Shown here one piece after another: positions 1 through 64,000 of a DNA stretch of 64,000 bases. Source of the stretch: an uncultured delta proteobacterium. GTDB lineage: Bacteria; Myxococcota_A; UBA9160; SMWR01. The stretch is from NCBI GenBank assembly GCA_963832165.1, contig CAWHTE010000004.1, forward strand, positions 640,001-704,000, given 5' to 3'. The translations under genes and the position numbers were made by a program. Each line of letters begins with the position of its first letter. Positions within the stretch are counted from its first letter, which is position 1. Under the pieces are notes generated by a model. It was not told where the DNA came from and made no database searches. It saw only the letters and a program-made list of their open reading frames with translations.

Positions 1-1278
1 CGCGCAGAGCGCGAAAACCCGAACGACGCGCGCACGCAGCTGTACCGCGGCCTCGTGCTGTCGCATCAGGCCAAGCAGCGCGAGGCCGCACAAGCGTTCT
101 CCCGCGCGGCCGGACTCGACCCCGAGCTCGCCAGCGTCGCGGGGCTGTACGCGGGGCGCAGCTGGGCCAGCGCACAGGAGCGCAAGCAGGCCCGCGAGTC
201 GCTCGAGCGCGCGCACGCGGCCAATCCGGATTCGGAGTGGGGGCGCGCCGCGGCGAAGGAGCTCGAAGCGCTCGAGGCGCCCTATCGCCGCCACGCGTGG
301 GCCCGGTTGAAGGCCGGGGTGGAGCACGACTCGAACGTGACGCTCCAGAACGACACCCTGCGGTACAACGTATTTCAGGTCCAGTCCGGGGAGGTTCCCG
401 AGATCAGCCCGGACGAGCGCGAGGACACGGTCGCGGTGTTCGAAGCCGAGGGCGGCCTCGAGTTCCTGCGCGACGAAAAGCAGTCCGCGGGCGCCGGAAT
501 CGGCTACTTCGGCAACGCGCACGACAACGTGCACGAGCTCGACCTGCAGTATCCGTGGGCCTCGCTCTGGTACGACCGGCTCGTGGGCGCGGACACCTGG
601 CTCCGGCTGCAGCCGTACGTCGGCTACGCGTGGCTCGAGACCGACCCGTTCGTGTTCCTGGGCGGCGGAACGCTGTCGGCGAGGCGCTCCTTCAACGATC
701 GCTTCTCGGGTTACGTGTACTCGCGTCTGACCGCGAACGAATTCCTGTACAACCTGCACCCCGATGCCGTGGTCGCCGCGTCCGGACCGGCGGGTCCGTT
801 CATCGCCGATCGCTTCCTGCGCTTCCGCGACCGCGACGGCATCGAGTCCGAGACCGGTGTCGAGGGCACCTTCGCAGTCGTGCCGGCCAGCACGTCGCTG
901 CGCGCGGGAACGGCCTACCAGCGCTACTGGGCCGAGGGCCGCGACTGGACCCGCCATGGCAGCAGGAGCTGGGTGGGGCTCACCCAGGCGCTCCCCTGGC
1001 GCTTCGTCCTCGATGTGGATGGCAGCTACACCTGGCACCCCTACGACCACCGCTCCAGCTACGACGAAGACCTGTTCCGGTACGTGGTGGGGCAGGGGCC
1101 CGAGCGCGAGGACCACATCTGGGACGCGCAAGTCGAGCTCCGATACCCGCTAACCGACTGGCTTCAGGTTTCGGCGCGCGGTCAGTACACGGACAGCGAG
1201 TCCAATGTGGCTGTATTCGATTACGACCGCTGGGTGGCGGGAGGTTACCTAACCGTGACATGGGGCCACACATATTGA
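1..1278 (+). CDS. TPR-containing outer-membrane beta-barrel protein (5' end outside window)
   Basis: Frame is open from base 1. N-terminal TPR-like helices (ENPNDARTQLYRGLV, ERAHAANPDSEWG) are followed by alternating aromatic beta-strands, ending GGYLTVTWGHTY. Confidence 0.7.
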   Translation, partial: RAERENPNDARTQLYRGLVLSHQAKQREAAQAFSRAAGLDPELASVAGLYAGRSWASAQERKQARESLERAHAANPDSEWGRAAAKELEALEAPYRRHAWARLKAGVEHDSNVTLQNDTLRYNVFQVQSGEVPEISPDEREDTVAVFEAEGGLEFLRDEKQSAGAGIGYFGNAHDNVHELDLQYPWASLWYDRLVGADTWLRLQPYVGYAWLETDPFVFLGGGTLSARRSFNDRFSGYVYSRLTANEFLYNLHPDAVVAASGPAGPFIADRFLRFRDRDGIESETGVEGTFAVVPASTSLRAGTAYQRYWAEGRDWTRHGSRSWVGLTQALPWRFVLDVDGSYTWHPYDHRSSYDEDLFRYVVGQGPEREDHIWDAQVELRYPLTDWLQVSARGQYTDSESNVAVFDYDRWVAGGYLTVTWGHTY

Positions 1279-1295
1279 AACGGAGATCCCCCCCA

Positions 1296-2651
1296 ATGTT
1301 GAAGCGGAATCCCTTCTCGATGTTTGTCGTTGTCGGTTCGCTGGCGATTGCCAGCACCGCATTCGCCGCCGACGAGCTAGGTCGTGTGAGCGAGATGACG
1401 GGCGACGTCACCGCACAGCAGCCCGGCGCAGAGCCGCGCTCGCTGGCGTGTGGCGATCCCGTGTTTCCGGGCGACACGCTGCGGACGGGCCAGGGCTCGC
1501 ACGTGGGCGTGCAGCTCGGCGACGTCGCCACCCACCTCGACGCGAACAGCCAGGTGGTGCTCGGCCGCACCGCGCAGAACACGCCCTCGGCGCGCCTCAT
1601 GGCGGGCAAGGTGCGGATGATCGATCCGCGCGAGGAAGGCGAGCCCGCGCAGCTCGCGGTGCTCGACGCGGATGCGAAGGTCCAGGGCAACGACGCCGAG
1701 GGCTACATCTTCTCGGAGAAGATCGGTCCCTACGCGATGCTGTGCGAGTGGGACGATCCGCTCGCCGTGAGCCGCGGCTCTGACTCGAAGACCGCGAAGC
1801 CCGGCGAGTGCGTGATCGCGAAGCCGAAGGAGCCGCTCTACACCGCGAAGGCCCACGAGGCCCGCATCCCTGCGCTCGCGCAGGAGTGTGCGAGCCCGCG
1901 CAACATCGCGTCGCTGAACGACCCGATGCACCACCTCTCACCGGAAGACGTGGCGGCCGTGGGCCCGATGCTGGCCGCGTTCCAGCCGCCGGACCCCGCG
2001 CAGACGCCCGACTACGTCTGCGACACGACGGACGAGGGGGTCTGCTCGCCCGAGCGCCAGCTCGTGGCGGTCGAGCCCGATCCCGTGATCGAGGACCCGT
2101 GCGCGTTCGGCTTCTGCCCGGGCAACGAGCCGCCTGCGAACGAGCCGCCTGCGAACGAGCCGCCCGCGAACGAGCCGCCTGCGAACGAGCCGCCCGCGAA
2201 CGAGCCGCCTGCGAACGAGCCGCCCGCGAACGAGCCGCCCGCGAACGAGCCGCCCGCGAACGAGCCGCCCGTGACGGCTGGTGGACCGCCGCCGTTCTCG
2301 GACGAGTTCCCCGGGAACTCCGGCACGACGCCCCCGCCCTTCGACAACGAGATCCCCGGGAACTCGGGGACGACGCCGCCCAACACGAACGACTTTCCCG
2401 GAAATGGGCAGCAGACGCCCCCGGTCAACCAGCCGCCCGTGATCGAGCCGCCCGTCACGACCGCCGGTGGACCGCCGCCCTTCTCGAACATCTTCCCGGG
2501 GAATTCGACGCCGCCCGCGCCCTTCACGGACGTGCCGCCGGCGCCGCCCGTCGCGGATGTCCCGCCCTTCACGAACGTGTTCCCCGCGCAGAGTGCGCCC
2601 TTCGCGGATGGGTTCCCCGCGGTGGCGCCGAACCACAACCCCGGCGTCTAA
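1296..2651 (+). CDS. Secreted FecR-domain protein with Pro-rich repetitive C-terminus
   Basis: ATG at 1296 after GGAGA; signal peptide ending STAFA; FecR-like GDPVFPGDTLRTGQGSHVGVQLGD; NEPPA repeats. Confidence 0.7.
   Translation: MLKRNPFSMFVVVGSLAIASTAFAADELGRVSEMTGDVTAQQPGAEPRSLACGDPVFPGDTLRTGQGSHVGVQLGDVATHLDANSQVVLGRTAQNTPSARLMAGKVRMIDPREEGEPAQLAVLDADAKVQGNDAEGYIFSEKIGPYAMLCEWDDPLAVSRGSDSKTAKPGECVIAKPKEPLYTAKAHEARIPALAQECASPRNIASLNDPMHHLSPEDVAAVGPMLAAFQPPDPAQTPDYVCDTTDEGVCSPERQLVAVEPDPVIEDPCAFGFCPGNEPPANEPPANEPPANEPPANEPPANEPPANEPPANEPPANEPPANEPPVTAGGPPPFSDEFPGNSGTTPPPFDNEIPGNSGTTPPNTNDFPGNGQQTPPVNQPPVIEPPVTTAGGPPPFSNIFPGNSTPPAPFTDVPPAPPVADVPPFTNVFPAQSAPFADGFPAVAPNHNPGV
2124..2270 (+). 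repeat. 15-bp tandem repeat (AACGAGCCGCCYGCG) x~10, encoding NEPPA
   Basis: Directly visible; units differ only at a synonymous C/T. Confidence 0.97.
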
Positions 2652-2714
2652 AGAGCAGCGCCGAGGACGTGAACACAGAAGCCCGGCTGAGCTAGCGTGG
2701 TGGTGGAGGTTCCG

Positions 2715-3239
2715 ATGGGCTTCCACCACCTCGCTCTCGCCACCCGGGACATCAAGGCAACCCACGAGTTCTACACCGCGGCGATGGGCTTCGAGCTCGT
2801 CAAGGTCGTGGTGGGACCCGCGGGCAAACGCGGCTTCGCCAAGCACCTGTTCTACGACACGGGCAACGGCGAGCTGATCGCGTTCTGGGATCTGCACGAT
2901 CCCGACCTCGCACCGGACTGGTCGCCCGCGATCGCCGAGGGGCTCGGGCTCCCGCTCTGGACGAACCACATCGCGTTCGCAGCCACCGACCGCGCCGACA
3001 TCGACCGGTGCCGCGACCGCTGGCTCGCGCACGGCGTCGACGTGATGGAGAGCGACCACCACTGGTGCCTGTCGATCTACGCCACGGACCCGAACGGGAT
3101 CCTCGTCGAGTTCTGCACCACGACCGATCCCGGCTTCCACGATCGCGCGGAGGCCGAGCGCCTGCTCGCCGAGCCCACGCCGCCGCAGGACCCGCGCCCG
3201 ATCACGCGCGTCTTCCGCGCGGTGGACTACAAGCGCTAG
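2715..3239 (+). CDS. VOC/glyoxalase family protein
   Basis: GFHHLALATRD, NHIAF and SIYATDPNGILVEF motifs; GGAGG RBS. Confidence 0.85.
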   Translation: MGFHHLALATRDIKATHEFYTAAMGFELVKVVVGPAGKRGFAKHLFYDTGNGELIAFWDLHDPDLAPDWSPAIAEGLGLPLWTNHIAFAATDRADIDRCRDRWLAHGVDVMESDHHWCLSIYATDPNGILVEFCTTTDPGFHDRAEAERLLAEPTPPQDPRPITRVFRAVDYKR

Positions 3240-4192
3240 CGACCCGGGCCCGGGAACAGCGCGTCGATCTGTCCGAGGATCTCCTCAGGCAGGCGCAGTC
3301 CCGACGCCTTCACGTTGTCCTCGAGCTGTGAGACGCGCGTGATCCCCGTGATCACGCTCGCGACGTTGGGCTCGGCCAGGCACCACGCGAGCGCGAGCTG
3401 CGCCATCGAGATGCCGAGCTCGCGCGCGAGCGGCGCGAGCCGGTCGGTGCTCGCGAGCATCTCGGGCTCGAGGAAAGCGTCCATGAACACGTTGCGGACC
3501 TTGTCTGCCGCGCGCGTGCCCGCGGGTCGCCGGCCGCCGCTGTACTTGCCCGTGAGCGCGCCCTGCGCGAGCGGGCTGAACACGATCTGCGAGAGTCCCT
3601 CGCGCCGCGAGACGGGCATCACCTCCGCCTCGATCCCGCGCCGCAGCACATTGTACTGCGGCTGATTCGAGATCGGCCGCACCGCGCGCAGCGCCTCGGC
3701 GGTGCGGCAGGCGTCGAGGATCTGCGCGCCGCGCCACTCCGAGACGCCCCAGTAGAGCACCTTGCCCTGGCGCACGAGGTCGTCGAACGCGCGCACCGTC
3801 TCCTCGACGGGCGTGTTCGGGTCGTAGCGATGGCACTGCAACAGGTCGATGTAGTCGGTCCCGAGCCGGCGCAGAGATCCCTCTGCGCTCTCGATGATGT
3901 GCTTGCGCGAGAGCCCGCGGTCGTTCGGGCGCTCGGACATCGGGAAGAAGCACTTCGTGGCGATCACCACGTAGCGGCGCGGGATCCCCTGCAGCGCAGC
4001 GCCGAGCGCCTCCTCTCCCTCGCCGTTCGAGTACACGTCCGCGGTGTCGAAGAGATTCACGCCGAGATCGAACGCGCGGTGCACGATCTCGCGCGTGCCG
4101 GCGCGGTCGACGCTCGATCCGAGCGTGAGCCACGAGCCCACCGACACCTCGCTCACGACGAGCCCGCTGCGCCCGAGATTCCGGTATTCCAT
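3236..4192 (-). CDS. Aldo/keto reductase (K+ channel beta-subunit-like)
   Basis: MEYRNLGRSGL, FDTADVYS, LGTDYIDLLQCH, SPLAQG. Confidence 0.92.
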   Translation of the reverse strand: MEYRNLGRSGLVVSEVSVGSWLTLGSSVDRAGTREIVHRAFDLGVNLFDTADVYSNGEGEEALGAALQGIPRRYVVIATKCFFPMSERPNDRGLSRKHIIESAEGSLRRLGTDYIDLLQCHRYDPNTPVEETVRAFDDLVRQGKVLYWGVSEWRGAQILDACRTAEALRAVRPISNQPQYNVLRRGIEAEVMPVSRREGLSQIVFSPLAQGALTGKYSGGRRPAGTRAADKVRNVFMDAFLEPEMLASTDRLAPLARELGISMAQLALAWCLAEPNVASVITGITRVSQLEDNVKASGLRLPEEILGQIDALFPGPGR

Positions 4193-4217
4193 GGGCGTCC
4201 ATTCTACACTGGGCGCT

Positions 4218-4814
4218 GTGACCGACGGCTTCGATCTCCAATCCGCTACGGACCGCGCGTGGGTCGAGCGCGCACTCGCGGGGCTCGACGAGCTGCTCGT
4301 CGATCACGCGCACTGCGAGAAGAAGGCCGCGGGCACCGCGCTCAACCTGATCTTCCGCTATCCGCGCCACGCGCAGCTGCTCGAGCCGCTCTCGCGGCTC
4401 GCGCGCGAGGAGCTCGTGCATTTCGAGCAGGTGCTCGCGCTGCTGCGCGGCCGCGGCGTCGCGTTCGCGTCCCAGAAGCCCGCGTCCTACGCGGGCCGGC
4501 TGCGCGCGGCCACGCGTGCGCACGACCCGGAGCGGCTCGTCGATCTGCTGCTGTGCAGCGCGCTGATCGAGGCGCGCAGCTGCGAGCGCTTCGCGCTGCT
4601 CGCGTCCGCGGTGGCCGAGCCCGCGCTGCGCGACTTCTACGCGGGCCTGCACGCGGCCGAGGCGCGCCACCACCGCGTCTACGTCGAGCTCGCGGAATCG
4701 CTCGCGGCGCCCGATGCGGTGTGCGCGCGCTACCGCGAGCTCGCCGCACACGAAGCCGCGATCCTCGAGCAGACTCCGCTGTGCTCGCGCATGCACGCGG
4801 GCGCGCTCGCTTGA
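4218..4814 (+). CDS. miaE: tRNA-(ms2io6A)-hydroxylase MiaE family
   Basis: Di-iron motifs DHAHCEKKAA, REELVHFEQV, LIEARSCERF, EARHH; start codon uncertain. Confidence 0.88.
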   Translation: MTDGFDLQSATDRAWVERALAGLDELLVDHAHCEKKAAGTALNLIFRYPRHAQLLEPLSRLAREELVHFEQVLALLRGRGVAFASQKPASYAGRLRAATRAHDPERLVDLLLCSALIEARSCERFALLASAVAEPALRDFYAGLHAAEARHHRVYVELAESLAAPDAVCARYRELAAHEAAILEQTPLCSRMHAGALA

Positions 4815-4866
4815 CGCGCCGAGCGCGCGCGGTCAATCTGCGAAACCTCGACAGGAGGGCAGGCAC

Positions 4867-5604
4867 ATGGCGATCCAGACCGAGCGCGTGAAGATTCCGC
4901 TCGACGGTGGCAAGACGATGGGCGGCTACCTCGCGCGGCCCGCGGGTGGCGACAAGCGACCCGGCGTGATCGTGTGGATGGAGATCTTCGGCATCAACTC
5001 GCACATCCGCGACGTGGTCGAGCGCGTGGCGGCCGAGGGCTACGTGGCGCTCGCGCCCGATTTCTTCCACCGCACCGGGCCCGACGTCGAGTACGGCTAC
5101 GACGATGCGGGCATGGCGGGCGGCATGAAGCTGCTCGGACAGCTCGACGCCGACGAGATGATCTCCGACGCGCGCGCGGCGCTCGCGTATCTGCGCGGCC
5201 GGCCCGACGCCACGGGCAAGGTCGGTGTGATGGGCTTCTGCATCGGCGGCCACATGACCTATCTCACCGCGTGCGAGACTGACGTGGCCGCCGCGGCGAG
5301 CTTCTACGGCGGCGGCATCGCCGCACCGCAGGGCATGGGCGGCAAGCCGAGTACGATCGGACGCAGCGGGCAGATCCGCGGGAAGATGCTCGCCTTGTTC
5401 GGCGAGAAGGACGCCTTGATCCCGCCCGCACAGGTCGAAGCGATCCGCGCCGCGCTCGCGAAGGCGGGATCGAAGCACGAGGTGGTCGTGTACCCGGGCG
5501 CGGACCACGGCTTCTTCTGCGACCAGCGCGCCACCTATCAGAAGGAGGCGGCGGAGGACGCGTGGAAGCGCGTGAAGACGCTGTTCCGCGAGCAGCTGGC
5601 CTGA
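4867..5604 (+). CDS. Dienelactone hydrolase family protein
   Basis: EIFGINSHIR, GFCIGG nucleophile elbow, YPGADHGFFCD; AGGAGG RBS. Confidence 0.92.
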   Translation: MAIQTERVKIPLDGGKTMGGYLARPAGGDKRPGVIVWMEIFGINSHIRDVVERVAAEGYVALAPDFFHRTGPDVEYGYDDAGMAGGMKLLGQLDADEMISDARAALAYLRGRPDATGKVGVMGFCIGGHMTYLTACETDVAAAASFYGGGIAAPQGMGGKPSTIGRSGQIRGKMLALFGEKDALIPPAQVEAIRAALAKAGSKHEVVVYPGADHGFFCDQRATYQKEAAEDAWKRVKTLFREQLA

Positions 5605-5611
5605 TCTCCGT

Positions 5612-7147
5612 TCACTGCGATTCGACGCGCAGCGCACACAGCTGCGCGTCGGGCTGTCCCACGATCACGAGCACGTCGGGCGTGCGGTAGTCGACGCCGG
5701 GCGCGCCAGGCCTCACGCGCACGATGCCCGGCGCGCGCAGCTCTCCCACGGCGTTGCTGGGCGCGAACGGGCGCTCCTGCGATGCGATCTGGAATCGGTC
5801 GGGCGGGACCGGCACGGGCGGCGCGCCGGACAGGTCGATGCGCACGCGCGTGAACGTGCCGTCACAGAAGTCGGTCGCGAACAGCTCCGTGCCGGCCGCG
5901 TTCACGGCCACCTGGGTGAATCCCTCGCACTGCGCGGCGGGCGGTCCGTCGGAACGATCGGGCAGCACGAGCGGCTCGTCCGCGGTGAAGATGCCCGCGT
6001 GGGGCGTGTTCGCGCTCTGCCCGAGGATCGCCGGCGGACCCGCGGAATAGAGACTCGGGTCGTCGAGCGCTCGCAGGTCGACGCCGTAGATCTGGCGATG
6101 CGACGAGGCGCCGACCCACGCGAGCCGGCCGCCCGGGTCGATGGCGGGCGCGTCGAACGAGGGGCCCGCGAACCCGAGCGGGATCACCGCGGCGATCCGC
6201 GGCACGCTCGGATCGATCACCTCGATCGCGCCCGGACCGCGCACGTTGCCCGCGCCGGTTCCGCTCCCGATCGCGCCGGTCGTCGTCACGAGCACGAGCT
6301 CGCGCCCGCCCGGAGTCACGGTGCGCTGCACGCCGGTCGGATTGAAGTGCTCGGTGAACAGCACGGGCGTCGCGGCATCGGGTCGCACGCGCAGCACGCC
6401 GCCCGTCTCGATCCACTCGTAGACGAGCACGGTGCCCGGATGGAAACGCGTGCCGCTCACGAGATTCGACGTGGCGACGAACAGCCGTCCGCCAGCGACG
6501 GCCTTTCCGGCCGTGAGCGTGGTGAGATAGGACGGCTGCGTCGGATCGCACGTGGGGCTCGGCGCGGTCGGCTGCCCGGTCGAATCGATCGGCTCGACCG
6601 GTCGGATGCACGCGAGTGTCGAGATGCCCGTGCGCAGATGCGTCTGGCCGGGTGGCGGCAGCAGTGGGTACGCACCTGGCGCGGTGCTCGCGGGCGTCTC
6701 GACGAGCACGTTGCGCGGCGCCGCGGCGCTCGGGTCGTAGACGAGCAGCTGTTCGTAGTTGCTCGTGGAGACGAGGGCGAGGTCGTCGCGCAAGGCGGTG
6801 ATTTCGCCCATCACGGGCGTGAGAGGGAAGCCCACGATCGGCGCGATCGCGGAGGCGTCGTCGCGTCCGTCGCCGTCGCTGTCGGTGCCGATGTTGTCGA
6901 ACGCGAGCGGCGTCGGGCGCTCGGCCTCGAGGTCGAACGAAGCGACTCCGGGAGGGCTCGTCTGCACGAGCGCGGCGCGGTGCGAGGCCTGCGACAGCAG
7001 CGCGAGGCCGGACGGGAAGGTGCCCGCGAGGGGCGTGCAGTTGAACGCGATGGGCTCGCGCTCCACGACGAGTCCCTTGCCCGAGTCGCCGCCGCCCTCG
7101 CACGCGGCGGCGCAAAGCGCGAAGAGCGCGAGCGCGCGCGTCCTCAC
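5612..7147 (-). CDS. Lipoprotein, probable beta-propeller, in B12-uptake operon
   Basis: GTG overlaps the upstream stop (GTGA); lipobox-like LCAAAC; propeller-like segments (GRLFVATSN, IEVIDP..IAAVIPLG). Confidence 0.6.
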   Translation of the reverse strand: MRTRALALFALCAAACEGGGDSGKGLVVEREPIAFNCTPLAGTFPSGLALLSQASHRAALVQTSPPGVASFDLEAERPTPLAFDNIGTDSDGDGRDDASAIAPIVGFPLTPVMGEITALRDDLALVSTSNYEQLLVYDPSAAAPRNVLVETPASTAPGAYPLLPPPGQTHLRTGISTLACIRPVEPIDSTGQPTAPSPTCDPTQPSYLTTLTAGKAVAGGRLFVATSNLVSGTRFHPGTVLVYEWIETGGVLRVRPDAATPVLFTEHFNPTGVQRTVTPGGRELVLVTTTGAIGSGTGAGNVRGPGAIEVIDPSVPRIAAVIPLGFAGPSFDAPAIDPGGRLAWVGASSHRQIYGVDLRALDDPSLYSAGPPAILGQSANTPHAGIFTADEPLVLPDRSDGPPAAQCEGFTQVAVNAAGTELFATDFCDGTFTRVRIDLSGAPPVPVPPDRFQIASQERPFAPSNAVGELRAPGIVRVRPGAPGVDYRTPDVLVIVGQPDAQLCALRVESQ

Positions 7148-9105
7148 CAGCGCACCTCGACACCCGCGCTGGCGTGGCGCCCGGGCTGCGGAAACGCGGT
7201 CACGTCGCGCACCGCTTCGTCGCCGATGTTGTTCAGGCGCGCGCTGAGCCAGAGCTCCGACACGACGGTGCGCAGGCCGAAGCCGGGCCACTCGACGAGG
7301 TTCAACGCGACCGCGGCATTCCAGACCGTGCGCTCGGGCAGGTGCCGGCTCCCGCCCTCGTCGACGAGGATCTCGCCCACGCGCGAGAGCTCGCCCACGA
7401 GCTTCCACACCGGGTCGGGGCCGAGCTGCAGCCGCACGTCGGTCTCGTACTCGGGCTGACCCGGCAGCCGGCGGCGGTTCGCATCGCGGCGTGAGTCGAG
7501 GAACGTCTGCTGGGCTGCGACCGAGACGAAGCGCGTGAGACGCAGCGACGCCGCGAGCTCGACGCCCTCGGAGGTGGCGTCGCCCAGGTTCTCGGGCCGG
7601 ATCGTGCTCGGGCCGATCTGCAGCCACGCGATCGATTCCTCGATCTCGCGCCGGAACACCGTGGCGCCGAGCCGGAGGTCCGAGAACCACCACGCCTGCG
7701 CGAGCTCGAGCTCGAGCCCGACGTCGTAGTTCAAGGCGTCCTCGGGCTCGAGGTCGGGATTCCCCGCAATGAAGCCCTCGTCGGGGTGGAACAGCTCGTC
7801 GAACGTGGGCACGCGATAGGCGCGCCCGACCTGCGCGCGCACCCGCAGCCAGCGCCAGGGCTCGATCACGAGCCCCGCGCTCGGCAGCCACTCGGTGCCG
7901 AAGCCGTCGGCCCAGTCGAGCCGCGCGCCCACCGAGAGCGACAATCGCTCGTCGAGCACGCGCAGCGTCGGCTCGAGCGCGGCACCGCCGTTCGCGCGCT
8001 CGCGCGCGCTGCGGTCGTTCGCGTGCAGCCAATCCTGTGCGCCGTCGAGCTGCACGCGCGCCGCGAGCATCTGATCGAACGGCCGGAAGCGCCAGGTGTC
8101 GATCGCGCGCGCTCCGAGCGTCTGGAGCCGCGCATTCACGTCGATCGGGTCCTCGAGTACCGCGACCGGATCCGAGAAGTGCGTGCGCTCGTAGCGGTGA
8201 TAGGCAGCCAGCTCGACCTCGTCGCCGAGCGCACGTTTGGGTGCGCCCAACCAGCGCAGCTGCGCGAGGTTCGAGAAGTCGCGGCTGTGCGCGTCGGTGC
8301 GCTGACCTGCGGTGGGTCCGTTTCCGCCGTCGAAGCCGGGCTCACCGCCGTCCGAGTAGACCGCGTAGTCCGAGAAGCGCAGCGTGCCCGGGCCGAGCGC
8401 TCCGCCGAGCCCGAACGTGCCGCCGTGCTGCACGCGGTCGTTGTTGATGCGCGTGGCCTCCTCGGGCTCGAAGCCCGCGGCGACGCCATCGCCGAGCTCG
8501 GTGCGCTGGACGAAGTCGAAGTCGCCCTCGGTCGAGAAGCCGCAGTAGCCGAGGCTCGCGTCGAGCGGGCCGACCCGATCGGCGTGCAGCGCGGAGCCCT
8601 CGAAGGTGTCGAACGCGCCTCCGGAGAACGAGGCCCGTGTTTCCGGCTCGGCGCCCGCCGCGCGCGACACGAGGTTCACCACGCCGCCGATCGCGCCGCT
8701 GCCTTGCTGCGCAGTGCCCGCGCCGCGCGTGATCTCGACGCGCTCGAGCAGCGGCAGGCACGCGCGCGTGAGGTCGAGGCCGCCCGTGAGTGCGCTGTTC
8801 GCGCGCACGCCGTCGATCGCCACGACCACCTGCGAGGGTGTCGAGCCGCGGATCGAGACCTCGGAGCGGTCGCCGGCTCCACCGAAGCGGCGCACGAACA
8901 CGCCCTCGGTCTCCGAGAGCAGGTCGGCGAGGCTCTTCTGCTCGGCCGTGTAGTCGTCCGAGAACAGCACGTCCGTGCTCGCCGCCGGAATCGGGTCGAG
9001 CTCACCCGTGCGCACGCCGCGCACGACGATCTCTTCGGGCGCGGGCTCTTCGGCCGATGCGGCGCCCGCGAGCACGAGCGCGGCGATCAGCGCCGCGGTG
9101 CGCAC
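7144..9105 (-). CDS. btuB: TonB-dependent receptor, BtuB-like
   Basis: TonB box EEIVVRG, plug SIRGSTPSQVVVAIDGV, ERVEITRG, GNPDLEPE, C-terminal PGRHASAGVEVRW; lies downstream of a cobalamin riboswitch. Confidence 0.8.
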   Translation of the reverse strand: MRTAALIAALVLAGAASAEEPAPEEIVVRGVRTGELDPIPAASTDVLFSDDYTAEQKSLADLLSETEGVFVRRFGGAGDRSEVSIRGSTPSQVVVAIDGVRANSALTGGLDLTRACLPLLERVEITRGAGTAQQGSGAIGGVVNLVSRAAGAEPETRASFSGGAFDTFEGSALHADRVGPLDASLGYCGFSTEGDFDFVQRTELGDGVAAGFEPEEATRINNDRVQHGGTFGLGGALGPGTLRFSDYAVYSDGGEPGFDGGNGPTAGQRTDAHSRDFSNLAQLRWLGAPKRALGDEVELAAYHRYERTHFSDPVAVLEDPIDVNARLQTLGARAIDTWRFRPFDQMLAARVQLDGAQDWLHANDRSARERANGGAALEPTLRVLDERLSLSVGARLDWADGFGTEWLPSAGLVIEPWRWLRVRAQVGRAYRVPTFDELFHPDEGFIAGNPDLEPEDALNYDVGLELELAQAWWFSDLRLGATVFRREIEESIAWLQIGPSTIRPENLGDATSEGVELAASLRLTRFVSVAAQQTFLDSRRDANRRRLPGQPEYETDVRLQLGPDPVWKLVGELSRVGEILVDEGGSRHLPERTVWNAAVALNLVEWPGFGLRTVVSELWLSARLNNIGDEAVRDVTAFPQPGRHASAGVEVRW

Positions 9106-9896
9106 TGCCGCCGGCGCCGCGCGCCGATCAGCGCGAGCGCGCCCGCCGCGAGCGCCCATGCGGGCAGGGGCTCGGGCAGGTGGAGCACGCCAACCGCATC
9201 GACATCGAAGCCGCCGCTCGCAAACGCGGTGGGGTAGGGGTCGTAGACGGCGCGATTCGCCGCGTCGAGCGTCGAGCCGTCGCCGATCACGTCGACGAGC
9301 CGCACGTGGGTGACGAGATCGAGGTCGAGCAGGCCCGTGCCGACGAGTGGGTCCGAGGCGAGATCGGCGAGGTCGAACCCGGTGCCCTGATCGAGCGGAT
9401 GCTTGCCCGCGAGGTTGTGATAGTCGCTCGGATCGATCACGCCGCCGCCCTCGACCGGATCGGGCTGCAGGCAGGTCGCGGCGAAGCGCGCGAAGTCGAC
9501 CCCGTTGCTCGATACCTCGACGAACGCGAACTCGCCGTAGAAGCCGCCCGGTGCGAAGAAGCCGTTCTCGTACACTGCGAAGTCGTCCCCGGGCCCGTCG
9601 CTGATCCCGTCGGCGAAGCGCAGCGTGAGGCGTCCGCCGTCGCCGAGCGAGAACACGTCGAAGATGTCGTTGGTCGCGGGGCCGAGGGCCCAGCTCGACT
9701 CGCCATGGCTCGCGTTCCCGCTGCCGGGGTTGGCGATGTCGAGCGGGCCGCGCACGGCCTCGACCACCGCGGTGGCCCACGCCGCCATGAGCCCGGGCGC
9801 GTAACCCGACTCGGTGTAGGGACCCGCGCGCGCGCGCGCGGTCCCGAACAGCGCGAGACCGGCGGCCAGTGCGAGCGCGCAGCGCGCTCGCCTCAC
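9087..9896 (-). CDS. PEP-CTERM cell-surface protein
   Basis: Signal peptide; SLGDGGRLTLRF..DGPGDDFAVYENGF..EFAFVEVSSNG; GFDVDAVG; C-terminal LPEP-hydrophobic-RRRR. Confidence 0.8.
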   Translation of the reverse strand: MRRARCALALAAGLALFGTARARAGPYTESGYAPGLMAAWATAVVEAVRGPLDIANPGSGNASHGESSWALGPATNDIFDVFSLGDGGRLTLRFADGISDGPGDDFAVYENGFFAPGGFYGEFAFVEVSSNGVDFARFAATCLQPDPVEGGGVIDPSDYHNLAGKHPLDQGTGFDLADLASDPLVGTGLLDLDLVTHVRLVDVIGDGSTLDAANRAVYDPYPTAFASGGFDVDAVGVLHLPEPLPAWALAAGALALIGARRRRQCAPRR

Positions 9897-10717
9897 GCGC
9901 GGCGCCGCGCGAGCAGGACCAGACCGAACCCCAGCAGCGCGGCGCTGCCGGGCTCGGGCACGAACAGGAGGTTGTCGAGTGCGAAGTAGGAAGGGGTGTT
10001 CAGGTAGCCGAAGCTCTGATCGCTCGAGTCGAGCGCGAACTCGAGCGCGGCGACCGTGCCGAGGCTCTGGAGATTGACGAACGCCCAGTTCGTGAGGATG
10101 TAGTCGAACTCGTCGTCCTCGAAGCGGTAGTCGGCGAGCACGAAGTCGATGTTGCCCGTCACCGCGTCGTCTGCGTCGCGCCCCGTGATCTCGAGGATCA
10201 GGTAGTCGGGATCGCTGCCGCTCGCGCCGCCGAACTTCTTCGCGAAGGCGTCGCCGTCGCGCATCGAGAGTGCGGCGTAGGTGGTATTGGTGAACGCCGC
10301 ACCGATCAGCTCGACGGGCTGGTCGAACGTGATGCGCGAGACGGGTCCCTGTGCGCCGACCTGGCCCCCCGTATAGGCCACGCCGTAGGTGGCGCTGCCG
10401 GAGGAGCCCGAGCCTGCGATCGCGCTGTACTGATTTCCGAAGCCCGGCGTCGTGGTGTCGGTGGTCTGCGAGTAGGCCCAGCCCTGCCAGAAGCAGCTGC
10501 CGCCAAACGTCGTGGTGTCGTTGTTGAACGTCGCGCCCTGGCTCGCGAAGTCCGTGCTCGGGCCCGGTGCGCTGCAGCCGTTGTAGTAGTAGTCGCCCGA
10601 GATCGGCAGGTTCGTGCCGAGGTCTTCGAAGTCGAGCGTGATGGCCGTGCCGGGCGCGGCCAGCGTCAGGGCGGTGAGCAGCGCGAGACCACTGCAGCGT
10701 GCGAGCGATCGGTGCAT
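9893..10717 (-). CDS. DUF4465-like (putative cobalamin-binding) PEP-CTERM protein
   Basis: WQGWAYS, NQYSAIAG, TNTTYAALSMRDGDAFAKKFGG, LADYRF, NTPSYFALDNL; VPEPGSAALLGFGLVLLARRRA tail. Confidence 0.82.
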   Translation of the reverse strand: MHRSLARCSGLALLTALTLAAPGTAITLDFEDLGTNLPISGDYYYNGCSAPGPSTDFASQGATFNNDTTTFGGSCFWQGWAYSQTTDTTTPGFGNQYSAIAGSGSSGSATYGVAYTGGQVGAQGPVSRITFDQPVELIGAAFTNTTYAALSMRDGDAFAKKFGGASGSDPDYLILEITGRDADDAVTGNIDFVLADYRFEDDEFDYILTNWAFVNLQSLGTVAALEFALDSSDQSFGYLNTPSYFALDNLLFVPEPGSAALLGFGLVLLARRRA

Positions 10718-10865
10718 GGCGGACTTCTCCGGGCGCCGCGTCCGGGCGCCGTGTGGGGTGACACACGGCTCGCGCCCCGCACAGCGGGGTTCCGAAGCGA
10801 GAAGCGAGCGCCGGGGTCCAAGTCCGGGCCTCTTCCTGGTCCTCGAAGAAGAGCGAGCCGTGGTT

Positions 10866-11040
10866 TGAGGGCCGGTCTTCTGGCTCCCGGATCTACCGAC
10901 CGCCGTGCCTTCCCAGCCCCATCGGGCCAGTGGCGTCCTACGGCGTTCGTACCCGGTTACAGCGACGGGCTCGCGCCGGATTCTCACCGGCTTCCCGCAG
11001 GTCGCTGCGCGCCTCGGTGGCATCGCATCGACCCGCCCAC
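10866..11040 (-). promoter_or_regulatory. Cobalamin (AdoCbl) riboswitch
   Basis: Minus strand has GGGAAGCCGGTGAGAATCCGGCGCGAGCCCGTCGCTGTAA, GCCACTG, GGGAAGGC and the B12 box AGCCAGAAGACCGGCC, upstream of the TonB operon. Confidence 0.93.
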
Positions 11041-11321
11041 CGCCGTCACCGACGGTGGGTCACCCTCGATTCATATTGTGCGATCCGTTCTAGCCGCAGC
11101 GGACGGAGCGTGTCAATTGCGTTTGGTTGCGGTTGCCCGGGCCGGGCGGATGTTTGCCGCTCCGGCCCGGGCTTCGGCGGTGAGCCGGAGCCGCGCGGCG
11201 CTCGGGCTCGTGCACGACGGGCCAATCACACCGCCCGGCTTGCCTGCGCCCGTACCTGCGCGACGAATTCAAGCGCCCGGCCTAGCGCATGGGGAGGTTC
11301 ACGCTTCCAGGGGACGAGTTC

Positions 11322-11524
11322 GAGTGCCGGGGTGGTTGGCTTGCTGCGGCGAAGTAAAGCGGAGCCGGCCACGGGCCGTCGCACGGCTCGTGGCAACTTG
11401 GGTTGGACCGGCAACCTGAAAGCCTGAAGCAATCGCTGGCTTCGGATCATTCGGGCGAGAGAGAACGTCACCCCCAGGCCGGCGAGCCATGAGCCGCAGC
11501 AAGCCAACCACCCCGGCCGCACTC
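11322..11524. repeat. ~200-nt element closed by a 25-bp perfect inverted repeat (MITE or structured RNA, unresolved)
   Basis: GCCGGGGTGGTTGGCTTGCTGCGGC (11326-11350) pairs with GCCGCAGCAAGCCAACCACCCCGGC (11493-11517); internal hairpins present. Confidence 0.6.
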
Positions 11525-11561
11525 ATCGATCATTCGCCGACAACCAACCGCCCTGGCCACA

Positions 11562-12680
11562 CTATCCGACTCGATTCAACTCTTTTCGCAACGCAAACAA
11601 CAGTGCTTCGACGTTGATCAAGCGCGCGTTCTCGCCCATGAGTCCGACCCGCCAGACCTTGCCTCCGAGCGGGCCGAGGCCGCCGCCCACCTCGATGCCG
11701 TAGCGGTCGAGCAGCGTGCGGCGCAGATCCGCTTCGCCGCGCGCCGTGACCCACTCGGGCAGCCGCAGCGTCGTGAGCATCGGCAGGCGGTAGGGCGCCT
11801 CGACGAGGGGCGTGAAGCCGAGCACGCGGGTGCCTTCGATCAGCTGCTCGGCGGCCGAACGATGGCGCGCAGCGCGCACCTCCATTCCCTCTTCCTCGAC
11901 GAGTCGCAACCCCTCCGCGAGGCCCAGGATCGCCGACACGGGCGCCGTGTGGTGGTAGACGCGCGCGCCGCCGAAGTAGTTGGCGAGCAGGCTCACGTCG
12001 AGGAACCAGCTCTGCACGGGCGTCTTGCGCGCGCGCACGTGCTCGACCGCGCGCGCGGAGAAAGTCGCCGGAGACAGGCCGGGCGGGCACGACAGACACT
12101 TCTGTGTGCCGGAGTAGGCCGCGTCGATGCCCCATGCGTCGAGCGCGAGCGGCAGGCCACCGAGCGAAGTGACGCAGTCGAGCACCACGAACGCGCCCGC
12201 GTTGCGAGCCGCGCGCGCGATCCCCTCGACGGGCTGGCACACGCCCGTGGAAGTCTCCGCGTGCACGAAGCTCACGACGCGCGGGCGCACGCGCGCGATC
12301 GCGTCAGCCATCGCGTCGTCCGAGAGCGGCGTGCCCGGCTCGGTCTCGACGCAGGTCACACGTGCGCCCGCGCGCCGCGCCACCTCCGCCATGCGCCCGC
12401 CGAACACGCCGGCGACGCCCACGACCACGTCGTCGCCGGGCTCGAGCAGGTTGACGAGACACGCCTCCATGCCGGCGCTTCCGGTCGCCGAGAGCGGCAG
12501 CGTCAGCTCGTTCTCTGTGCCGAAGAGTCGCCGCAGCGCGGCTTGCACGCGGTCGAGCAGCGCCAGGAACGCGGGGTCCAGGTGGCCGACGAGTGGCTGT
12601 GACATCGCGCGCAGCACGCGCGGGTGGACGTTCGATGGCCCGGGCCCGAGCAGCAGCCGCCTCGGCAGGATTCTCGGCAT
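11562..12680 (-). CDS. Alanine-glyoxylate/serine-pyruvate aminotransferase (class V PLP)
   Basis: LLLGPGPSNV, HAETSTG, DCVTSLGG, YSGTQKCLSCPPG. Confidence 0.93.
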   Translation of the reverse strand: MPRILPRRLLLGPGPSNVHPRVLRAMSQPLVGHLDPAFLALLDRVQAALRRLFGTENELTLPLSATGSAGMEACLVNLLEPGDDVVVGVAGVFGGRMAEVARRAGARVTCVETEPGTPLSDDAMADAIARVRPRVVSFVHAETSTGVCQPVEGIARAARNAGAFVVLDCVTSLGGLPLALDAWGIDAAYSGTQKCLSCPPGLSPATFSARAVEHVRARKTPVQSWFLDVSLLANYFGGARVYHHTAPVSAILGLAEGLRLVEEEGMEVRAARHRSAAEQLIEGTRVLGFTPLVEAPYRLPMLTTLRLPEWVTARGEADLRRTLLDRYGIEVGGGLGPLGGKVWRVGLMGENARLINVEALLFALRKELNRVG

Positions 12681-12730
12681 CTTCGAATTCTACCCAGCTC
12701 GCCCTGGCGCGGCGTGTCATCCTTGCGCGA

Positions 12731-13882
12731 ATGACGAGTGCCGTGCGCGACCGCGAAGCCTACGAACAGGAAGAGCGCGAGCGGCTCGCGCCGTGGGCTG
12801 TGATGAGCGCTGCGTCTCGCGGTCGCGTGTACGCGGAGGCCGAACACCGGCACCGCACCGCGTTCCAGCGCGATCGCGACCGGGTCGTGCACTCGCGCGC
12901 GTTCCGGCGCCTCGAGTACAAGACCCAGGTGTTCGTGTATCACGAAGGCGATCACCTGCGAAATCGCCTCACCCACACGATCGAGGCGAGCCAGATCGCG
13001 CGCACGATCGCGAGGGTGCTGCGCCTGAACGAGGAGCTCGCCGAGGCCGTCGTCCTCGCGCACGACCTCGGCCACACGCCTTTTGGCCACGCGGGCGAGC
13101 GCGTGCTCGCGGATCTCATGGAGGAGCACGGCGGCTTCGATCACAACCGCCAGAGCCTGCGGATCGTCGACTGGCTCGAAGATCGCTATGCGGCGTTTCG
13201 CGGCCTGAACCTCTGCTACGAGACGCGCGAGGGGATCCTCAAGCACGGCTGCCACTGGGAGCATCCGGTGCCGGTGCCGGCTACCGCGAAGCAGCCGTGC
13301 CTCGAGGCCCAGGTGGCCGACCGCGCCGACGAGATCGCCTACACCAACCACGATCTCGACGATGGGCTGCGCTCGGAGCTGCTCGAGCTCGCCGCGCTCG
13401 ACGGCGTGCCGCTGTGGCGCGAGGTGTACGGCGAGGTGGGCGCGCGCAATCGGGGCGCGAGCTCCGCGGTGCTGCGCGCGCAGACGATCGTGGCGCTGAT
13501 CGACCGGCTCTCCACCGACCTCGTGCTCGCGACGGCCGAGCGGCTCGAGCGCGCGTCGCCGCGCGACGTGGACGCGGTGCGCGCGAGCGAGCCGCGCTTC
13601 GTGGGCTTCCATGACGAGCTAGGCGCGGCGTTCCTCGAGCTCAAGGCCTACCTGCGCGAGGCGCTCTACTACCATCCGCACGTGCTCGCGAAGAACGCCC
13701 AGGCCGAGCCCGTGATCGGCGACCTGTTCACGGCCTACGCGAGCGGGAAGCGCGCCGTGCCCGAGCAGATCCGCGAGCGCGTGGCGATCGACGGCGAGAT
13801 GCGCGCGATCGCCGATTACGTCGCGGGCATGACCGACCGCTTTGCGCTCGCCGAGCACGCGCAGCTGCGGAGCGAGTCATGA
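12731..13882 (+). CDS. dgt: Deoxyguanosinetriphosphate triphosphohydrolase
   Basis: FQRDRDRVVHSRAFRRLEYKTQVF, RLTHTIE, HDLGHTPFGHAGE, DYVAGMTDRFA. Confidence 0.95.
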   Translation: MTSAVRDREAYEQEERERLAPWAVMSAASRGRVYAEAEHRHRTAFQRDRDRVVHSRAFRRLEYKTQVFVYHEGDHLRNRLTHTIEASQIARTIARVLRLNEELAEAVVLAHDLGHTPFGHAGERVLADLMEEHGGFDHNRQSLRIVDWLEDRYAAFRGLNLCYETREGILKHGCHWEHPVPVPATAKQPCLEAQVADRADEIAYTNHDLDDGLRSELLELAALDGVPLWREVYGEVGARNRGASSAVLRAQTIVALIDRLSTDLVLATAERLERASPRDVDAVRASEPRFVGFHDELGAAFLELKAYLREALYYHPHVLAKNAQAEPVIGDLFTAYASGKRAVPEQIRERVAIDGEMRAIADYVAGMTDRFALAEHAQLRSES

Positions 13883-14298
13883 GCAAGGAGGCCGACGAAG
13901 TCGGCCGACGCGCAGCGAGGCGAAGCCGAGCGAAGGCCGGAACCCGAGCGCGAGCGAGCAGCGAGCGCGAAGGCCCGGCAAGGCAGGAGATCCTGGTCGT
14001 GCTCGTCACGGCTCCCGATGCGGAGACCGCGGCGCGCATCGGCCGCGCGCTCGTGGAGGAGCGCCTGATCGCGTGCGCGAACCTGGTTCCGGGGATCCGC
14101 TCGATCTACCGCTGGGAAGGCCAGATCGCGGACGAGGCCGAGGTCCTGCTCGTGCTCAAGACCCGCGCGAGCCAGTGCGCGGCGGTGGCGGCTCGGGTGA
14201 AGGCCCTCCATCCTTACGCGCTTCCCGAGGTGGTCGCCCTCCCGGTCGTGGATGGCAGTCAGGCCTATCTCGACTGGGTCGCGGCGGAGTCTCGATGA
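13879..14298 (+). CDS. cutA: Divalent-cation tolerance protein CutA with repeat-derived N-terminal extension
   Basis: LVEERLIACANLVPGIRSIYRWEG, HPYALPEVV; ATGA coupling to dgt. Confidence 0.92.
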   Translation: MSKEADEVGRRAARRSRAKAGTRARASSEREGPARQEILVVLVTAPDAETAARIGRALVEERLIACANLVPGIRSIYRWEGQIADEAEVLLVLKTRASQCAAVAARVKALHPYALPEVVALPVVDGSQAYLDWVAAESR

Positions 14299-15491
14299 GC
14301 TCATTCCATGTCGGGCTGCCCGAGGCGCTGGAGCGCGCCGCGACTGCGCTGCCGCAGGCCGCGGACGTGATCCGGCCCGCCAACGGCGACCCGGGCCAGC
14401 TCGCGCGCGATCTCTCCGCGGCCGATGCGGCCGCCGTGCTCAGCTGGCTGCTCGAGCACGAGCCCGCTGCGGGGGAGGAGCTCGCGCTCACCTGGGGCGA
14501 GGATCCCGCCACGGCAAGCCCCGTGCTGGGCCTCGCGCCGGACGCGCTGCCCAAGCCCGCACGCAAGGCGCTGCGGCGCGTGCTGCACCGGCTGCGATCG
14601 AGCGGCGTCGCGGTTCCGGAGGTCGCGCCCGCGGCCACGACCGCCACGCTCGCACCGCTCGACGAGGCGATCGACGAGGCCCGCGTGACCGCGTTCGACC
14701 CGCACGGCGTGCGCATCGCCTATCTCGCCAACGACCGCGCGGGTGGCGGCGTGCGGCTGTTCGAGCTCGCGCTCGACGACGCGCGCGGCGTGCTCGAGTT
14801 CGAAGTGTTCGAGGCGGGGCGCTCGCGCGCGCGCCGCTTCCTGCGCGATGCGGGCCAGCGCCAGGCCTGGCCCGCGGTGCCCGCGCCTTCGGCGTCGGTG
14901 CGCGCGCTGATCGCGCGCGCGGTCGCGCACCAGGCCAGCGACCGCTCTGCGCCGCGCCAGTTCTCCGAGTGGCGCACGCGCTTGTGCGAGGCGCCGCCCG
15001 GCACGCAGACGCCCGGTGAGATCGCGCGCGCGGAGCTCGGCGCGGGAGAGCTCGAGCGCGAGACCGTCGTCGGCTGGGTACGCGACGGCGTGCTCGGCCC
15101 GTGGCCGCCGCCGATCGAGCGCGTGCAGGGATTGATCGAGCGGCTCGACGAGCTCGCGAAAGGCGTGGTGATCGTCTCGGAGGCGGCGCGCCGCGAGCAG
15201 GTCGACCGCGCGGTCGAGGACGCACTCGACGCGATCTATGCGCCCGAACAGCGCAGCCGGATCGCGGATCTGTTCGAGGAGACCGCCTACGTTTGGTGGC
15301 GGAGCGGTCGCGAGACCGAGGCGCGTCAGGCGCTCGCGGCCGCGGGCGACTTCCGCACGCGCGAGCCGCGCGAGAATCCGGTTGCGCGCGCAATGATCGA
15401 ACGGCTGCTGGCGCCCGCGCTCTTGCGCGCGCGCTCAGACAGCCGCGAGCCGGCGGCAAACACCGCGTCCGCGCTCGAGGAGAGAGGCTGA
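14295..15491 (+). CDS. Hypothetical protein
   Basis: ATGA-coupled to cutA; high GC3 codon usage; RKALRRVLHRLRSSG helix. Confidence 0.65.
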   Translation: MSSFHVGLPEALERAATALPQAADVIRPANGDPGQLARDLSAADAAAVLSWLLEHEPAAGEELALTWGEDPATASPVLGLAPDALPKPARKALRRVLHRLRSSGVAVPEVAPAATTATLAPLDEAIDEARVTAFDPHGVRIAYLANDRAGGGVRLFELALDDARGVLEFEVFEAGRSRARRFLRDAGQRQAWPAVPAPSASVRALIARAVAHQASDRSAPRQFSEWRTRLCEAPPGTQTPGEIARAELGAGELERETVVGWVRDGVLGPWPPPIERVQGLIERLDELAKGVVIVSEAARREQVDRAVEDALDAIYAPEQRSRIADLFEETAYVWWRSGRETEARQALAAAGDFRTREPRENPVARAMIERLLAPALLRARSDSREPAANTASALEERG

Positions 15492-18325
15492 TGAGACGCC
15501 GATTCGGGCGTGGACGACGCAATGATTCCCAGGGTGAGGCGCGCGGGGCGTCGATCGACGCAGCCGCGGTGATCGCCCAGATCCTCGAGGCGCGCGCGAT
15601 CGACGCCGAACGGCTCGAGCCCGTGCAGCTCGAGGGCGTGCCCGCGAACTTCGCGGCGCTCGGTGCAGGAGAGAACGGCGCGGGCCGGCCCGTCGCGGTC
15701 GGATTCAGTCCCGAGCGCGGCGCCGACGCGGCGCTCGCCGTGCTCGTGCTCGCGGCTCAGCGCCGCAGCGCGGGTCAGCCCGACGCGAACTTGTTCGCGA
15801 TCGCGCCCGACTGGAGCGGCGCGGATCGCCGCCGCCTCGCGCTGCTCTCGCCGCGCGTGCCGCTCGCCGCGATCGCAGCGAGCGCGCTCGCAGGCGGCGC
15901 CGTGCGCGTGGCCCCGGAGCCGCGTGAGCCCGCGGTCTGCGAGCCGTCGCTGCTCGCGGGGCGGCTTGCGCGCAGCCCGGAGCGCGATGCGTTCACGCGC
16001 GCGCTCGCGGGGCTCGAGGGGCTCGCCGCGAAGCACGGCGGAGTCGTTCGCGGCGGCAGCGATCGCGCCGAGATCGTGCTGCTCGCGCGGCGCACGGCCG
16101 CGCTGGTCGCGGAGCCGGGTGCCGTGCGGCTCGAGGTGTACGAGCCCGACCGCGCCACGCTGCCGCTCACCTCGGCCGAGACCCTCGCCACCGCTCTGGA
16201 TCGACTCGAGGGTTTGCTCCGCAAGCTCCTGAACGACCGCAAGATTCGCACCGCCGAGGCCGGTCTGCGCGCAGCCCTGCAGCCGGTCCTCGAGCGCGCC
16301 GCCGACCTCATCGCGAGCGCGCGCTGGCCCGTGAGCGGCACCGATGGCGAGGTGATCGAGGCGGTGGGCCTCGACGCGTCGGGTCGCGTGGTGGTGGTCG
16401 CCGCGCGCGAGAAGCTCGATCTGCCCGGCTTCGCCCAGATCCTCGATGCGGTGCCCGCCGCGATCGGTGTCGCGCGCGACCTCGCGCGCCGCGAGGGGCG
16501 TCCGCCCGCACCCGGTGCGCCGCGACTCGCGCTCGCCGCGGTCGACTTCGACCGCGCCGTGCTCGATGCGTGCGCGGCGCTGGGCCTCGACCTCTCGCTA
16601 TTCGACGCGAGCACGCGGCGCAGCGGCGACTGGGGGCTCGAGGCGCGCCCGCGGCCCGAGCTCGGAGAGGCGACCGCGACTCCGTACGCCGCGCGCCCGC
16701 TCTCGCCGTACACGGCTCCGGTTGCGCCGCCGGCCCGCGAGACCGCACCCGAGCCGGCCCCGTCGTTCGCGCCGCCGAGCTCGTTCTCGGACGAGCCGAT
16801 CACGACCTCCGCGGCGCCCGCGCCGCGAGAAGAGCGCAGCACCGGCACGCGCCCCGAGCCGCGTTTCGAAGAGATGTCGCTGTTCGATCTCGACGAGGAG
16901 ACGCCCGTCGCCGAGGGCGCCGGCTCCGAGGGCGGAGAAGGCGGCGAGGGTGGCCGACGGCGGCGGCGCGGTCGCCGGCGCGGGCGGCGCGGCCGCGGAG
17001 GCGAGGCTCGCGGCGATGGTCGCAGCGACCGCGGCGATCGACCGCGCGGCGACGACGGCGGCGACCGCGACGAGCCGGATCGCTCGGGTTCGGCTCCATC
17101 GGAGCGAGCGCCGCAAGCGCTCGCGAGCGAGCCGCCCGCAGAGAGCGACGACGACGATCCGCTGCTCGAGGCCGACGACGACGTCGCGCTCGTGCCCATG
17201 GTCGAGGACGTGCCCGAGGTCGAAGAGCCCGAGCCGCCTGCCTATGACGACGAGGAAGAGGGCGACGAGGGCGATCCCGACGCGGATCGGGCGCGCCGCG
17301 CCGCGGATCAGCGCCGCAGCGCGCGGGTCGAGAAGCCGTTCGAGGTGCCCGCGCCGCGCCGGCGCGCGGCGTTCCTCGCCCATGCCGACCCGATCTCGGT
17401 GCTCTCGGCGATCGTGCTCGCGCGCGATGTGCGGCTCGTCGAGAGCTTCTGGGTCTATCCGCAGGCCGATCTCATGACGTTCTTCCGCAGCGTTGCGACC
17501 GACCTGCGCGACGAGACGCCGATGTTCCTGGTCGGCTTCGCCGCGTCGCCGCCCGCGCGCGACACGCTTCAGGCCGCGGCGCTGTACCGCGGCCGGCTGG
17601 ATTGGTTCGACCACCACGACTGGCCGCCCGAAGACCTCGTGGCGCTGCGCGAGACACTCGGCGCCGAGCACGTGCACGTGCAGCCGGGCGCCGAGAGCTC
17701 GCTCGCGGCCGTGATCGCGCAGCGCACGCGGCGCAGCCGCTTCTCCGACAAGCTCGTGGAGCTGATCACGGGGCGCTTCTCGCAGCACGACTACGAGCGC
17801 TGGGGTCGCTACTGGTGGCAGCGCGCGAGAGACATCGCCGGACGCGCGGGCGATCGCCGGGCCGAGGTCGAGCCGCTGCTCGCGGGGCGGCCGTCCGACC
17901 TCGCGCGCGAGGTGGCGCGCTCGCCCGAGCCGCCGCTTCCGGCCGAGCTCTCGTACGTCTCGAGCCGCGATTTCCGGCTGATCCACTTCGGCGGCCTCGT
18001 GATGGTCGTGCTCGAGGTGACCCCGGACCTCGACCTGCACCTGTGCGCGCGCATCGCGCGCGAGCGCTACCAGGCGCACCTCTCGCTCGCCATGAGTCCG
18101 GAGCGCGAGCTGGTCGTCCTCGGCGGCGACGAGACGCGCTTCAAGCGCGGCCTCGACCTCGGCGGAGTGACCGCTCACCTCGCCTCCAAGCACCGCTGGA
18201 TCGAGGCGCTCCCCGACGACGATCACGTCGCGCGGATGCGCGTGCACGGGCTCCACCGGGAGCCCGGTCGGCTCGACGAGCTGATCAGCGAGATCGCGAT
18301 GGGGCGCTCGATCGTCGAAGGGTAG
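15491..18325 (+). CDS. Large multidomain protein: N-terminal folded region, Arg/acidic disordered linker, C-terminal DHH-like domain
   Basis: TGATG coupling; RRRRRGRRRGRRGRGG tract; LDWFDHHDW motif. Confidence 0.65.
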   Translation: MRRRFGRGRRNDSQGEARGASIDAAAVIAQILEARAIDAERLEPVQLEGVPANFAALGAGENGAGRPVAVGFSPERGADAALAVLVLAAQRRSAGQPDANLFAIAPDWSGADRRRLALLSPRVPLAAIAASALAGGAVRVAPEPREPAVCEPSLLAGRLARSPERDAFTRALAGLEGLAAKHGGVVRGGSDRAEIVLLARRTAALVAEPGAVRLEVYEPDRATLPLTSAETLATALDRLEGLLRKLLNDRKIRTAEAGLRAALQPVLERAADLIASARWPVSGTDGEVIEAVGLDASGRVVVVAAREKLDLPGFAQILDAVPAAIGVARDLARREGRPPAPGAPRLALAAVDFDRAVLDACAALGLDLSLFDASTRRSGDWGLEARPRPELGEATATPYAARPLSPYTAPVAPPARETAPEPAPSFAPPSSFSDEPITTSAAPAPREERSTGTRPEPRFEEMSLFDLDEETPVAEGAGSEGGEGGEGGRRRRRGRRRGRRGRGGEARGDGRSDRGDRPRGDDGGDRDEPDRSGSAPSERAPQALASEPPAESDDDDPLLEADDDVALVPMVEDVPEVEEPEPPAYDDEEEGDEGDPDADRARRAADQRRSARVEKPFEVPAPRRRAAFLAHADPISVLSAIVLARDVRLVESFWVYPQADLMTFFRSVATDLRDETPMFLVGFAASPPARDTLQAAALYRGRLDWFDHHDWPPEDLVALRETLGAEHVHVQPGAESSLAAVIAQRTRRSRFSDKLVELITGRFSQHDYERWGRYWWQRARDIAGRAGDRRAEVEPLLAGRPSDLAREVARSPEPPLPAELSYVSSRDFRLIHFGGLVMVVLEVTPDLDLHLCARIARERYQAHLSLAMSPERELVVLGGDETRFKRGLDLGGVTAHLASKHRWIEALPDDDHVARMRVHGLHREPGRLDELISEIAMGRSIVEG

Positions 18326-18327
18326 TC

Positions 18328-19098
18328 GTGTCGTCCGCAAACCTCGTGGAGATCTTCTCGTCGTTTCAGGGCGAGGGACCCCACGTGGGCTGCTCGACGC
18401 TGTTCGTGCGCTTCGGTGCGTGCGATCTGCGCTGTCGCTGGTGCGATTCGCCGCACACGTGGAAGGCGGGACCGCGCTGCCGGATCGAGGATCCCGCGCT
18501 CGGCGAGCGCGAGCTCGAGAACCCCGTGCCGCTCGCGGAGATCACCGCGGCTGCCGAGGCCCTGCACGTGAAGCGCCACCGCTTCGTGAGCCTGACCGGT
18601 GGAGAGCCGCTGCTGCAGCCCGAGGCCGTGCACGCGACCGCGAGCGTCCTGCGCGAGCGCGGGCCGCGCATCCTGCTCGAGACGCACGGTCTCGCGACGG
18701 CCGCGCTCGTGCGCGTGATCGACGCAATCGACGTGATCTCGATGGACTGGAAGCTCGCGAGCGAGGTGGAGCGCGCCGACGCACCGCGCGGTGCACCGCG
18801 CGAGGAGTTCCACGCACAGCACGCGGAGTTCTTGCGCATCGCGCTGCGCTCGGCCGAGACCTACGTGAAGGTGGTGGTCACGCCCTCGACCCGCGACGAC
18901 GAGCTCGACGCGCTCGCGGGTCACGTCGCCGCGGTGGATCGCGAGGTTCCGCTCGTGATCCAGCCCGTCACGCCGCGCGGCTCCGTGAAGGAGAGCCCGA
19001 CGCCCGCCCGATTGCTCGCGTGGCAGGCGCGTCTCGAGCGCGAGTTGCGCGACGTGCGCGTGATCCCGCAGACCCATCCCGGGCTCGGCGTGCGCTGA
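18328..19098 (+). CDS. queE: 7-carboxy-7-deazaguanine synthase (radical SAM)
   Basis: EIFSSFQGEG, CDLRCRWCD, SLTGGEPLLQ, VRVIPQTH. Confidence 0.92.
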   Translation: MSSANLVEIFSSFQGEGPHVGCSTLFVRFGACDLRCRWCDSPHTWKAGPRCRIEDPALGERELENPVPLAEITAAAEALHVKRHRFVSLTGGEPLLQPEAVHATASVLRERGPRILLETHGLATAALVRVIDAIDVISMDWKLASEVERADAPRGAPREEFHAQHAEFLRIALRSAETYVKVVVTPSTRDDELDALAGHVAAVDREVPLVIQPVTPRGSVKESPTPARLLAWQARLERELRDVRVIPQTHPGLGVR

Positions 19099-19151
19099 CG
19101 TGCTCCCCGCCGGGATCAAGCGGACGCGCGTCCCGAGCCGAATAGACAGGG

Positions 19152-19685
19152 ATGGCCGAGCAATCGGGGCCGGGCAACAGCGCCTGGGTGACGAACCGCA
19201 AGAAGCGGCGGATCCCGTGCACGCTCTGGGTGGGCGAGCGCGAGCACAGCGCGCTGATCCTCGACGTGTCGCCGAGCGGGCTGTTCGTCCAGACCCACGC
19301 GAAGACGCAGCGCAGCGAGCGGCTGCACCTGTTCTTCTCGCAGGGCTCGGACATGCTCGAGCTGATCGTCGAAGTCGTGCGCACCAAGAGCGTTCCGCAG
19401 AATCTGCTCGCGGCGACCAAGGGCGGCATCGGCGTGCGGATCGTCTCCGCGCCCGAGGAGTACTACGAGATGCTCACCGCGCTCGGCATCAACGAGCGCA
19501 GCAAGCCCACTTTCGAGCTCGAGCCGGCGCCCGGGCTGCGCTTCCGCGTGCACGTGGCTCAGATCGGCGGACCGCGCTCGCGGCGCGTCGAGCTCTCGGC
19601 GCCCGACGCAGAAGCGGCCGGCGCAGGCGCGCTCAAAGAGATGGGCGAGGGCTGGAAGGTGCTCCGCGTCGACGCGGTCTCGTAG
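19152..19685 (+). CDS. PilZ-domain protein
   Basis: RKKRR (RxxxR) and DVSPSG (DxSxxG) motifs. Confidence 0.75.
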   Translation: MAEQSGPGNSAWVTNRKKRRIPCTLWVGEREHSALILDVSPSGLFVQTHAKTQRSERLHLFFSQGSDMLELIVEVVRTKSVPQNLLAATKGGIGVRIVSAPEEYYEMLTALGINERSKPTFELEPAPGLRFRVHVAQIGGPRSRRVELSAPDAEAAGAGALKEMGEGWKVLRVDAVS

Positions 19686-19738
19686 GGCGGGAGAAGCGAG
19701 CGGAGCGAGCGGATCCCGCCGCGCGCCGAAGGCGCGCC
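19682..19738 (+). repeat. GTAG-type REP-like palindromic element between convergent genes
   Basis: GTAGGGCGGGAGAAGC...GCGGATCCCGCC, then a GCGCGCC-GAA-GGCGCGC hairpin; same ends as the element at 45077. Confidence 0.7.
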
Positions 19739-19753
19739 GCTAGTCCGATTCCG

Positions 19754-21829
19754 CTATTCGCTCAACGCGCGCTCGAAGCGCGACAGCGCCCCCGCGCCGT
19801 CCGCGGCGCGCGTGCCGAAACGCTCGCAGAGATAGGCCTCGGTGAGCTCGGTGAACGCGGCACTCGCGCCCGCAGGCAGATCGACTGCCACCTCGCGCGC
19901 GAACGAGCGCGCGGTGACGCCAACCGATCGCACGTGTCCGCGCCGCGCGAGCAGGCGCAGCGCGCGCGCATAGCTCGGGTGTGCGGCGTTCGCGCGACCG
20001 CGCGTGCGGCGCCGCAGGTGTACGACCACGGTCACGAGCGCGGCGCCCACGCCCAGGCCGATCACCCAGTCGCGGCGCTCCAACGCTGCGCGCCACGCGA
20101 AGGCGGCGGCCGGGCGCGGTGCGGACGTCTCCGACTTGCGTCCATGCCACGCCAGCCACGCGCGCTTGAGCACGTCGATCTGGTCGGAGCGGTCGAAGCC
20201 CACGACGCGCTGGAACCACCAGAGCTCGACCGCGCTCGCGAGGTCCGCCATCCGCTCGCCGAACGAGAGCGGCGACTCGGCGCGCGAGCGCAGATCGGCC
20301 GGCGTGGGGTCGTAGCGCACCCAGCCCGCGCGCTCGTAGTGGATCTCGACCCACGCGTGGGCGTCGCGCTGCGCGACCACGACGAATCCGCCGATCTCGT
20401 TGGTGCGCCCGCCCGCGAAGCCGTTCACGAGCCGCGCGGGCAGACCGACCTCGCGCGCGAGCACCACCATCGCCGAGGCGAAGTACTCGCAGTGCCCCGC
20501 GAGCTCACCGAGCAGGAAGCGCTCGAGCGGCGAGCTGCCGTCGCTGGGCGGCTCGGGCGGCGTGTCGGTGTAGCGCCCGTTCGCGACGAGCCAGCGCTCG
20601 ATCGAGCGCGCGCGCTCCGCGTCGCCGCGCGTTTCCGCCGTGATGCGCGCTGCGAGCGCCGCCACCGCGGGCGAGAGCGGGGCGCGCGCGAGCACGCGGC
20701 TGCCGTTGCGGCGCGGCGCCACGGCGCGGTCGCCCGCGAGCGCGTCGTCGTCGGGCACGGCGCGCAGCGAGCGCACCGTGTAGCGCACGCGCTCCTCGGC
20801 CTGGGTCGCCGCGTAGAGGCCGCCCGAGGTGTCGCGCTCGAGCCGGCGGATCGTGCCCTGCACGCCGCGCGGATCGCCGACCCGGAGCAGCACGCCGCCC
20901 TCGATCGGCTCGCGCACGATCCGCTGCACGAGGTCGTAGCGGTCGGGCTCGAGACCGAGACCGACGCCCCCCTCGGCGCTGCCGGGCACGAGCTCGCGAT
21001 CGGGCGGCGTGATCGACCACGCCTTTCCGTCGAAGGTGTCGAAGGCGAGGCCCCTCCAATACGCGGCACTCGCACCGGGAGGCTTGCCCTCGAGCGTCTC
21101 CACGCGCATCACCATGCTCGGGTCGCTGCGGATCCGCCCGAGCGCGCCGAGCTCCACGCGCTCCGAGAAGCCCGAGGCCGCGAGCGCGCCGCCGAGCAGC
21201 GGGCCCCGCACCACGTTCGCCTGGATTCGCGGCAGCGCCACGAACAGGAACATCGCCACGAGCACCGCGAGCGCCGATGCGACCAGCGTCGTGCGCGCGA
21301 GCCCGGGCGTGAACGCGCGCGAGAGCTCGCGCGCCTGACCGGCCTCGAGCGCCTCGCTGCGCAGCGTGTGCACGAGCAGCGTCCAGACCGTCGCGAACAC
21401 GAACGCCACGAGCAGCGGCGTGAAGAACACGCTGTCGGTCAGGTTCGCGGCGAGCACGACCTGGAACAGCGCCAGCGCCACGAGCAGGAACTCCGTGCGG
21501 CGCGGCCGCGCGTCGAGCAGCTGCAGACCCTGGGTGGTCGCGGCGAAGTTCGCGAGCGCGACGGTCGAGGGCTCGCCGCCGAGCGCCACCCAGGTGGTGC
21601 CCGCCGTGATCGCGAGCATGAGCCCGTTCAAGATCCAAGCGTTGGTCTGCCATGCGAACGGGCTCGTGCGCCGCCACAGCGAGACGACGAGCGCGATCGC
21701 CGCCGCGGCGAGCGCCCACGGCGCGAGCTGCCCGGTGATGCCGAGCGTGGCGGTCGCGACCGAGACGAGCAGCCACGCCGAGGTCGGGCGCGGCTCCTGC
21801 ACCGGGACGCGGAAGGCGCGCCGGCTCAC
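19754..21829 (-). CDS. DUF3488/transglutaminase (TgpA-like) membrane protein
   Basis: N-terminal TM helices; YWRGLAFDTFDG; GHCEYFASAM; DAHAWVEI; YDPTP. Confidence 0.92.
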   Translation of the reverse strand: MSRRAFRVPVQEPRPTSAWLLVSVATATLGITGQLAPWALAAAAIALVVSLWRRTSPFAWQTNAWILNGLMLAITAGTTWVALGGEPSTVALANFAATTQGLQLLDARPRRTEFLLVALALFQVVLAANLTDSVFFTPLLVAFVFATVWTLLVHTLRSEALEAGQARELSRAFTPGLARTTLVASALAVLVAMFLFVALPRIQANVVRGPLLGGALAASGFSERVELGALGRIRSDPSMVMRVETLEGKPPGASAAYWRGLAFDTFDGKAWSITPPDRELVPGSAEGGVGLGLEPDRYDLVQRIVREPIEGGVLLRVGDPRGVQGTIRRLERDTSGGLYAATQAEERVRYTVRSLRAVPDDDALAGDRAVAPRRNGSRVLARAPLSPAVAALAARITAETRGDAERARSIERWLVANGRYTDTPPEPPSDGSSPLERFLLGELAGHCEYFASAMVVLAREVGLPARLVNGFAGGRTNEIGGFVVVAQRDAHAWVEIHYERAGWVRYDPTPADLRSRAESPLSFGERMADLASAVELWWFQRVVGFDRSDQIDVLKRAWLAWHGRKSETSAPRPAAAFAWRAALERRDWVIGLGVGAALVTVVVHLRRRTRGRANAAHPSYARALRLLARRGHVRSVGVTARSFAREVAVDLPAGASAAFTELTEAYLCERFGTRAADGAGALSRFERALSE

Positions 21830-22821
21830 GCGGCTCTCCCCGCGTCGGGCTCGGGCGCCACGCGCGCGAGGAAGCCGAGCAGGCGGGCGCGCTGCTGCGG
21901 TCCGGCGCCGGGCGCGAGGCGGTCGCGGTCGGTGCGCAGGCCCACGCGCAGGCCGCGCTCGAGCAGCGCTGCTGCGTCGGAGGCCGATCCGCGCACGTCG
22001 CGCTCGAAGCCGTCGTCGGCGGGGCGGCCCGCCGTGCGCAGGCGCAGCTCCACCTCGCCCTGGTGCTCGCTCTCGAGATCGCGCACCCAGAGGGCGCGCG
22101 CGCGCAGCGTGGGGCGCCACGCGATGCGTCGGGTCGGGTCGCCGCGCTGGTACTCGCGCACGCCACCGACCTCGGTGCCGCGCCCGCGCGCTCCCGCGAC
22201 GCCGTCGCCCGACTCGCGCGCGGTGCCGAAGTCGGGCGGAATCGACACGGGATCGACCGCGGGATAGACGAGGGCGTGCTCGCGCACCTCGAACGTGCGC
22301 GACTTCGAGAACAGGCCGAACGGGAAGCGCGTGGAGACCACGAAGCCCGCGAACGCGAGCTGGCCGCGCCGCTCGGGGCGCAGCCGGTAGCTGCGCGTCT
22401 CGGCGGCGCCCGGCGTCACGCGCAGCGCAAAGCACCGCCCGGCCGCGCGCTCGCGCCCCGCGTCGTCGATCCAGCGATCCTCGACGACGAGCGCGTAGGC
22501 GACCACGCGGCGCTGGAGGTTGTGGATCTCGACGCCGACCCACGCGTCGCGGTCGGCATAGAGCTCGCGCGGCACGCGGCGGCGCAACGCGATGCCGCGC
22601 AGCGCGGACTCGGAGAGCACGCCCGACAGCACCAGGAACGCGAGCATCAGCGAGAGCACGAGGTAGAGCAGGTTGTTGCCCGTGTTCAGCGCCGCGAACC
22701 CGACGCCGAACGTGAGCGCGAAGAAGCTCCAGCCCGCGCGCGTGGGCCGCAGCTGGCGCGGCGGACGCAGCCAGCGCAGCGCGCCCGAGAAGTGAGCGCG
22801 CGGAAAGCGCCGGCGCTGCAC
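21826..22821 (-). CDS. DUF58 domain protein
   Basis: AALNTGNNLLY, STRFPFGLF, REYQRGDPTRRIAW. Confidence 0.9.
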   Translation of the reverse strand: MQRRRFPRAHFSGALRWLRPPRQLRPTRAGWSFFALTFGVGFAALNTGNNLLYLVLSLMLAFLVLSGVLSESALRGIALRRRVPRELYADRDAWVGVEIHNLQRRVVAYALVVEDRWIDDAGRERAAGRCFALRVTPGAAETRSYRLRPERRGQLAFAGFVVSTRFPFGLFSKSRTFEVREHALVYPAVDPVSIPPDFGTARESGDGVAGARGRGTEVGGVREYQRGDPTRRIAWRPTLRARALWVRDLESEHQGEVELRLRTAGRPADDGFERDVRGSASDAAALLERGLRVGLRTDRDRLAPGAGPQQRARLLGFLARVAPEPDAGRAA

Positions 22822-22826
22822 CGCGA

Positions 22827-23828
22827 TCAGAGCGGAACGCTGGTCCGGTCCAGGATCTCGCGCAGCAGGCACGCGCTCTCCTCCGCGCCGGCTCGATATC
22901 CCGCGCGAACGTCGAGGGCGATCCGGTGGGCGAGCACGTCGATCGCGAGCTCCTGAACGTCCTCGGGAATGCAGTAGTCGCGGCCGTCGAGCAGCGCGCG
23001 CGCCTGCGAGGCGCGGCGCAGCGCGATCGCGCCGCGCGGCGAGACGCCGACCGCGATCGCCTCGTGGTCGCGCGTGGCCGCGACGATCTCGAGCACGTAG
23101 GAGACGAGCGCGTCGTCGAACTTGATGCTCTCCGCGACGCGCTGCAGCGCGAGCACGTCGCTCGCGGCGATCACGGGCGAAAGGCGCGGCAGCGAGCTGG
23201 CCGCGGGGTCGTCGCGCAACACGGCCGCCTCGTCGGCGGGCTCGGGATAGCCGATTCCGCGGCGGACCATGAAGCGATCGAGCTGCGACTCGGGCAGCGG
23301 GTGCGTGCCGTGGTGATCGAGCGGATTCTGCGTGGCCACCACGAAGAACGGCTCGGGCAGGGGATGTGTCACGCCATCGACCGTCACCGCGCGCTCGGCC
23401 ATCGCCTCGAGCAGCGCCGACTGCACCTTCGGGCTCGCGCGGTTGATCTCGTCCGCGAGCACCACGTGGGCGAACAGCGGACCGGGCTGGAAGCGGAACG
23501 CGCCGGTCGGGAGTCCGGCGTGGGTCTCGGGCAGGGAGCTGCCGATCAGGTCGCCCGGCAGGAGGTCGCTCGTGAACTGGATGCGCCGGAACGAAGCGTC
23601 GATGCAGCGCGCGAGCGCTTGGGCCAGCGTGGTCTTGCCGACTCCGGGCACGTCCTCGAGCAGGAGATGGCCGCCCGCGATCAGCGTCTCCACCGACCGC
23701 CGCACCACCTCGGGCTTGCCGCGCAGCGCCTGTCCCACGGCATCGCAGAGCCGCTGTACCTGCGCGCACGCCGCTTCGAGCGAGAGCGGTCGCGCGACGC
23801 CGCCTTCCTGCGCGGATTGCGTGGCCAC
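22827..23828 (-). CDS. moxR: MoxR family AAA+ ATPase
   Basis: LLEDVPGVGKT, RIQFTSDLLP, LADEINRA, ATQNP, LPESQLDRF. Confidence 0.95.
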   Translation of the reverse strand: MATQSAQEGGVARPLSLEAACAQVQRLCDAVGQALRGKPEVVRRSVETLIAGGHLLLEDVPGVGKTTLAQALARCIDASFRRIQFTSDLLPGDLIGSSLPETHAGLPTGAFRFQPGPLFAHVVLADEINRASPKVQSALLEAMAERAVTVDGVTHPLPEPFFVVATQNPLDHHGTHPLPESQLDRFMVRRGIGYPEPADEAAVLRDDPAASSLPRLSPVIAASDVLALQRVAESIKFDDALVSYVLEIVAATRDHEAIAVGVSPRGAIALRRASQARALLDGRDYCIPEDVQELAIDVLAHRIALDVRAGYRAGAEESACLLREILDRTSVPL

Positions 23829-23863
23829 GGCTCCGTTTCGGCCGGATCGAGCCGGAGCTGGAG

Positions 23864-24907
23864 CTACCGCGAGGGGTCCCCGATCAGGGCGGTACGCGGG
23901 TCGTCGGACTCCGCGGCGAGCTGCACGCGGGCCAGGAACGCGCGCAGGTCGCCGCCCAGGGAGGCGAGCAGCGCCACGAGCTGGGCGGTATCGGCGTGGT
24001 ACGTGCCCGAGATCGCGAGGCAGGCGTCGCCGAGCGGGAGATCGGCGGCAATCGCGGCCATGTCGCGCCCGGAAAGCTCGAGGACCGCGATGCGCGCGCG
24101 CGCCTCGGCCTCGAGCGCGGCGCGGCGCTCCGCGCGCGCGGGACCCGGGGGATCGGAGGCGTAGAGCCCTTCGACCGCGCGGCGCAGCGAGAGGATCTCC
24201 GCGCGCAGACGCCGCAGCTGGTCGACCGTGCGGCGCTCGCGATCCGCCGCCGCCGCCCCGTCGCGCTCGGCGTAGAAGCGCACGCGCGCCTCCTGCCCGT
24301 AGAACGCCGCGACGCCCTCGTTGAACTCGGGATCGCCCGGCACGAACACTGTCGCGTGCAGGAGCTCGTGGAACAGCGTCTCCACGAGCGTGCCCTCGTC
24401 CTGGCGCAGCATCGGACCCGTGAGCGGGTCGTCGAACCAGCCGAGCGTCGAGTACGCGCGCACCGGCTGCTCGCACACGTCGAGATCCTGGCTGCGCAGG
24501 CGCTCGGCCTCGGCCGCTGCGCTCTCGGCGTCGAAGTAGCCGCGGTAGGGCACGCTGCCCACGATCGGGAACCAGCTCGTCACGGGCTCCACCTCGCCCG
24601 GGCGCGCGGCCACGACGGTCGTCACGATGAAGTCGCCCGGCCACGGCGCGTACTCGGTGTAGTGGTCTCCGACCTCGAGCCCGAGCCCCTGCGCGAACGC
24701 TCGCACCTCGGCGACGCGCTCGAACTGCGCGCGCAGCTCCGGCGGCGTGCCGGGATCGCGGAGGAGCCGCTCGACGGGCTCGCGCGCGCAGAGCAGGCGC
24801 ATCTGACCGCGCGCGAGGTGGCCCAGGTAGCATCCGCTCGTGGCGAGCGAGAGCGACAGCAGCGCGGCGAGCGCGAAGCGCGGGGACGACGAGCGCTTCG
24901 CCTGCAT
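23864..24907 (-). CDS. Putative zinc aminopeptidase lipoprotein
   Basis: Lipobox TSGC; FPIVGSVPYRGYF; AYSTLGWFDDP; HELLH..FNEG. Confidence 0.88.
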   Translation of the reverse strand: MQAKRSSSPRFALAALLSLSLATSGCYLGHLARGQMRLLCAREPVERLLRDPGTPPELRAQFERVAEVRAFAQGLGLEVGDHYTEYAPWPGDFIVTTVVAARPGEVEPVTSWFPIVGSVPYRGYFDAESAAAEAERLRSQDLDVCEQPVRAYSTLGWFDDPLTGPMLRQDEGTLVETLFHELLHATVFVPGDPEFNEGVAAFYGQEARVRFYAERDGAAAADRERRTVDQLRRLRAEILSLRRAVEGLYASDPPGPARAERRAALEAEARARIAVLELSGRDMAAIAADLPLGDACLAISGTYHADTAQLVALLASLGGDLRAFLARVQLAAESDDPRTALIGDPSR

Positions 24908-25772
24908 CACCGCGCGCGCGGTCGACGTCGCAGCCGCCGAGCACGCGCTCGCCGAGGCGCTCGCGGCGGGTGCAATCGGAGCGGAGCAGCGCGAGGCGGG
25001 GGAGGTCACGCTGCTCGTCTACGCGCCGGCGTCCGAGTCGGGCGCGGTCGCGTGCGCGCTCGCGCGCGTGCTCGGGCCCGAGACCGTCTCGGCACCCGAG
25101 GCGGTCGAGGCGGTCGACTGGTCGGAAGCCTGGAAGGCGGGCCTGCGGCCGATCGAGGTCTCCGAGCGGCTGCGCATCCGCACCTCGTTCGAGTCGAGCC
25201 CTGCGCGCGCGGGCCAGCGCGATCTCGTGATCGATCCGGGCCAGGCGTTCGGCACGGGCGGCCACGAGTCGACGCAGCTCGCGCTCGCGTGGATCGACGC
25301 GCTGCGCGGCGAGCTCGGCGCGCCGCCGGGCATCCTCGACGTCGGCACGGGCAGCGGGGTGCTCGCGCTCGCCGCGCTGGCGCTAGGCGCTCCGCGCGCG
25401 CTCGCCTTCGACGTGGATCCGCTCGCGACCGCGGCAGCGCGCGACAACGCGCGCGCGAACGGGCTCGCAGCAGGGCTCGAGCTGTTCACGGGCCCGCTCG
25501 ACGCGCTCGCGCGCGGCGCGCGCTTCGCGGGTATCGCGGCGAACCTGCTCAGCCGCGAGCTCGACCCGCTCTTCGAAGCGCTCGCGTCGCATCTGCAGCC
25601 CGGGGGTTGGATCGTGATCTCGGGCCTGCTCGAGACCGAGCGCGAGCGCTGGTGCGAGCGCGCCGAGCGCGCCCGGCTCGCGGTCGCGGGCGAGCGCCGT
25701 GAGATCGACGCGAGCGGCACCGGGTGGATCGGGCTGCTCATGCGGCACTCGCCTCCTCGAGCAGGCGTCTGA
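24840..25772 (+). CDS. prmA: 50S ribosomal protein L11 methyltransferase
   Basis: IDPGQAFGTGGHESTQL, LDVGTGSGVLA, ANLL, ISGLL; start approximate. Confidence 0.9.
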   Translation: MASESDSSAASAKRGDDERFACITARAVDVAAAEHALAEALAAGAIGAEQREAGEVTLLVYAPASESGAVACALARVLGPETVSAPEAVEAVDWSEAWKAGLRPIEVSERLRIRTSFESSPARAGQRDLVIDPGQAFGTGGHESTQLALAWIDALRGELGAPPGILDVGTGSGVLALAALALGAPRALAFDVDPLATAAARDNARANGLAAGLELFTGPLDALARGARFAGIAANLLSRELDPLFEALASHLQPGGWIVISGLLETERERWCERAERARLAVAGERREIDASGTGWIGLLMRHSPPRAGV

Positions 25773-26623
25773 GCGTCTCGCGCCAGGGCACGCGCGGCTC
25801 CCAGCCGGTCGTGCTGCGCAGCCAGGTCGCATCGCCGACCGACGCATCGGTGGGGCGCACGCGCTCGGGATCCACCTCGATCTCGCACTTCACTCCCGCG
25901 AGCTCGAGTCAGCGCCTCGAGCAGATCGGCGATCCGGCATGGGATCCCGCTCGCCACGTTGTAGGCCGCTGCAGGCACGGCGCGCTCGAGCAGGCGCTGA
26001 TAGGCGTCGACCACGTCTTCGACGTCGAGGAAGTCCCGCACCGACTCGAGATTGCCGACCACGAGTCGCGGCGCGCTGCGGCCTGCTGCGATCGCGGCGA
26101 TCTGGCGCGCGAAGGCGGGGGCCACGAAATGGGGCGCCTGGCCCGGGCCGGTGTGATTGAACGGGCGCACGCGCACGAGGTCGAGGCCGCGCTCCGCATA
26201 ATGGGCACCGAGCAGGTCCGCGCATGCCTTCGTGCGCGCGTAGGGCGAGCGCGGCGCGAGCGGATCGCTCTCGCGAAACGGCGCAGCGCCCACGCCGCTG
26301 TTCCCGTACACCTCTGCCGAGGTCACGAGCAGCACGCGTGCGGCGGGTGCCTCGCAGAGTGCCGCCTCCAGTACCGAGCGGGTGCCGAAGTAGTTCACGC
26401 GCGCGGCGATCTCGGGCTCGCGCAGCGACTGCGCGGGCGAGCTCATCGCGGCGAGGTGCACGATCGCGTCGACGCGCGCGGAGGCGAGACTGCGCGCGAT
26501 GCGCGGCGCGTCGGTGATCCCGATCTCGCGATCGACGCCGATCACCGTGTGTCCGGCGTCGACCAGGCGCGCGACGAGCCGGCGTCCCACGAAGCCGGCC
26601 GCGCCGGTGATCCAGATGCGCAC
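25738..26623 (-). CDS. GDP-mannose dehydratase/reductase-like NAD-dependent epimerase (one frameshift near 25905)
   Basis: ITGAAGFVG, SAEVYG, YARTK, RPFNHTGPGQ, RDFLDV; the C-terminus (EVDPERVRPTD..GWEPRVP) lies in another frame. Confidence 0.8.
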
Positions 26624-26713
26624 AGTGCGAGCCTGCCAGAGCGCGCGCCGGGTCGCCATCGTGCGAGCGCGGCCCGGTCGGGCTGATATGCTGGCCGCCT
26701 CCGCGGAGGTCCG

Positions 26714-27493
26714 ATGTCCCGACTCACCCGACTCTCGCGCTCGATCGCGGGCCGCACGGCTCTCGTGACCGGCGCCGCGAGCGGCATGGGGCGCGCCACG
26801 GCGCATCTGTTCGCGGACGAGGGCGCGCGCGTGGCCGCGGCGGATCGCGATGCGGTGGGCGTGGCGCGCGTGGTCGACGAGATCAAGAGCGCGGGCGGCA
26901 CCGCTGCGGCGTTTCCGGTCGACGTGGCCGATCCCGCACAGCTCGTCGCGCTCGCGCGCGATGTGCGCGAGCAGCTCGGTCCCATCGACATCCTCGTCAA
27001 CAACGCCGGGATCTCGTTCGTCTCGCCGATCGATTCGGCGGATTACGCCGAGCACTGGGAGCGCACGATCGCGGTGAACCTGCGCGCGTACGCCCTGCTG
27101 ATCCGCGCGTGTCTCGACCAGCTGCTGCGCAACGGCGAGGGCCGGATCGTCAACATCGCCTCGACCGAAGGGCTCGGCGCAACCGCATTCATCAGCCCGT
27201 ACACCGCGAGCAAGCACGGCGTGGTCGGCCTCACGCGCTCGCTCGCGGTCGAGCTCGCCGCGAAGGGCGTTACCGTGAACTGCATCTGCCCGGGCCCGAT
27301 CCACACGGGCATGACCGCGAGCATCCCCGACGAGTCGAAGCAGAAGTTCGCGCGGCGTCGCGTACCCGCGCGGCGCTATGGCGACCCCGAAGAGGTGGCG
27401 CAGATGACGCTCTCGCTCGTGCTGCCCGCAGCGTCGTACGTGAACGGCGCGATCATACCGGTCGACGGCGGTCTGATCGTGCAAAATACCTGA
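26714..27493 (+). CDS. Short-chain dehydrogenase/reductase
   Basis: TGAASGMG, NNAG, YTASK. Confidence 0.92.
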   Translation: MSRLTRLSRSIAGRTALVTGAASGMGRATAHLFADEGARVAAADRDAVGVARVVDEIKSAGGTAAAFPVDVADPAQLVALARDVREQLGPIDILVNNAGISFVSPIDSADYAEHWERTIAVNLRAYALLIRACLDQLLRNGEGRIVNIASTEGLGATAFISPYTASKHGVVGLTRSLAVELAAKGVTVNCICPGPIHTGMTASIPDESKQKFARRRVPARRYGDPEEVAQMTLSLVLPAASYVNGAIIPVDGGLIVQNT

Positions 27494-27507
27494 TCGGCGG
27501 AGACCCG

Positions 27508-28314
27508 ATGCCCGATCTGATCTTCGAGAAACGCGCGGGGATCGCCTATCTCACGTTCAATCGCCCCGAGCGCCGGAACGCGATCAGCCCGCAGATGATG
27601 CTCCAGCTCGCGGACGCGTGGCTCGAGTTCCGCGACGACCCGGCGCTGCGCGTGGCGATCCTGACCGGCACCGGCGACCAGGCGTTCTGCGTCGGCGGCG
27701 ACCTCCAGCTCCTGATGCCGCTGTTCACGGGCGCGCGACCGCCCGCGGACGAATGGGATGCACGTCTCATGTCGAACCTCGATCGCGTCCCGATCGCGCT
27801 GTTGAAGCCCTTCGAGCTCTACAAGCCGATCATCGCGGCCGTGAACGGCTATGCGCTCGCCGGGGGCTGCGAGATCCTCTCGGCCACGGATATCAGGATC
27901 GCCTCGCGCACCGCGAGCTTCGGGCTGTCGGAGGCGCAGCGGGGACTCGTGCCCGGCGGTGGCTCGATGGTGCGGCTCGCGCGCCAGGTCCCGCACTGCA
28001 AGGCGATGGAGATCCTGCTGCTCGGCGAGCGCATGCCCGCCGAGGAGGCGTACCGGATCGGTCTCGTGAACGAAGTGGTCGAGCCGGAGCGCGTGATGCC
28101 GCGCGCGGAGGAGCTCGCGGCGCGGCTCGCGCGCAACGGGCCGCTCGCGCTGCGCAAGATCAAGGAGGCGGTGCTGCGCACGAGCGGTGAGCCACTCGCG
28201 CGCGCCTACGAGATCGAGAACGAGTGCTCTGCGGTCGTGATGGCCTCGAAGGACGCGCGCGAGGGTCCGCGCGCGTTCATGGAGAAGCGCGAGCCCGTCT
28301 TCACGGGCGAGTGA
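27508..28314 (+). CDS. Enoyl-CoA hydratase/isomerase
   Basis: NRPERRNA, AFCVGGDL, KPIIAAVNGYALAGG, EGPRAFMEKR. Confidence 0.92.
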   Translation: MPDLIFEKRAGIAYLTFNRPERRNAISPQMMLQLADAWLEFRDDPALRVAILTGTGDQAFCVGGDLQLLMPLFTGARPPADEWDARLMSNLDRVPIALLKPFELYKPIIAAVNGYALAGGCEILSATDIRIASRTASFGLSEAQRGLVPGGGSMVRLARQVPHCKAMEILLLGERMPAEEAYRIGLVNEVVEPERVMPRAEELAARLARNGPLALRKIKEAVLRTSGEPLARAYEIENECSAVVMASKDAREGPRAFMEKREPVFTGE

Positions 28315-28318
28315 GGGA

Positions 28319-29194
28319 TCAGCGCCGGAGACGCGCCGTTGCGCGCGTCTCCTCGTCCTCATGGGCGGATCGCGCCGTCGCGCCGCGCAGGAGCAGCGAC
28401 TGCTGGGCGAAGCCGAGCGCGCCCTCCACGTCCGCGAGGCTCGCGCGCCCGAGGCCCGCGCCGTCGGGGCCGTAGCACACCTCGGCGTCGAGCCCGATCC
28501 ACTCGCCGACGGGTGCGCGGTGCAGCTGGAGCGAGGTATCGACGTTGATCGCCACGAACGGCTCCTGATCGAAGCGCGCGCCGCGCTGCACGTCGCGCAC
28601 GATCGGCAGGCTGTACACCATGTCGGAGAGCGTCGCGGCCGATACGAACGGACTCGTGCGCTCACCCGCGACGAGCGGCACGCGCAGGCGCAGCCACGCG
28701 GCCGGGCGCACGAAGCCGTCGACCGGGCGCAGCTCGATCGCGTTCACGAAGTCGGACGGATCTTCCCCGGCCGAGGGCGCACCGAGCCAGCGCACGGCGG
28801 GCGAAGCGTCCTCGAGCGCGCCGGTCGCGCACGGCTGGCGGTCGGGCGGAGCCGACACGTCCTCGACGCGCAGGCGCAGCGCCGTCGCGCGCGCCGCGAC
28901 GCCGTCACCCGCGTGGAGCTCGGCCTCGAGCCACTCCGCGGACTTGCCCTCGCGCACGGTTCGCACGCGCAGCGTGACAGGTGCGAACGGCGCCGCGCGC
29001 CAGAGGTCGCACGTGAAGCGCACGATCTGCATCGGCTTCGCCGCGGGATGCTGCTCGATCGCGCGCGCGAGCAGGCCCTGCACGGGCCCGCCGTGCTGCG
29101 AGTCGACGTGCCACGGCCCGCGTGCGAGCCGCGTCGGGACCAGACACTCGCCATCCTGCTGATAGAGCGCACCGGAGATGACTGCTTCGCCCAC
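28319..29194 (-). CDS. Thioesterase family (double hot-dog) protein
   Basis: RGPWHVDSQHGGP, VREGK, INVDTSLQLHR. Confidence 0.82.
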   Translation of the reverse strand: MGEAVISGALYQQDGECLVPTRLARGPWHVDSQHGGPVQGLLARAIEQHPAAKPMQIVRFTCDLWRAAPFAPVTLRVRTVREGKSAEWLEAELHAGDGVAARATALRLRVEDVSAPPDRQPCATGALEDASPAVRWLGAPSAGEDPSDFVNAIELRPVDGFVRPAAWLRLRVPLVAGERTSPFVSAATLSDMVYSLPIVRDVQRGARFDQEPFVAINVDTSLQLHRAPVGEWIGLDAEVCYGPDGAGLGRASLADVEGALGFAQQSLLLRGATARSAHEDEETRATARLRR

Positions 29195-29247
29195 GGATGT
29201 CCTCGCATCGGGGAAGCTAGTTGCTTGTGCGTCGCTCGGCTACGCTC

Positions 29248-29703
29248 TCACTCGAACAGGAACCGGCTGACGGTCTCGGCGACGCAGGCGGGTTTCGCAT
29301 GACCCTCGATCTCGATCGTCATGCGCACCACGACGTCTACGCCGCCTTGCACGGTGTGGACGGCCACGAGATCGCCGAGCGCGCGTACGCGCGAGCCGGC
29401 CGGCACCGGCGCCGGGAATCGCACCTTGTGGCAGCCCGTGTTGATCGCGACGGCGTTCTTCACCGCGATCAGCTGCGGCAGCAGCGCGTTGACGAGCGAT
29501 AGCGTGAGGTAGCCGTGCGCGATCGTGCTCGCGAACGGACCTGCCTGCGCGCGCGCGACGTCGACGTGGATCCACTGGTGGTCGTCGGTCGCGTCGGCGA
29601 AGTGATCAATGCGCTGCTGATCGACGTGCAGCCAGTCGCTCACGCCGAGGCTCTTGCCGACGGCCTCCGCGAGCTGCTGCGCGCTGTGGAATTGCTGGGG
29701 CAT
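29248..29703 (-). CDS. MaoC family dehydratase
   Basis: FADATDDHQWIHVD, TIAHGYLTLSL, KVRFPAPV. Confidence 0.9.
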   Translation of the reverse strand: MPQQFHSAQQLAEAVGKSLGVSDWLHVDQQRIDHFADATDDHQWIHVDVARAQAGPFASTIAHGYLTLSLVNALLPQLIAVKNAVAINTGCHKVRFPAPVPAGSRVRALGDLVAVHTVQGGVDVVVRMTIEIEGHAKPACVAETVSRFLFE

Positions 29704-29804
29704 GCGATCTCCGCGGCGGAGAGTAGGGGGCCGCGCGTTCGCTTGCAGGGCCGGCTTCGATCGGACACGATCGGACCCCTCCCGACCGCTGACGAGGTAC
29801 ATCG

Positions 29805-31043
29805 ATGTCGTCCCCCCGCCCCCCGCTCGCCGGCCTGCGCGTGATCGAGAGCTCGCTGCTCGGCCCCGGCATGATCACCACCTATTTCTCCGATCTCGGT
29901 GCGCAGGTGATCAAGGTGGAGTCGCCCGAGGGCGACTACATCCGCGAGATGACCTGGCCGATCGTGCAGGGCGTCTCGCTCCTGCACCTGCACGTGCACC
30001 GCGGCAAGCAGTCGATCGCGCTCGACCTGCGCAAGCCCGAAGGTGCGGCGGTGTACCGCGATCTCGTGAAGACCGCGGACGTGGTGGTCGAGGCGATGCG
30101 CCCGGGCTCGCTCGCGCGGCGCGGCCTCGGCTACGACGAGCTGCGCGCGATCAACCCGAAGATCGTGTTCTGCAACATCTCGGGCTACGGGATGACCGGC
30201 CCCTACCAGAACCTGCCCGCGCACGGGATCGCGTTCGACACCTGGGGTGGGATCGTGAGCGCCGCGGTGGACGACGAGGGCTTCTCGTACATCCCCGAAC
30301 ACGCGTCGGTGGGCATGTACGCGGGTCCGATGTTCGGTGCGCTCGGGATCCTCGCCGCGGTGATCCGCGCGCGCGAGACGGGTCAGGGCTCGATGCTCGA
30401 GATCGCGCAGTCGGACGCCGCTGCGTACATGGACTGGTACCGGATCGAGAGCCACCGCGCGTACGAGCGGCCGGCGTCCGAGGTGACGGGCAACAAGTCC
30501 GACAACTACGAGCGCCGCGAGCCCGGTACCGCGGGCATGCGATCGGGCGTGCGCTACCAGATGTACGAAGCGAGCGACGGCCACGTGCTGTTCATGGCGT
30601 CCGAGCAGGCGTTCTGGAAGAACTTCTGCGCGTGCGTGGGACGGCTCGACCTGTTCGAGAAGTGGCCGGGCTCGAAATACGCCGACCACGCGCGCGGCAA
30701 CCGCGCGCTCCAGGCGGAGCTGCGCGAGATCTTTCGCACGAAGAGCTGCGAGGAGTGGATCCGCCTCGCCGACGAGCAGAACTTTCCGATCGCGCCCTGC
30801 AACACGCCGAAGACGATCGTCGCCGATCCTCAGTTCCAGGACCGCTTCCCCTGGTATTCGCACGAGAAGCACGGCGCCGACATGCTTCCGTTCCCGGTGA
30901 AGTTCATCGGTGAGGAGATGCCCGAGCCCGCCATGGCGCCGACCGTGGGCGAACAGACCGAGGCGGTCTGCCGCAGTGTGCTCGGCTACGACGCCGAGCA
31001 GATCTCGGCGCTGCGCAAGGCAGGCGTTTTCGGGAAGTCGTAG
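29805..31043 (+). CDS. CaiB/BaiF family CoA transferase
   Basis: PLAGLRVIE, DLGAQVIKVESPEGD, RGKQSIALDL, ISGYGMTGP. Confidence 0.92.
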   Translation: MSSPRPPLAGLRVIESSLLGPGMITTYFSDLGAQVIKVESPEGDYIREMTWPIVQGVSLLHLHVHRGKQSIALDLRKPEGAAVYRDLVKTADVVVEAMRPGSLARRGLGYDELRAINPKIVFCNISGYGMTGPYQNLPAHGIAFDTWGGIVSAAVDDEGFSYIPEHASVGMYAGPMFGALGILAAVIRARETGQGSMLEIAQSDAAAYMDWYRIESHRAYERPASEVTGNKSDNYERREPGTAGMRSGVRYQMYEASDGHVLFMASEQAFWKNFCACVGRLDLFEKWPGSKYADHARGNRALQAELREIFRTKSCEEWIRLADEQNFPIAPCNTPKTIVADPQFQDRFPWYSHEKHGADMLPFPVKFIGEEMPEPAMAPTVGEQTEAVCRSVLGYDAEQISALRKAGVFGKS

Positions 31044-31090
31044 CGGAGAATCCCTTCAAGCGATTGCGCGCGACGGCCGAAAGCGCGCGC

Positions 31091-31786
31091 ATGCGCAACG
31101 CTGCGATCGCCCACCGCGCGGACCGGATCCTCTCGCGACTGTTCCCGACCCGCTTCCGCGCCGGCGTGCGCGAAGGGCGCCACGGCCGCGTGGGCGCACC
31201 GGACCTGTGGCGGATGCAGCGCGCGTTCCAGATCGACTTCCTGCAGCGCATGGGCCTCGCCAAGCAGCACCGGCTGCTCGACGTGGGCTGCGGCACGCTG
31301 CGCGGCGGCCTGCCGCTGATTACCTATCTCTCCGCTGGGAATTACACGGGCATCGACGTGCGCGCGGAGATCATCGAGGAGGCGCGCCGCGAGCTCGAGG
31401 AGGCCCGGCTCGAGGAGCGCTATCCGCGCATCACCCATGTCGACTCGCTCGCAGGGCTCGACCTGCGCGCCGAGTACGACTTCCTCTGGGCATTCGGGGT
31501 GCTCATGCACCTCGAAGACCCGGATCTCGAGACCGCGTTCGCGTTCGCCGCGCGCCACCTCGGCGAGCGCGGCGTCTTCTACGCGAACGTCCACCTCGGC
31601 GACGGGCGGCTCGGCACGTGGGCCGGCTTCCCCGTGGTGGCGCGGCCGCTCGACTGGTACCGCTCGCGCGCGCACGAGGCGGGGCTCGCACTCGAGTCGC
31701 TCGGACGCCTGTGTGAGCTCGGCCACGTATCGGGCGACCGCAACTGCGACTCCCAGTTCATGCTGCGACTCCGCGGGCCGAAGTAG
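31091..31786 (+). CDS. Class I SAM-dependent methyltransferase
   Basis: LLDVGCGTLRGG, YTGID; start uncertain. Confidence 0.78.
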   Translation: MRNAAIAHRADRILSRLFPTRFRAGVREGRHGRVGAPDLWRMQRAFQIDFLQRMGLAKQHRLLDVGCGTLRGGLPLITYLSAGNYTGIDVRAEIIEEARRELEEARLEERYPRITHVDSLAGLDLRAEYDFLWAFGVLMHLEDPDLETAFAFAARHLGERGVFYANVHLGDGRLGTWAGFPVVARPLDWYRSRAHEAGLALESLGRLCELGHVSGDRNCDSQFMLRLRGPK

Positions 31787-32963
31787 CCGCGCCGAACGCG
31801 CCTTCGCGCGCGAGCGCGGCGAACGCGGCCGCGTCGATCGAGAGCACGCTCTCGAGCACCTCGCGCGTATGCTGGCCGAGCGCGCCGACCGCGGGTACCG
31901 CGCTGCAGTCGACGTCGCTGAAGCGGAACGGCGGGTTCAGCACCGCGAACTCGCCGCGCGTGTCCGAGATCGGCGCAAACGACCCGCGCTGCGTCAGGTG
32001 CTCGTCGTCGAGCACCTCGGCGGGCGTGCGGTAGCGCGAGCAGGGCAGGCCGGCCGCCACGATCGCGGCGACCACCTCGCCGGTATCGCGGCACGCCGCC
32101 CACTCGCCGAGCGCGCGCTCGATCTCGGCCTCGTTCTCGGCGATCCCGCGCCGCGACGCGAACGCGGGATCCGCGCACCACTCGGAGCGCCCGATCGCGG
32201 GATAGAGCGCGAGATAGTTGCGCGGCGAGACGAGCGGGATGATCACGAAGCCGTCGCGCGTGGACGTCGGCCGGAAGATCTTCGGCGCCACCGGCACGGG
32301 CGCCTGCGCCTCCTGGATCTGGATCGCGACCAGCGAGAGCATCGCCTCGAGCAGCGTCGTGTCGATCACGGCGCCCGGGCCCTCGCGCTCGCGCCGCAGC
32401 AGCGCGGTCTGGATCGCGCCGAACGCGTACACCGCGGCGACCACGTCGGCGATCATGATCGCGCTGGCGGGCGGCGCCTGGCTCCCGCCGTTCGCGCTCA
32501 TGAACGCGCGGTCGAAGCCCGAGAGCGCGTGGACGATCGGCGCGTAGGCCGCCTGCTGGCTCATCGGGCCGCCCTGGCCGAAGCCCGACACGCTGCAGTA
32601 GACGAGCCGCGGGTTCTGCGCGCGCAGCGCGTCCGCGCCGAGACCGAGGCGCGCCATCACGCCCGGGCGGAAGTTCTCGATCAGCACGTCGGCGGTCGCG
32701 ATCAGACGCCGCGCGATCTCAACTCCCGCAGGCGCCTTCAGGTCGAGCGCGATGCACTGCTTCCCGCAGTTGAAGTGGGCGAAGGTGCGGCTGATCCCGC
32801 CCGGGACGGGCGTCGAATGCCGGAGCACGTCGCCTTCGCCCGCGGCCTCGATCTTGATCACCTCGGCGCCGCAGTCGGCGAGCAGCCGGCCGCACCAGGG
32901 CCCGGCCACCAGCGTGGAGAAGTCGATCACGCGGATCCCGGCGAGCGGGCGGGTGCCTTCCAT
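31758..32963 (-). CDS. CaiB/BaiF family CoA transferase
   Basis: PLAGIRVIDFS, GAEVIKIE, ENFRPG, SVSGFGQ. Confidence 0.92.
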   Translation of the reverse strand: MEGTRPLAGIRVIDFSTLVAGPWCGRLLADCGAEVIKIEAAGEGDVLRHSTPVPGGISRTFAHFNCGKQCIALDLKAPAGVEIARRLIATADVLIENFRPGVMARLGLGADALRAQNPRLVYCSVSGFGQGGPMSQQAAYAPIVHALSGFDRAFMSANGGSQAPPASAIMIADVVAAVYAFGAIQTALLRREREGPGAVIDTTLLEAMLSLVAIQIQEAQAPVPVAPKIFRPTSTRDGFVIIPLVSPRNYLALYPAIGRSEWCADPAFASRRGIAENEAEIERALGEWAACRDTGEVVAAIVAAGLPCSRYRTPAEVLDDEHLTQRGSFAPISDTRGEFAVLNPPFRFSDVDCSAVPAVGALGQHTREVLESVLSIDAAAFAALAREGAFGAATSARGVAA

Positions 32964-32979
32964 GGAGAGGGAGGGTATT

Positions 32980-33003
32980 TACTTACTTGTTGGCTAGCAA
33001 GTA
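32980..33003. promoter_or_regulatory. Putative TetR operator (imperfect palindrome)
   Basis: TACTTACTTG-TTGG-CTAGCAAGTA, AT-rich, in the 54-bp gap between the divergent CoA transferase and TetR genes. Confidence 0.55.
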
Positions 33004-33017
33004 TCTTTGGAGCCGCG

Positions 33018-33683
33018 ATGGCGAAGAAACAGCTGCCTTCCGTGAAGCGACCCCGTCCGCAGGCCGAGCGGCGCGCGGAATCCGAGCGACGCCTGCTCGA
33101 CGCCGCGACCCAGCTGATCGCGGCGCAGGGCTTCTCGAAGACCACCCTGGCCCAGATCGGCGAGAAGGCCGGCTACAGCCGCGGTCTCGTGAACGAGCGC
33201 TTCGGCTCGAAGGGCGAGCTCGTGCGCGTGCTGGCCGACGAGTTCCAGACGTACTTCCAGTACGACCGGTTGTTCCCGGCCCTGGAGCACCAGCACGGGC
33301 TGGAAGCGCTGCTGATCACGATCGACACCTATCTCGACAGCGTCGTCCGGAGCGAGCACCTCGGGCGCGCCTACTACGGGCTGCTCGGCGAGTCGATCGG
33401 CCTCGTGCCCGAGATCCACGACACCTTCGTCGAGGCCGACCAGCTGCTGCGCGCGGCCGTCGAGCGCACGATCCAGTCGGCGATCCGCGCGGGCGACATC
33501 CCGGCCGACATGGATGCGAAGGCGTTCGCAGTGTTCGTGGTGGGGCTCCTGCGCGGCACCGTGATGCAGTGGCTGCTCGATCCAACCGGCTTCGATCTGG
33601 GCGCGGTGCGCGCGGTGATCCGGCGCACGTTCGAGAGCGCATTCAGCGGGTCGAAGCGCGTCGAGAAGAAGCCGCGGAGGTGA
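33018..33683 (+). CDS. TetR/AcrR family transcriptional regulator
   Basis: LLDAATQLIAAQGFSKTTLAQIGEKAGYSRGLVNERFGSK HTH. Confidence 0.92.
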   Translation: MAKKQLPSVKRPRPQAERRAESERRLLDAATQLIAAQGFSKTTLAQIGEKAGYSRGLVNERFGSKGELVRVLADEFQTYFQYDRLFPALEHQHGLEALLITIDTYLDSVVRSEHLGRAYYGLLGESIGLVPEIHDTFVEADQLLRAAVERTIQSAIRAGDIPADMDAKAFAVFVVGLLRGTVMQWLLDPTGFDLGAVRAVIRRTFESAFSGSKRVEKKPRR

Positions 33684-33686
33684 GCC

Positions 33687-34737
33687 ATGGGTGAAGTCCT
33701 CGGCGTCGGTACCACACATGTCCCGTACCTGATGAGCGCCCCCGAGAACCTGCTGCGCTTCCGCAAGATGCTGTGCGGCCTCGCTTCCTCGCTCACGGGG
33801 CAGCCGTTCGTCGATCCGCCCGAGGCGCTCGCGGAGATGGGCGACGATCCCGAGTCGGTCGCGCGCGAACACCACCGCCTGCACTGGGAGGCGTTCGCGC
33901 AGCTGCGCGCGCACATCCAGCGCGCGTCGCCCGACGCGATCCTGTTGATCGGCGACGACCAGGCCCAGGCCTTCCTGCCCAACAACATGCCGCCCTACGC
34001 GATCTACGTGGGCGCCGACGTCGACGCGACGCCGTTCCACGCCACGCGCATGCCCGGCGATGCCGAGTACGTGAAGCGCACCTGGGGCGTCGATCCGAGC
34101 CACACCTACAGCTGGGCGTGCCATGCGCCCGCGGCCGTCGCGCTGCGCGACGGCCTGATCCGGCGCGGCTTCGACATCGCGTCGACCGACGACCTGAACT
34201 CCGCGCACTGGAAGCACGGCCTGCCGCACGCGCACGCGAACACCCAGCTGTTCCTGCGCAACGACGAGGACCGCGTCCCGATCATCCCGCTGCTCGTGAA
34301 CTGCTACGGGCCCGACCTCGCGATCTTCGACCCCGAGGCGCGCGTGAATCCCGCTAGCGGCCGCCGCATACCCCGTAGCCCCCGCCTCGCGGCGCCTCTA
34401 CGCGATGGGCGAGGCGATCCGCGAGATCGTCGAAGCGTCGCCCTGGCGTGTGATGGTGTGCCCGAGCTCCACGTGGTCGCACACCTGGCTCGCGGCGCGC
34501 TTCGGGCGCATGCGCATGGACGCCGAGGGCAACCTCGCGCTCATGCGCGCCCTCGAGCGCGGAGAGGGAAGCGTGTTGCGCGACTACGACAGCCCCGAGA
34601 TCGAGGCCAACGGCGACCACGAGCTGCGCAACTGGATCGTGGCCGCGGGCGCGATGGGCACGCGCAAGCTCGAGGTGATCTGGTATCGCGCGTCCTGGGT
34701 TTCGACGGGCTTCCGCGTGTTCGGCGTGTGGCATTAG
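33687..34737 (+). CDS. Extradiol ring-cleavage dioxygenase, LigB/MhpB-like (frameshift near 34350-34400)
   Basis: GVGTTHVP, PDAILLIGDDQ, GLPHA, IIPLLVNCY; second frame gives SSTWSH and NGDHELRNWI. Confidence 0.75.
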
Positions 34738-34740
34738 AAC

Positions 34741-35748
34741 ATGTGCACGGTCGACCTTCACAACCACATGGTGACGGAGGAGGTCGTCGCGTTCCTCGCG
34801 CGCGAGGGCGCGCGGCTCGACACGAAGATCGTCGACACCCGCGAGGGGCGCTTCGCGCGGATCGGCGATGCCGCGGTGCGCCCGCTGCACGCGCGCATGT
34901 GCGATCCGGCCGCGCGGATCGCCGACATGGACCCGCTCGGCATCGACGTGCAGGCGGTCTCCTGCACGCCATTCGTGCTCTACGCCGACGCGCCCGCCGA
35001 TGTCGCGCTCGCGGTGGCGCAGGCCAACAATGACTCGCTCGCGGGCGTAGCGCGCGCGCACCCGACGCGCTTCGCGCCGCTCGCCTCGGTGCCGCTCCAA
35101 ACCCCCGAGGCGGCTGCGCGCGAGCTGACTCGCGCAGCGGGGCTCGGGCTGCGCGGCGTGGAGATCCCCGCGCGCGCGGGCGAGCTCGAGCTCGACGATG
35201 TGCGGCTCGAACCGTTCTGGTCCGCCGCGGAAGAGCTCGCGCTGCCGATCTGCATCCATCCGTTCGAGGCCTCGCCGCGCGGTGCATTCGCGCGCTATGC
35301 GCTCTCGCCGCTGGTCGGGAATCTGTTCGACACGGGCCTCGCGGCGTCGCTGCTCGTGCTGGGCGGCGTGCTCGCGCGCCACCCGCGGCTCCGTGTGGTG
35401 CTCTATCACGGCGGCGGCACGTTCGCGGCGCTGCTCGCGCGAATCGAGAAGGGCTACGAGCTGATCGCGGAGACGCGCGCGGCGGCGCCCGAGCCTCCCT
35501 CCGCCTACCTCGAGCAATTCTGGCTCGACACCGTGACGTTCGATCGCGGCTGGCTCGGCTATCTGGTCGAGCGTTTCGGCGCCGAACACATCGTGCTCGG
35601 CAGCGACTACCCGCTGCCGCTCGGTCCCCGCGACCCGGTCGCGGAGGTGCGCGCGCTCGGGCTCTCGAGCGAGCAGGAGCGCGCCGTGCTCGGCGCGAAC
35701 GCATGCGGCCTGCTCGGAATCGCGGGCCGCGCGGAGGTGGCCGCATGA
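34741..35748 (+). CDS. Amidohydrolase-2 family, ACMSD-like decarboxylase/hydratase
   Basis: VDLHNH, ICIHP, HGGGT, LGSDYP. Confidence 0.87.
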   Translation: MCTVDLHNHMVTEEVVAFLAREGARLDTKIVDTREGRFARIGDAAVRPLHARMCDPAARIADMDPLGIDVQAVSCTPFVLYADAPADVALAVAQANNDSLAGVARAHPTRFAPLASVPLQTPEAAARELTRAAGLGLRGVEIPARAGELELDDVRLEPFWSAAEELALPICIHPFEASPRGAFARYALSPLVGNLFDTGLAASLLVLGGVLARHPRLRVVLYHGGGTFAALLARIEKGYELIAETRAAAPEPPSAYLEQFWLDTVTFDRGWLGYLVERFGAEHIVLGSDYPLPLGPRDPVAEVRALGLSSEQERAVLGANACGLLGIAGRAEVAA

Positions 35749-36552
35749 GGCTCGCCGGCAGGGTCGCGGTGATCACGGGGACGAGCCCCAACATCGGCGG
35801 CGGAATCGCCGAGATGCCTGGCGGACGAGGGCGCGGCGGTGGCCTGCATCGACGCGGTGAAGGAGAACGCAGAGGACTGCGCCGCCGCGCTGCGCAAGGC
35901 CGGCGCGCGCTCGCTCGCGATCACGGCCGACGTGAGCGACGAGCGCGAGGTCGCCGCGGCGTTCGCGCGCATCGCGAACGAGCTCGGCGCCGTCGACGTG
36001 CTCGTGAACAACGCGGCGATCTTCAACCAGAAGGGCGTGCTCGACATGCCGCTCGCCGAGTGGTCGCGCCAGCTCGCCGTGATCCTCGACGGCACATTCC
36101 TGTGCACGGCGGCCGCGGCGCGCGCGATGGTCGAGCGCAAGCAGGGCGGCGCGATCGTCAACGTGATCTCGACCGCGGGCCATCAGGGCCAGCCGCGCAA
36201 CGTGGGCTACTGCACCGCGAAGTCCGGCCTGCTCAACTTCACGCGCTCGGTGGCGATGGAGCTCGCGCCGCACGGGATCCGCGTGAACAGCCTCACGCCG
36301 ACCGCGACCGACCCCAGCGAGTCGCTCGACCGCGCCGAACGCTGGGGGCGCAAGCGCCCGTCCGAGCGCGTCGTGCAGGCGTTCGAGGCGTTCCGGCGCG
36401 GCGTCCCGATGCAGCGCCTGCCCGTACCGAGCGACTACGGGCGCGCGGTGGTCTACCTGGCGAGCGACGACGCGCGCAGCGTGACGGGCACCGATCTGCG
36501 CGTGGATGCGGGCGCGGTCGCGCGGTATTGGGCGTGGAATCCCGAGCCGTGA
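35745..36552 (+). CDS. SDR oxidoreductase (frameshift near 35815)
   Basis: MRLAGRVAVITGTSPNIGGG in one frame; VNNAA and YCTAK in the next. Confidence 0.82.
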
Positions 36553-36565
36553 GCTGGGAGGGGAC

Positions 36566-37693
36566 ATGTTTGATCTGACGGTCGGCGACGAGGGCCACAC
36601 GCTCGTCGAGCTGGTTCATGGGTTTGCGGAGCGCGAGCTGCGCGCGGCCGCGCGCGACGCGGAGCGTGCGCGCGCGGTGCCGTCTGCGGTCGCGAACGCG
36701 CTGCACGCAATCGGCGTCGCGTGCCCGATTCCCGAGGCCCTGGGCGGACAGGGCGAGCCAGACCTCGTGACCTACTTGATGATCGCCGAGGAGCTCGCGT
36801 GGGGAGATCCCGGGATCGCCTACGCGGCGCTCGGAGCGAGCCACGCCGCGCTGCTCATCGCGCGCTGCGGCACGCCCGAGCAGCAGCAGGCGCTGCTGCC
36901 GCGCTTCGTGGGCGCCGAGGCTCCCGCGGCCTCGGTGCTGCTGCACGAGGGATTCGGCCGCGCCCCGTCCGAGCTGCGCACGCGCGCGGAGCGCACGGCG
37001 CGCGGCTGGGCGCTCACGGGACAGAAGGCGGAGGCGCTGCTCGTGGGCCCGGACGGCCTCTCGCTGGTCGTCGCGCAGCGCGCGGATACGGGCACGCTCG
37101 GCGCGTTCATCCTGGTCGGGGAGCCGTACGGGCTGCGCATCACGCGCGACGACCGCGCGCTAGGGCGGATCGGTCTGTGCTGCGCGCCGACCGGCGCCGT
37201 GGCGCTCGAGCGTGTCGAGCTGCCGTACGACGCGCTGCTCGCGGGCGGCGACGAGCTCGCGCTCGCGCGCGCGCTGGCCTGGGTGCGCCTCGCGCTGCCC
37301 GCGCTCGCGATCGGCTGCGCGCGCGCTTCGCTCGAGTTCGCGCGGCGCTATGCGACCGAGCGCGTTGCGTTCGGCCGTCCGATCGCGGCGTTCCAGGGCG
37401 TCGCGTTCCCGCTCGCCGACCAGGACATGGCGGTCGAGGCCGCGCGGCTCGAGCTCTGGGAGGTCGCGCGCGCCGTGGAGCACAGCGACGACGCGACGCT
37501 GATCGAGCGGCTGTGCGGCGGCGCGATCGCGCACGCGGGTGAGGCCGCGCTGCGAGCCACGCGCGAGGGCGTACAGACACTCGGTGGCCACGGCTTCATC
37601 GCCGACTACCCGATCGAGCGCTGGTACCGCGACGCGGCCGCGCTGGCCGCGATCGACTACGACCCCGCCGCGTCGGCGGTGTCGTTCCTCTGA
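36566..37693 (+). CDS. Acyl-CoA dehydrogenase family protein
   Basis: EELAWGD, RVAFGRPIAAFQGV, QTLGGHGFIADYPIERWYRD. Confidence 0.88.
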   Translation: MFDLTVGDEGHTLVELVHGFAERELRAAARDAERARAVPSAVANALHAIGVACPIPEALGGQGEPDLVTYLMIAEELAWGDPGIAYAALGASHAALLIARCGTPEQQQALLPRFVGAEAPAASVLLHEGFGRAPSELRTRAERTARGWALTGQKAEALLVGPDGLSLVVAQRADTGTLGAFILVGEPYGLRITRDDRALGRIGLCCAPTGAVALERVELPYDALLAGGDELALARALAWVRLALPALAIGCARASLEFARRYATERVAFGRPIAAFQGVAFPLADQDMAVEAARLELWEVARAVEHSDDATLIERLCGGAIAHAGEAALRATREGVQTLGGHGFIADYPIERWYRDAAALAAIDYDPAASAVSFL

Positions 37694-37703
37694 GGAGACC
37701 TGC

Positions 37704-38924
37704 ATGAGCATCGAGCTGCGCTTCTCGCGCGCGACCGAAGAGCTGCGCGACCACGTACGCGAGTGGTCGGTGACCCAGGCGCGGCCGCTCGCGCGCGAGG
37801 CGGATCGCCGCCACGCCGCGCCCGAGGGTGCGGAGGCGGTGCTGGCCGCGTGCCCGGTCGGACTGGGCTTCCCACTGCGCAACGTGCCGGGCGGCCCGCT
37901 CGACGCGGCGTTCTCGGCCGACGGCTCCTATCTGGTCACGGCGCTGCTCCAGGAGGCGATCGCCTACGGCGACGGGTGGCCGCTCTGGACCAACGGCGGC
38001 TCGATCGGGCAGAACGTGGTCAAGGGGATGGGCACGCCCGCGCAGAAGGAGCGCTGGGTCGGCGGCCTCGCGCGCGGCGAGTTCCGCTTCGCGGCGTTCG
38101 CGTTGACCGAGCCGCACTTCGGCTCGGACATCGCCCAGGTGGCGACCACGGCCACGCGCGTCGGCGACACCTGGGTGATCAACGGCACGAAGATGTACTG
38201 CAGCATGGGAGCGTCCGCGGACTACGTGGTCGTGTTCGCGACGATCGACAAGAACGCGGGCCGCCACGGGATCCGCGCGTTCGTGGTCGAGCGCGGGACA
38301 CCCGGCATGAAGGTGGCGAAGCGCAACGAGGAGAAGCTCGGCATCCGCTGTGCGGAGACCTCGGAGCTGCTGTTCGAGAGCTGCGCGGTTCCGCTCGACC
38401 ACTGTCTGGGCTTCACCGGCGAGGCGAAGGAGCACAGTGGGGGCGACCGCAAGCAGAGCGGCTTCCTGGGCGCCGTCACCACGCTCGGCACCACGCGTCC
38501 GCTGCTTGCCGGGATCAGCCTCGGCCTCGCGCGCGCGGCCAAGGACGTCGCTGCGGAGTGGGTCGCCAAGCGGCGCAGCGACTTCACGGGCGCCCGGCTC
38601 GCGCGCGTCGACGACGAGTTCGCGCGCATGGACGCCGCGCTCGACCACGGCCGCCGGCTCGTGCTGCGCGCGGCCTGGATGAAGGACCAGAAGATCCCGA
38701 ACACGCGCGAGGCGTCGGCCGCGAAGGCCTACGGCCCGCCGATCGCCGAGCGCGTGATCCGGCGCGCGATGCAGATCATGGGGCCCGACGGCGCCTCGGA
38801 GCGCTACCTGGTCGAGAAGTGGCATCGCGACGTGAAGATCTACGACATCTTCGAGGGCTCGGGCCAGGTCATGCGCATCACGATGAGCCGCGAGCGCATG
38901 GGCGCGTCGGCGGCGCGGGGTTAG
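37704..38924 (+). CDS. Acyl-CoA dehydrogenase family protein
   Basis: FALTEPHFGSD, WVINGTK, KLGIR, EKWHRDVKIYDIFEG. Confidence 0.92.
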   Translation: MSIELRFSRATEELRDHVREWSVTQARPLAREADRRHAAPEGAEAVLAACPVGLGFPLRNVPGGPLDAAFSADGSYLVTALLQEAIAYGDGWPLWTNGGSIGQNVVKGMGTPAQKERWVGGLARGEFRFAAFALTEPHFGSDIAQVATTATRVGDTWVINGTKMYCSMGASADYVVVFATIDKNAGRHGIRAFVVERGTPGMKVAKRNEEKLGIRCAETSELLFESCAVPLDHCLGFTGEAKEHSGGDRKQSGFLGAVTTLGTTRPLLAGISLGLARAAKDVAAEWVAKRRSDFTGARLARVDDEFARMDAALDHGRRLVLRAAWMKDQKIPNTREASAAKAYGPPIAERVIRRAMQIMGPDGASERYLVEKWHRDVKIYDIFEGSGQVMRITMSRERMGASAARG

Positions 38925-38936
38925 GCGGAGGAAGCG

Positions 38937-40268
38937 ATGGCGACTCGCGAGCGATACATCGACGACGACGCGGGGCAGGGCATCTTCCGCGTGTGCCGAC
39001 GGGCGTTCCTCGATCCGGACGTGCTCGCGGCCGAGCGCGAGCGGATCTTCGACCACGCCTGGCTCTATCTCGGGCACGAGTCCGAGGTGGCCGCGCCGGG
39101 TGATTTCCGCACGCGCGAGCTGGGCGCGCGCCGGATCGTGTTCGTGCGCGGCAAGGACCGCGCCGTGCGCGCGCTGCTCAACTCGTGCACACACCGCGGT
39201 GCCGAGGTGTGCCGCGAGCGCTCCGGGAACGCGCGGAGCTTCCAGTGCTTCTATCACGGCTGGACGTTCGGCAACGACGGGCGGCTGATCGGCGTGCCCG
39301 GCGACGAGGCCTACGCGCCCGGCTTCTCGCGCGAGCGGCTCGGGCTGCGCGAGGCGCCGCGGCTCGAGCAGTACCGCGGCTTCTATTTCGTGAGCTTCGA
39401 TCCCGAGATCGTCCCGCTGCGCGAATACCTCACGGGCGCGGCGGAATATCTCGACCTCATCGTGGACCAGTCCGAGCTCGGCATGGAGATCGTGGGCGGC
39501 ACGCAGTCGTATGCGATCAATGCGAACTGGAAGCTGCTCGTCGAGAACAGCTACGACGGCTACCACGCCAACGTCGCGCACGCGCGCTACCTGAAGTGGC
39601 TCGCGTCGACCGGAGCGGTCGGGCTGCCGCGTGGCACGACCTGGAACCGCGCGCGCTCGCTCGGCAACGGGCATGCCGTGGTCGAGTACACCGCCGCGTG
39701 GGGGCGCCCGATCGCGCACTGGGTGCCGTCTTTCGGCGAGGACGCCGCACCCGAGATCGCGGAGATCCGCGCGAAGCTCGAGGAGCGGCTGGGTGCCGAG
39801 CGCGCGCACCGGATCGCCACGACGAGCCGCAACCTCGGGATCTTCCCCAATCTCGTCGTGAACGACATCATGGCGATCACGGTTCGCACGTTCCATCCGA
39901 TCGCGCCCGGGCGCATGCATGTGGAGGCGTGGTCCCTCGCACCGCGCGGCGAGGCGCCCGCGCACCGCAAGCACCGGCTCGAGAACTTCCTGACCTTCCT
40001 GGGCCCCGGCGGGTTCGCGACACCCGACGACATCGAGGGCCTCGAGTCGTGCCAGCGCGCCTACCAGGGAACGCCCGAGGACTGGAACGACCTGTCCCGC
40101 GACGCGCTGAGGCCCGACCCGCCGATCACGGGCGAGCACCAGATGCGTACGTTCTGGCGACACTGGCAGGAGCGCATGACGCCGCAGAAGGCGCTCGAGG
40201 AGGCGCGCCAGCAAGTTTCGCGCAGCGAGCCAAAGGCGAGCGGAGACCAGCAGTATGCAGCCGGTTAG
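38937..40268 (+). CDS. Rieske aromatic ring-hydroxylating dioxygenase alpha subunit (benzoate/p-cumate-like)
   Basis: CTHRG...CFYHGW Rieske motif; NWKLLVENSYDGYHANVAH iron site; PDD. Confidence 0.93.
   Translation: MATRERYIDDDAGQGIFRVCRRAFLDPDVLAAERERIFDHAWLYLGHESEVAAPGDFRTRELGARRIVFVRGKDRAVRALLNSCTHRGAEVCRERSGNARSFQCFYHGWTFGNDGRLIGVPGDEAYAPGFSRERLGLREAPRLEQYRGFYFVSFDPEIVPLREYLTGAAEYLDLIVDQSELGMEIVGGTQSYAINANWKLLVENSYDGYHANVAHARYLKWLASTGAVGLPRGTTWNRARSLGNGHAVVEYTAAWGRPIAHWVPSFGEDAAPEIAEIRAKLEERLGAERAHRIATTSRNLGIFPNLVVNDIMAITVRTFHPIAPGRMHVEAWSLAPRGEAPAHRKHRLENFLTFLGPGGFATPDDIEGLESCQRAYQGTPEDWNDLSRDALRPDPPITGEHQMRTFWRHWQERMTPQKALEEARQQVSRSEPKASGDQQYAAG
40211..40249 (+). repeat. Intragenic ~40-bp repeat, copy 1
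   Basis: GCAAGTTTCGCGCAGCGAGCCAAAGGCGAGCGGAGACCA, read as QVSRSEPKASGDQ. Confidence 0.85.
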
Positions 40269-40770
40269 TGCGATCACGGCGCTTCCGGCCGCCGATCTCA
40301 CGCGCGGCGAGATCGAGGACTTCCTCTACGAAGAGGCGGCGCTGCTCGACGAGTGGCGGCTCGCCGAATGGCACGCGCTGTTCACGGAGGACGCGACCTA
40401 CCGGGTTCCCTCGACCGACGTGCCGGATGCCGACCCGGAAGACACCCTGTTCCTGATCGACGACGACGCGGCGCGGCTGCGCTCGCGCGTCGAGCAGCTG
40501 CTCGGCAAGTCGACCTGGTCCGAGAACCCGCACTCGCGCACGCGGCGGCTCGTCACGAACGTGCGGATCCGCAAGACCGAGGGCGCGCGCGCGTGGGTGA
40601 CGGCGAACTTCGCCGTCTACCGCATGCGCACGAACCAGGTCGCCACCTACGTGGGGCGCTACGAGTACGTGCTCGAGCGCCGCGGGGACGGCCTGCGCAT
40701 CGAGCAGCGACGCGCAGTCCTCGATCTCGAATCGCTGCGCGACGTCGGCAAGATCAGCTTCATCCTCTAA
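40255..40770 (+). CDS. Aromatic ring-hydroxylating dioxygenase beta subunit
   Basis: FLYEEAALLDEWRL, SENPHSRTRRLVTNV. Confidence 0.92.
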   Translation: MQPVSAITALPAADLTRGEIEDFLYEEAALLDEWRLAEWHALFTEDATYRVPSTDVPDADPEDTLFLIDDDAARLRSRVEQLLGKSTWSENPHSRTRRLVTNVRIRKTEGARAWVTANFAVYRMRTNQVATYVGRYEYVLERRGDGLRIEQRRAVLDLESLRDVGKISFIL

Positions 40771-40785
40771 AGGAGAACTTCAACC

Positions 40786-41565
40786 ATGGATCTGGGCATC
40801 GCGGGGCGCCGCGCGATCGTGTGCGGCGGCAGCAAGGGGCTCGGGCGCGGCTGCGCTGCGGCGCTCGCGCGCGAGGGCGTTCACGTCTGGATCGCCGCGC
40901 GGTCGGCCGAGGCGCTCGAACAGACCGCGCGCGAGCTCACGCGCGCAACCGGCTCCGTCGTCGACACCGTGTGCGCCGACGTGGCAACGCCGGAAGGGCG
41001 GGCGGCGATTCTCGCCGCGTGCGCGGACCCCGACATCCTGATCAACAACGCGGGCGGGCCGCCGCCGGGAAACTTTCGCAGCTGGTCGCGCGAGGATTGG
41101 ATCCGCGCGCTCGACACGAACATGCTCTCGGCGATCGAGCTGATCCGCGAGACGCTCGACGGCATGATCGAGCGCCGCTTCGGCCGCGTCGTGAACATCA
41201 CGAGCCACATGGTCAAGTCGCCGGTCGCCTTCCTCGGGCTCTCGAACGGTGCGCGCGCGGGGCTCACGGGCTTCGTGGGCGGTCTCGCACGCGACGTCGC
41301 CGCGCACAACGTCACGCTGAACAACCTGCTTCCGGGCGCGTTCGACACCGACCGGCTGCGCTCGAATCAGGAGAAGCTGGCCGCGGGGCGCAAGGTCGAC
41401 GTCGAGGACGTGCGCGAGCGCATGCGCGAGCAGATCCCGGCGCGGCGCTTCGGAACCCCCGACGAGTTCGGCGCCGCGTGCGCATTCCTGTGCAGCGCGC
41501 ACGCGGGGTACATCACGGGCCAGAACCTGCTGCTCGACGGCGGGCAGTTCCCGGGGCTGCTCTGA
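40786..41565 (+). CDS. SDR oxidoreductase
   Basis: MDLGIAGRRAIVCGGSKGLG, NNAGGPPPG. Confidence 0.9.
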   Translation: MDLGIAGRRAIVCGGSKGLGRGCAAALAREGVHVWIAARSAEALEQTARELTRATGSVVDTVCADVATPEGRAAILAACADPDILINNAGGPPPGNFRSWSREDWIRALDTNMLSAIELIRETLDGMIERRFGRVVNITSHMVKSPVAFLGLSNGARAGLTGFVGGLARDVAAHNVTLNNLLPGAFDTDRLRSNQEKLAAGRKVDVEDVRERMREQIPARRFGTPDEFGAACAFLCSAHAGYITGQNLLLDGGQFPGLL

Positions 41566-42821
41566 GGCTCCCCGACGACGCCGCGCGCGCGATCGCCGAT
41601 CCGCGCTCGTACGCGGAGTGGGACCGCCTGCACGAGACGCTGGCGCAGGTACGGCGCGAGTGGCCGTTCGCACGCGCCGAGCTGCCCGAGTACCCGCCGT
41701 TCTGGGTCGCCTCGCGGCTCGCCGACATCCGCGAGGTCGCGAGCCGGCACCGCGAGTTCCTGTCGGGACAGGGTGGCCTGTTGACGCGCGAGCAGCTCGC
41801 GTCCGAGCGGAGCCGCGGCGCAGGGCAGCTGTTCCGCTCGATCGTGGTGATGAACGAGCCCGAGCACGCGAAGTACCGCGACCTGACCCAGAGCTGGTTC
41901 CAGCGCGCGCCGCTGCGGCGCTTCGAGCCGCAGATTCGCGAGCTCGCGCGCCGGCACGTCGAGCGGCTCGCCGCGCTCGGCGGCGAGTGCGATTTCGCCC
42001 AGGAGATCGCGGCGCACTATCCGCTGCTGGTCGTGCTCGCGATCCTGGGCGTGCCCGAGGAAGACGAGCCGTTCATCCTGCGCCTCACGCGCGAGTACTT
42101 CGGAAACGCCGACGACGAGCTGAACCGCGGCCAGGTGAAGCGCTCGCCGGTCGAGGCGATCGCGTCGACGCGCGCCGTGATCGAGGAGGCCACGAAGTAC
42201 TTTGCCGAGCTCTCGGCGCAGCGCCGGCGCGCGCCGCGCGACGACCTCGCGTCGGTGGTCGCGAACAGCCGGATCGACGGCGAGCCCGTCTCCGACGTCG
42301 ATGCGATGGGCTACTTCGTCACGGTCGCGTTCGCGGGACACGACACCACGTCGTCCTCGGTCACGGGCGCGATCTGGGCGCTCGCCGAGCGGACCGATCA
42401 GCTCGCGCGCGTGCAGCGCGATCTCGCGCTGGTGCCGAGCCTCGTCGAGGAGGCCGTGCGCTGGACGACGCCGATCCACATGTTCGTGCGCCGGGCCGCG
42501 GTCGATGCGGAGGTCGCGGGCCAGCGCGTGGCGAAGGGCGAGCGCGTGGTGCTGTGCTTCCCGTCGGGCAATCGCGACGAGGAGGTGTTCCCGGACCCGT
42601 TCGAGTTCCGGGCCGATCGCCAGCCCAATCGCCACGTCGGGTTCGGGTTCGGCGCCCACGCGTGCCTGGGCGTGCACCTCGCGCGGATCGAGATGGGGAT
42701 CCTGTTCGAGGAGCTGCTGCCGCGGATCGCGTCGCTCGAGCTCGCGGGCGAGCCCAGGCGCACCGTGACGAACTTCGTCGGGGGTCCCAAGTCGCTGCCC
42801 GTGCGCGTGCGCCTGCGCTGA
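41562..42821 (+). CDS. Cytochrome P450 (start uncertain, possibly CTG)
   Basis: AGHDTT, EEAVRW, SGNRDE, heme motif FGFGAHACLG. Confidence 0.9.
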   Translation: MRLPDDAARAIADPRSYAEWDRLHETLAQVRREWPFARAELPEYPPFWVASRLADIREVASRHREFLSGQGGLLTREQLASERSRGAGQLFRSIVVMNEPEHAKYRDLTQSWFQRAPLRRFEPQIRELARRHVERLAALGGECDFAQEIAAHYPLLVVLAILGVPEEDEPFILRLTREYFGNADDELNRGQVKRSPVEAIASTRAVIEEATKYFAELSAQRRRAPRDDLASVVANSRIDGEPVSDVDAMGYFVTVAFAGHDTTSSSVTGAIWALAERTDQLARVQRDLALVPSLVEEAVRWTTPIHMFVRRAAVDAEVAGQRVAKGERVVLCFPSGNRDEEVFPDPFEFRADRQPNRHVGFGFGAHACLGVHLARIEMGILFEELLPRIASLELAGEPRRTVTNFVGGPKSLPVRVRLR

Positions 42822-42860
42822 TCGCGCCCGCTACTCTGCGCGCAGGAGGGAAGCGTCCCC

Positions 42861-43865
42861 GTGCAATACGTCACTCTCGGCTCCACCGGCATGAAGGTGT
42901 CGCGGCTGTGCCTGGGCTGCATGAGCTACGGCACGCCTTCGTGGCGGCCCTGGGTGCTCGACGAGGCCGCGTCCGCGCCGTTCTACCGCCGCGCGGTCGA
43001 GGCCGGGATCAACTTCTTCGACACCGCGGACATGTACTCGCTCGGCGAGAGCGAGGTGGTGACGGGCCGCATGTTGCGCGAGTACGCGGTCCGCGACGAG
43101 GTCGTGATCGCCACCAAGGTGTTCTTTCCGCACAACGACCGGCCGAACATGGGCGGGCTCTCGCGCAAGCACATCCAGCAGGCGTGCGAGGCGAGCCTGC
43201 GCCGGCTCGGCGTCGAGGCGATCGACCTCTATCAGATCCACCGGCTCGATCCCCACACGCCGATCGAGGAGACGCTGCGCGCGCTCGATGATCTCGTGCG
43301 CCAGGGCAAGGTGCGCGCGATCGGCGCGAGCTCGATGTACGCGTGGGAGCTCGGGCGTGCGCTCGCGATCTCCGATCGCGACGGTCTCGCGCGCTTCGCG
43401 ACCATGCAGAATCACTACAACCTCGTGTACCGCGAGGAAGAGCGCGAGATGATGCCGCTGTGCGAGTTCGAGGGGATCGCGGTGATGCCGTGGTCGCCGC
43501 TCGCGCGAGGTCTGCTCGCGGGCACGCGCCAGAAGCTCGGCGACGACTCGACGACGCGTTCCGCGAGCGACGGTCTCGACCAGTATCTCTACGACCAGCC
43601 GACCGACTGGGACGTCGTGGAGGCGGTCCGTTCCGTGGCCAAGCAGCGCGGCGTACCGCCCGCCCAGATCGCGCTCGCGTGGCTCGCCTCGCGGCCCGCC
43701 GTGGTCGCGCCGATTCTCGGCGCGACGAAGCTCGCCCACCTCGAAGACGGCCTCTGCGCGCTCGACATCGATCTCGAGCCCGCGGAGGTCGCGGCGCTCG
43801 AATCGCCGTACCGGCCGCATCCCGTGAAGGGGATCGCGCCGAAGTCGAGCATGCGGCGGCGATAG
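42861..43865 (+). CDS. Aldo/keto reductase
   Basis: LCLGCMSYG, FFDTADMYS, IDLYQIHR, PWSPLARG. Confidence 0.92.
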   Translation: MQYVTLGSTGMKVSRLCLGCMSYGTPSWRPWVLDEAASAPFYRRAVEAGINFFDTADMYSLGESEVVTGRMLREYAVRDEVVIATKVFFPHNDRPNMGGLSRKHIQQACEASLRRLGVEAIDLYQIHRLDPHTPIEETLRALDDLVRQGKVRAIGASSMYAWELGRALAISDRDGLARFATMQNHYNLVYREEEREMMPLCEFEGIAVMPWSPLARGLLAGTRQKLGDDSTTRSASDGLDQYLYDQPTDWDVVEAVRSVAKQRGVPPAQIALAWLASRPAVVAPILGATKLAHLEDGLCALDIDLEPAEVAALESPYRPHPVKGIAPKSSMRRR

Positions 43866-43872
43866 GACCACG

Positions 43873-45072
43873 GTGAAGCCGGCCTGGCTGCGCTCCTTCG
43901 CGAACGGGGTGCTCGCGCTCTCTGCGGCCGACGCCGTGGTGTCGGCGATCGACGAGGTGATCCGCGCCGCCACGGGATGGCACGGGCTCGCGATCCCGCG
44001 CAGCGCGATCGCGCAGCTCGCGCTGCTGGGGCTCGCCGCGAGCGTGCCGCTGATGCTCGCGACGCCGCGCCTGCCCGTTGCGGTGTTCCTGCCGCTCACG
44101 GCCGTGACCTTCTGGCTCACGCTCGGCGCAGCGCCACTCGGGCTCTGGATCGGATCGCCCGCGCTGCTCGCGGCGACGGGGTGCGCACTCCAGCTCGCGG
44201 CCGTGGCGCTCGCCTTCGCGCTGGTCCGCGCGCGAAACGGCGGGCGCGGCAGCTGGTTCACGGACGTGGGACCCGAACAGCCCGCGTTCGCGTGGCGCCA
44301 CACGCTCGCGTTCGGCGCCGCGCTCGCTCTGCTGGGCCCGGTCGTGACGGTCGGCTACGCCGCGCTCGCGCTCGCCACGTATGCCCAGGATGCCACGAAC
44401 GGCTTCATCCAGTTCGGTCTCGCGGGTGTCTCGCTCGCCGACCGCCACTACGAGCGCGACGGCCGCGAGATCCGGCTCGTCGGCATGATGCACATCGGCG
44501 ATGCCGAGAGGTACCGCTCGCTGATCCGCTCCTTTTCGCGCGAGTCGACGATCGTGCTCGCGGAAGGCGTCTCCGACCGCGAGGCGCGTCTCGGTAGCTC
44601 ACTGCACTACGGTCGCGCTGCGGAGGCGATCGGGCTCGCTCCCCAGCAGGATCTGACCGCCTATCTCGTCGACGACCCGGGGGCCGAGCCGCCGAAGTGG
44701 CCCGTCGTGCGTTATGCCGATGTCGACATGAGCGAGTTCTCGCCGGCGACGATCGCGTGCATCCAATGGGCGAGCCGGGTCTGGGAGGCCGAGGACCTGC
44801 GCAGCGCGCTGCTCGTGCTCGCGCGCGGCGTGCGCGAGCAGGATCCGGACGATCTCGCGACGTTCGAGGCCGAGGTGCTCGGGATGCGCAACGAACATCT
44901 CGTGGGCGAGATCGAGCACGCGCTCGAGGAGTATCAGCGCGTCGTCGTGCCCTGGGGTGCGCTGCATCTGCCTGCGATCGAGGAGGCCGTGCTGTCGTGG
45001 GGCTTCGCGGAGACCTCGCGCGAGCTGCACCCGCTCTTCGAGTGGCGCACGGTGGCCGCTGCGCTGTTCTGA
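43873..45072 (+). CDS. Membrane protein with C-terminal TraB/GumN-like domain
   Basis: Several N-terminal TM helices; LVGMMHIG, LAEGV, RN, PWGALH. Confidence 0.6.
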   Translation: MKPAWLRSFANGVLALSAADAVVSAIDEVIRAATGWHGLAIPRSAIAQLALLGLAASVPLMLATPRLPVAVFLPLTAVTFWLTLGAAPLGLWIGSPALLAATGCALQLAAVALAFALVRARNGGRGSWFTDVGPEQPAFAWRHTLAFGAALALLGPVVTVGYAALALATYAQDATNGFIQFGLAGVSLADRHYERDGREIRLVGMMHIGDAERYRSLIRSFSRESTIVLAEGVSDREARLGSSLHYGRAAEAIGLAPQQDLTAYLVDDPGAEPPKWPVVRYADVDMSEFSPATIACIQWASRVWEAEDLRSALLVLARGVREQDPDDLATFEAEVLGMRNEHLVGEIEHALEEYQRVVVPWGALHLPAIEEAVLSWGFAETSRELHPLFEWRTVAAALF

Positions 45073-45076
45073 ATTC

Positions 45077-45208
45077 GTAGGGCGGGAGGAGCCGCAGGCG
45101 GATCCCGCCATCGCGACGTTCCGCTCCCCTGGCATGGCGGGATCCGTCCGCCTGCGCATCTCCGACACCATCGCGAATGGCCGGGGAGGGGGGCTTCTCC
45201 CGCCCTAC
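45077..45208. repeat. REPIN-like element (two inverted GTAG-type REPs)
   Basis: Ends GTAGGGCGGGAGGAGCC and GGCTTCTCCCGCCCTAC; inner GGATCCCGCCAT/ATGGCGGGATCC inverted repeat; between convergent genes. Confidence 0.8.
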
Positions 45209-45214
45209 GAAGGA

Positions 45215-46717
45215 TCAGGCGCCGCGCTCGATCTTGACGACGAAGGCGTGCTCGCTCGTCGTTGCGAGGGATTGAGTGCCGCCGGCGGGCATGGTGATCA
45301 CGAGCTGACCGAGAAGGTTCCGCTTGTACGCGAGCGGTGCGCCGTTTCCGCCGAGCAGCGTCATGCGCGCGCCCTTCGGCACCGGGATCGGCAGCGTCAC
45401 CGTCATCTGCTTGCCCGGCCAGGCCGTCGACGTCACGTAGAAGACGTCACCCTTCGTGGTGAAGCGCAGGTTGAACTCTTCGGCGAAGGTCCAGGGCCGG
45501 GTGCCGTAGATCGCCTCGCCGTTGAGGGCGAGCCAGCGGCCGACGCCCCGCAGGCGCTCGGCCTGGGCTTCGGGCACGGTGCCGTCGGCCTTCGGGCCGA
45601 TGTTCAGCAGGAAGTTCCCGTTCTTCGACACGATGTCGACGAGCGAATCGACGATCTCGTTCGTCGTGAGCCAGTCCGCCTCGGTCTCCTGCTCGGTGTA
45701 GCCGAACGAGCTGCCGAAGCCGCGGGTCGCCTCCCACTTGCGCGCCTGCAGCAGGTTGACCGGCAGATACTCCTTCGTCTGGAAGTCGAAATGGGTGGTG
45801 TCGGTCGGAGCGTCGAGCACGAAATCGCCGCAGCGGTCGTTGACGACGACGCCTTCCGGGTTCGCGGTGGTCGCATGGTTGTAGTACTCGGCGATCCACT
45901 CGTTCGAGCGGTAGTACTGCTGGTTGCCGCCGATGTCGCACCAGAGGACGTACGGGCTGTACTGGTGGATCAGCTCGCGGATCTGCGGGATCACGTGATC
46001 GGTCGCGTAGTCGGCGATCGGCTTGTAGCCGGTGTAGGGCGCCGGCGTGCCCGTGTATGCGTTCTTGGCCTTGCCGCGGAACGCGAGCAGCTCGATCGCC
46101 GCCGTCAGCGGACTCGTCGACAGGCTCGGGTTCGGCGCAGGATTGAAGAACTCGGGGATCGAGTAGTAGAGGCCGGGCTTCACGACATCGCCGCGAGCGT
46201 GCGAGGCGTCCATGAGCTCGCCGACGAAGTTGCGCCCGGGGCCGTAGTTCACCGTGTGGCGGTCGGTCGTCGCGGTCGGAAACAGCGCGAGCCCGTCATG
46301 GTGCTTCGTGACGAAGACGAAGTAGCGCGCGCCGGCATCCTCGAAGAGGTCGATCCACTCGTTGGCGTCGAAGTTCTCCGCCTGCCATTGCGGAATGAAG
46401 TCGTCGTAGAGGACGTTCGGACCGTAGGTCGAGAGATGGTGCGACCAGGCCGGAGACAACTTCTGCTGCTGGAAGAACCAGTACCACTCGGCGTAGCCGA
46501 TCACCGGTACGCCCTTGGTCGCATAGGCGGGAATCGCCGCGGCGGTCCAGTGGATGAAGATTCCGAACTTGCCGTCCTGGTACCACGCGGGGACCGGATG
46601 CGTTCGCAGCGACGCAAGCGTCGGCTGATACACCGGATCCGCCGCCGCGGTCGCGCCGGTGAGTCCGGCGGCGAAGAGCCAGGACACGAGCAGCGCAACA
46701 CCGATCCGGTTCGTCAT
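45215..46717 (-). CDS. Alpha-L-fucosidase (GH29)
   Basis: Signal peptide; KFGIFIHW, TKHHDG, LWCD, VVNDR, SKNGNFLLNIGPKADG, NGEAIYGTRPW. Confidence 0.93.
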   Translation of the reverse strand: MTNRIGVALLVSWLFAAGLTGATAAADPVYQPTLASLRTHPVPAWYQDGKFGIFIHWTAAAIPAYATKGVPVIGYAEWYWFFQQQKLSPAWSHHLSTYGPNVLYDDFIPQWQAENFDANEWIDLFEDAGARYFVFVTKHHDGLALFPTATTDRHTVNYGPGRNFVGELMDASHARGDVVKPGLYYSIPEFFNPAPNPSLSTSPLTAAIELLAFRGKAKNAYTGTPAPYTGYKPIADYATDHVIPQIRELIHQYSPYVLWCDIGGNQQYYRSNEWIAEYYNHATTANPEGVVVNDRCGDFVLDAPTDTTHFDFQTKEYLPVNLLQARKWEATRGFGSSFGYTEQETEADWLTTNEIVDSLVDIVSKNGNFLLNIGPKADGTVPEAQAERLRGVGRWLALNGEAIYGTRPWTFAEEFNLRFTTKGDVFYVTSTAWPGKQMTVTLPIPVPKGARMTLLGGNGAPLAYKRNLLGQLVITMPAGGTQSLATTSEHAFVVKIERGA

Positions 46718-46782
46718 GAGGCCTCCGCCGGGCGCAGCATACGCGAAGCGGGCCGCCCGACGGAGCTAGTTCGCTGAGCTAA

Positions 46783-48351
46783 CTAAGACTCGCCGATCAC
46801 GCCGCCGTCGCGCAGGCGGTGCTTCTGCACCTTGCCCAGCGCGTTGCGCGGCAGCACCTCGACCGCATGCAGCAGGCGCGGCTGCTTGTAGGGCGCGAGC
46901 CGGTCCGCGAGGAACGCGCGCAGCTCGGCGAGATCGGGCGGAGCAGGGCCCTCGACGTAGGCCGTCACCACCTCGCCCCATTCCGGCGACGGCGTCCCGA
47001 CCACCGCGGCGTCCGCGATCGCGGGATGCGCGCGCAGCGCGTCCTCGACCTCGCGCGGGTACACGTTGTAGCCGCCGCTGATGATGAGCTCCTTCGCGCG
47101 GCCCGTGATCCGCAGATAGCCGGCCGGATCGAGCTCGCCGAGATCGCCCGTGCGGAACCAGCCGTCGGGTGTGAACGCCTCCGCGTTGGCGTCGGGACGC
47201 TCCCAGTAGCCCGCGAACACGTTCGGGCCGCGCACCTCGATCTGCGCGGGTGAGCCAGCCCGATGGTCTTCGCTCGCCTTCGGCTCGCTGCGCGCAACTT
47301 GCGTTAGTCGCACCTCGACGCCGGGCAGCGGCAGCCCGACCGTGCCGGGCCGGCGCTCGCCGTCGACGGGGTTCGACACCAGCATCACGGTCTCGGTCAT
47401 GCCGTAGCGCTCGAGTATGCGCTGGCCGCACGCGCGCTCGAACTCCGCGTGTTGGTCCGCGGGCAGTGCGGCCGAGCCCGACACGCACAGGCGCAGCGCG
47501 CGCAGCGCGTGCGCGTTCCCGGATGCGAGGATCCGGTGGTACATCGTGGGCACGCCGAAGAAGAGCGTTGCACGCGCGCGCGCGATCGCGCTCGCAACCG
47601 CATCCGGGTCGAATTGCGGCAGGAGCCACGCCGACGCGCCCGCATGGAGCGTGCCGTGCAGGCCCACGCCGAGCCCGTGCATGTGGAAGAGCGGCAGCGC
47701 GAGCACGAGGCGATCGTCGGCGGTCCAGCGCCACGCGATCCGCAGCGACTCGGCGCTCGCGAGCAGGTTCGCGTGCGAGAGCACGGCGCCCTTCGGGCGG
47801 CCCGTCGTGCCGGACGTGTAGCCGATCAGCGCGGGCGCATCGGGCGCGGCGGCGTCGAGCGCAGGCGGCTCCGCGTCGGGAAACGCGAGTGCGGGCGTCG
47901 TGCACAGCAGTGCGCGATCGGCCGCGCGCAGCGCGTCGATGCGCGCGGGATCGTCCGCGATCGCGGCGCGCGGGCGCGCATCGCCCACGAGGTGGGCGAG
48001 CTCGGCCGCGCGATAGGCGGTGTTCGCGGGCACCACGACGAGCCCGAGGCGCAGACACGCGACGTGCGCCACGACGAGATCGAGCGACGCCGCGGCCGAA
48101 ACGAGCACGCGGTCGCCCGCGCGCAGACCCGCGCCGTGGAGGCGGCCGGCCGCGCGCCGGCTCGCCGCGTCGAGCGCGCCGTAGCTCTGCTCGTCGCCGC
48201 GCTCGTCGCAGAGCGCCACGCGGTCGCTCGCGCGCGCGAAGTGACGCGCCCAGCTGCGCGGCAGCGTTCCGGCGCCGCCCGCGGTGGGATCGAATGCGGT
48301 GCCATCTTCGTAGGGCGGATTAGCGCGAAGGGCGTAATCCGCCAAATCCAA
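46783..48351 (-). CDS. Acyl-CoA synthetase (MatB/malonyl-CoA synthetase-like)
   Basis: YTSGTTGRPKG, LPLFHMHGL, ERYGMTE, WFRTGD, PRNALGKVQK. Confidence 0.92.
   Translation of the reverse strand: MDLADYALRANPPYEDGTAFDPTAGGAGTLPRSWARHFARASDRVALCDERGDEQSYGALDAASRRAAGRLHGAGLRAGDRVLVSAAASLDLVVAHVACLRLGLVVVPANTAYRAAELAHLVGDARPRAAIADDPARIDALRAADRALLCTTPALAFPDAEPPALDAAAPDAPALIGYTSGTTGRPKGAVLSHANLLASAESLRIAWRWTADDRLVLALPLFHMHGLGVGLHGTLHAGASAWLLPQFDPDAVASAIARARATLFFGVPTMYHRILASGNAHALRALRLCVSGSAALPADQHAEFERACGQRILERYGMTETVMLVSNPVDGERRPGTVGLPLPGVEVRLTQVARSEPKASEDHRAGSPAQIEVRGPNVFAGYWERPDANAEAFTPDGWFRTGDLGELDPAGYLRITGRAKELIISGGYNVYPREVEDALRAHPAIADAAVVGTPSPEWGEVVTAYVEGPAPPDLAELRAFLADRLAPYKQPRLLHAVEVLPRNALGKVQKHRLRDGGVIGES
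47261..47303 (-). repeat. Intragenic ~40-bp repeat, copy 2
   Basis: CGCAAGTTGCGCGCAGCGAGCCGAAGGCGAGCGAAGACCATCG, read as QVARSEPKASEDHR. Confidence 0.9.
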
Positions 48352-48354
48352 CCG

Positions 48355-49581
48355 TCACGACTCCTCGGCCACTCCGAAATGATCGCAGTAGAACGCGAAG
48401 CGCCGGCGCTCGACGAGCGGGTCGAGCCCCATCTCCTCGAGCGAGTAGTGGTGCACGCCGTGCGCGCCCTGCGGCTTGCGCGCCACGTAGTCGACCACCG
48501 TCTGGCGCAGCGTGGGCGCCATGCGCCAGCCGAGCGCCGCGTAGATCCGCTCGACCGTGCCGCCCGGATCGGCGACCAGATCGGCATAGCGCACGTCGAC
48601 GAAGCGCTCGTCGGGGAGCTCGCCGTGCGCGCGCTGCTCGATCTGGCGCCGGTAGATGGTGGCGTAGCCCGCGGCCGTCGCCTCGGCGCCCGCTGCGGGA
48701 TCGGACACCTCGCAGCGCATCCACTTGAGCGTGCCCATCAGCGAGAGCGAGGAGGGGATCGTCTTGAGCGGATCGCGGTGGGTCTGGATGATGTGCGCCT
48801 CGGGGTAGACCGCGAATAGCGCCCGCAGCTGGAAGAGATGGCTCGGCGCCTTGAGCAGCCAGCGTTCAGCGCGCGCGCGCTGCTGCAGCGTCTGCAGGAC
48901 GCGCCGGTGATAGCGGTAGGCGGGGCGCTGATCGGCCTTGGCGAGGTAGGTCTGATAGGTGGGGACGTGGTGGCAGCCGCCCCACTGATCCGACAGGAAC
49001 TCGTTCATCGTGATGAAGATGCACTCGTTCGGGAGGTCGCCCGCGTTGGCATGCATCGCCTCGTACTCGGGCTGGAGGTCGTGCCAGAACGTGGTCTCGG
49101 CATCGCCCACGGCGCGCAGCGCGTCGTTCGCGAGCGCCTCGACCGGATGCAGCATCTCCCACATCACGGGCGCGCGATGCGCGGGGTCGAGCGCGAGCAG
49201 CTCGTGCAGGATCGAGGTTCCCGAGCGCGGGCTCCCGACCACGAACACGGGTGGGTGGATCGGATCGCGCAGGATCTCGGGCCGGCGACCCCACAGCTCC
49301 GCGAGCTGGAGCCGGTTGCGCAGCGTGCGCAGGATCTCCGCGCGCGCGAGCAGGCGGCCCGCGAGGTGCAGGTGTGCCTCGCGCTCGAGCGCCGCCACGA
49401 GCACGTCGAAGTGCGCGCGCCACTCGTCGCCGCCGAAGTCGTCGAGACCCGTGTCGCGGCGCGCCGTGGTGATCAGCTCGTCCGGATCGAGCGACACGAG
49501 TGCCTTCGCGCCGCCCGCCGCGGGTCCGTGCGCGTTCAGGCGCTGCATCCAGCGCGGTCGCTGCGGCGGCTTCCAGGGCAT
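48355..49581 (-). CDS. Sulfotransferase family protein
   Basis: PAPS-binding VVGSPRSGTSILHELL; WLLKAPSH; IQTHRDP. Confidence 0.9.
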   Translation of the reverse strand: MPWKPPQRPRWMQRLNAHGPAAGGAKALVSLDPDELITTARRDTGLDDFGGDEWRAHFDVLVAALEREAHLHLAGRLLARAEILRTLRNRLQLAELWGRRPEILRDPIHPPVFVVGSPRSGTSILHELLALDPAHRAPVMWEMLHPVEALANDALRAVGDAETTFWHDLQPEYEAMHANAGDLPNECIFITMNEFLSDQWGGCHHVPTYQTYLAKADQRPAYRYHRRVLQTLQQRARAERWLLKAPSHLFQLRALFAVYPEAHIIQTHRDPLKTIPSSLSLMGTLKWMRCEVSDPAAGAEATAAGYATIYRRQIEQRAHGELPDERFVDVRYADLVADPGGTVERIYAALGWRMAPTLRQTVVDYVARKPQGAHGVHHYSLEEMGLDPLVERRRFAFYCDHFGVAEES

Positions 49582-49604
49582 CCGATCTCTCGCGCTAGCG
49601 CGGA

Positions 49605-49991
49605 TTACTTGAGGAGCTGAACCAGGATCAGAGTTGCCAGCGACCGCCACGAAGAACGCCGCCGTGCGCAGGTAGGGCACGCGCGATGTAGATGAACGTA
49701 TAGCGAGCCGACCCCAGAAGAATAGGGTGGCTCCGAGCGCGGTTGCCCCGTTGGCCTTGCCCGCAACATGGGCGACGAGCACCAGAATCGCGAAGAAAGC
49801 CAGATTCTCGGTCGTGTTGGCATGCGACCGGATCGCTCTGGAAACCCAGGGGCCACGTCGAGGCCCGTATCGCGATTGCCAAACGCCCACGCCACGCCGC
49901 CCGGAACACGAGAGCGACCGACGAGATAGATCAGGGGAATCAGCGCCGACCACAAGCCCGTGGCTACGAGCATCCAGAGATCAGTTGTCAT
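49605..49991 (-). pseudogene. MAPEG family membrane protein with several frameshifts (decay or sequencing error)
   Basis: Fragments AWAFGNRD, RAIRSHANTTENLAFFA and VPYLRT lie in different frames. Confidence 0.7.
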
Positions 49992-50122
49992 GATGCCTCC
50001 CTAGCAAGATCGGACCGCTTCGCGTCACCGCGCGACCTGGGCGCGGGGAGCTCAACGATAGCCACTCAGGCCGGAACTCGGCCTGGACGCAAAGGCGAGG
50101 TAGGAGCCGCAGCGGTGAGTGA

Positions 50123-50386
50123 TCACGCAAGCAGCGCATCGTGCCATTCTCGGATCGAATAGGACTTGACGAGGCCCTCGAGGGCAAAGGGGTCCTGGCT
50201 GACAAACGCCTCGGCTGCTTCCCGCGTCCGGAAGATCGCCATGTTGCCGCGGTTCTCGAACGGGCCGATGCCGATGACGTCCCCGCGCGCGATGAACTGA
50301 TCGACCAGCTCCTTGTGGCGCGGGTAGACCGCCATGATCTGGTCCATCGTCGCACCCGAGGGTTCACCGATCACGACGAATTTCAT
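50123..50386 (-). CDS. YciI family protein
   Basis: H..GPF..G.MAIF..AEAFVSQDPFALEGLV; GGAGG RBS. Confidence 0.82.
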   Translation of the reverse strand: MKFVVIGEPSGATMDQIMAVYPRHKELVDQFIARGDVIGIGPFENRGNMAIFRTREAAEAFVSQDPFALEGLVKSYSIREWHDALLA

Positions 50387-50410
50387 GGCTGTCCTCCACG
50401 TGGGCTGACG

Positions 50411-51468
50411 TCAGCCCGCACTCGATCTACGGCGCGACCGGAGGGCGATAGTGCCGGCGAAAGCGATCCCGAGCAGCAGCGCCAGAAGCGCGGGGTTGGA
50501 TAGCGCGGGGATGGGTGGCGCCGTGCGCGGAAGCTTCGCCACGCGGAAACCGAGGTCGCTGAACTGGTCCGACGAGTGCATGTCGACGGGACGGCTGTCC
50601 GCGAGCATGGAGCCGAGGCCCCAGAACCACGACCCGCCGCGAATGCCGCGGATGTCCGACTCGGGCACCGTTTCGTTGAACTCCTGCACGTTGCCGCCCT
50701 GGTCGAACGTGCCGTAGGCGCTCGCGCTGTTCTCGTGGGCCCCGACCTCCGTGCGGTAGTACGGGGCGCCAATCGTGCGATCGCCGACGGAGCCGCCGGA
50801 GAACGTCGCGTTGTTACCCGGATCGGGATCGATCAGATCGTTGCTGACGTCGGAATTGTGCGCCGGTCGGAGTAGTTGAAGTAGTTCCCGGTCACGCCGT
50901 CGTTCTTGTGATAGGCCGCCTTGTACCACTCGTTCTCCGTCGGGATGACCCAGGTGGCGTCCGGCTCGCGGACGACGTCCTCCAACTCCTTGTCGCTGGT
51001 CATCCCGTTGAGGAAATACGAGCCGTCCTCGGTGGTGGTCAGGTCCTGCGCGCCGGTCGGCTGGCCGTTGTGCAGCCAGTTGGCGAAGCGGGCCGCGTCG
51101 CCCCAGGAGACGAAGTTCACCGGTCGGTTCGCCCAGTCCGGCGCGACACTGTACGTGTAGCTCCCCGGCGAGCCGGTCCGCTCGATCTTGCAGCCCTCTG
51201 CGTGCGTCCACATGTTCACGTGGTAGAGCGCGTAGGTATCGGTCGCCGCCACGGCGTTGAGGAACGCGGCGTACTGACCGGCCGTCACCTCGTACTTGCC
51301 GATGGCGTACACGTAGTCCACGGCGCCGAAGATGCCTTGGAACGGCTGAGGATCCCCCGCGTTGCCCGGGTTCCCGACGGTGACGGTCTCGATCACCACC
51401 GGCGGCGCTCCCTGAGCCTGCGTGACGCAGACGCCACTCAACACACCCGCCGCCAGCACGATCTTCAA
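50411..51468 (-). CDS. FGE-sulfatase (SUMF1)-domain protein with IPTL-CTERM-like tail (frameshift near 50865)
   Basis: VTVGNPGN, IGKYEVT, PTENEWYKAAY; then DQGGNVQE, RGGSW, LGFRVA; tail PIPALSNPALLALL..RRR; start uncertain. Confidence 0.8.
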
Positions 51469-51485
51469 GGTGTGAAGGGCTACTG

Positions 51486-51941
51486 TTAGGCGGCGGTGAA
51501 CGTGCATAGATGGTCCTGGCGGATGACCCCCACGTGGATGAGGCCCTGAGACTCGTGAATCGTGCATCCGATCTGGTACGGCCATCGAGACCCCACGACG
51601 AAGTCGAAACTCGCCCGGTCGGGAACGAAACGGTGAGTTTTCGTAGGGATGCCGATGACGGCCTGAACCTGCGCAAGGGACATTCCGGACTGAAGCGGAA
51701 GCTGGATCGCGGCTAGAACCCGAGCGCTCAGTGCTTCGGGGAGCTCGCGTAGATCGAGCTCGATGGATCCGAGTGTGTCCGGAGAGGCTTCAGGGCACAG
51801 GAAGGCGGTGAATCCGTCGGCTTCGCCGACCCAGACAGCCCCCATGAACTCCCAGTTGAGCAGCGTGGCGATCCGAGAGGCGTCGGGATGGAACTGAGAG
51901 AGACGCAAGCGCTCGAAGTGCTCGTAGGGAATCAGTTCCAT
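51486..51941 (-). CDS. Hypothetical protein, gene-cassette-like
   Basis: Lower GC; its stop TAA lies within GCCTAAC (attC R'' consensus RYYYAAC). Confidence 0.6.
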   Translation of the reverse strand: MELIPYEHFERLRLSQFHPDASRIATLLNWEFMGAVWVGEADGFTAFLCPEASPDTLGSIELDLRELPEALSARVLAAIQLPLQSGMSLAQVQAVIGIPTKTHRFVPDRASFDFVVGSRWPYQIGCTIHESQGLIHVGVIRQDHLCTFTAA

Positions 51942-51987
51942 GGCTCGCGAAGGTCTGTCCACCGCTGCACATTGTATTAAGCACTTG

Positions 51988-52422
51988 CTAGACGGCGGCC
52001 TCTGCGTTCCCGTCGCGTAGCCCATAGAAAAGCAGCCCACAGAGGGCGATGATGGCGATGCCGGCGGTGACGAGTCCGACTCCGATGACTCCCTGAAACG
52101 GCGTACCCCGAACAGCACCGGCAGCCAGCGGAAGCATCGTGGCACCGGCGCCCCAGATCCCGCCGAGAAGCGGCATCAGCGAGGCAACGAAGAAGGAGTA
52201 GGGACCGAGCCAGAATGCAAGCCGAGACGCACCCGCTCCCAGCCGGAGGTGGGGCCAGACGAGCCCGAACGCGAGAAGAAAGAGAGCTCCGACCACCGCA
52301 TTGACGTGGGCTGCGACGCCGAGGCGAGGCACCGCGAGTGCCGGAATCGCCAGCCCGATGAGGAGACCCACAAACAGCAGCGCGACACCAAGTCGCAGGA
52401 GGCGGCGATCCGGATCTGTCAC
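51988..52422 (-). CDS. Four-TM membrane protein, styrene-oxide-isomerase (StyC)-like
   Basis: LRLGVALLFVGLLIG..PRLGVAAHVNA..LLAFGLVWP; stop lies in the R''-like GTCTAGC. Confidence 0.6.
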   Translation of the reverse strand: MTDPDRRLLRLGVALLFVGLLIGLAIPALAVPRLGVAAHVNAVVGALFLLAFGLVWPHLRLGAGASRLAFWLGPYSFFVASLMPLLGGIWGAGATMLPLAAGAVRGTPFQGVIGVGLVTAGIAIIALCGLLFYGLRDGNAEAAV

Positions 52423-52439
52423 GGATTTCTCCCTCGTAG

Positions 52440-52482
52440 TGGAGCGCGCTTGGCTCGGCAGCCGCAGCGCCTTGCGCGGCGG
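52440..52482 (-). mobile_element. Truncated/degenerate attC (left arm only)
   Basis: CCGCCGCGCAAGGCGCTGCGGCTGCCGAGCCAAGCGCGCTCCA closely matches the left arm of the attC at 54998. Confidence 0.6.
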
Positions 52483-53104
52483 ATTCGCGAACCGCGGATT
52501 CGAGCTTCGGGAGAAACTCCCGAAGCAGTTCCCGCAAGCTGTCTGACATGGTGACTCGCATCGCCTGCTTGATGAAACCCGCACTCGAGCCCGTGTACTC
52601 GGCATCCGCATCGGTAACGACTCGATCCACGCGTTCTGCCAAGAGGGTCCTCTCGCCTTCTCGGAGCGTGAATTCCAGAGAGGTGATGCCGGCCACACGG
52701 ATGAATAGGAAGCCGACCGCCTGGGAGCAAAAGGCGCGAACCCTGCTTTCCAGCGTGAGAGGCGGCGACACCGTGGTCGCAGTATGGACCTTTGAGAACA
52801 GGCCTGAGTTCTCGATCTCGCGCGCAAGCTCATCTTGAATGATGCGACTTGCTGCGTCACCCCAGAACGTATCGCTTCGACATCCCGTCCAACGGGTCGA
52901 GGCTACGGGCTCACCATAGTGATCTTTCCGAGAGTCAACGGGCAACGGTACATAGAGGACACGGTGATCTCGGTGCTGGGAACGAAAGCCCGAGTCGGTG
53001 TGATGAAAGGTGCCGGCCGCCCCTGGAACCCGGGCCGCACCTCGGTTGCAGGCGACTACCGACATGAGAACGATCGCAGCAATACGGACGCACACGATGT
53101 TCAT
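52475..53104 (-). CDS. Hypothetical lipoprotein, cassette gene (natural stop apparently lost; ORF reads on to 51977)
   Basis: Lipobox VVAC; ATG just after GTTAGGC; protein-like sequence ends at the degenerate attC. Confidence 0.55.
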
Positions 53105-53115
53105 TGCATTCCGCC

Positions 53116-53140
53116 GCCTAACTCTTGATGGACTGCGTCC
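53116..53140 (-). mobile_element. attI-like site 2
   Basis: GGACGCAGTCCATCAAGA-GTTAGGC: GTTRRRY core without attC arms; similar to the site at 57226-57251. Confidence 0.5.
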
Positions 53141-53256
53141 TCCGGGCATCCAACGCCGCGACGAACCGCAGCCGATTGTAATTGCGGGAAGACGGGGTCG
53201 GGAGCTTTCCGTCTGAAACGTCTATCCGCTCCGTGGCCGAGGGGGTAGAGTCGGTT

Positions 53257-54309
53257 GTGCGGTGGCTCCCGGCCCGTCTCCTCGCCGGCTTCGCGACGCT
53301 CGTGGCGTCGGTCGCTTCCGCCAACCCCTGGTCCACGCGCGCGCCGCTGCTCGAGGCGGTGCAGGAGGTCGCGGTCGCCGAACTCGGCGGCAAGGTCTAC
53401 GTGGTGGGGGGCCTCCAGGGCACCGCGATCCTGAACCGGGTCGAGGTCTGGGACCCGGTCGCCGATGCCTGGAGCTATGTCGCGACACTCCCGATCCCGC
53501 TCCACCACACGACGGCGACGGCCGTCGGCGGCAAGCTCTACGTGATCGGGGGCTGGCCCAACTTCTTCGCCACGCCGACCGCCCGCGTCTTCGCCTACGA
53601 CCCGGGCGCGAACTCGTGGACGGAGAAGACGTCGATGCCGACTGCGCGCGGCTCGCCGGCGGCCGCCGCCGTGGGCGGGAAGATCTACGTCGCGGGCGGC
53701 GACCCCGGCGCGACCGACTTCGCCGTCTACGATCCGGTCCTGAATACGTGGCAATCGCTTCCGGCGATGCCAACCGGGCGCCAGCACCTCGCCGCCGTGG
53801 GAATCGGCGGGCGCTTCTACGCGATCGCAGGTCGCACGAGCCTCGGCGCCGGCCAGGACAACGTCGCCGCCTTCGAGGTCTACGACCCGGGCACGGGCCT
53901 GTGGAGCGCCCTTGCCCCGATCCCGACGGCGCGGAGCGGCCTCGCGGCCGCCGTCGCGCACGATCGCTACGCCGTGGTCCTTGGCGGCGAGGGCAACGAC
54001 GCGAGCCCGTCCGGCGTCTTCGGCGAGGTCGAGGCCTACGACACCGTCGCGGGTCAGTGGATCGGGCTCACGCCGATGCCGACGCCGCGGCACGGGATCG
54101 GCGCCGCGAGCCTCGGCCGCCGCATCCACGTGCCGGGGGGAGGTCCGCAGGAAGGCTTCGGCCTGAGCGCCGTCCACGAGGTCTACGATTCGAGCCAGGA
54201 GTTCGTCGCGCCCCCCATTCCTGCGCTCGGGGCGGCGGGCCTGCTCGCGCTCGCCCTGGCACTCGCGGGCGCGGGGCTGCTCGTCGTGCGCGCGCGGGGC
54301 TCGCGCTAG
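53257..54309 (+). CDS. Kelch-repeat beta-propeller with IPTL-CTERM-like tail
   Basis: Six GGK(V/L/I)YV.GG...YDP..W repeats; tail PPIPALGAAGLLALALALAGAG..R. Confidence 0.88.
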   Translation: MRWLPARLLAGFATLVASVASANPWSTRAPLLEAVQEVAVAELGGKVYVVGGLQGTAILNRVEVWDPVADAWSYVATLPIPLHHTTATAVGGKLYVIGGWPNFFATPTARVFAYDPGANSWTEKTSMPTARGSPAAAAVGGKIYVAGGDPGATDFAVYDPVLNTWQSLPAMPTGRQHLAAVGIGGRFYAIAGRTSLGAGQDNVAAFEVYDPGTGLWSALAPIPTARSGLAAAVAHDRYAVVLGGEGNDASPSGVFGEVEAYDTVAGQWIGLTPMPTPRHGIGAASLGRRIHVPGGGPQEGFGLSAVHEVYDSSQEFVAPPIPALGAAGLLALALALAGAGLLVVRARGSR

Positions 54310-54339
54310 GCGAGTATTCAGCAGCTCGCCCCGGCCTCA

Positions 54340-54855
54340 CTAGGCGGCAGGCTCGAGGATGAGGGCCATAGGGAGGGCGTCCACGAAGGCGCCATCGACC
54401 TCGACTGCCCCGCGGCGGCATCCCTCTACCACGAAACCCTTTCGCTCGTAGAGCCGACGCGCTCTGGGATTGTTCGAAAGAACCTCGAGCTCCAGTCTTC
54501 GGATCGATCGATGCTTCGCCCATGTGATCGCGGCGTCTAGAAGTCGAGACCCAATGCCTTGACCTCGGTAGGGCGCGAGCACGGACATGCCAAGACTTGC
54601 CCCGTGAGCGGTTTGCGGACGCTCGTGGTGCGCCGCTACTCCAAGATTCGCAACGATGCGGTCGCCGATTGTCGCTACGAAGAATTCCGCGTGCTCCCCT
54701 GCGAATTGGCGAATGAAGGCAGTTTCTTCCTCTAGCGTCGGGACGCTGTCGTAGCGGAAGATTGTTGGTAGGCGTTCCGCACGGAGAGCCGTAACGTAGT
54801 CAATGAGTGCGGGTACGTCGCGCTCTCCGGCACTACGGATCGTGATCGTAGGCAT
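54340..54855 (-). CDS. GNAT family N-acetyltransferase (cassette gene)
   Basis: LGMSVLAPYRGQGIGSRL, NPRARRLYERKGF; ATG a few bases after the attC R' core. Confidence 0.88.
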   Translation of the reverse strand: MPTITIRSAGERDVPALIDYVTALRAERLPTIFRYDSVPTLEEETAFIRQFAGEHAEFFVATIGDRIVANLGVAAHHERPQTAHGASLGMSVLAPYRGQGIGSRLLDAAITWAKHRSIRRLELEVLSNNPRARRLYERKGFVVEGCRRGAVEVDGAFVDALPMALILEPAA

Positions 54856-54863
54856 TCCCTGTC

Positions 54864-54998
54864 GCATAACGGACCGGCGCTTAGCTGCGAGCCACAGTGC
54901 CTCCGCAGCCGGTTCGAAGCGCCCGAGGTCGATGCGAAACGGTACCATGGATCGATTGGAACGCGCTGTGGCTCGGCAGCTGCAGCGGCTTGTTGAGC
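54864..54998 (-). mobile_element. Integron attC site
   Basis: R'' GCTCAAC, L'' GCTGCAGC, arms GCTGCCGAGCCACAG/CTGTGGCTCGCAGC, L' GCTAAGC, R' GTTATGC. Confidence 0.88.
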
Positions 54999-55042
54999 GG
55001 CGGGCCGCTCGACCTGTCTACTACTACGGAGAGATCTGTCGG

Positions 55043-55638
55043 ATGTCGGAATCTGCAGATCAACACCCTCCGATCCGGGCGCCGCTTGGCGATGTGATGA
55101 CCGATCGGCTCGAGCTTCGGAAATTCCGCTCGGAGATCTCGATGAGCTGGCGGTAGTGTTCGAGAAGCCCGAGGTCTGGAGGTTTCCGTACGGGCGGGGC
55201 TTCACGCGCGAGGAGACAGCTGCCTTTTTGGAGACGCAACTCGCGGAGTGGAGCACCTGTGGATTCGGGTGCTGGCTCGCTCGGGAACGCAAGAGCGATC
55301 GAGTCGTCGGCTACGTAGGACTATCCGTTCCGGTCTTTCTTCCTGCGATTCTGCCCGCCGTGGAGGTTGGATGGCGCTTCGATCCCGGGGTCTGGGGCAG
55401 GGGTTATGCGAGCGAAGGTGCACGTGCCGCCCTCGCAGAGGCATTTGCCACACTGGGACTGAGCGAGGTCTGCTCGGTTCCCCAGGCAGACAATCCGGCG
55501 TCGAGCCGAGTCTGCGAGCGTCTTGGGATGCGCTTTGAGCGGGAGGTAGTGATACCAGCCAACGCGCGGCGAGGGATGCTTGCGGGCCTGCTCTACAAGA
55601 TGTCGCGAGCTGCATGGTCGGCAGCGGTTCAGGGTTGA
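55043..55638 (+). CDS. RimJ/RimL-type GNAT acetyltransferase, antisense to cassette direction (frameshift near 55135)
   Basis: TDRLELRKFR, then VEVGWRF..WGRGYASE and NPASSRVCERLGM in another frame. Confidence 0.8.
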
Positions 55639-55679
55639 ACCGCTTCTTGCGCTGCGCCTCCACCTCGGTCGTTCCCGCC

Positions 55680-55795
55680 GCCCAACGTCTGGCCGCTAAG
55701 CTGCGGCCGCGCGCGATGCTACCAAGACCCGTGTTGGCTCAGGCCACCCGTCGAACTTGAAGCCCGTGGCCGGCAGCTTCAGCGGCTTGTTGGAC
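55680..55795 (-). mobile_element. Integron attC site
   Basis: R'' GTCCAAC, L'' GCTGAAGC, L' GCTTAGC, R' GTTGGGC, with complementary arms. Confidence 0.88.
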
Positions 55796-55804
55796 GGCGC
55801 CACA

Positions 55805-57170
55805 CTACACCGTTGGTCTGACATTGTTGTTCAGGTGGAACAAGTTCGTCGGATCGAGCCTGTTCTTCAGCGCGACGAGCCGTGCGTAGTTCGGCCCGTA
55901 CGCGTGCTCGACCGCGCCTTCGGTCTCGTCCTCGGTCTGGTAGTTCACGTAGGACTCGCGGGCCATGTGGGGGCGCAGCGCATCGTAGGTGGCGCGCGCC
56001 CACGCGATGTTCTTCTCGTCGTCCTTCGGGTCGAGCCACTGGGAGACGACCAGCAGGTTGTAGCTCTCGCGCCGGTGAGGGAACGCCGTCTCGCCGACGC
56101 CGACCCGTGCGGCGGCCCCATGGAAGTGCTCGAGAACGAGCCCGCTCATCGGCGAGGGGCAGACCGCGAACTGCGCGATGAGCGCGTCGATCGCCTCGTC
56201 GCTGAGTTCCGCGAGGAAGCTCGACTTCCAGTAGTTCCTCGCACCGCGGGGGAAGCCCGGGTCGAAGAGCTTCGTGTTCGTGTCCACGTAGCTCGCGGGG
56301 CCGATGGTGTCGACCACGGGCGACCGAACCGCTTGATCGGCCGGGTCGCCGCTTCGCCCTCGGCCAGCGAGCCGCAATGACACGCGACGATCGCCGCCAG
56401 AGGTACGCCCGAGCCGTCGGGGGCGATGCAACAGTCCACCGTAGAGCGTGAGCTCGTCGGGCACGGAAGAGGTGACCTCGCGGAAGAACTGCAGCACGTC
56501 GCGCGCGCGTTCAATAGGGTGGGCCACGAGGCCGCTCGTGACCGGCCCCACCGGATGCAGCCGGTACTCGAACCACGAGACCACGCCGAAGTTCCCTCCC
56601 CCGCCCCGCAGCCCCCAGAACAGATCGCGGTCTCCCTCGGCGCTCGCCCGCACGACGTCGCCCGCAGCGGTGACGACCTCCGCAGAAATCAGGTTGTCGG
56701 CGGCGAGCCCGTGCTTGCCCATGAGCCAGCCGAGCCCGCCTCCGAGCGTAAGACCCGCGATTCCGGTCGTCGAGACGACGCCTCCGGTCGTGGCGAGGCC
56801 ATGGAGCTGGGTCTCGCGGTTAAACTCGCCCCACGTCACGCCTCCCTGGGCGCGCACCGTGCGGTGCCCGGGATCGACGTGGATGCCCTTCATCAGCGAG
56901 AGGTCGAGCATCAACCCGCCTTCGCAGACGGACTTCCCCGCGACGCTGTGACCGCCGCCGCGGACGGCGAGCTCGAGTTCGTGCGTGCGCGGCGAATCGA
57001 ACGGCGTCAATGACATCGGCGGTCCCGAGGCAGCGAGCGATCAGGGCCGGACGGCGGGCGAACATGCCGTTGTGGATGCGACGCACTTCGTCGTAATCAG
57101 CGTCGGTGGGCGTGAGGACGCCGCCGCGCAGGCTGGCCCGGAGATCGTTGAGCGCTGCTTCCTTGACCAT
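55805..57170 (-). CDS. FAD-binding oxidoreductase (berberine-bridge-enzyme-like), cassette gene, with several frameshifts
   Basis: YDEVRRIHN..RPALIARC; VRGGGHSVAG; DLFWGLRGGGGNFGVV; YVNY; LKNRLDPTNLFHLN; GAGGA RBS. Confidence 0.85.
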
Positions 57171-57225
57171 GGGTTTCCTCCTCTCTCAGCCCGCAACCGG
57201 CTTTGCCAGATCGCTGCTTGGCGCC

Positions 57226-57251
57226 GTCCAACTGTTAATGGATTGCGAGCC
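57226..57251 (-). mobile_element. attI-like site 1 heading the cassette array
   Basis: GGCTCGCAATCCATTAACA-GTTGGAC; the downstream TTGGACGGCGC is exactly complementary to GCGCCGTCCAAC at that cassette's attC. Confidence 0.6.
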
Positions 57252-57337
57252 CGATGGTAAACGCTGCGAGAGCTCGCAGCCTATTTGCTGGGTCGCGGTG
57301 GAGAGGTTCGGAAATCGCGTTGCTGGGGGCGATCCGC

Positions 57338-57357
57338 AACTGGATTTGAATCCAGTT
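57338..57357. promoter_or_regulatory. Perfect palindrome matching the CTG-N10-CAG LexA/SOS-box pattern
   Basis: AACTGGATT-TG-AATCCAGTT, about 100 bp from the attI-like site. Confidence 0.5.
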
Positions 57358-57595
57358 CGGGGAGCAAACGCTTGCGAACGTGCGAAGGCGTCGGGTTACG
57401 CCGAGGCGCGTCGGTGCCCGTGGGAGATCGAGGGAAAACAACGGGTTGGCGGCGAGGCGTCGTGCGGCCCCGGCGGGTCCCCGGCGGCGCGTGACCGCCT
57501 TCGTTTTCAGCGCGTGAGGCTCCTGCGGGGAAACGCCAGGATCGCCCAGGCGGGGCGATCGGCGGCCGGCCGTCTCCGAATGGCGGGGCGCCTTG

Positions 57596-58828
57596 CTAGC
57601 GGTAGCGGTTCCAGACCGCTTCGCGGCGGCGCGCGAGCTGTGCGCGCCGCGCTTCGGGCGTCACCGTGGGATGGTCGGGCGGCATCGCCTTGCGCACGGC
57701 GTCGAGCGACACCACGTGTGCGCGCGGTACCGGATTGGTGCGCGCCCACACCCAGCGGTACACGAGCAGGCCGCGCTGTCTCTCTTCGGTGTCGATCCAG
57801 TTCGGTGTCGCGGGATCGCGATGCGCGACGACGATCCGGATCACGCCATCGCCGTCGACGTGGGTCTGATGATCGTTCAGGCTGATCTGGCGGCGATCGA
57901 ACTCGCCGGTCTCGAGCCAGGGCAGGGTGTGGGTGACGAAGTTCCAGTAGTCGGCGTCGGGTCGCTCGACCTCGAGCACGAGCGCCTCGTCGGGCTCGAG
58001 ATTCCAGAAGCAGCTCCCGTACAGGATGTTGTCCGCGCCTCCGGGGGCGCTGCGCGCCGCGGCGGCCGCGTTCGGCGTCGCACGCGCCCAGCCCTGGCCC
58101 GTGTAGCGGCTCCAGTAGTCGACCGACGCCTCCACCCAGCGCGCGGTGCGCTCGAGCGCCGCCGCGAGCGCGCCCGGGTCGAGCAGCGGACGCGGCTCGC
58201 CCTCGGCGCCGACGCGCTCGATCTGGAAGATCGGCAGCACGTCGCGCTCCCAGTCGGACTGGTACAGACGGATCGTGAAGATGCGCGCGCGCGGATCCAG
58301 CTCGATGCAGTGCCCCTCGCCCACTCGATGGTCTTCGCTCGCCTTCGGCTCGCTGCGCGAAACTTGCGCAGACCCCTTCGGCACGAGCCAGATCTCGAGG
58401 CCGCCGTCGCTCGCGAGCGGCAGCTGGTCGAGCGAGCGCTCGCCGAACACGCCGTACTCGGAGAGCTGCATGTCGCCCTCGTGCAGCGAGAAGATCGCCT
58501 GGCGCAGGCCGCGCGCGTCGCGCGTCCACACGCGATAGGCGAGGCTCGGGTCGACGTTCGCGCGCAGGTAGATGTTGTCGGGGTTGGGGCCGCCCCACTG
58601 GTTCCAGGGGTTCTGATGGCTCACGAAACCCGGGAAGCGCGGATCGCCGGCTTCGATCTCCTGCTGCGCGGCGTAGATCAGCCAGCGCATGACCGCGCGG
58701 TAGCCCTCGCTGCGCGCGCGCGGGTCCGCGAAATCGCCGCTCTGGAGCCGCTCGCCGATCGCCTCGAGGCGGCTGCAGAACGCGCGCCACGCGGAGCCGT
58801 CGAGCAGCGCAGCGCCGGCGTCGGACAT
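57596..58828 (-). CDS. DUF1214-domain protein
   Basis: SAWRAFC, WGGPNPDNIY, IRLYQSDW, LEPDEALVLE, IVVAHRDP..PNWIDT. Confidence 0.8.
   Translation of the reverse strand: MSDAGAALLDGSAWRAFCSRLEAIGERLQSGDFADPRARSEGYRAVMRWLIYAAQQEIEAGDPRFPGFVSHQNPWNQWGGPNPDNIYLRANVDPSLAYRVWTRDARGLRQAIFSLHEGDMQLSEYGVFGERSLDQLPLASDGGLEIWLVPKGSAQVSRSEPKASEDHRVGEGHCIELDPRARIFTIRLYQSDWERDVLPIFQIERVGAEGEPRPLLDPGALAAALERTARWVEASVDYWSRYTGQGWARATPNAAAAARSAPGGADNILYGSCFWNLEPDEALVLEVERPDADYWNFVTHTLPWLETGEFDRRQISLNDHQTHVDGDGVIRIVVAHRDPATPNWIDTEERQRGLLVYRWVWARTNPVPRAHVVSLDAVRKAMPPDHPTVTPEARRAQLARRREAVWNRYR
58326..58368 (-). repeat. Intragenic ~40-bp repeat, copy 3
   Basis: CGCAAGTTTCGCGCAGCGAGCCGAAGGCGAGCGAAGACCATCG, read as QVSRSEPKASEDHR. 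Confidence 0.9.
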
Positions 58829-58838
58829 CGCGCTGGGC

Positions 58839-59886
58839 TCAGCTCTCCGAAGCTTTGCGCGTGGGGGTGATCGCTTCCATCGCGTATTCGTTGCGGCCCT
58901 GTTTCGCGAGCTCGAAGAACGCGGGCCCGAACGGATTCTCGCCGAGCAGAGGCATCGAGCCGCGCCGGATCGTCCAGTCGAGCGGCGCGAGCTCACCCGC
59001 ACGCTGGAAGTGGCGCTCGGCGGCCTCACGGCGGCCCGCCTGGTGCAGATGCCACGCGAGTGCGCGCTCCGCGCGCGCGAGCTGGGTCTCGCGCGTGGGC
59101 GCGGGCGAGTGGCGCCGCACCTCGTCTGCGGTCAGCGCGCCGCTGCCGTCGCGCACCCACGCGCGCAGCATCTCGAGATAGGGGCCCGACTCCTTGCCCG
59201 TGTACGACGCGAACGTGTCGGTGCCGAACTGTGCGTCGTGCGGGCGGCAGATCCGGCCGCGCTCGTCGATCCAGATCATCGTGGGCACGTTGCTGATGTG
59301 ATAGAGCTCGGCCACGCGGTGGTCGCTGTCGATCAGGCTCGGATGCGTCGCGCCCGAGCGCTCGATGAACGGGCGCACGTCGTCGGCGCGATCGAGCGCG
59401 ACCGTGATGGGCATGAAGCCGGCGTCCCCGAGCTCTTCGTACATTGCCTGCCAGACCGGCAGGTCCTCGCGGCAGCCTCACCAGGACGCATAGGCGATCA
59501 GCAGCACCTTCTTGCCGCGGTAAGTCCGTGAGCGAGTGCATGCGGCCCGCGAGATCGGGCAGCGTGAAGTCGGGCGCCTCGAGCGTATGGAGCGCCGCGG
59601 CGCGATCGTCGGGCCTCTCACCGAGCGCGGCGACGCGCTCCGTGGTGTCGAGCGCGAGCGGGCGGTCGAGCAGTGTCGCGAGCGTCTCGAGGTCGAGACC
59701 GCCGTCGCGCACGAGCGACGCGCGGTCGCGCACCGGAATGCACACCGAGCCGCGGCACAGACCTTCGGGTGCGAGCTTCCAGCCGAGTGCCGCCTCGACG
59801 TCCGCGGGATCCGCCAACGCGCGGCCGCCGGTGAACTGCGCGCCGATCGCGTGGCGCCGCTCGCCGTCGATGAGCGTGAGCATCAT
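58839..59886 (-). CDS. Redoxin (AhpC/TSA, TlpA-like) selenoprotein; in-frame UGA at 59478-59480; extra base near 59522
   Basis: APDFTLPDLAG..RGKKVLLIAYASW-TGA-GCREDLPVWQ..NVPTMIWIDERG. Confidence 0.78.
59447..59463 (-). promoter_or_regulatory. Bacterial SECIS-like hairpin
   Basis: CCTGCC-GGTCT-GGCAGG, starting 14 nt after the UGA. Confidence 0.68.
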
Positions 59887-59916
59887 GCGGCGGCAGGATA
59901 GGACCGGGACTGCTCC

Positions 59917-60591
59917 CTAGCCAAGCCGGATCGCTCGGGCGCGCAGTGCGAGCGCCGCGAGGCCGAGCAGGAGCAGCGCCGCGCTGTGCGGCTCGGGGAC
60001 CTGCTGCATGTTCCAGCTGTCGATCGCGACGTCGACCGTGACCCGGCCGTCGAACGCGCCCAAGCCATCGACCGAGTTGAGCGTGAGGCGCACCTGGCTC
60101 CAGCCGATCGTGTCGTTGGGCACGAACGGCGCGGCCTCGCTGCCGTCGAAGGTCGATGCGCTGAAATCGAAGAACTCGACCTGAGCGACGTACCCCGCGC
60201 TCGGGCTCGGATTGGTCACCGGGTCGAGGTCGGACAGCAGGATCGCACCCGACTGCCATACGTCGACCAGGACCAGGAACGGATCGGTCGCCACCACGCG
60301 GTCGTCGATCAGCGCGATCTCGTGCGGGTCCGCGGTCGACGAGAACAGGTAGCTCCCGAGCTGGAACACCAGCTGGCCCAGGCCGACCACGAACGGGCTG
60401 CTCGAGCTCGCCGACGTCGGATCGACGTCGTAGGTGCCCGTCACGCCTCCGCCGGGTGCCACCGAGCCGTCGAGCACAGTCGCGGTGCCACCGACGGTGA
60501 GGACCGTCCCCGAGAACCCGACGGTGAGCGCACCTGCGGGAGCGGCAAGGCACAGGCAGAGCATGAGCACGACGCGCAAGGCGTAGAGCAT
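59917..60591 (-). CDS. PEP-CTERM sorting domain protein
   Basis: Signal peptide ending PAGA; VPEPHSAALLLLGLAALALRAR tail. Confidence 0.85.
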   Translation of the reverse strand: MLYALRVVLMLCLCLAAPAGALTVGFSGTVLTVGGTATVLDGSVAPGGGVTGTYDVDPTSASSSSPFVVGLGQLVFQLGSYLFSSTADPHEIALIDDRVVATDPFLVLVDVWQSGAILLSDLDPVTNPSPSAGYVAQVEFFDFSASTFDGSEAAPFVPNDTIGWSQVRLTLNSVDGLGAFDGRVTVDVAIDSWNMQQVPEPHSAALLLLGLAALALRARAIRLG

Positions 60592-60679
60592 ATCGAGGTG
60601 TGGGCCTCACGCGCCGGTTGTGTCAGAAAACGCGGGCTGATGCGCGTGGAAGTTGCAGCCCGGTACCGACCCCATCGGG

Positions 60680-61453
60680 CTAACGCCCGCTGAACTTGGG
60701 CTCTCGTTTGTGGAAAAATGCCCCGATCGCTTCCCGGGTATCTTCGCTCGCGACGTTCACGCTCTGGGCCATTCCCTCGGCCTCGAGCGCCTCGGCGAGC
60801 CCGCCCGCGAACGCCTGATTGAGCAGCCGCTTGCTCATCGCGAGCGCGAGCGGGGGGCCCGCGGCGAGCCGGCCCGCCCAGTCGTCCACGAGCGCGTCGA
60901 GCTCGGCGTCGGGCACCACGCGGTTCACGAGCCCGATCCGCTCGGCCTCCTCGGCCGTGATGATCTCGGCGAGCAGCGCGAGCTCCTTGGCGCGGTGGAG
61001 CCCGATCAGACGGGGCAGGAGCCACGAGCCGCCGACGTCGAGCGAGAGTCCGCGTCGAGCGAAGATCTCCGACAGGCGCGACGTCGACGACGCCGCGATC
61101 AGGTCGCAGCCCAGCGCCAGGTTGAGTCCGGCGCCCACCGCGAAGCCGCGGATTTTCGCGATCGCGGGCTTGGGCAGCTGGTGCAGCGCGAGTGCCACCG
61201 AGCCGTAGAAGCGCATGTGGTCGAGCTGGTGGCGCTCGGGCGTGCCGGCCGGGCCGAGGTCGGCGCCCGCGCAGAAGTTCCCGCCCGCGCCCGAGAGCAC
61301 GAGCACGCGGTCGGTCGCGCTGTGCGTGATCTCATCGAATACTTGGAGTAGCTCCTCGAACATCCGGTAATCAATCGCGTTTTTCTTCTCGGGCCGGTTG
61401 AGCTCCACGCTCACGACCCCGCGCTCGTCGCGCTCCACGTTCAGCGTCTTCAC
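60680..61453 (-). CDS. Enoyl-CoA hydratase/isomerase
   Basis: NRPEKKNA, FCAGADL, GAGLNLALGCD, WLLPRLIG. Confidence 0.9.
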   Translation of the reverse strand: MKTLNVERDERGVVSVELNRPEKKNAIDYRMFEELLQVFDEITHSATDRVLVLSGAGGNFCAGADLGPAGTPERHQLDHMRFYGSVALALHQLPKPAIAKIRGFAVGAGLNLALGCDLIAASSTSRLSEIFARRGLSLDVGGSWLLPRLIGLHRAKELALLAEIITAEEAERIGLVNRVVPDAELDALVDDWAGRLAAGPPLALAMSKRLLNQAFAGGLAEALEAEGMAQSVNVASEDTREAIGAFFHKREPKFSGR

Positions 61454-61524
61454 GGGCTCCCCCTGGCTTTCGATGGGTCGATTCTCGCAGAAAGCCACTG
61501 CGGGACACCCAGTAACATGCAGCG

Positions 61525-62790
61525 GTGAACGCCCTGCGCGCGGACGGCGGTGCGATGCCCGCGCTGCGGCGCTGGGCCGGGCAGACGTTTGCGGCGCTCT
61601 CGGTCGCGCCATTCCGCACGCTCTGGTTCGGCACGCTGGCTTCGTTCCTCGCGTTCTTCATGTCGACGATCGTGAACAGCGTGGTCGCGTTCGAGCTCAC
61701 GGGCGCGAATCGCGCCGTCGGTACGGTGATCTTCGCGCAGGGCATCGCGATGTTCGCGTTCGGTCCGTTAGGCGGCGCGTTCGCCGATCGCTGGCCGAAG
61801 CGGCGCGTGGTCGCGACCGGGCAGACCGCGGCCGGAATGGTGTTCGCGGTGCTCGGCGGACTCGTGCTCGCGCAGTCGATCGCGATCGTGCACCTCGCGA
61901 TCGGCGCGTTCGCGATCGGCGTGTGCTTCGCGTTCATCGGGCCGGCGCGCCAGGCATTCGTGGTGGATCTCGTGCCGCCGCACCAGCGCGGGAATGCGAT
62001 GGCGCTGTCGCTCGTTGCGAACAACGCGGCGCGGATCGGCGGCCCCGCGATTGCTGGCGTGCTGCTCGCGTGGGATGCCGCCGGCGCGGGCCCCGCCTAC
62101 CTCGTGATGGGCGCGCTCTACGTGGGCACGGCCGCAAGCCTCTCGCTGCTTCCGCGTTCGGTCGGCCGCGCCGACCTCGCCACGAACGTGCTCGCCGACG
62201 TCGCGGACGGTCTGCGCTACGCGCGGCGCCAGCCTCAGCTGCGCGTGCTGCTGCTCCAATTCGCCGCGGTCGTGATGGGTGGCTTTCCGTACGTCGCGGT
62301 GATGCCGGGCCTGGTCGAGAACTCCCTCGGTCACGGCGCCGAGGGGATCAGTCTGCTCGCGGGGACCGCCGCCGCGGGCGGTCTCTTGACGAGCGTGCTC
62401 GTGGCCCGCCTCGCCGATGCGCCGCGCGCGCGCGCGATCACCTCGGGCCTCGGCCTCGGCTTCGCGCTGTCGCTGTTCGCGATCGCAATCGCGCCGAGCT
62501 TCGCGCTCGCAGCGCTCGCGTCGTTCGCGGTCGGCGCAACGAGCGGCGGCTATCAGACGCTCGCGACCTCGGTGATGCTGAACACGACCGAGACCGCCTA
62601 CATCGGGCGCGTGATGTCGCTCACGATGATGGCGTTCGCGGGCTTCGGCGTGACGGCGCTGCCGCTCGGCTGGATCGCCGACGGCCTGGGCGAGCGCGCC
62701 GCGCTCGCGCTGATGGGCGCTGCGGTGGCACTCGCGGTGGTGGTGAGCGCGGTCGCGCTCGCGCGAGCTAGCGTCCGCGCCACGCCGTAG
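61525..62790 (+). CDS. MFS transporter
   Basis: GAFADRWPKRR motif A; about 12 hydrophobic segments; start may be the ATG at 61555. Confidence 0.9.
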   Translation: MNALRADGGAMPALRRWAGQTFAALSVAPFRTLWFGTLASFLAFFMSTIVNSVVAFELTGANRAVGTVIFAQGIAMFAFGPLGGAFADRWPKRRVVATGQTAAGMVFAVLGGLVLAQSIAIVHLAIGAFAIGVCFAFIGPARQAFVVDLVPPHQRGNAMALSLVANNAARIGGPAIAGVLLAWDAAGAGPAYLVMGALYVGTAASLSLLPRSVGRADLATNVLADVADGLRYARRQPQLRVLLLQFAAVVMGGFPYVAVMPGLVENSLGHGAEGISLLAGTAAAGGLLTSVLVARLADAPRARAITSGLGLGFALSLFAIAIAPSFALAALASFAVGATSGGYQTLATSVMLNTTETAYIGRVMSLTMMAFAGFGVTALPLGWIADGLGERAALALMGAAVALAVVVSAVALARASVRATP

Positions 62791-62806
62791 CACGAAGGGA
62801 TCTCAC

Positions 62807-63577
62807 GTGGAGAAGCAGCAACTCGATTCGTTGTTCCGGCTCGACGGCCGCGTCGCGATCGTCACGGGCGGCAGCCGCGGCATCGGCCGCGCGATCGCAG
62901 AGGGCTTCGCGCTCGCGGGAGCGCGCGTGGTGATCGCGAGCCGCAAGGCGGACGCGTGCGCGGAGACCGCCGAGGCGATCCAGAAGCGCGGCGGCGAGGC
63001 GCTCGCGGTGCCCACCCATCTCGGCGAGCTCGATCAGCTCGAGCGGCTCGTCGAGGCGACGGTCGGGCGCTTCGGCGGCATCGACATCGTCGTGAACAAC
63101 GCGGCCAACGCGCTCGCGCTGCCGTTCGGCCAGGTGACGCCGGAGGGCTGGGAGAAGTCGTTCGCGGTCAATCTGCGCGGGCCCGTGTTCCTGGTGCAGT
63201 ACGCGCTGCCCGCGCTCACCGCGAGCGGGCGCGCCTCGGTGATCAACGTGTCGAGCGCGGGCGCCTATCTCTTCTCGGGCTTCCAGCACATGTACGCGGC
63301 CGCGAAGGCGGGCCTGCTCGCCTACACGCGGTCGCTCGCGGCCGAGCTCGCACCGCGCAAGATCCGCGTGAACGCGATCGCGCCGGGCACGATCGACACC
63401 GACATGGTGCGCAACAACCCGCCCGAGGTGCAGGAAGCGATGGCGAAGGCGTCGCTCTTGCGGCGCGCCGCCGAGCCCGACGAGGTGGTCGGCCTGGCGC
63501 TCTACCTCGCGAGCGATGCATCGAGCTTCGTCACGGGCGCCTCGATCAACATCGACGGGGGCCTGGTGCCGCGATGA
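62807..63577 (+). CDS. SDR oxidoreductase
   Basis: TGGSRGIG, NNAA, YAAAK. Confidence 0.92.
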   Translation: MEKQQLDSLFRLDGRVAIVTGGSRGIGRAIAEGFALAGARVVIASRKADACAETAEAIQKRGGEALAVPTHLGELDQLERLVEATVGRFGGIDIVVNNAANALALPFGQVTPEGWEKSFAVNLRGPVFLVQYALPALTASGRASVINVSSAGAYLFSGFQHMYAAAKAGLLAYTRSLAAELAPRKIRVNAIAPGTIDTDMVRNNPPEVQEAMAKASLLRRAAEPDEVVGLALYLASDASSFVTGASINIDGGLVPR

Positions 63578-64000
63578 TGGGCCTGCTCGAAGGCAAGGTC
63601 GGCCTCGTCACGGGCGCCGCGCAGGGGCTCGGGCGTGCGACCGCGCTGCTCGCGGCACGCGAGGGATCGGCCGTGGTGATCGCGGACGTGCAGGAGCCGG
63701 CCGGCGAGGCCGTCGCGGCAGAGATCGCGGCCGCGGGCGGGCGCGCGCTGTTCGCACGCACGGACGTGTCGATCGCGGCCGAGGTCGAGTCGCTCGTGAA
63801 GCGCACCGTCGACGCGTTCGGCCGACTCGACTGGGCGTGCAACAACGCGGTGGGTGGCGCGGGTGGCTTCGGCTGGCTGCATGAGATCGACGACCGCACC
63901 TGGGACCGCACGATCGCGGTGACGCTGTCAGGTGTCTTCTACGCGATGAAGTACGAGATCCCCGCGATGCTCGCGAGCGGCGGTGGATCGATCGTGAACA
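63574..64000 (+). CDS. SDR oxidoreductase (runs off window end)
   Basis: MMGLLEGKVGLVTGAAQGLG...FGRLDWACNNA...GGSIVN. Confidence 0.88.
   Translation, partial: MMGLLEGKVGLVTGAAQGLGRATALLAAREGSAVVIADVQEPAGEAVAAEIAAAGGRALFARTDVSIAAEVESLVKRTVDAFGRLDWACNNAVGGAGGFGWLHEIDDRTWDRTIAVTLSGVFYAMKYEIPAMLASGGGSIVN

Follow-up and report, generated by a model that had tools for sequence, protein, structure and literature searches.

The window analysed here, a 64,000-nt stretch of the genome of an uncultured delta proteobacterium, contains three copies of a short repeat that lie in sense orientation in three unrelated genes and are all read as QVxRSEPKAS. Copy 1, a 42-nt A-type core at 40211..40252 (+), lies in the part that encodes the C-terminal tail of the alpha subunit of a ring-hydroxylating dioxygenase (Rieske; 38937..40268, +), and the beta-subunit gene (40255..40770, +) starts 2 nt past the core. 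Copy 2 (A-type 42-nt core at 47261..47302, −; its tail position, six bases 3' of the core, at 47255..47260, −) lies in the gene of a MatB-like acyl-CoA synthetase (MatB-like malonyl-CoA synthetase; 46783..48351, −). Copy 3 (A-type 42-nt core at 58326..58367, −; G-rich tail at 58320..58325, −) lies in the gene of a DUF1214-like protein (57596..58828, −) and differs from copy 2 at one base. These places, orientations and readings agree with an earlier note on this DNA. Two of the hosts it named, Rieske alpha and acyl-CoA synthetase, were upheld, and the DUF1214 assignment holds only below the cutoff (E 0.0035), this domain being matched by 11 of 13 aligned homologs of the copy 3 host. The ~40-bp repeat of that note is present as part of a longer unit, a 42-nt core followed by a tail of ~6 nt. 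A fourth family member, which the note missed, is a B-type (97-nt) copy at 13883..13979 (+) directly 3' of an overlapping stop/start (ATGA) and is predicted to form an N-terminal extension of CutA in an Arg-rich frame; in its host gene, CutA1 (13879..14298, +), the Pfam match runs from residue 40, past the repeat-encoded stretch. The only Rfam match in the window is a cobalamin riboswitch, and none falls on the repeat.

The peptide had been proposed to be an insertion into surface loops and termini, and comparison with orthologs bears this out. The acyl-CoA synthetase is 15 aa longer than four same-genus orthologs (net +45 nt) and the DUF1214-like protein 14 aa longer than its four (net +42 nt), and the inserted peptide occurs in none of the five synthetase and eight DUF homologs aligned. 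The Rieske tail exceeds that of most homologs by ~14 aa; among the first 46 proteins listed, the insertion peptide is found in the query and two others. The copy 3 insert is the sole segment with pLDDT <50 in the model of the DUF protein, and the copy 2 insert lies within a variable-length loop of MatB.

Abundance, reading frames and strand

The repeat is far more abundant than chance allows: a 23-nt pattern has 133 exact matches across the genome, and its reversed control has none. There are 143 core copies, 96 of them of the 42-nt type; a loose pattern (266 matches, control 97) was kept out of these counts, 15 loci were left out of every count, and genes were called with our own dicodon model on a genome that is 89% complete. 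Copy number within the genus ranges from 1 (G001) to 139, with 76-139 repeats each in G003, G004 and G005; G015 gave no match, and the family is patchily distributed across the class, where genomes have from 0 to 326 copies. The ORF interior or C-terminus holds 34 of 95 sites of the 42-nt type, and ORF-internal copies number 0/29 in a sample from another genus. Convergent spacers are rare as sites (7/120). Hairpin repeats already present hold 30 of the 96 copies, three of these repeats being GTAG REPs. Copies that lie near each other are nested or in direct tandem, and inverted copy pairs, where listed, have unrelated genes between them. Old copies persist in housekeeping operons. Two repeat loci were found in viral contigs, neither of them next to a nuclease gene, and plasmid and phage records gave no repeat match. 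The suggestion that this is a short mobile repeat was supported by comparison with the congener G004: of its 73 mapped sites, 64 are empty in the present genome (G000), and of 27 G000 sites, 21 have no copy in the G004 DNA compared.

All six reading frames of the repeat are open, and the left-flank preference predicts their near-equal use (0.13-0.20). ORF-embedded copies from two genomes are read as ASFAQRAEGERRP 30 times, as QVSRSEPKASEDH 39 times and in the Arg-rich frame twice (p=1.5e-7 against equal use; p=0.34 for 30 vs 39), counts that are not fully independent because both genomes carry a copy at 9 of 73 sites. Among 13 candidate N-terminal fusions, 6 use the Arg-rich frame. The claim that the repeat is always read in one frame was thus not borne out genome-wide; given the genome-wide proportions, a simple calculation puts the chance that three copies agree in frame at roughly one in four, and the shared frame of the window copies is a small-sample effect. 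Between co-oriented genes, 70 copies are sense and 21 antisense, so that the orientation bias seen in the window holds genome-wide. It extends across 5' regions, operon spacers, ORF interiors and 3' ends, and its presence on both replichore strands (28:4 and 12:6) led us to reject replichore orientation as the source. The sense bias and the avoidance of the Arg-rich frame inside proteins agree with the filtering that had been proposed.

Predicted hairpin structure and insertion geometry

The consensus starts with GCAAG and ends in a G-rich tail. Its stem covaries (106 CC-GNA-GG and 46 GC-GNA-GC among 157 matches), the G-N-A loop is invariant, and the structural positions are near-invariant; tandem-GA hairpins number 160, against 5 in the AG control. 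Stable single-stranded DNA motifs include GNA triloops and tandem sheared G.A pairs, and we take the motifs of the repeat to resemble DNA more than RNA structure, which would count against reading it as an mRNA element. Standard DNA folding gave no significant z-score, and ViennaRNA folding was uninformative because tandem-GA and GNA motifs lie outside its model.

Filled and empty alleles were compared at the 15 sites with a net length of 42, which alone were scored, the empty alleles being those of another species (flanks ~79-93% identical). Identity to the empty allele was 66/90 at −6 to −1, 33/90 at +1 to +6 and 285/345 at +8 to +30 (left vs right junction, Fisher p=1.2e-6). The left junction is therefore sharp, and the first six bases to the right of the 42-mer mismatch the empty allele, as the tail of copy 3 does with the empty allele of G004. 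At five consensus tail positions, G was found in 57/75 cases in filled and 35/75 in empty alleles. Given a sharp left and a mismatching right junction, a unit of ~48 nt appears from these alignments to replace ~6 target nt without target duplication, for a net gain of 14 codons. Although +42 is the modal net length, lengths of 39, 43, 44 and 45 were found too, and site C4:289175 matches the empty allele already from +1. Copies nested in the repeat's own hairpin show a net length of 42 in 16 of 28 cases, with the tail in place of loop bases, and 9 of 14 tandem spacings are 42. Target-site duplication showed no excess at offsets 0 and 5; an excess at offsets 6-7 (8 vs 1.7 and 9 vs 2.1, nested copies included) probably stems from the nested copies.

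The ends of the repeat are not complementary. Three routes to target choice or tail formation were considered and rejected. Shine-Dalgarno targeting was dismissed because the G-rich motif is absent from empty alleles, and fold-back templating of the tail because the strongest covarying pairs do not link the core end with the tail. General hairpin targeting was set aside as well: the flanks of 72 non-nested copies show no left-right stem, so most targets are not obvious hairpins.

Relation to known repeats and the search for an enzyme

We regard the repeat as a new REP/RPE-like family with an unusual insertion geometry, in-frame insertion itself being already known; a literature search that covered few subscription papers found no description of it. 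Like Rickettsia palindromic elements (PMC10969869, PMC3733652), it is a dispersed structured repeat inserted in frame in unrelated, intact housekeeping genes whose orthologs lack it, is also intergenic, and has no enzyme of its own identified. According to the same papers, RPE-1 measures ~150 bp and has a conserved peptide, and RPE-4/-6 bear the CGTC tag, whereas the unit here is ~48 nt, untagged, uses two frames (30 vs 39) rather than one peptide per family, and occurs in a GC-rich, Myxococcota-labelled lineage. With the GTAG/CGTC REPs (PMC3733652) it shares short hairpins, more than a hundred dispersed copies that are mostly intergenic with some in ORFs, and nesting in palindromes; unlike them, it has no terminal tag in its consensus (a tag-like 4-mer lies near the ends in 18/96 copies) and no flanking RAYT, its copies are arranged head-to-tail or nested, not as inverted dimers, and few lie in convergent spacers. 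REPINs with RAYT, and substrates of IS200/IS605-type TnpA, offer a parallel in a predicted single-stranded DNA hairpin mobilised in trans (PMC3116915, PMC6006769). REPINs are excised asymmetrically, so that their last ~6 bp stay in place (PMC3116915), a remnant that parallels the 6-nt tail, although in the present case empty alleles lack the six bases; and the present repeat has no inverted doublet as its unit, no guide tetranucleotide and no cognate gene, a RAYT flanked by it included. The NTS/SRM repeats and their Ssn GIY-YIG nucleases likewise involve dispersed hairpins that a single-stranded DNA nuclease could read (PMC11893778), but the SRM pattern is matched by 0/96 copies, and no small SRM-flanked GIY-YIG gene was found in the genome. 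Mycobacterial MIRU resemble the repeat in being 40-100 bp long, in dozens of copies, in operons, with frames overlapping neighbouring genes; they are described (PMC3184786) as having 4-nt direct repeats and imperfect terminal inverted repeats, whereas the present repeat has neither terminal inverted repeats nor a target-site duplication, and target bases appear to be lost.

The cognate HUH/RAYT transposase proposed in the earlier note was sought and none was found. None of 12 Y1 genes recovered by a Y1_Tnp search of the 89%-complete genome has a repeat within ~500 nt, and the sole RAYT, at C4:535459, has on its flanks a GTAG REP of its own, which is a different repeat. Over 41 genomes, NF047646 gave nothing specific to the repeat, and a solo HUH family (11 copies) was not found in G003, G004 or G005 and is present in G015, which has no repeat. 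Ssn-type GIY-YIG, DUF559 and reverse transcriptase (RVT_1) genes were not found in the same 89%-complete genome, where the sole GIY-YIG match sits in a 625-aa frame. Genes flanked on both sides by the repeat revealed nothing specific, nor did the neighbours of copies in five low-copy genomes and 20 cluster loci include a cognate nuclease. Rho is present in the genome.

A probable mobile hairpin and its alternatives

The explanation we favour, at a probability of about two in three, is that of a small, mobile, non-coding repeat, made of a 42-nt core and a G-rich tail of ~6 nt, at about a hundred sites. The repeat would fold as single-stranded DNA hairpins and be pasted in by a hairpin-recognising nuclease, with the loss of ~six target bases; the enzyme may be HUH/RAYT-like or Ssn-like and act in trans, and the tail may be supplied by the donor. 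Frame and strand biases would arise by selection after insertion, and copies in genes likely survive because the net addition, 14 codons free of stops, is tolerated in loops and termini. Since the net length is a multiple of three and six frames are open, core genes such as radA and atpG (longer types) can be invaded.

That the sense bias is instead fixed at insertion, on a non-template strand exposed by transcription, is unlikely. In its favour, the bias spans all the genic positions listed above, needs no replichore effect, and old copies persist in housekeeping operons. However, the 21 antisense copies among 91 in co-oriented spacers prefer long spacers (median 131.5 vs 82 nt, p=0.026), and in G014 an antisense gene's 3' end is faced by 14 of 29 classified copies (first 30 loci, G000 model). 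It is also improbable that copies spread without a dedicated enzyme, in the course of host repair or replication by gene conversion onto another copy or by template switching, with entry at a 3' end and the target regained some six bases on. The outcome of the nuclease search and the varying length of the replaced tract are compatible with this, and inter-copy homology could give nesting and tandem arrays. Against it, the 5' end of the core is exact in nearly all copies with a weak left preference, targets have no homology to the tail, copy numbers swing widely among relatives, and structural positions are near-invariant and covarying, as expected if read by a protein.

Retention as a domesticated MIRU-like mRNA element, for ribosome-binding or coupling signals in operons, seems quite improbable. 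The G-rich tail lies 10-16 nt before the next start in 19 of 52 non-nested copies, three of the B-type copies come after an ATGA overlap, and copy 1, inserted between an old GGAGG (40199-40203) and the beta-subunit ATG (40255), puts distance between the two and carries a rare GGAG variant (4/96 copies) 13 nt before that ATG. Yet sites are mostly lineage-specific, GGYGG shows no genome-wide enrichment at ribosome-binding distance, and homolog P0003, which shares the Rieske insertion, has the common residue where copy 1 has the GGAG variant. A lineage-wide functional tag, QVxRSEPKAS, could be argued from the frame of the three window copies and of 39 of 71 ORF-embedded copies, and from the Rieske insertion kept in three homologs; it is very improbable, and already largely refuted by the use of two frames, the other hydrophilic one 30 times. 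Most copies are moreover non-coding, hosts are unrelated, orthologs lack the peptide, and G001 has a single copy. Two-frame reading points rather to a probable selfish hairpin element that protein loops tolerate. Assembly chimeras are hardly credible: a search for sequencing runs listed none of this organism and no RNA run, so that no read bridges the sites, and in four other runs no listed contig bridges a site and many have the repeat with other flanks, but flanks are collinear with orthologs, frames are kept, some sites are filled in both genomes, and the Rieske insertion recurs in two other database proteins. As a whole, the earlier observation is partly confirmed and its interpretation partly supported.

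On the question of how small REP-like repeats reach new sites, filled/empty pairs are seldom available. The pairs described here point to the loss of ~six target bases, unlike the duplication made by MITE/MIRU or the clean insertion of IS200/IS605. Returning to the mobile hairpin that we favour, a tentative extension is a 'paste-over' pathway, in which a dedicated single-stranded DNA enzyme would read the GNA-triloop/tandem-GA scaffold and swap ~6 target bases for a 48-base cargo, requiring no homology and leaving no duplication. Its product would be a fixed +14-codon edit, and the element may thus be a natural in-frame loop-insertion mutagen across a Myxococcota class. The frame census, for its part, is a natural readout of the 14-mers that proteins tolerate.

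Window copies and their host proteins

All three copies of the ~40-bp repeat that the earlier note had placed in unrelated proteins were confirmed at its positions: 40211–40252 (+) in the C-tail of a Rieske dioxygenase alpha subunit, 47261–47302 (−) in a MatB-like synthetase and 58326–58367 (−) in a protein that matches DUF1214 weakly. Ortholog alignment bore out its proposal that the peptide is an insertion: same-genus orthologs lack it, the synthetase being 15 aa longer (4/4) and the DUF1214-like protein 14 aa longer (4/4). In the synthetase, the insert falls in a loop whose length varies. In an AlphaFold model of the DUF1214-like protein (13-sequence alignment, mean pLDDT 85), the insert at residues 155–168 overlaps the sole segment with pLDDT below 50 (157–171). 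Most Rieske homologs stop ~14 residues sooner, and the tail is common to the query and two others (80–82% identical) among the first 46 proteins listed; since two further homologs carry it, this insertion is probably older and inherited.

The Rieske copy displaces the beta subunit's GGAGG by 42 nt and has a rare GGAG variant 13 nt upstream of the beta-subunit ATG. Individual copies such as this one may have been co-opted by the host, but the Rieske homolog P0003, with the common residue at the place of the variant, speaks against it. A fourth family member, the B-type cutA copy, lies at 13883–13979. The window also contains a cobalamin riboswitch (10873–10997, −), a 15-bp tandem repeat within an ORF that encodes NEPPA units (2094–2303) and a single open frame with a MAPEG match followed by a sulfotransferase (48355–49953, −), either a fusion or two genes.

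Structure and distribution of the family

The repeat is dispersed through its own genome, G000, with 143 core matches (7 in a reversed control); by type these are 83 A, 34 B, 21 C and 5 other. A more stringent search found 96 A-type copies. Common to all types are a GCAAG head, a variable-length first hairpin (in A-type reduced to a 3-base loop), a linker that stays constant and a second hairpin. The second-hairpin stem covaries, CC/GG (106 of 157 matches) and GC/GC (46) interchanging around an invariant G-N-A loop with GA pairs on its flanks. GA-flanked hairpins of this form number 160, against 5 for an AG control. GNA triloops and tandem sheared G·A pairs are stable motifs in single-stranded DNA; standard folding did not capture this structure.

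Of 41 genomes (its own and 40 relatives), 28 contain the pattern; copy number per genome ranges from 0 to 326 overall and from 1 to 139 inside the genus. In a phylum sample it was found in 11/27 same-class genomes versus 2/123 others, and records with the exact A-type mostly bear Myxococcota titles. A contig labelled as another phylum (L032) carries four tandem 42-nt units nested within a fifth, reflecting either horizontal spread or mis-binning, and in each of two viral contigs (L128, L129) two core copies lie in tandem, adjoining the same small gene. A family member occupies the same loop of ATP synthase gamma in G000 (C7:395312–396280; L261) and in G031, from another family; the G020 gene is without one, a copy lying instead in the atpG–atpD spacer. 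At G000 C7:403565, an A-type copy sits in frame within a radA-like gene, immediately past the Walker A motif.

Insertion geometry, orientation and reading frame

The repeat is mobile: site occupancy differs between species. Of 80 sites in the congener G004, 73 mapped to G000, where 64 were empty; of the net lengths close to a single unit, 42 was found at 12 sites, 39 at five, 45 at three and 36, 37 and 43 at one each, and four sites had 84. In the reciprocal comparison, both flanks of 27 of the 95 G000 sites were present in 1.3 Mb of G004 DNA (overlaps included); 21 of these sites were empty there, three of them with a net length of 42 and five with 45.

The junctions are asymmetric. At the 15 net-42 sites scored, identity to the empty allele was 66/90 over the six bases left of the core, 33/90 over the first six on its right side and 285/345 beyond these, while the consensus G of the G-rich tail beyond the core was present at 57/75 tail positions in filled alleles versus 35/75 in empty targets. 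The right-junction mismatch and the fewer G in empty targets therefore argue that the tail is no pre-existing motif of the target; it apparently comes with the element and replaces ~6 bases. Targeting to Shine–Dalgarno sequences was rejected because of the same poverty of empty targets in the tail motif. Against insertion with replacement stand the origin of these empty alleles in another species and one site that matches its empty allele from +1, the first base right of the core. Copies nested in the family's own second hairpin (n = 28; net 42 in 16, 44 in eight, 45 in three, 41 in one) and tandem spacings of 42 (9/14) agree with insertion and replacement, although nested composites may have been copied as such. 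Among A-type copies in G000, target duplication was not found at the expected offsets, and 30/96 lie inside existing hairpin repeats (own second hairpin 22, own first hairpin 3, tandem 2, GTAG REPs 3); no flank-to-flank stem was found at other, non-nested targets.

Gene calls came from a self-trained dicodon model, so the following frame and strand counts are approximate. Copies between co-oriented genes are sense in 70 cases and antisense in 21, those inside genes in 22 and 1, and the bias is present on both replichore strands; antisense copies have longer spacers (p = 0.026). ORF interiors or C-termini hold 34/95 A-type sites in G000 and, among 77 classified in G004, 37 sense and 1 antisense. 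The sense bias is not universal: in G014, from another genus (30 loci of a longer subfamily), 0/29 classified copies are ORF-internal and 14 are oriented toward an antisense gene's 3' end. In the G014 loci L144–L170 this subfamily has a conserved ~34-nt extension and often adjoins an antisense gene's stop codon.

Within ORFs of G000 and G004, ASFAQRAEGERRP is used 30 times, QVSRSEPKASEDH 39 times and KFRAASRRRAK twice, both of the latter calls doubtful (departure from equal use, p = 1.5e-7; first versus second frame, p = 0.34). The earlier note's mobile repeat, said always to be read in one frame, was thus a real observation only partly as described. Because left-flank preference predicts near-equal use of all six frames, the gap is probably due to selection. 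The Arg-rich frame (net charge +6) occurs in 6/13 candidate N-terminal fusions, the window's cutA copy among them, and is rare internally, which is consistent with selection.

Candidate enzymes, mechanism and affinities

No cognate enzyme was found in G000 (89% complete), in relatives or among neighbours of copies, which were ordinary genes at 20 cluster loci and in five low-copy genomes. G000 has 12 Y1 HUH matches, none flanked by repeat-family copies. The single RAYT (C4:535405–535842; L130) has a separate GTAG REP array of its own on its flanks; G000 holds two GTAG REP families (~60 and ~68 matches). The other 11 are diverged solo genes of ~230 aa (C2:485111–485860 and 10 paralogs), several with short inverted ends. 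This solo family, with 5–21 matches in 8/41 genomes and none in the rest, is present in the three relatives with the most repeat copies (G013, G014, G017), but it was not found in G003, G004 or G005 and is present in G015, which has 0 repeat matches. Ssn-like GIY-YIG, DUF559 and reverse transcriptase genes were not found in G000 at 89% completeness.

We propose that the purine-rich strand folds and that a putative trans-acting enzyme would attach the element, precisely at its 5' end, to a nick in the target, the joining closing ~6 bases downstream. The +42 product, computed to be open in all six frames, could then enter genes, and selection would afterwards purge operons of antisense copies and protein interiors of Arg-rich peptides.

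The family works like intragenic REPs (PMC3733652) and RPEs (PMC10969869, PMC3733652), but differs from RPEs in the single peptide, from GTAG/CGTC-tagged REPs (PMC3733652) in the tag, from REP/RAYT (PMC3116915) and IS200/IS605-type TnpA systems (PMC6006769) in the RAYT, from SRM repeats (PMC11893778) in the SRM and from MITE/MIRU elements (PMC3184786) in TIR/TSD; it was therefore not placed in these known families. No description was found in Rfam or in the literature searched, outside which lie REP tables supplementing PMC3733652 that could bear on novelty. We conclude that the repeats form a new hairpin-repeat family that is untagged and has an apparent insert-and-replace geometry.

Follow-up and report, generated by a model that had tools for sequence, protein, structure and literature searches.

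Two putative trimmed attI platforms without an adjacent integrase gene in the genome of an uncultured delta proteobacterium

The 64,000-nucleotide stretch of DNA analyzed here (the window) carries two minus-strand sites that are trimmed copies of the attI of this lineage, whose copies likely still exchange cassettes through a distant integron integrase (IntI), the two in the window being themselves probably idle. We describe the window arrays as attI-headed CALINs, with recombination predicted from sequence. An attI normally occurs in one copy per integron, beside the integrase gene. This genome (G000) holds at least seven, five of a first type and two of a second, and none has an adjacent integrase gene.

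The two motifs lie where a preliminary description of this DNA had placed them and match at 15 of 18 nucleotides as it claimed, while the true similarity is longer than the 18 nucleotides it reported, extending over 60-95 bp upstream. The 18-nt pattern occurs in the 5.54-Mb genome twice exactly, three times at two mismatches and six times at three. An HMM built from eight intI-adjacent attI of relatives, leaving out the sequences of this genome, recovers exactly five sites in it. Both sites of the window are among them, with E 2.6e-6 and 5.2e-6, against E=20 for the next non-site match and E 1.4 for the best match in the reversed genome. Chance look-alikes are thereby excluded, and the proposal that the motif resembles the cognate attI is borne out both by the HMM and by homology over 60-95 bp with intI-adjacent attI, which identify simple attI sites of this lineage. 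A strict exact pattern proved too narrow, matching site 1 alone in a search of seven same-genus genomes.

The full platform spans ~150-170 bp and is composed of a distal inverted core-like pair, a -10-like box, a middle core-like site, an L box and GTTRRRY. Where intI is adjacent, the two share one orientation in most relatives and the platform follows closely on the 3' end of the gene; the arrangement in G011 is divergent. The distal inverted pair is absent from both window sites, and the -10-like box is degenerate in site 1.

Table 1. Predicted features of the two attI sites, their arrays and the surrounding insert (window positions).
Feature	Position	Strand	Remarks
Whole ~8-kb insert	49594..57601		both attI, both arrays, Kelch, FGE-sulfatase-like, YCII and MAPEG-like genes
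7-bp direct repeat at insert ends	57601-57595 and 49600-49594
Flanking DUF1214-like gene	58828-57596
Flanking sulfotransferase gene	49581-48355
Dispersed ~245-bp non-coding repeat	57328..57567	-	ends in perfect 20-bp palindrome 57338-57357
attI site 1, trimmed platform	57226..57327	-	GTTRRRY core 57232-57226, L box and spacer
attI site 1, core-like palindrome	57280-57263	-
Cassette 1 gene, FAD-binding/BBE oxidase	55805..57170	-
attC 1	55680..55795	-	well formed
Cassette 2 gene, GNAT acetyltransferase	55156..55638	+	against array direction
attC 2	54864..54998	-	both arms present; R'' imperfectly paired (mismatched)
Cassette 3 gene, GNAT acetyltransferase	54340..54855	-	R''-like remnant at end, no attC
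Kelch-repeat protein gene	53257..54309	+	IPTL-CTERM-like tail; without att sites
attI site 2, trimmed platform	53116..53184	-	core 53122-53116, L box and spacer, core-like palindrome
attI site 2, -10-like box	53180-53175		intact
Array 2 gene 1, lipoprotein-like	52419..53104	-	no Pfam or NCBIfam match; reads through remnant 5' arm of attC (about 52480-52440); stop overlaps gene 2 start
Array 2 gene 2, small membrane protein	51988..52422	-	no family match; ~40-bp degenerate attC-like remnant directly after
Array 2 gene 3	51486..51941	-	no family match; R'' heptamer at end, no further attC

The claim that each site heads its own mini-array holds for array 1, which has two clustered attC as expected of a CALIN (by arm profiles and folding, not by IntegronFinder's model); the label is weaker for array 2, since only remnants and no intact attC are present there. 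For the tested region of attC 1, the folding energy of the bottom strand is -38.5 kcal/mol. A first attC scan that assumed a 5-6 nt L'-R' spacer missed these attC, which have 8-nt spacers, and arm profiles were used because a loose scan returned 154 mostly false candidates. The reading frame of cassette 1 breaks near 56990, 56426 and 56323; these breaks are absent from homologs and may be real or assembly errors. Homologs of the array 2 genes lie near attC arms in at most one of eight cases for gene 2 (by eye) and in one of two for gene 1. They are thus mostly outside cassettes, and this counts against a platform served in trans, as does the absence of predicted promoters from both window sites in a sigma-70 consensus scan.

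The Kelch gene between the arrays had been called a non-cassette gene, and it indeed lacks att sites, but it is not native: it lies inside the insert and has no homolog at E<=1e-50 in any of 43 family genomes. We consequently rejected the possibility that it is native DNA separating two inserts. The ~245-bp repeat has eight copies in the genome, three of them directly before an attI; it was rejected as part of the platform given that the other five have no attI behind them, and it had no match among the relatives' loci compared. Rfam returned no match at E<=0.5 over 49000-58500. The share of the region's words present in any one sequencing run was at most 8%, and no RNA run was listed as containing the region; contigs from 4 of 15 runs came from other organisms only, and no cassette gain or loss at either attI appeared among the joints listed, a result that says nothing for or against site activity.

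Further cassette-associated copies of the motif, which the preliminary description had set as a check, were found: three more copies in this genome head cassettes, the two orphan sites of the second attI type likewise head cassette arrays, and 7 of the 8 arrays found in the genome begin at a recognizable attI platform. No IntI was detected in the assembly (89% complete) as a TIGR02249 match above cut-off, nor IntI remnants by tblastn near the arrays, so that these arrays have no intI beside them and, like CALINs, no integron integrase nearby.

Among relatives, most of whose assemblies are fragmented, the ratio of type-1 attI copies to intI is 6 to 1 in G005, 4 to 1 in G018 and G031, at least 4 to 1 in G006, and 2 to 1 in G014 and G011, and G068 has four orphans and two full intI on other contigs. 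The G031 orphans lie inside contigs of 0.3-1.6 Mb, one of them sharing the intI contig at a distance of 438 kb. The second attI type repeats this pattern of scattered cassette-headed copies, and type-1 attI had no match in 33 of 44 family genomes. Searches with tblastn up to 1.5 kb upstream of type-1 orphans revealed no IntI match and no intI remnant; across 22 extended loci, integrase matches were restricted to the two intI-bearing loci and the own tyrosine integrase of the C5 island. The genes upstream of orphan sites are ordinary and mutually unrelated. This scatter around a single intI suggests that many orphan arrays likely act as docking points for a distant integrase. Full IntI is absent from G023 (96% complete, six type-2 copies), G034 and G142 as well as from this genome, indicating that the serving enzyme is not always on hand.

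The first cassettes argue, indirectly, for exchange at sites without an adjacent intI. None of 53 pairs of same-genome copies has a first cassette in common, even where the two share upstream DNA devoid of intI, as do C56 and C61 of G005 (87% over 851 bp), C397 and C466 of G006 (76% over 416 bp) and C7 and C11 of this genome (66% over 479 bp). Platform copies cluster by genome or genus, with a mean identity of 0.67 within genomes versus 0.58 between them. Over 21 orphans, column identity is about 0.59-0.62 in the palindrome and L box versus 0.40 in the linkers, and 15 of the 21, site 2 among them, retain the exact -10-like hexamer, which site 1 has lost.

Taken together, these data bear in two ways on the preliminary proposal of a distributed integron served in trans. 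The one-intI, many-attI layout of relatives and the cassette differences at intI-free sites favor it; in this genome, the lack of IntI or its remnants, the trimming of both sites and the loss of attC from array 2 speak against it. In the account we prefer, mobile elements would copy or carry the platform and intI would then be lost, the orphan platform being kept because its first cassettes are expressed and recombination in trans is still possible. In this genome, IntI may have been lost or left unassembled, and the window copies and their attC would be decaying. A passage of PMC12901181 reports 100% excision for attI1-aadB-attI1, from which two intact direct-repeat attI should be unstable under an active IntI, a point against this account. 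The platform itself must move by another route, as attI1 does not insert into the genome according to 10.1101/2022.09.11.507474.

A more far-reaching reading, possible but doubtful, is that the integron spreads itself, with IntI crossing over at the accessory core-like sites of the platform. The landing site would then move like a cassette, a single integrase would run a genome-wide docking network, and the platform would also be shipped as a cargo slot of tRNA-integrating satellites. Hints in this direction come from G028:C84, a 97% copy that begins exactly at the distal core-like site, from G023:C27, in which an attC is fused exactly to the middle core-like site of a 54-bp attI piece, and from four orphans located in tRNA-anchored islands. 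One fixed crossover start for all orphans was rejected, the left ends lying at -54, -156, -159, -281, -327, -349, -356, -393 and -408 and most of them lacking a core motif.

It is on balance unlikely that all orphans are former complete integrons in which exchange ceased after intI loss, the motif persisting solely as promoter or operator of the first cassettes. Integrase loss is a demonstrated origin, given the intI 3' tips that precede four or five type-2 orphans: 24-50 codons of the gene remain in four, including one with an internal deletion, and about 40 bp in a fifth. Several orphans elsewhere are thus visible relics of intI deletion, so that the stand-alone design that had been suggested does not apply to every site. 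The scattered non-core breakpoints, the many-copy genomes without full IntI (G000 and G023), the decay of the window copies and attC, and the retained -10-like hexamer also fit this explanation. Against it stand the lack of an intI remnant before any type-1 orphan, the L box and core being kept as well as the promoter-like box, and copy pairs whose common upstream DNA is not intI, in one case extending to the tRNA-fragment end of an island, and which diverge exactly at the crossover point. Some copies descend from complete integrons with a cut-back intI, and others lie in tRNA-anchored islands or beside other mobile DNA.

It is improbable that the window holds one array, with site 2 as a delta-attI inside it that terminates an atypical cassette made up of GNAT, Kelch and delta-attI. 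Both sites do lie within a single insert, an attC-ORF-delta-attI layout like that described in part of PMC12901181 fits 54869-53123, and G023:C27 offers a precedent. However, the sites are only ~0.62 identical and site 1 is nearer to the C5 copy, which means that site 2 did not arise recently by copying of site 1; moreover, an R''-like remnant closes cassette 3 before the convergent Kelch gene, and site 2 has its own -10-like box. Although a minimal GWT sequence in the genome is enough for IntI to insert cassettes (as stated in 10.1101/2022.09.11.507474), the notion that these landed at attG-type secondary sites or chance look-alikes is refuted by the 60-95 bp of homology, at E of about 1e-6 and with a clean gap to background.

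The window arrays resemble CALINs and SALINs in having attC-bounded cassettes without nearby intI, as described by Cury et al. 2016 (PMC4889954) and in the preprint of Loot et al. (10.1101/2022.09.11.507474), which propose intI loss, rearrangement or secondary-site insertion as origins. They differ in that 7 of 8 arrays here are headed by a recognizable attI platform; as IntegronFinder matches attI of classes 1-3 only, and exactly, such heads are invisible to the CALIN/SALIN definition. The orphans have attI, attC type and cassette pool in common with a sedentary chromosomal integron bearing a co-oriented (inverted) intI, a clade of IntI mentioned in a passage of PMC8352920; yet a single intI here is matched by several attI, scattered over unrelated loci, instead of by one. 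Action of IntI in trans is stated in passages of PMC9668308 and 10.1101/2025.06.18.660453. Delta-attI-type cassettes of class 1 and 2 integrons, as presented in part of PMC12901181, likewise carry a trimmed attI away from intI, and IntI1 still recombines theirs, but those pieces lie within an array that belongs to a complete mobile integron, whereas the copies here head separate arrays across the chromosome. The attG sites described in 10.1101/2022.09.11.507474 also place cassettes outside the integron locus; they need a GWT consensus only, unlike the homologous attI copies found here.

According to a passage of PMC4889954, Cury et al. found 95% of CALINs without a nearby intI pseudogene, a frequency that they called surprising. 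Arrays headed by attI bear on this question of CALIN origin and status, and non-clinical attI sites are invisible to standard tools. This lineage offers matched sets of intI, adjacent attI and orphan attI, of which the window is a partly decayed example. If the platform indeed spreads itself, many database CALINs would be live outposts and expression-ready docking sites. Should a functional attI and promoter persist in many CALINs, these would be gene entry points at many loci instead of dead arrays, and the integron capture capacity of such bacteria would be undercounted.

The two sites, previously proposed to be related attI-like sequences, lie where first described and are identical at 15 of 18 nt, and a profile of both together with a third copy shows that the similarity between copies reaches about 60 nt upstream. 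A profile search of the source genome (G000; 5.54 Mb in 11 contigs, about 70% GC, 89% complete) recovered five copies of this kind (type 1) well above background, three of them outside the window on contigs C5, C7 and C11, and cassette-like genes come after each, bearing out the expectation that further copies would head cassettes. Using attC arm profiles (the L'-R' spacer of the lineage is 8 nt), we located arrays on C1, C2 (two), C4 (the window, 640001–704000), C5, C7 and C11. Both C2 arrays are headed by a second conserved leader (type 2), and the C1 array, without a leader, begins at a broken gene joined to half an attC; with the window counted as two, an attI-type leader stands at the start of 7 of the 8 arrays found.

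The homology of these sites to the attI of the lineage, which the preliminary description had left to be checked, is evident from relatives. A site matching the window motif adjoins intI in two genomes of the same genus (G005 and G006) and in G018, with weaker matches in G031, G014, G046, G057 and G011; in all but G011 it follows the 3' end of an intI in the same orientation. As an independent test, an HMM of eight intI-adjacent attI only recovered exactly the five type-1 sites in G000 (E 3e-10 to 7e-5, with 2.6e-6 and 5.2e-6 for those in the window), the next match having E=20 and the best match in the reversed genome E 1.4. The type-2 leaders are alignable with the intI-adjacent attI of G028.

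The type-1 model (R1) matched 11 of 44 family genomes. Type-1 copies and intI genes number 6 and 1 in G005, at least 4 and 1 in G006, 4 and 1 in both G018 (one copy coreless) and G031, 2 and 1 in G014 and G011, 1 and 0 in G034, and 5 and 0 in G000; in G035 the single copy lies at the end of a contig, and identical flank sequence occurs beside the intI of that genome. No IntI similarity was detected by tblastn up to 1.5 kb upstream of any type-1 orphan (a copy without adjoining intI); orphan neighbours are unrelated genes, and, apart from the integrase of the C5 island, IntI matches in 22 extended loci came only from the two loci carrying intI. Model R2 matched 33 of 150 class genomes, mostly weakly, and 7 of 19 inspected sites had intI in the locus, one of these lying at the end of a contig and lacking the core. 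G068 (100% complete) has four related orphans and two full intI elsewhere, G116 and G177 have one intI-adjacent and one orphan copy each, and G142 has one orphan and no full IntI. The type-2 model found 18 sites in 8 of 44 genomes: four beside near-full intI, four with 24–50 intI codons and ten without a tblastn match. Among 27 of the 29 type-1 copies found (omitting the coreless G018 copy and a weak G027 site), identity was 0.67 within genomes versus 0.58 between them, kin not being independent and hence no P-value being given; nearest neighbours, in a tree with poorly supported deep nodes, are mostly of the same genome or genus.

A full type-1 platform spans about 150–170 bp. An inverted core-like pair lies at about −135 to −165 and a −10-like hexamer at about −57, followed by a middle core-like palindrome, an L box, a spacer and the GTTRRRY crossover. 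By analogy with DR1/DR2 of attI1, the repeats of the platform may be accessory IntI sites, and the hexamer would be part of Pc; a consensus promoter scan of the window returned no promoter. Conservation among 21 orphans is about 0.6 in motif columns versus 0.40 in linkers, the hexamer window scoring 0.48 owing to gap placement. Both window platforms are trimmed. The claim that each site heads its own mini-array holds for array 1, where two attC accompany genes for an FAD/BBE oxidase and two GNAT proteins, the first of them inverted, but array 2 has three genes without family match and attC remnants only. Its gene 1 reads through one remnant, overlapping the start of gene 2, and homologs of genes 1 and 2 occur in 2 and 8 of 224 class genomes, respectively, mostly outside cassettes. 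Single-base frame breaks in window genes, and likewise in C5 island genes, are plausibly assembly errors.

Features of the window and of other G000 contigs (window coordinates unless a contig is given)
Feature	Position	Remarks
Site 1, attI core	57232–57226 (−)	about 95 bp of platform kept; hexamer degenerate; abuts 245-bp repeat
Site 2, attI core	53122–53116 (−)	about 62 bp kept, hexamer included
Other type-1 copies	C5:198925; C7:814440; C11:96168	
245-bp dispersed repeat	57328–57567	non-coding, ~245 bp; 8 copies in G000
Perfect 20-bp palindrome	57338–57357	about 12 further exact occurrences in G000
Palindrome pairs	C3:51921/53841; C7:798970/800009; C11:398369/399449	bracket 1–2 kb mobile-looking inserts; insert flanks 70–80% alike
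Insert	49.6–57.6 kb	7-bp direct repeat at ends
Genes with single-base frame breaks	49605–51500; 55805–57170	MAPEG-like, FGE-sulfatase-like, BBE oxidase
REP-like repeat, ~40–50 bp	40211–40249; 47254–47303; 58319–58368	
C5 island (L045)	C5:194000–203600	
C2 duplication (L048)	C2:370000–371400	first cassette duplicated around an IS remnant interrupting its attC

Of 19 non-self loci matching the DUF1214-like gene, the closest 11 were compared, the other eight being matches at ≤40% identity. A sulfotransferase follows within about 25 bp in 8 of the 11, and the remaining three have a different ~530-bp insert (G004) or other neighbours (G032, G021). Because the two genes adjoin in these eight loci, the 8-kb stretch containing both arrays is one insert at a conserved operon junction, and the repeat at its ends may have arisen by target duplication. 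None of 43 family genomes has a close homolog of the Kelch gene between the arrays. The G004 insert (C78, L094), in the closest relative, lies at the same junction, which may therefore be an insertion hotspot. One REP-like copy is an in-frame insertion inside the DUF1214-like gene, absent from close homologs. Three of the eight 245-bp repeat copies precede attI, one abuts the far end of a C2 array and four are without an array; the 20-bp palindrome may mark either an element terminus or a target site.

At least two routes to orphan copies are visible, namely truncation of intI and carriage by mobile DNA. Tips of the intI 3' end are kept, with scattered breakpoints, at G023 C7 (internal deletion), C78 and C186, G014 C40 and G017 C396. 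The C5 island is delimited by tRNA-Glu on one side and, on the other, by a 28-bp sequence repeating the 3' end of this tRNA; within it an attI-headed array is accompanied by tyrosine integrase, HTH and primase/helicase genes. A tRNA-fragment island end is common to G005 C56 and C61 and G023 C109. Other orphan neighbours presumably resemble terminase-small-like, DUF222/HNH-like, Cas1-tail-like, IS110 and IS481 sequences. Two junctions (G028 C84, G023 C27) fall exactly on accessory core-like sites, on which account IntI may move its own platform; a direct route between attI and attG, a secondary genome site, is unlikely because attI1 is reported not to insert at genome sites (10.1101/2022.09.11.507474). 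At G028 C84 (L180), the platform is joined to the final codons of a dehydrogenase-like gene, its core-like site contributing the stop codon. The same sequence follows three attI copies in G017 (C19, C230 and C441; L174, L181 and L183), two at contig ends, which suggests one element repeatedly inserted at attI. Elements that we take to be IS110-like lie just inside attC in many arrays (G000 C5, C7, C11 and C2; G031 C14 and C16; G005 C272; G011 C325), with copies 98–99% identical within G000 and within G031.

IntI above the TIGR02249 cut-off is present in 33 of 60 relatives and was not detected in G000, where tblastn with IntI frames from 27 relative loci returned distant tyrosine recombinases only and no intI remnant near arrays. 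The two direct-repeat attI persist 4.1 kb apart, and an attI1-ORF-attI1 arrangement is reported as excised at 100% by IntI1 (PMC12901181). Given this persistence, the absence of a detected IntI, the trimmed platforms and the lost attC of array 2, the window sites are probably idle now; an unassembled or visiting IntI may serve G000.

The accessible portions of the literature already describe CALINs, attC clusters without a nearby integrase (PMC4889954, 10.1101/2022.09.11.507474), IntI acting in trans on their cassettes (PMC9668308, 10.1101/2025.06.18.660453) and cassettes ending in a trimmed attI, or delta-attI (PMC12901181); PMC9229058, PMC8352920 and PMC10127599 were also consulted. Our search, with most subscription papers outside it and supplementary CALIN tables that may bear on novelty, found no description of several complete attI platforms, each at the head of its own array, and no paper pairing 'multiple attI' with 'integron'.

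The first 300 nt past the crossover are unrelated in 53 of 53 same-genome pairs (local scores 8–14), even at 85–98% identity of the 60 nt upstream. Three pairs share longer upstream sequence that is not intI: G005 C56 and C61 (87% identity over 851 bp, a stretch that extends as far as fragments of tRNA-Gly and tRNA-Arg), G006 C397 and C466 (76% over 416 bp) and G000 C7 and C11 (66% over 479 bp). The ancestors of these pairs would have had no intI directly upstream, yet their cassettes appear to have changed exactly at the crossover. Comparison of arrays within a genome yielded no cassette present in two of them, since the shared segments are IS110-like insertions and not cassette genes. The window feature is real and consists of attI-headed CALINs. 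Its proposed service in trans by a remote integrase is not supported for G000 as assembled, but at the level of the lineage the differing cassettes make it reasonably likely that orphan platforms are served in trans.
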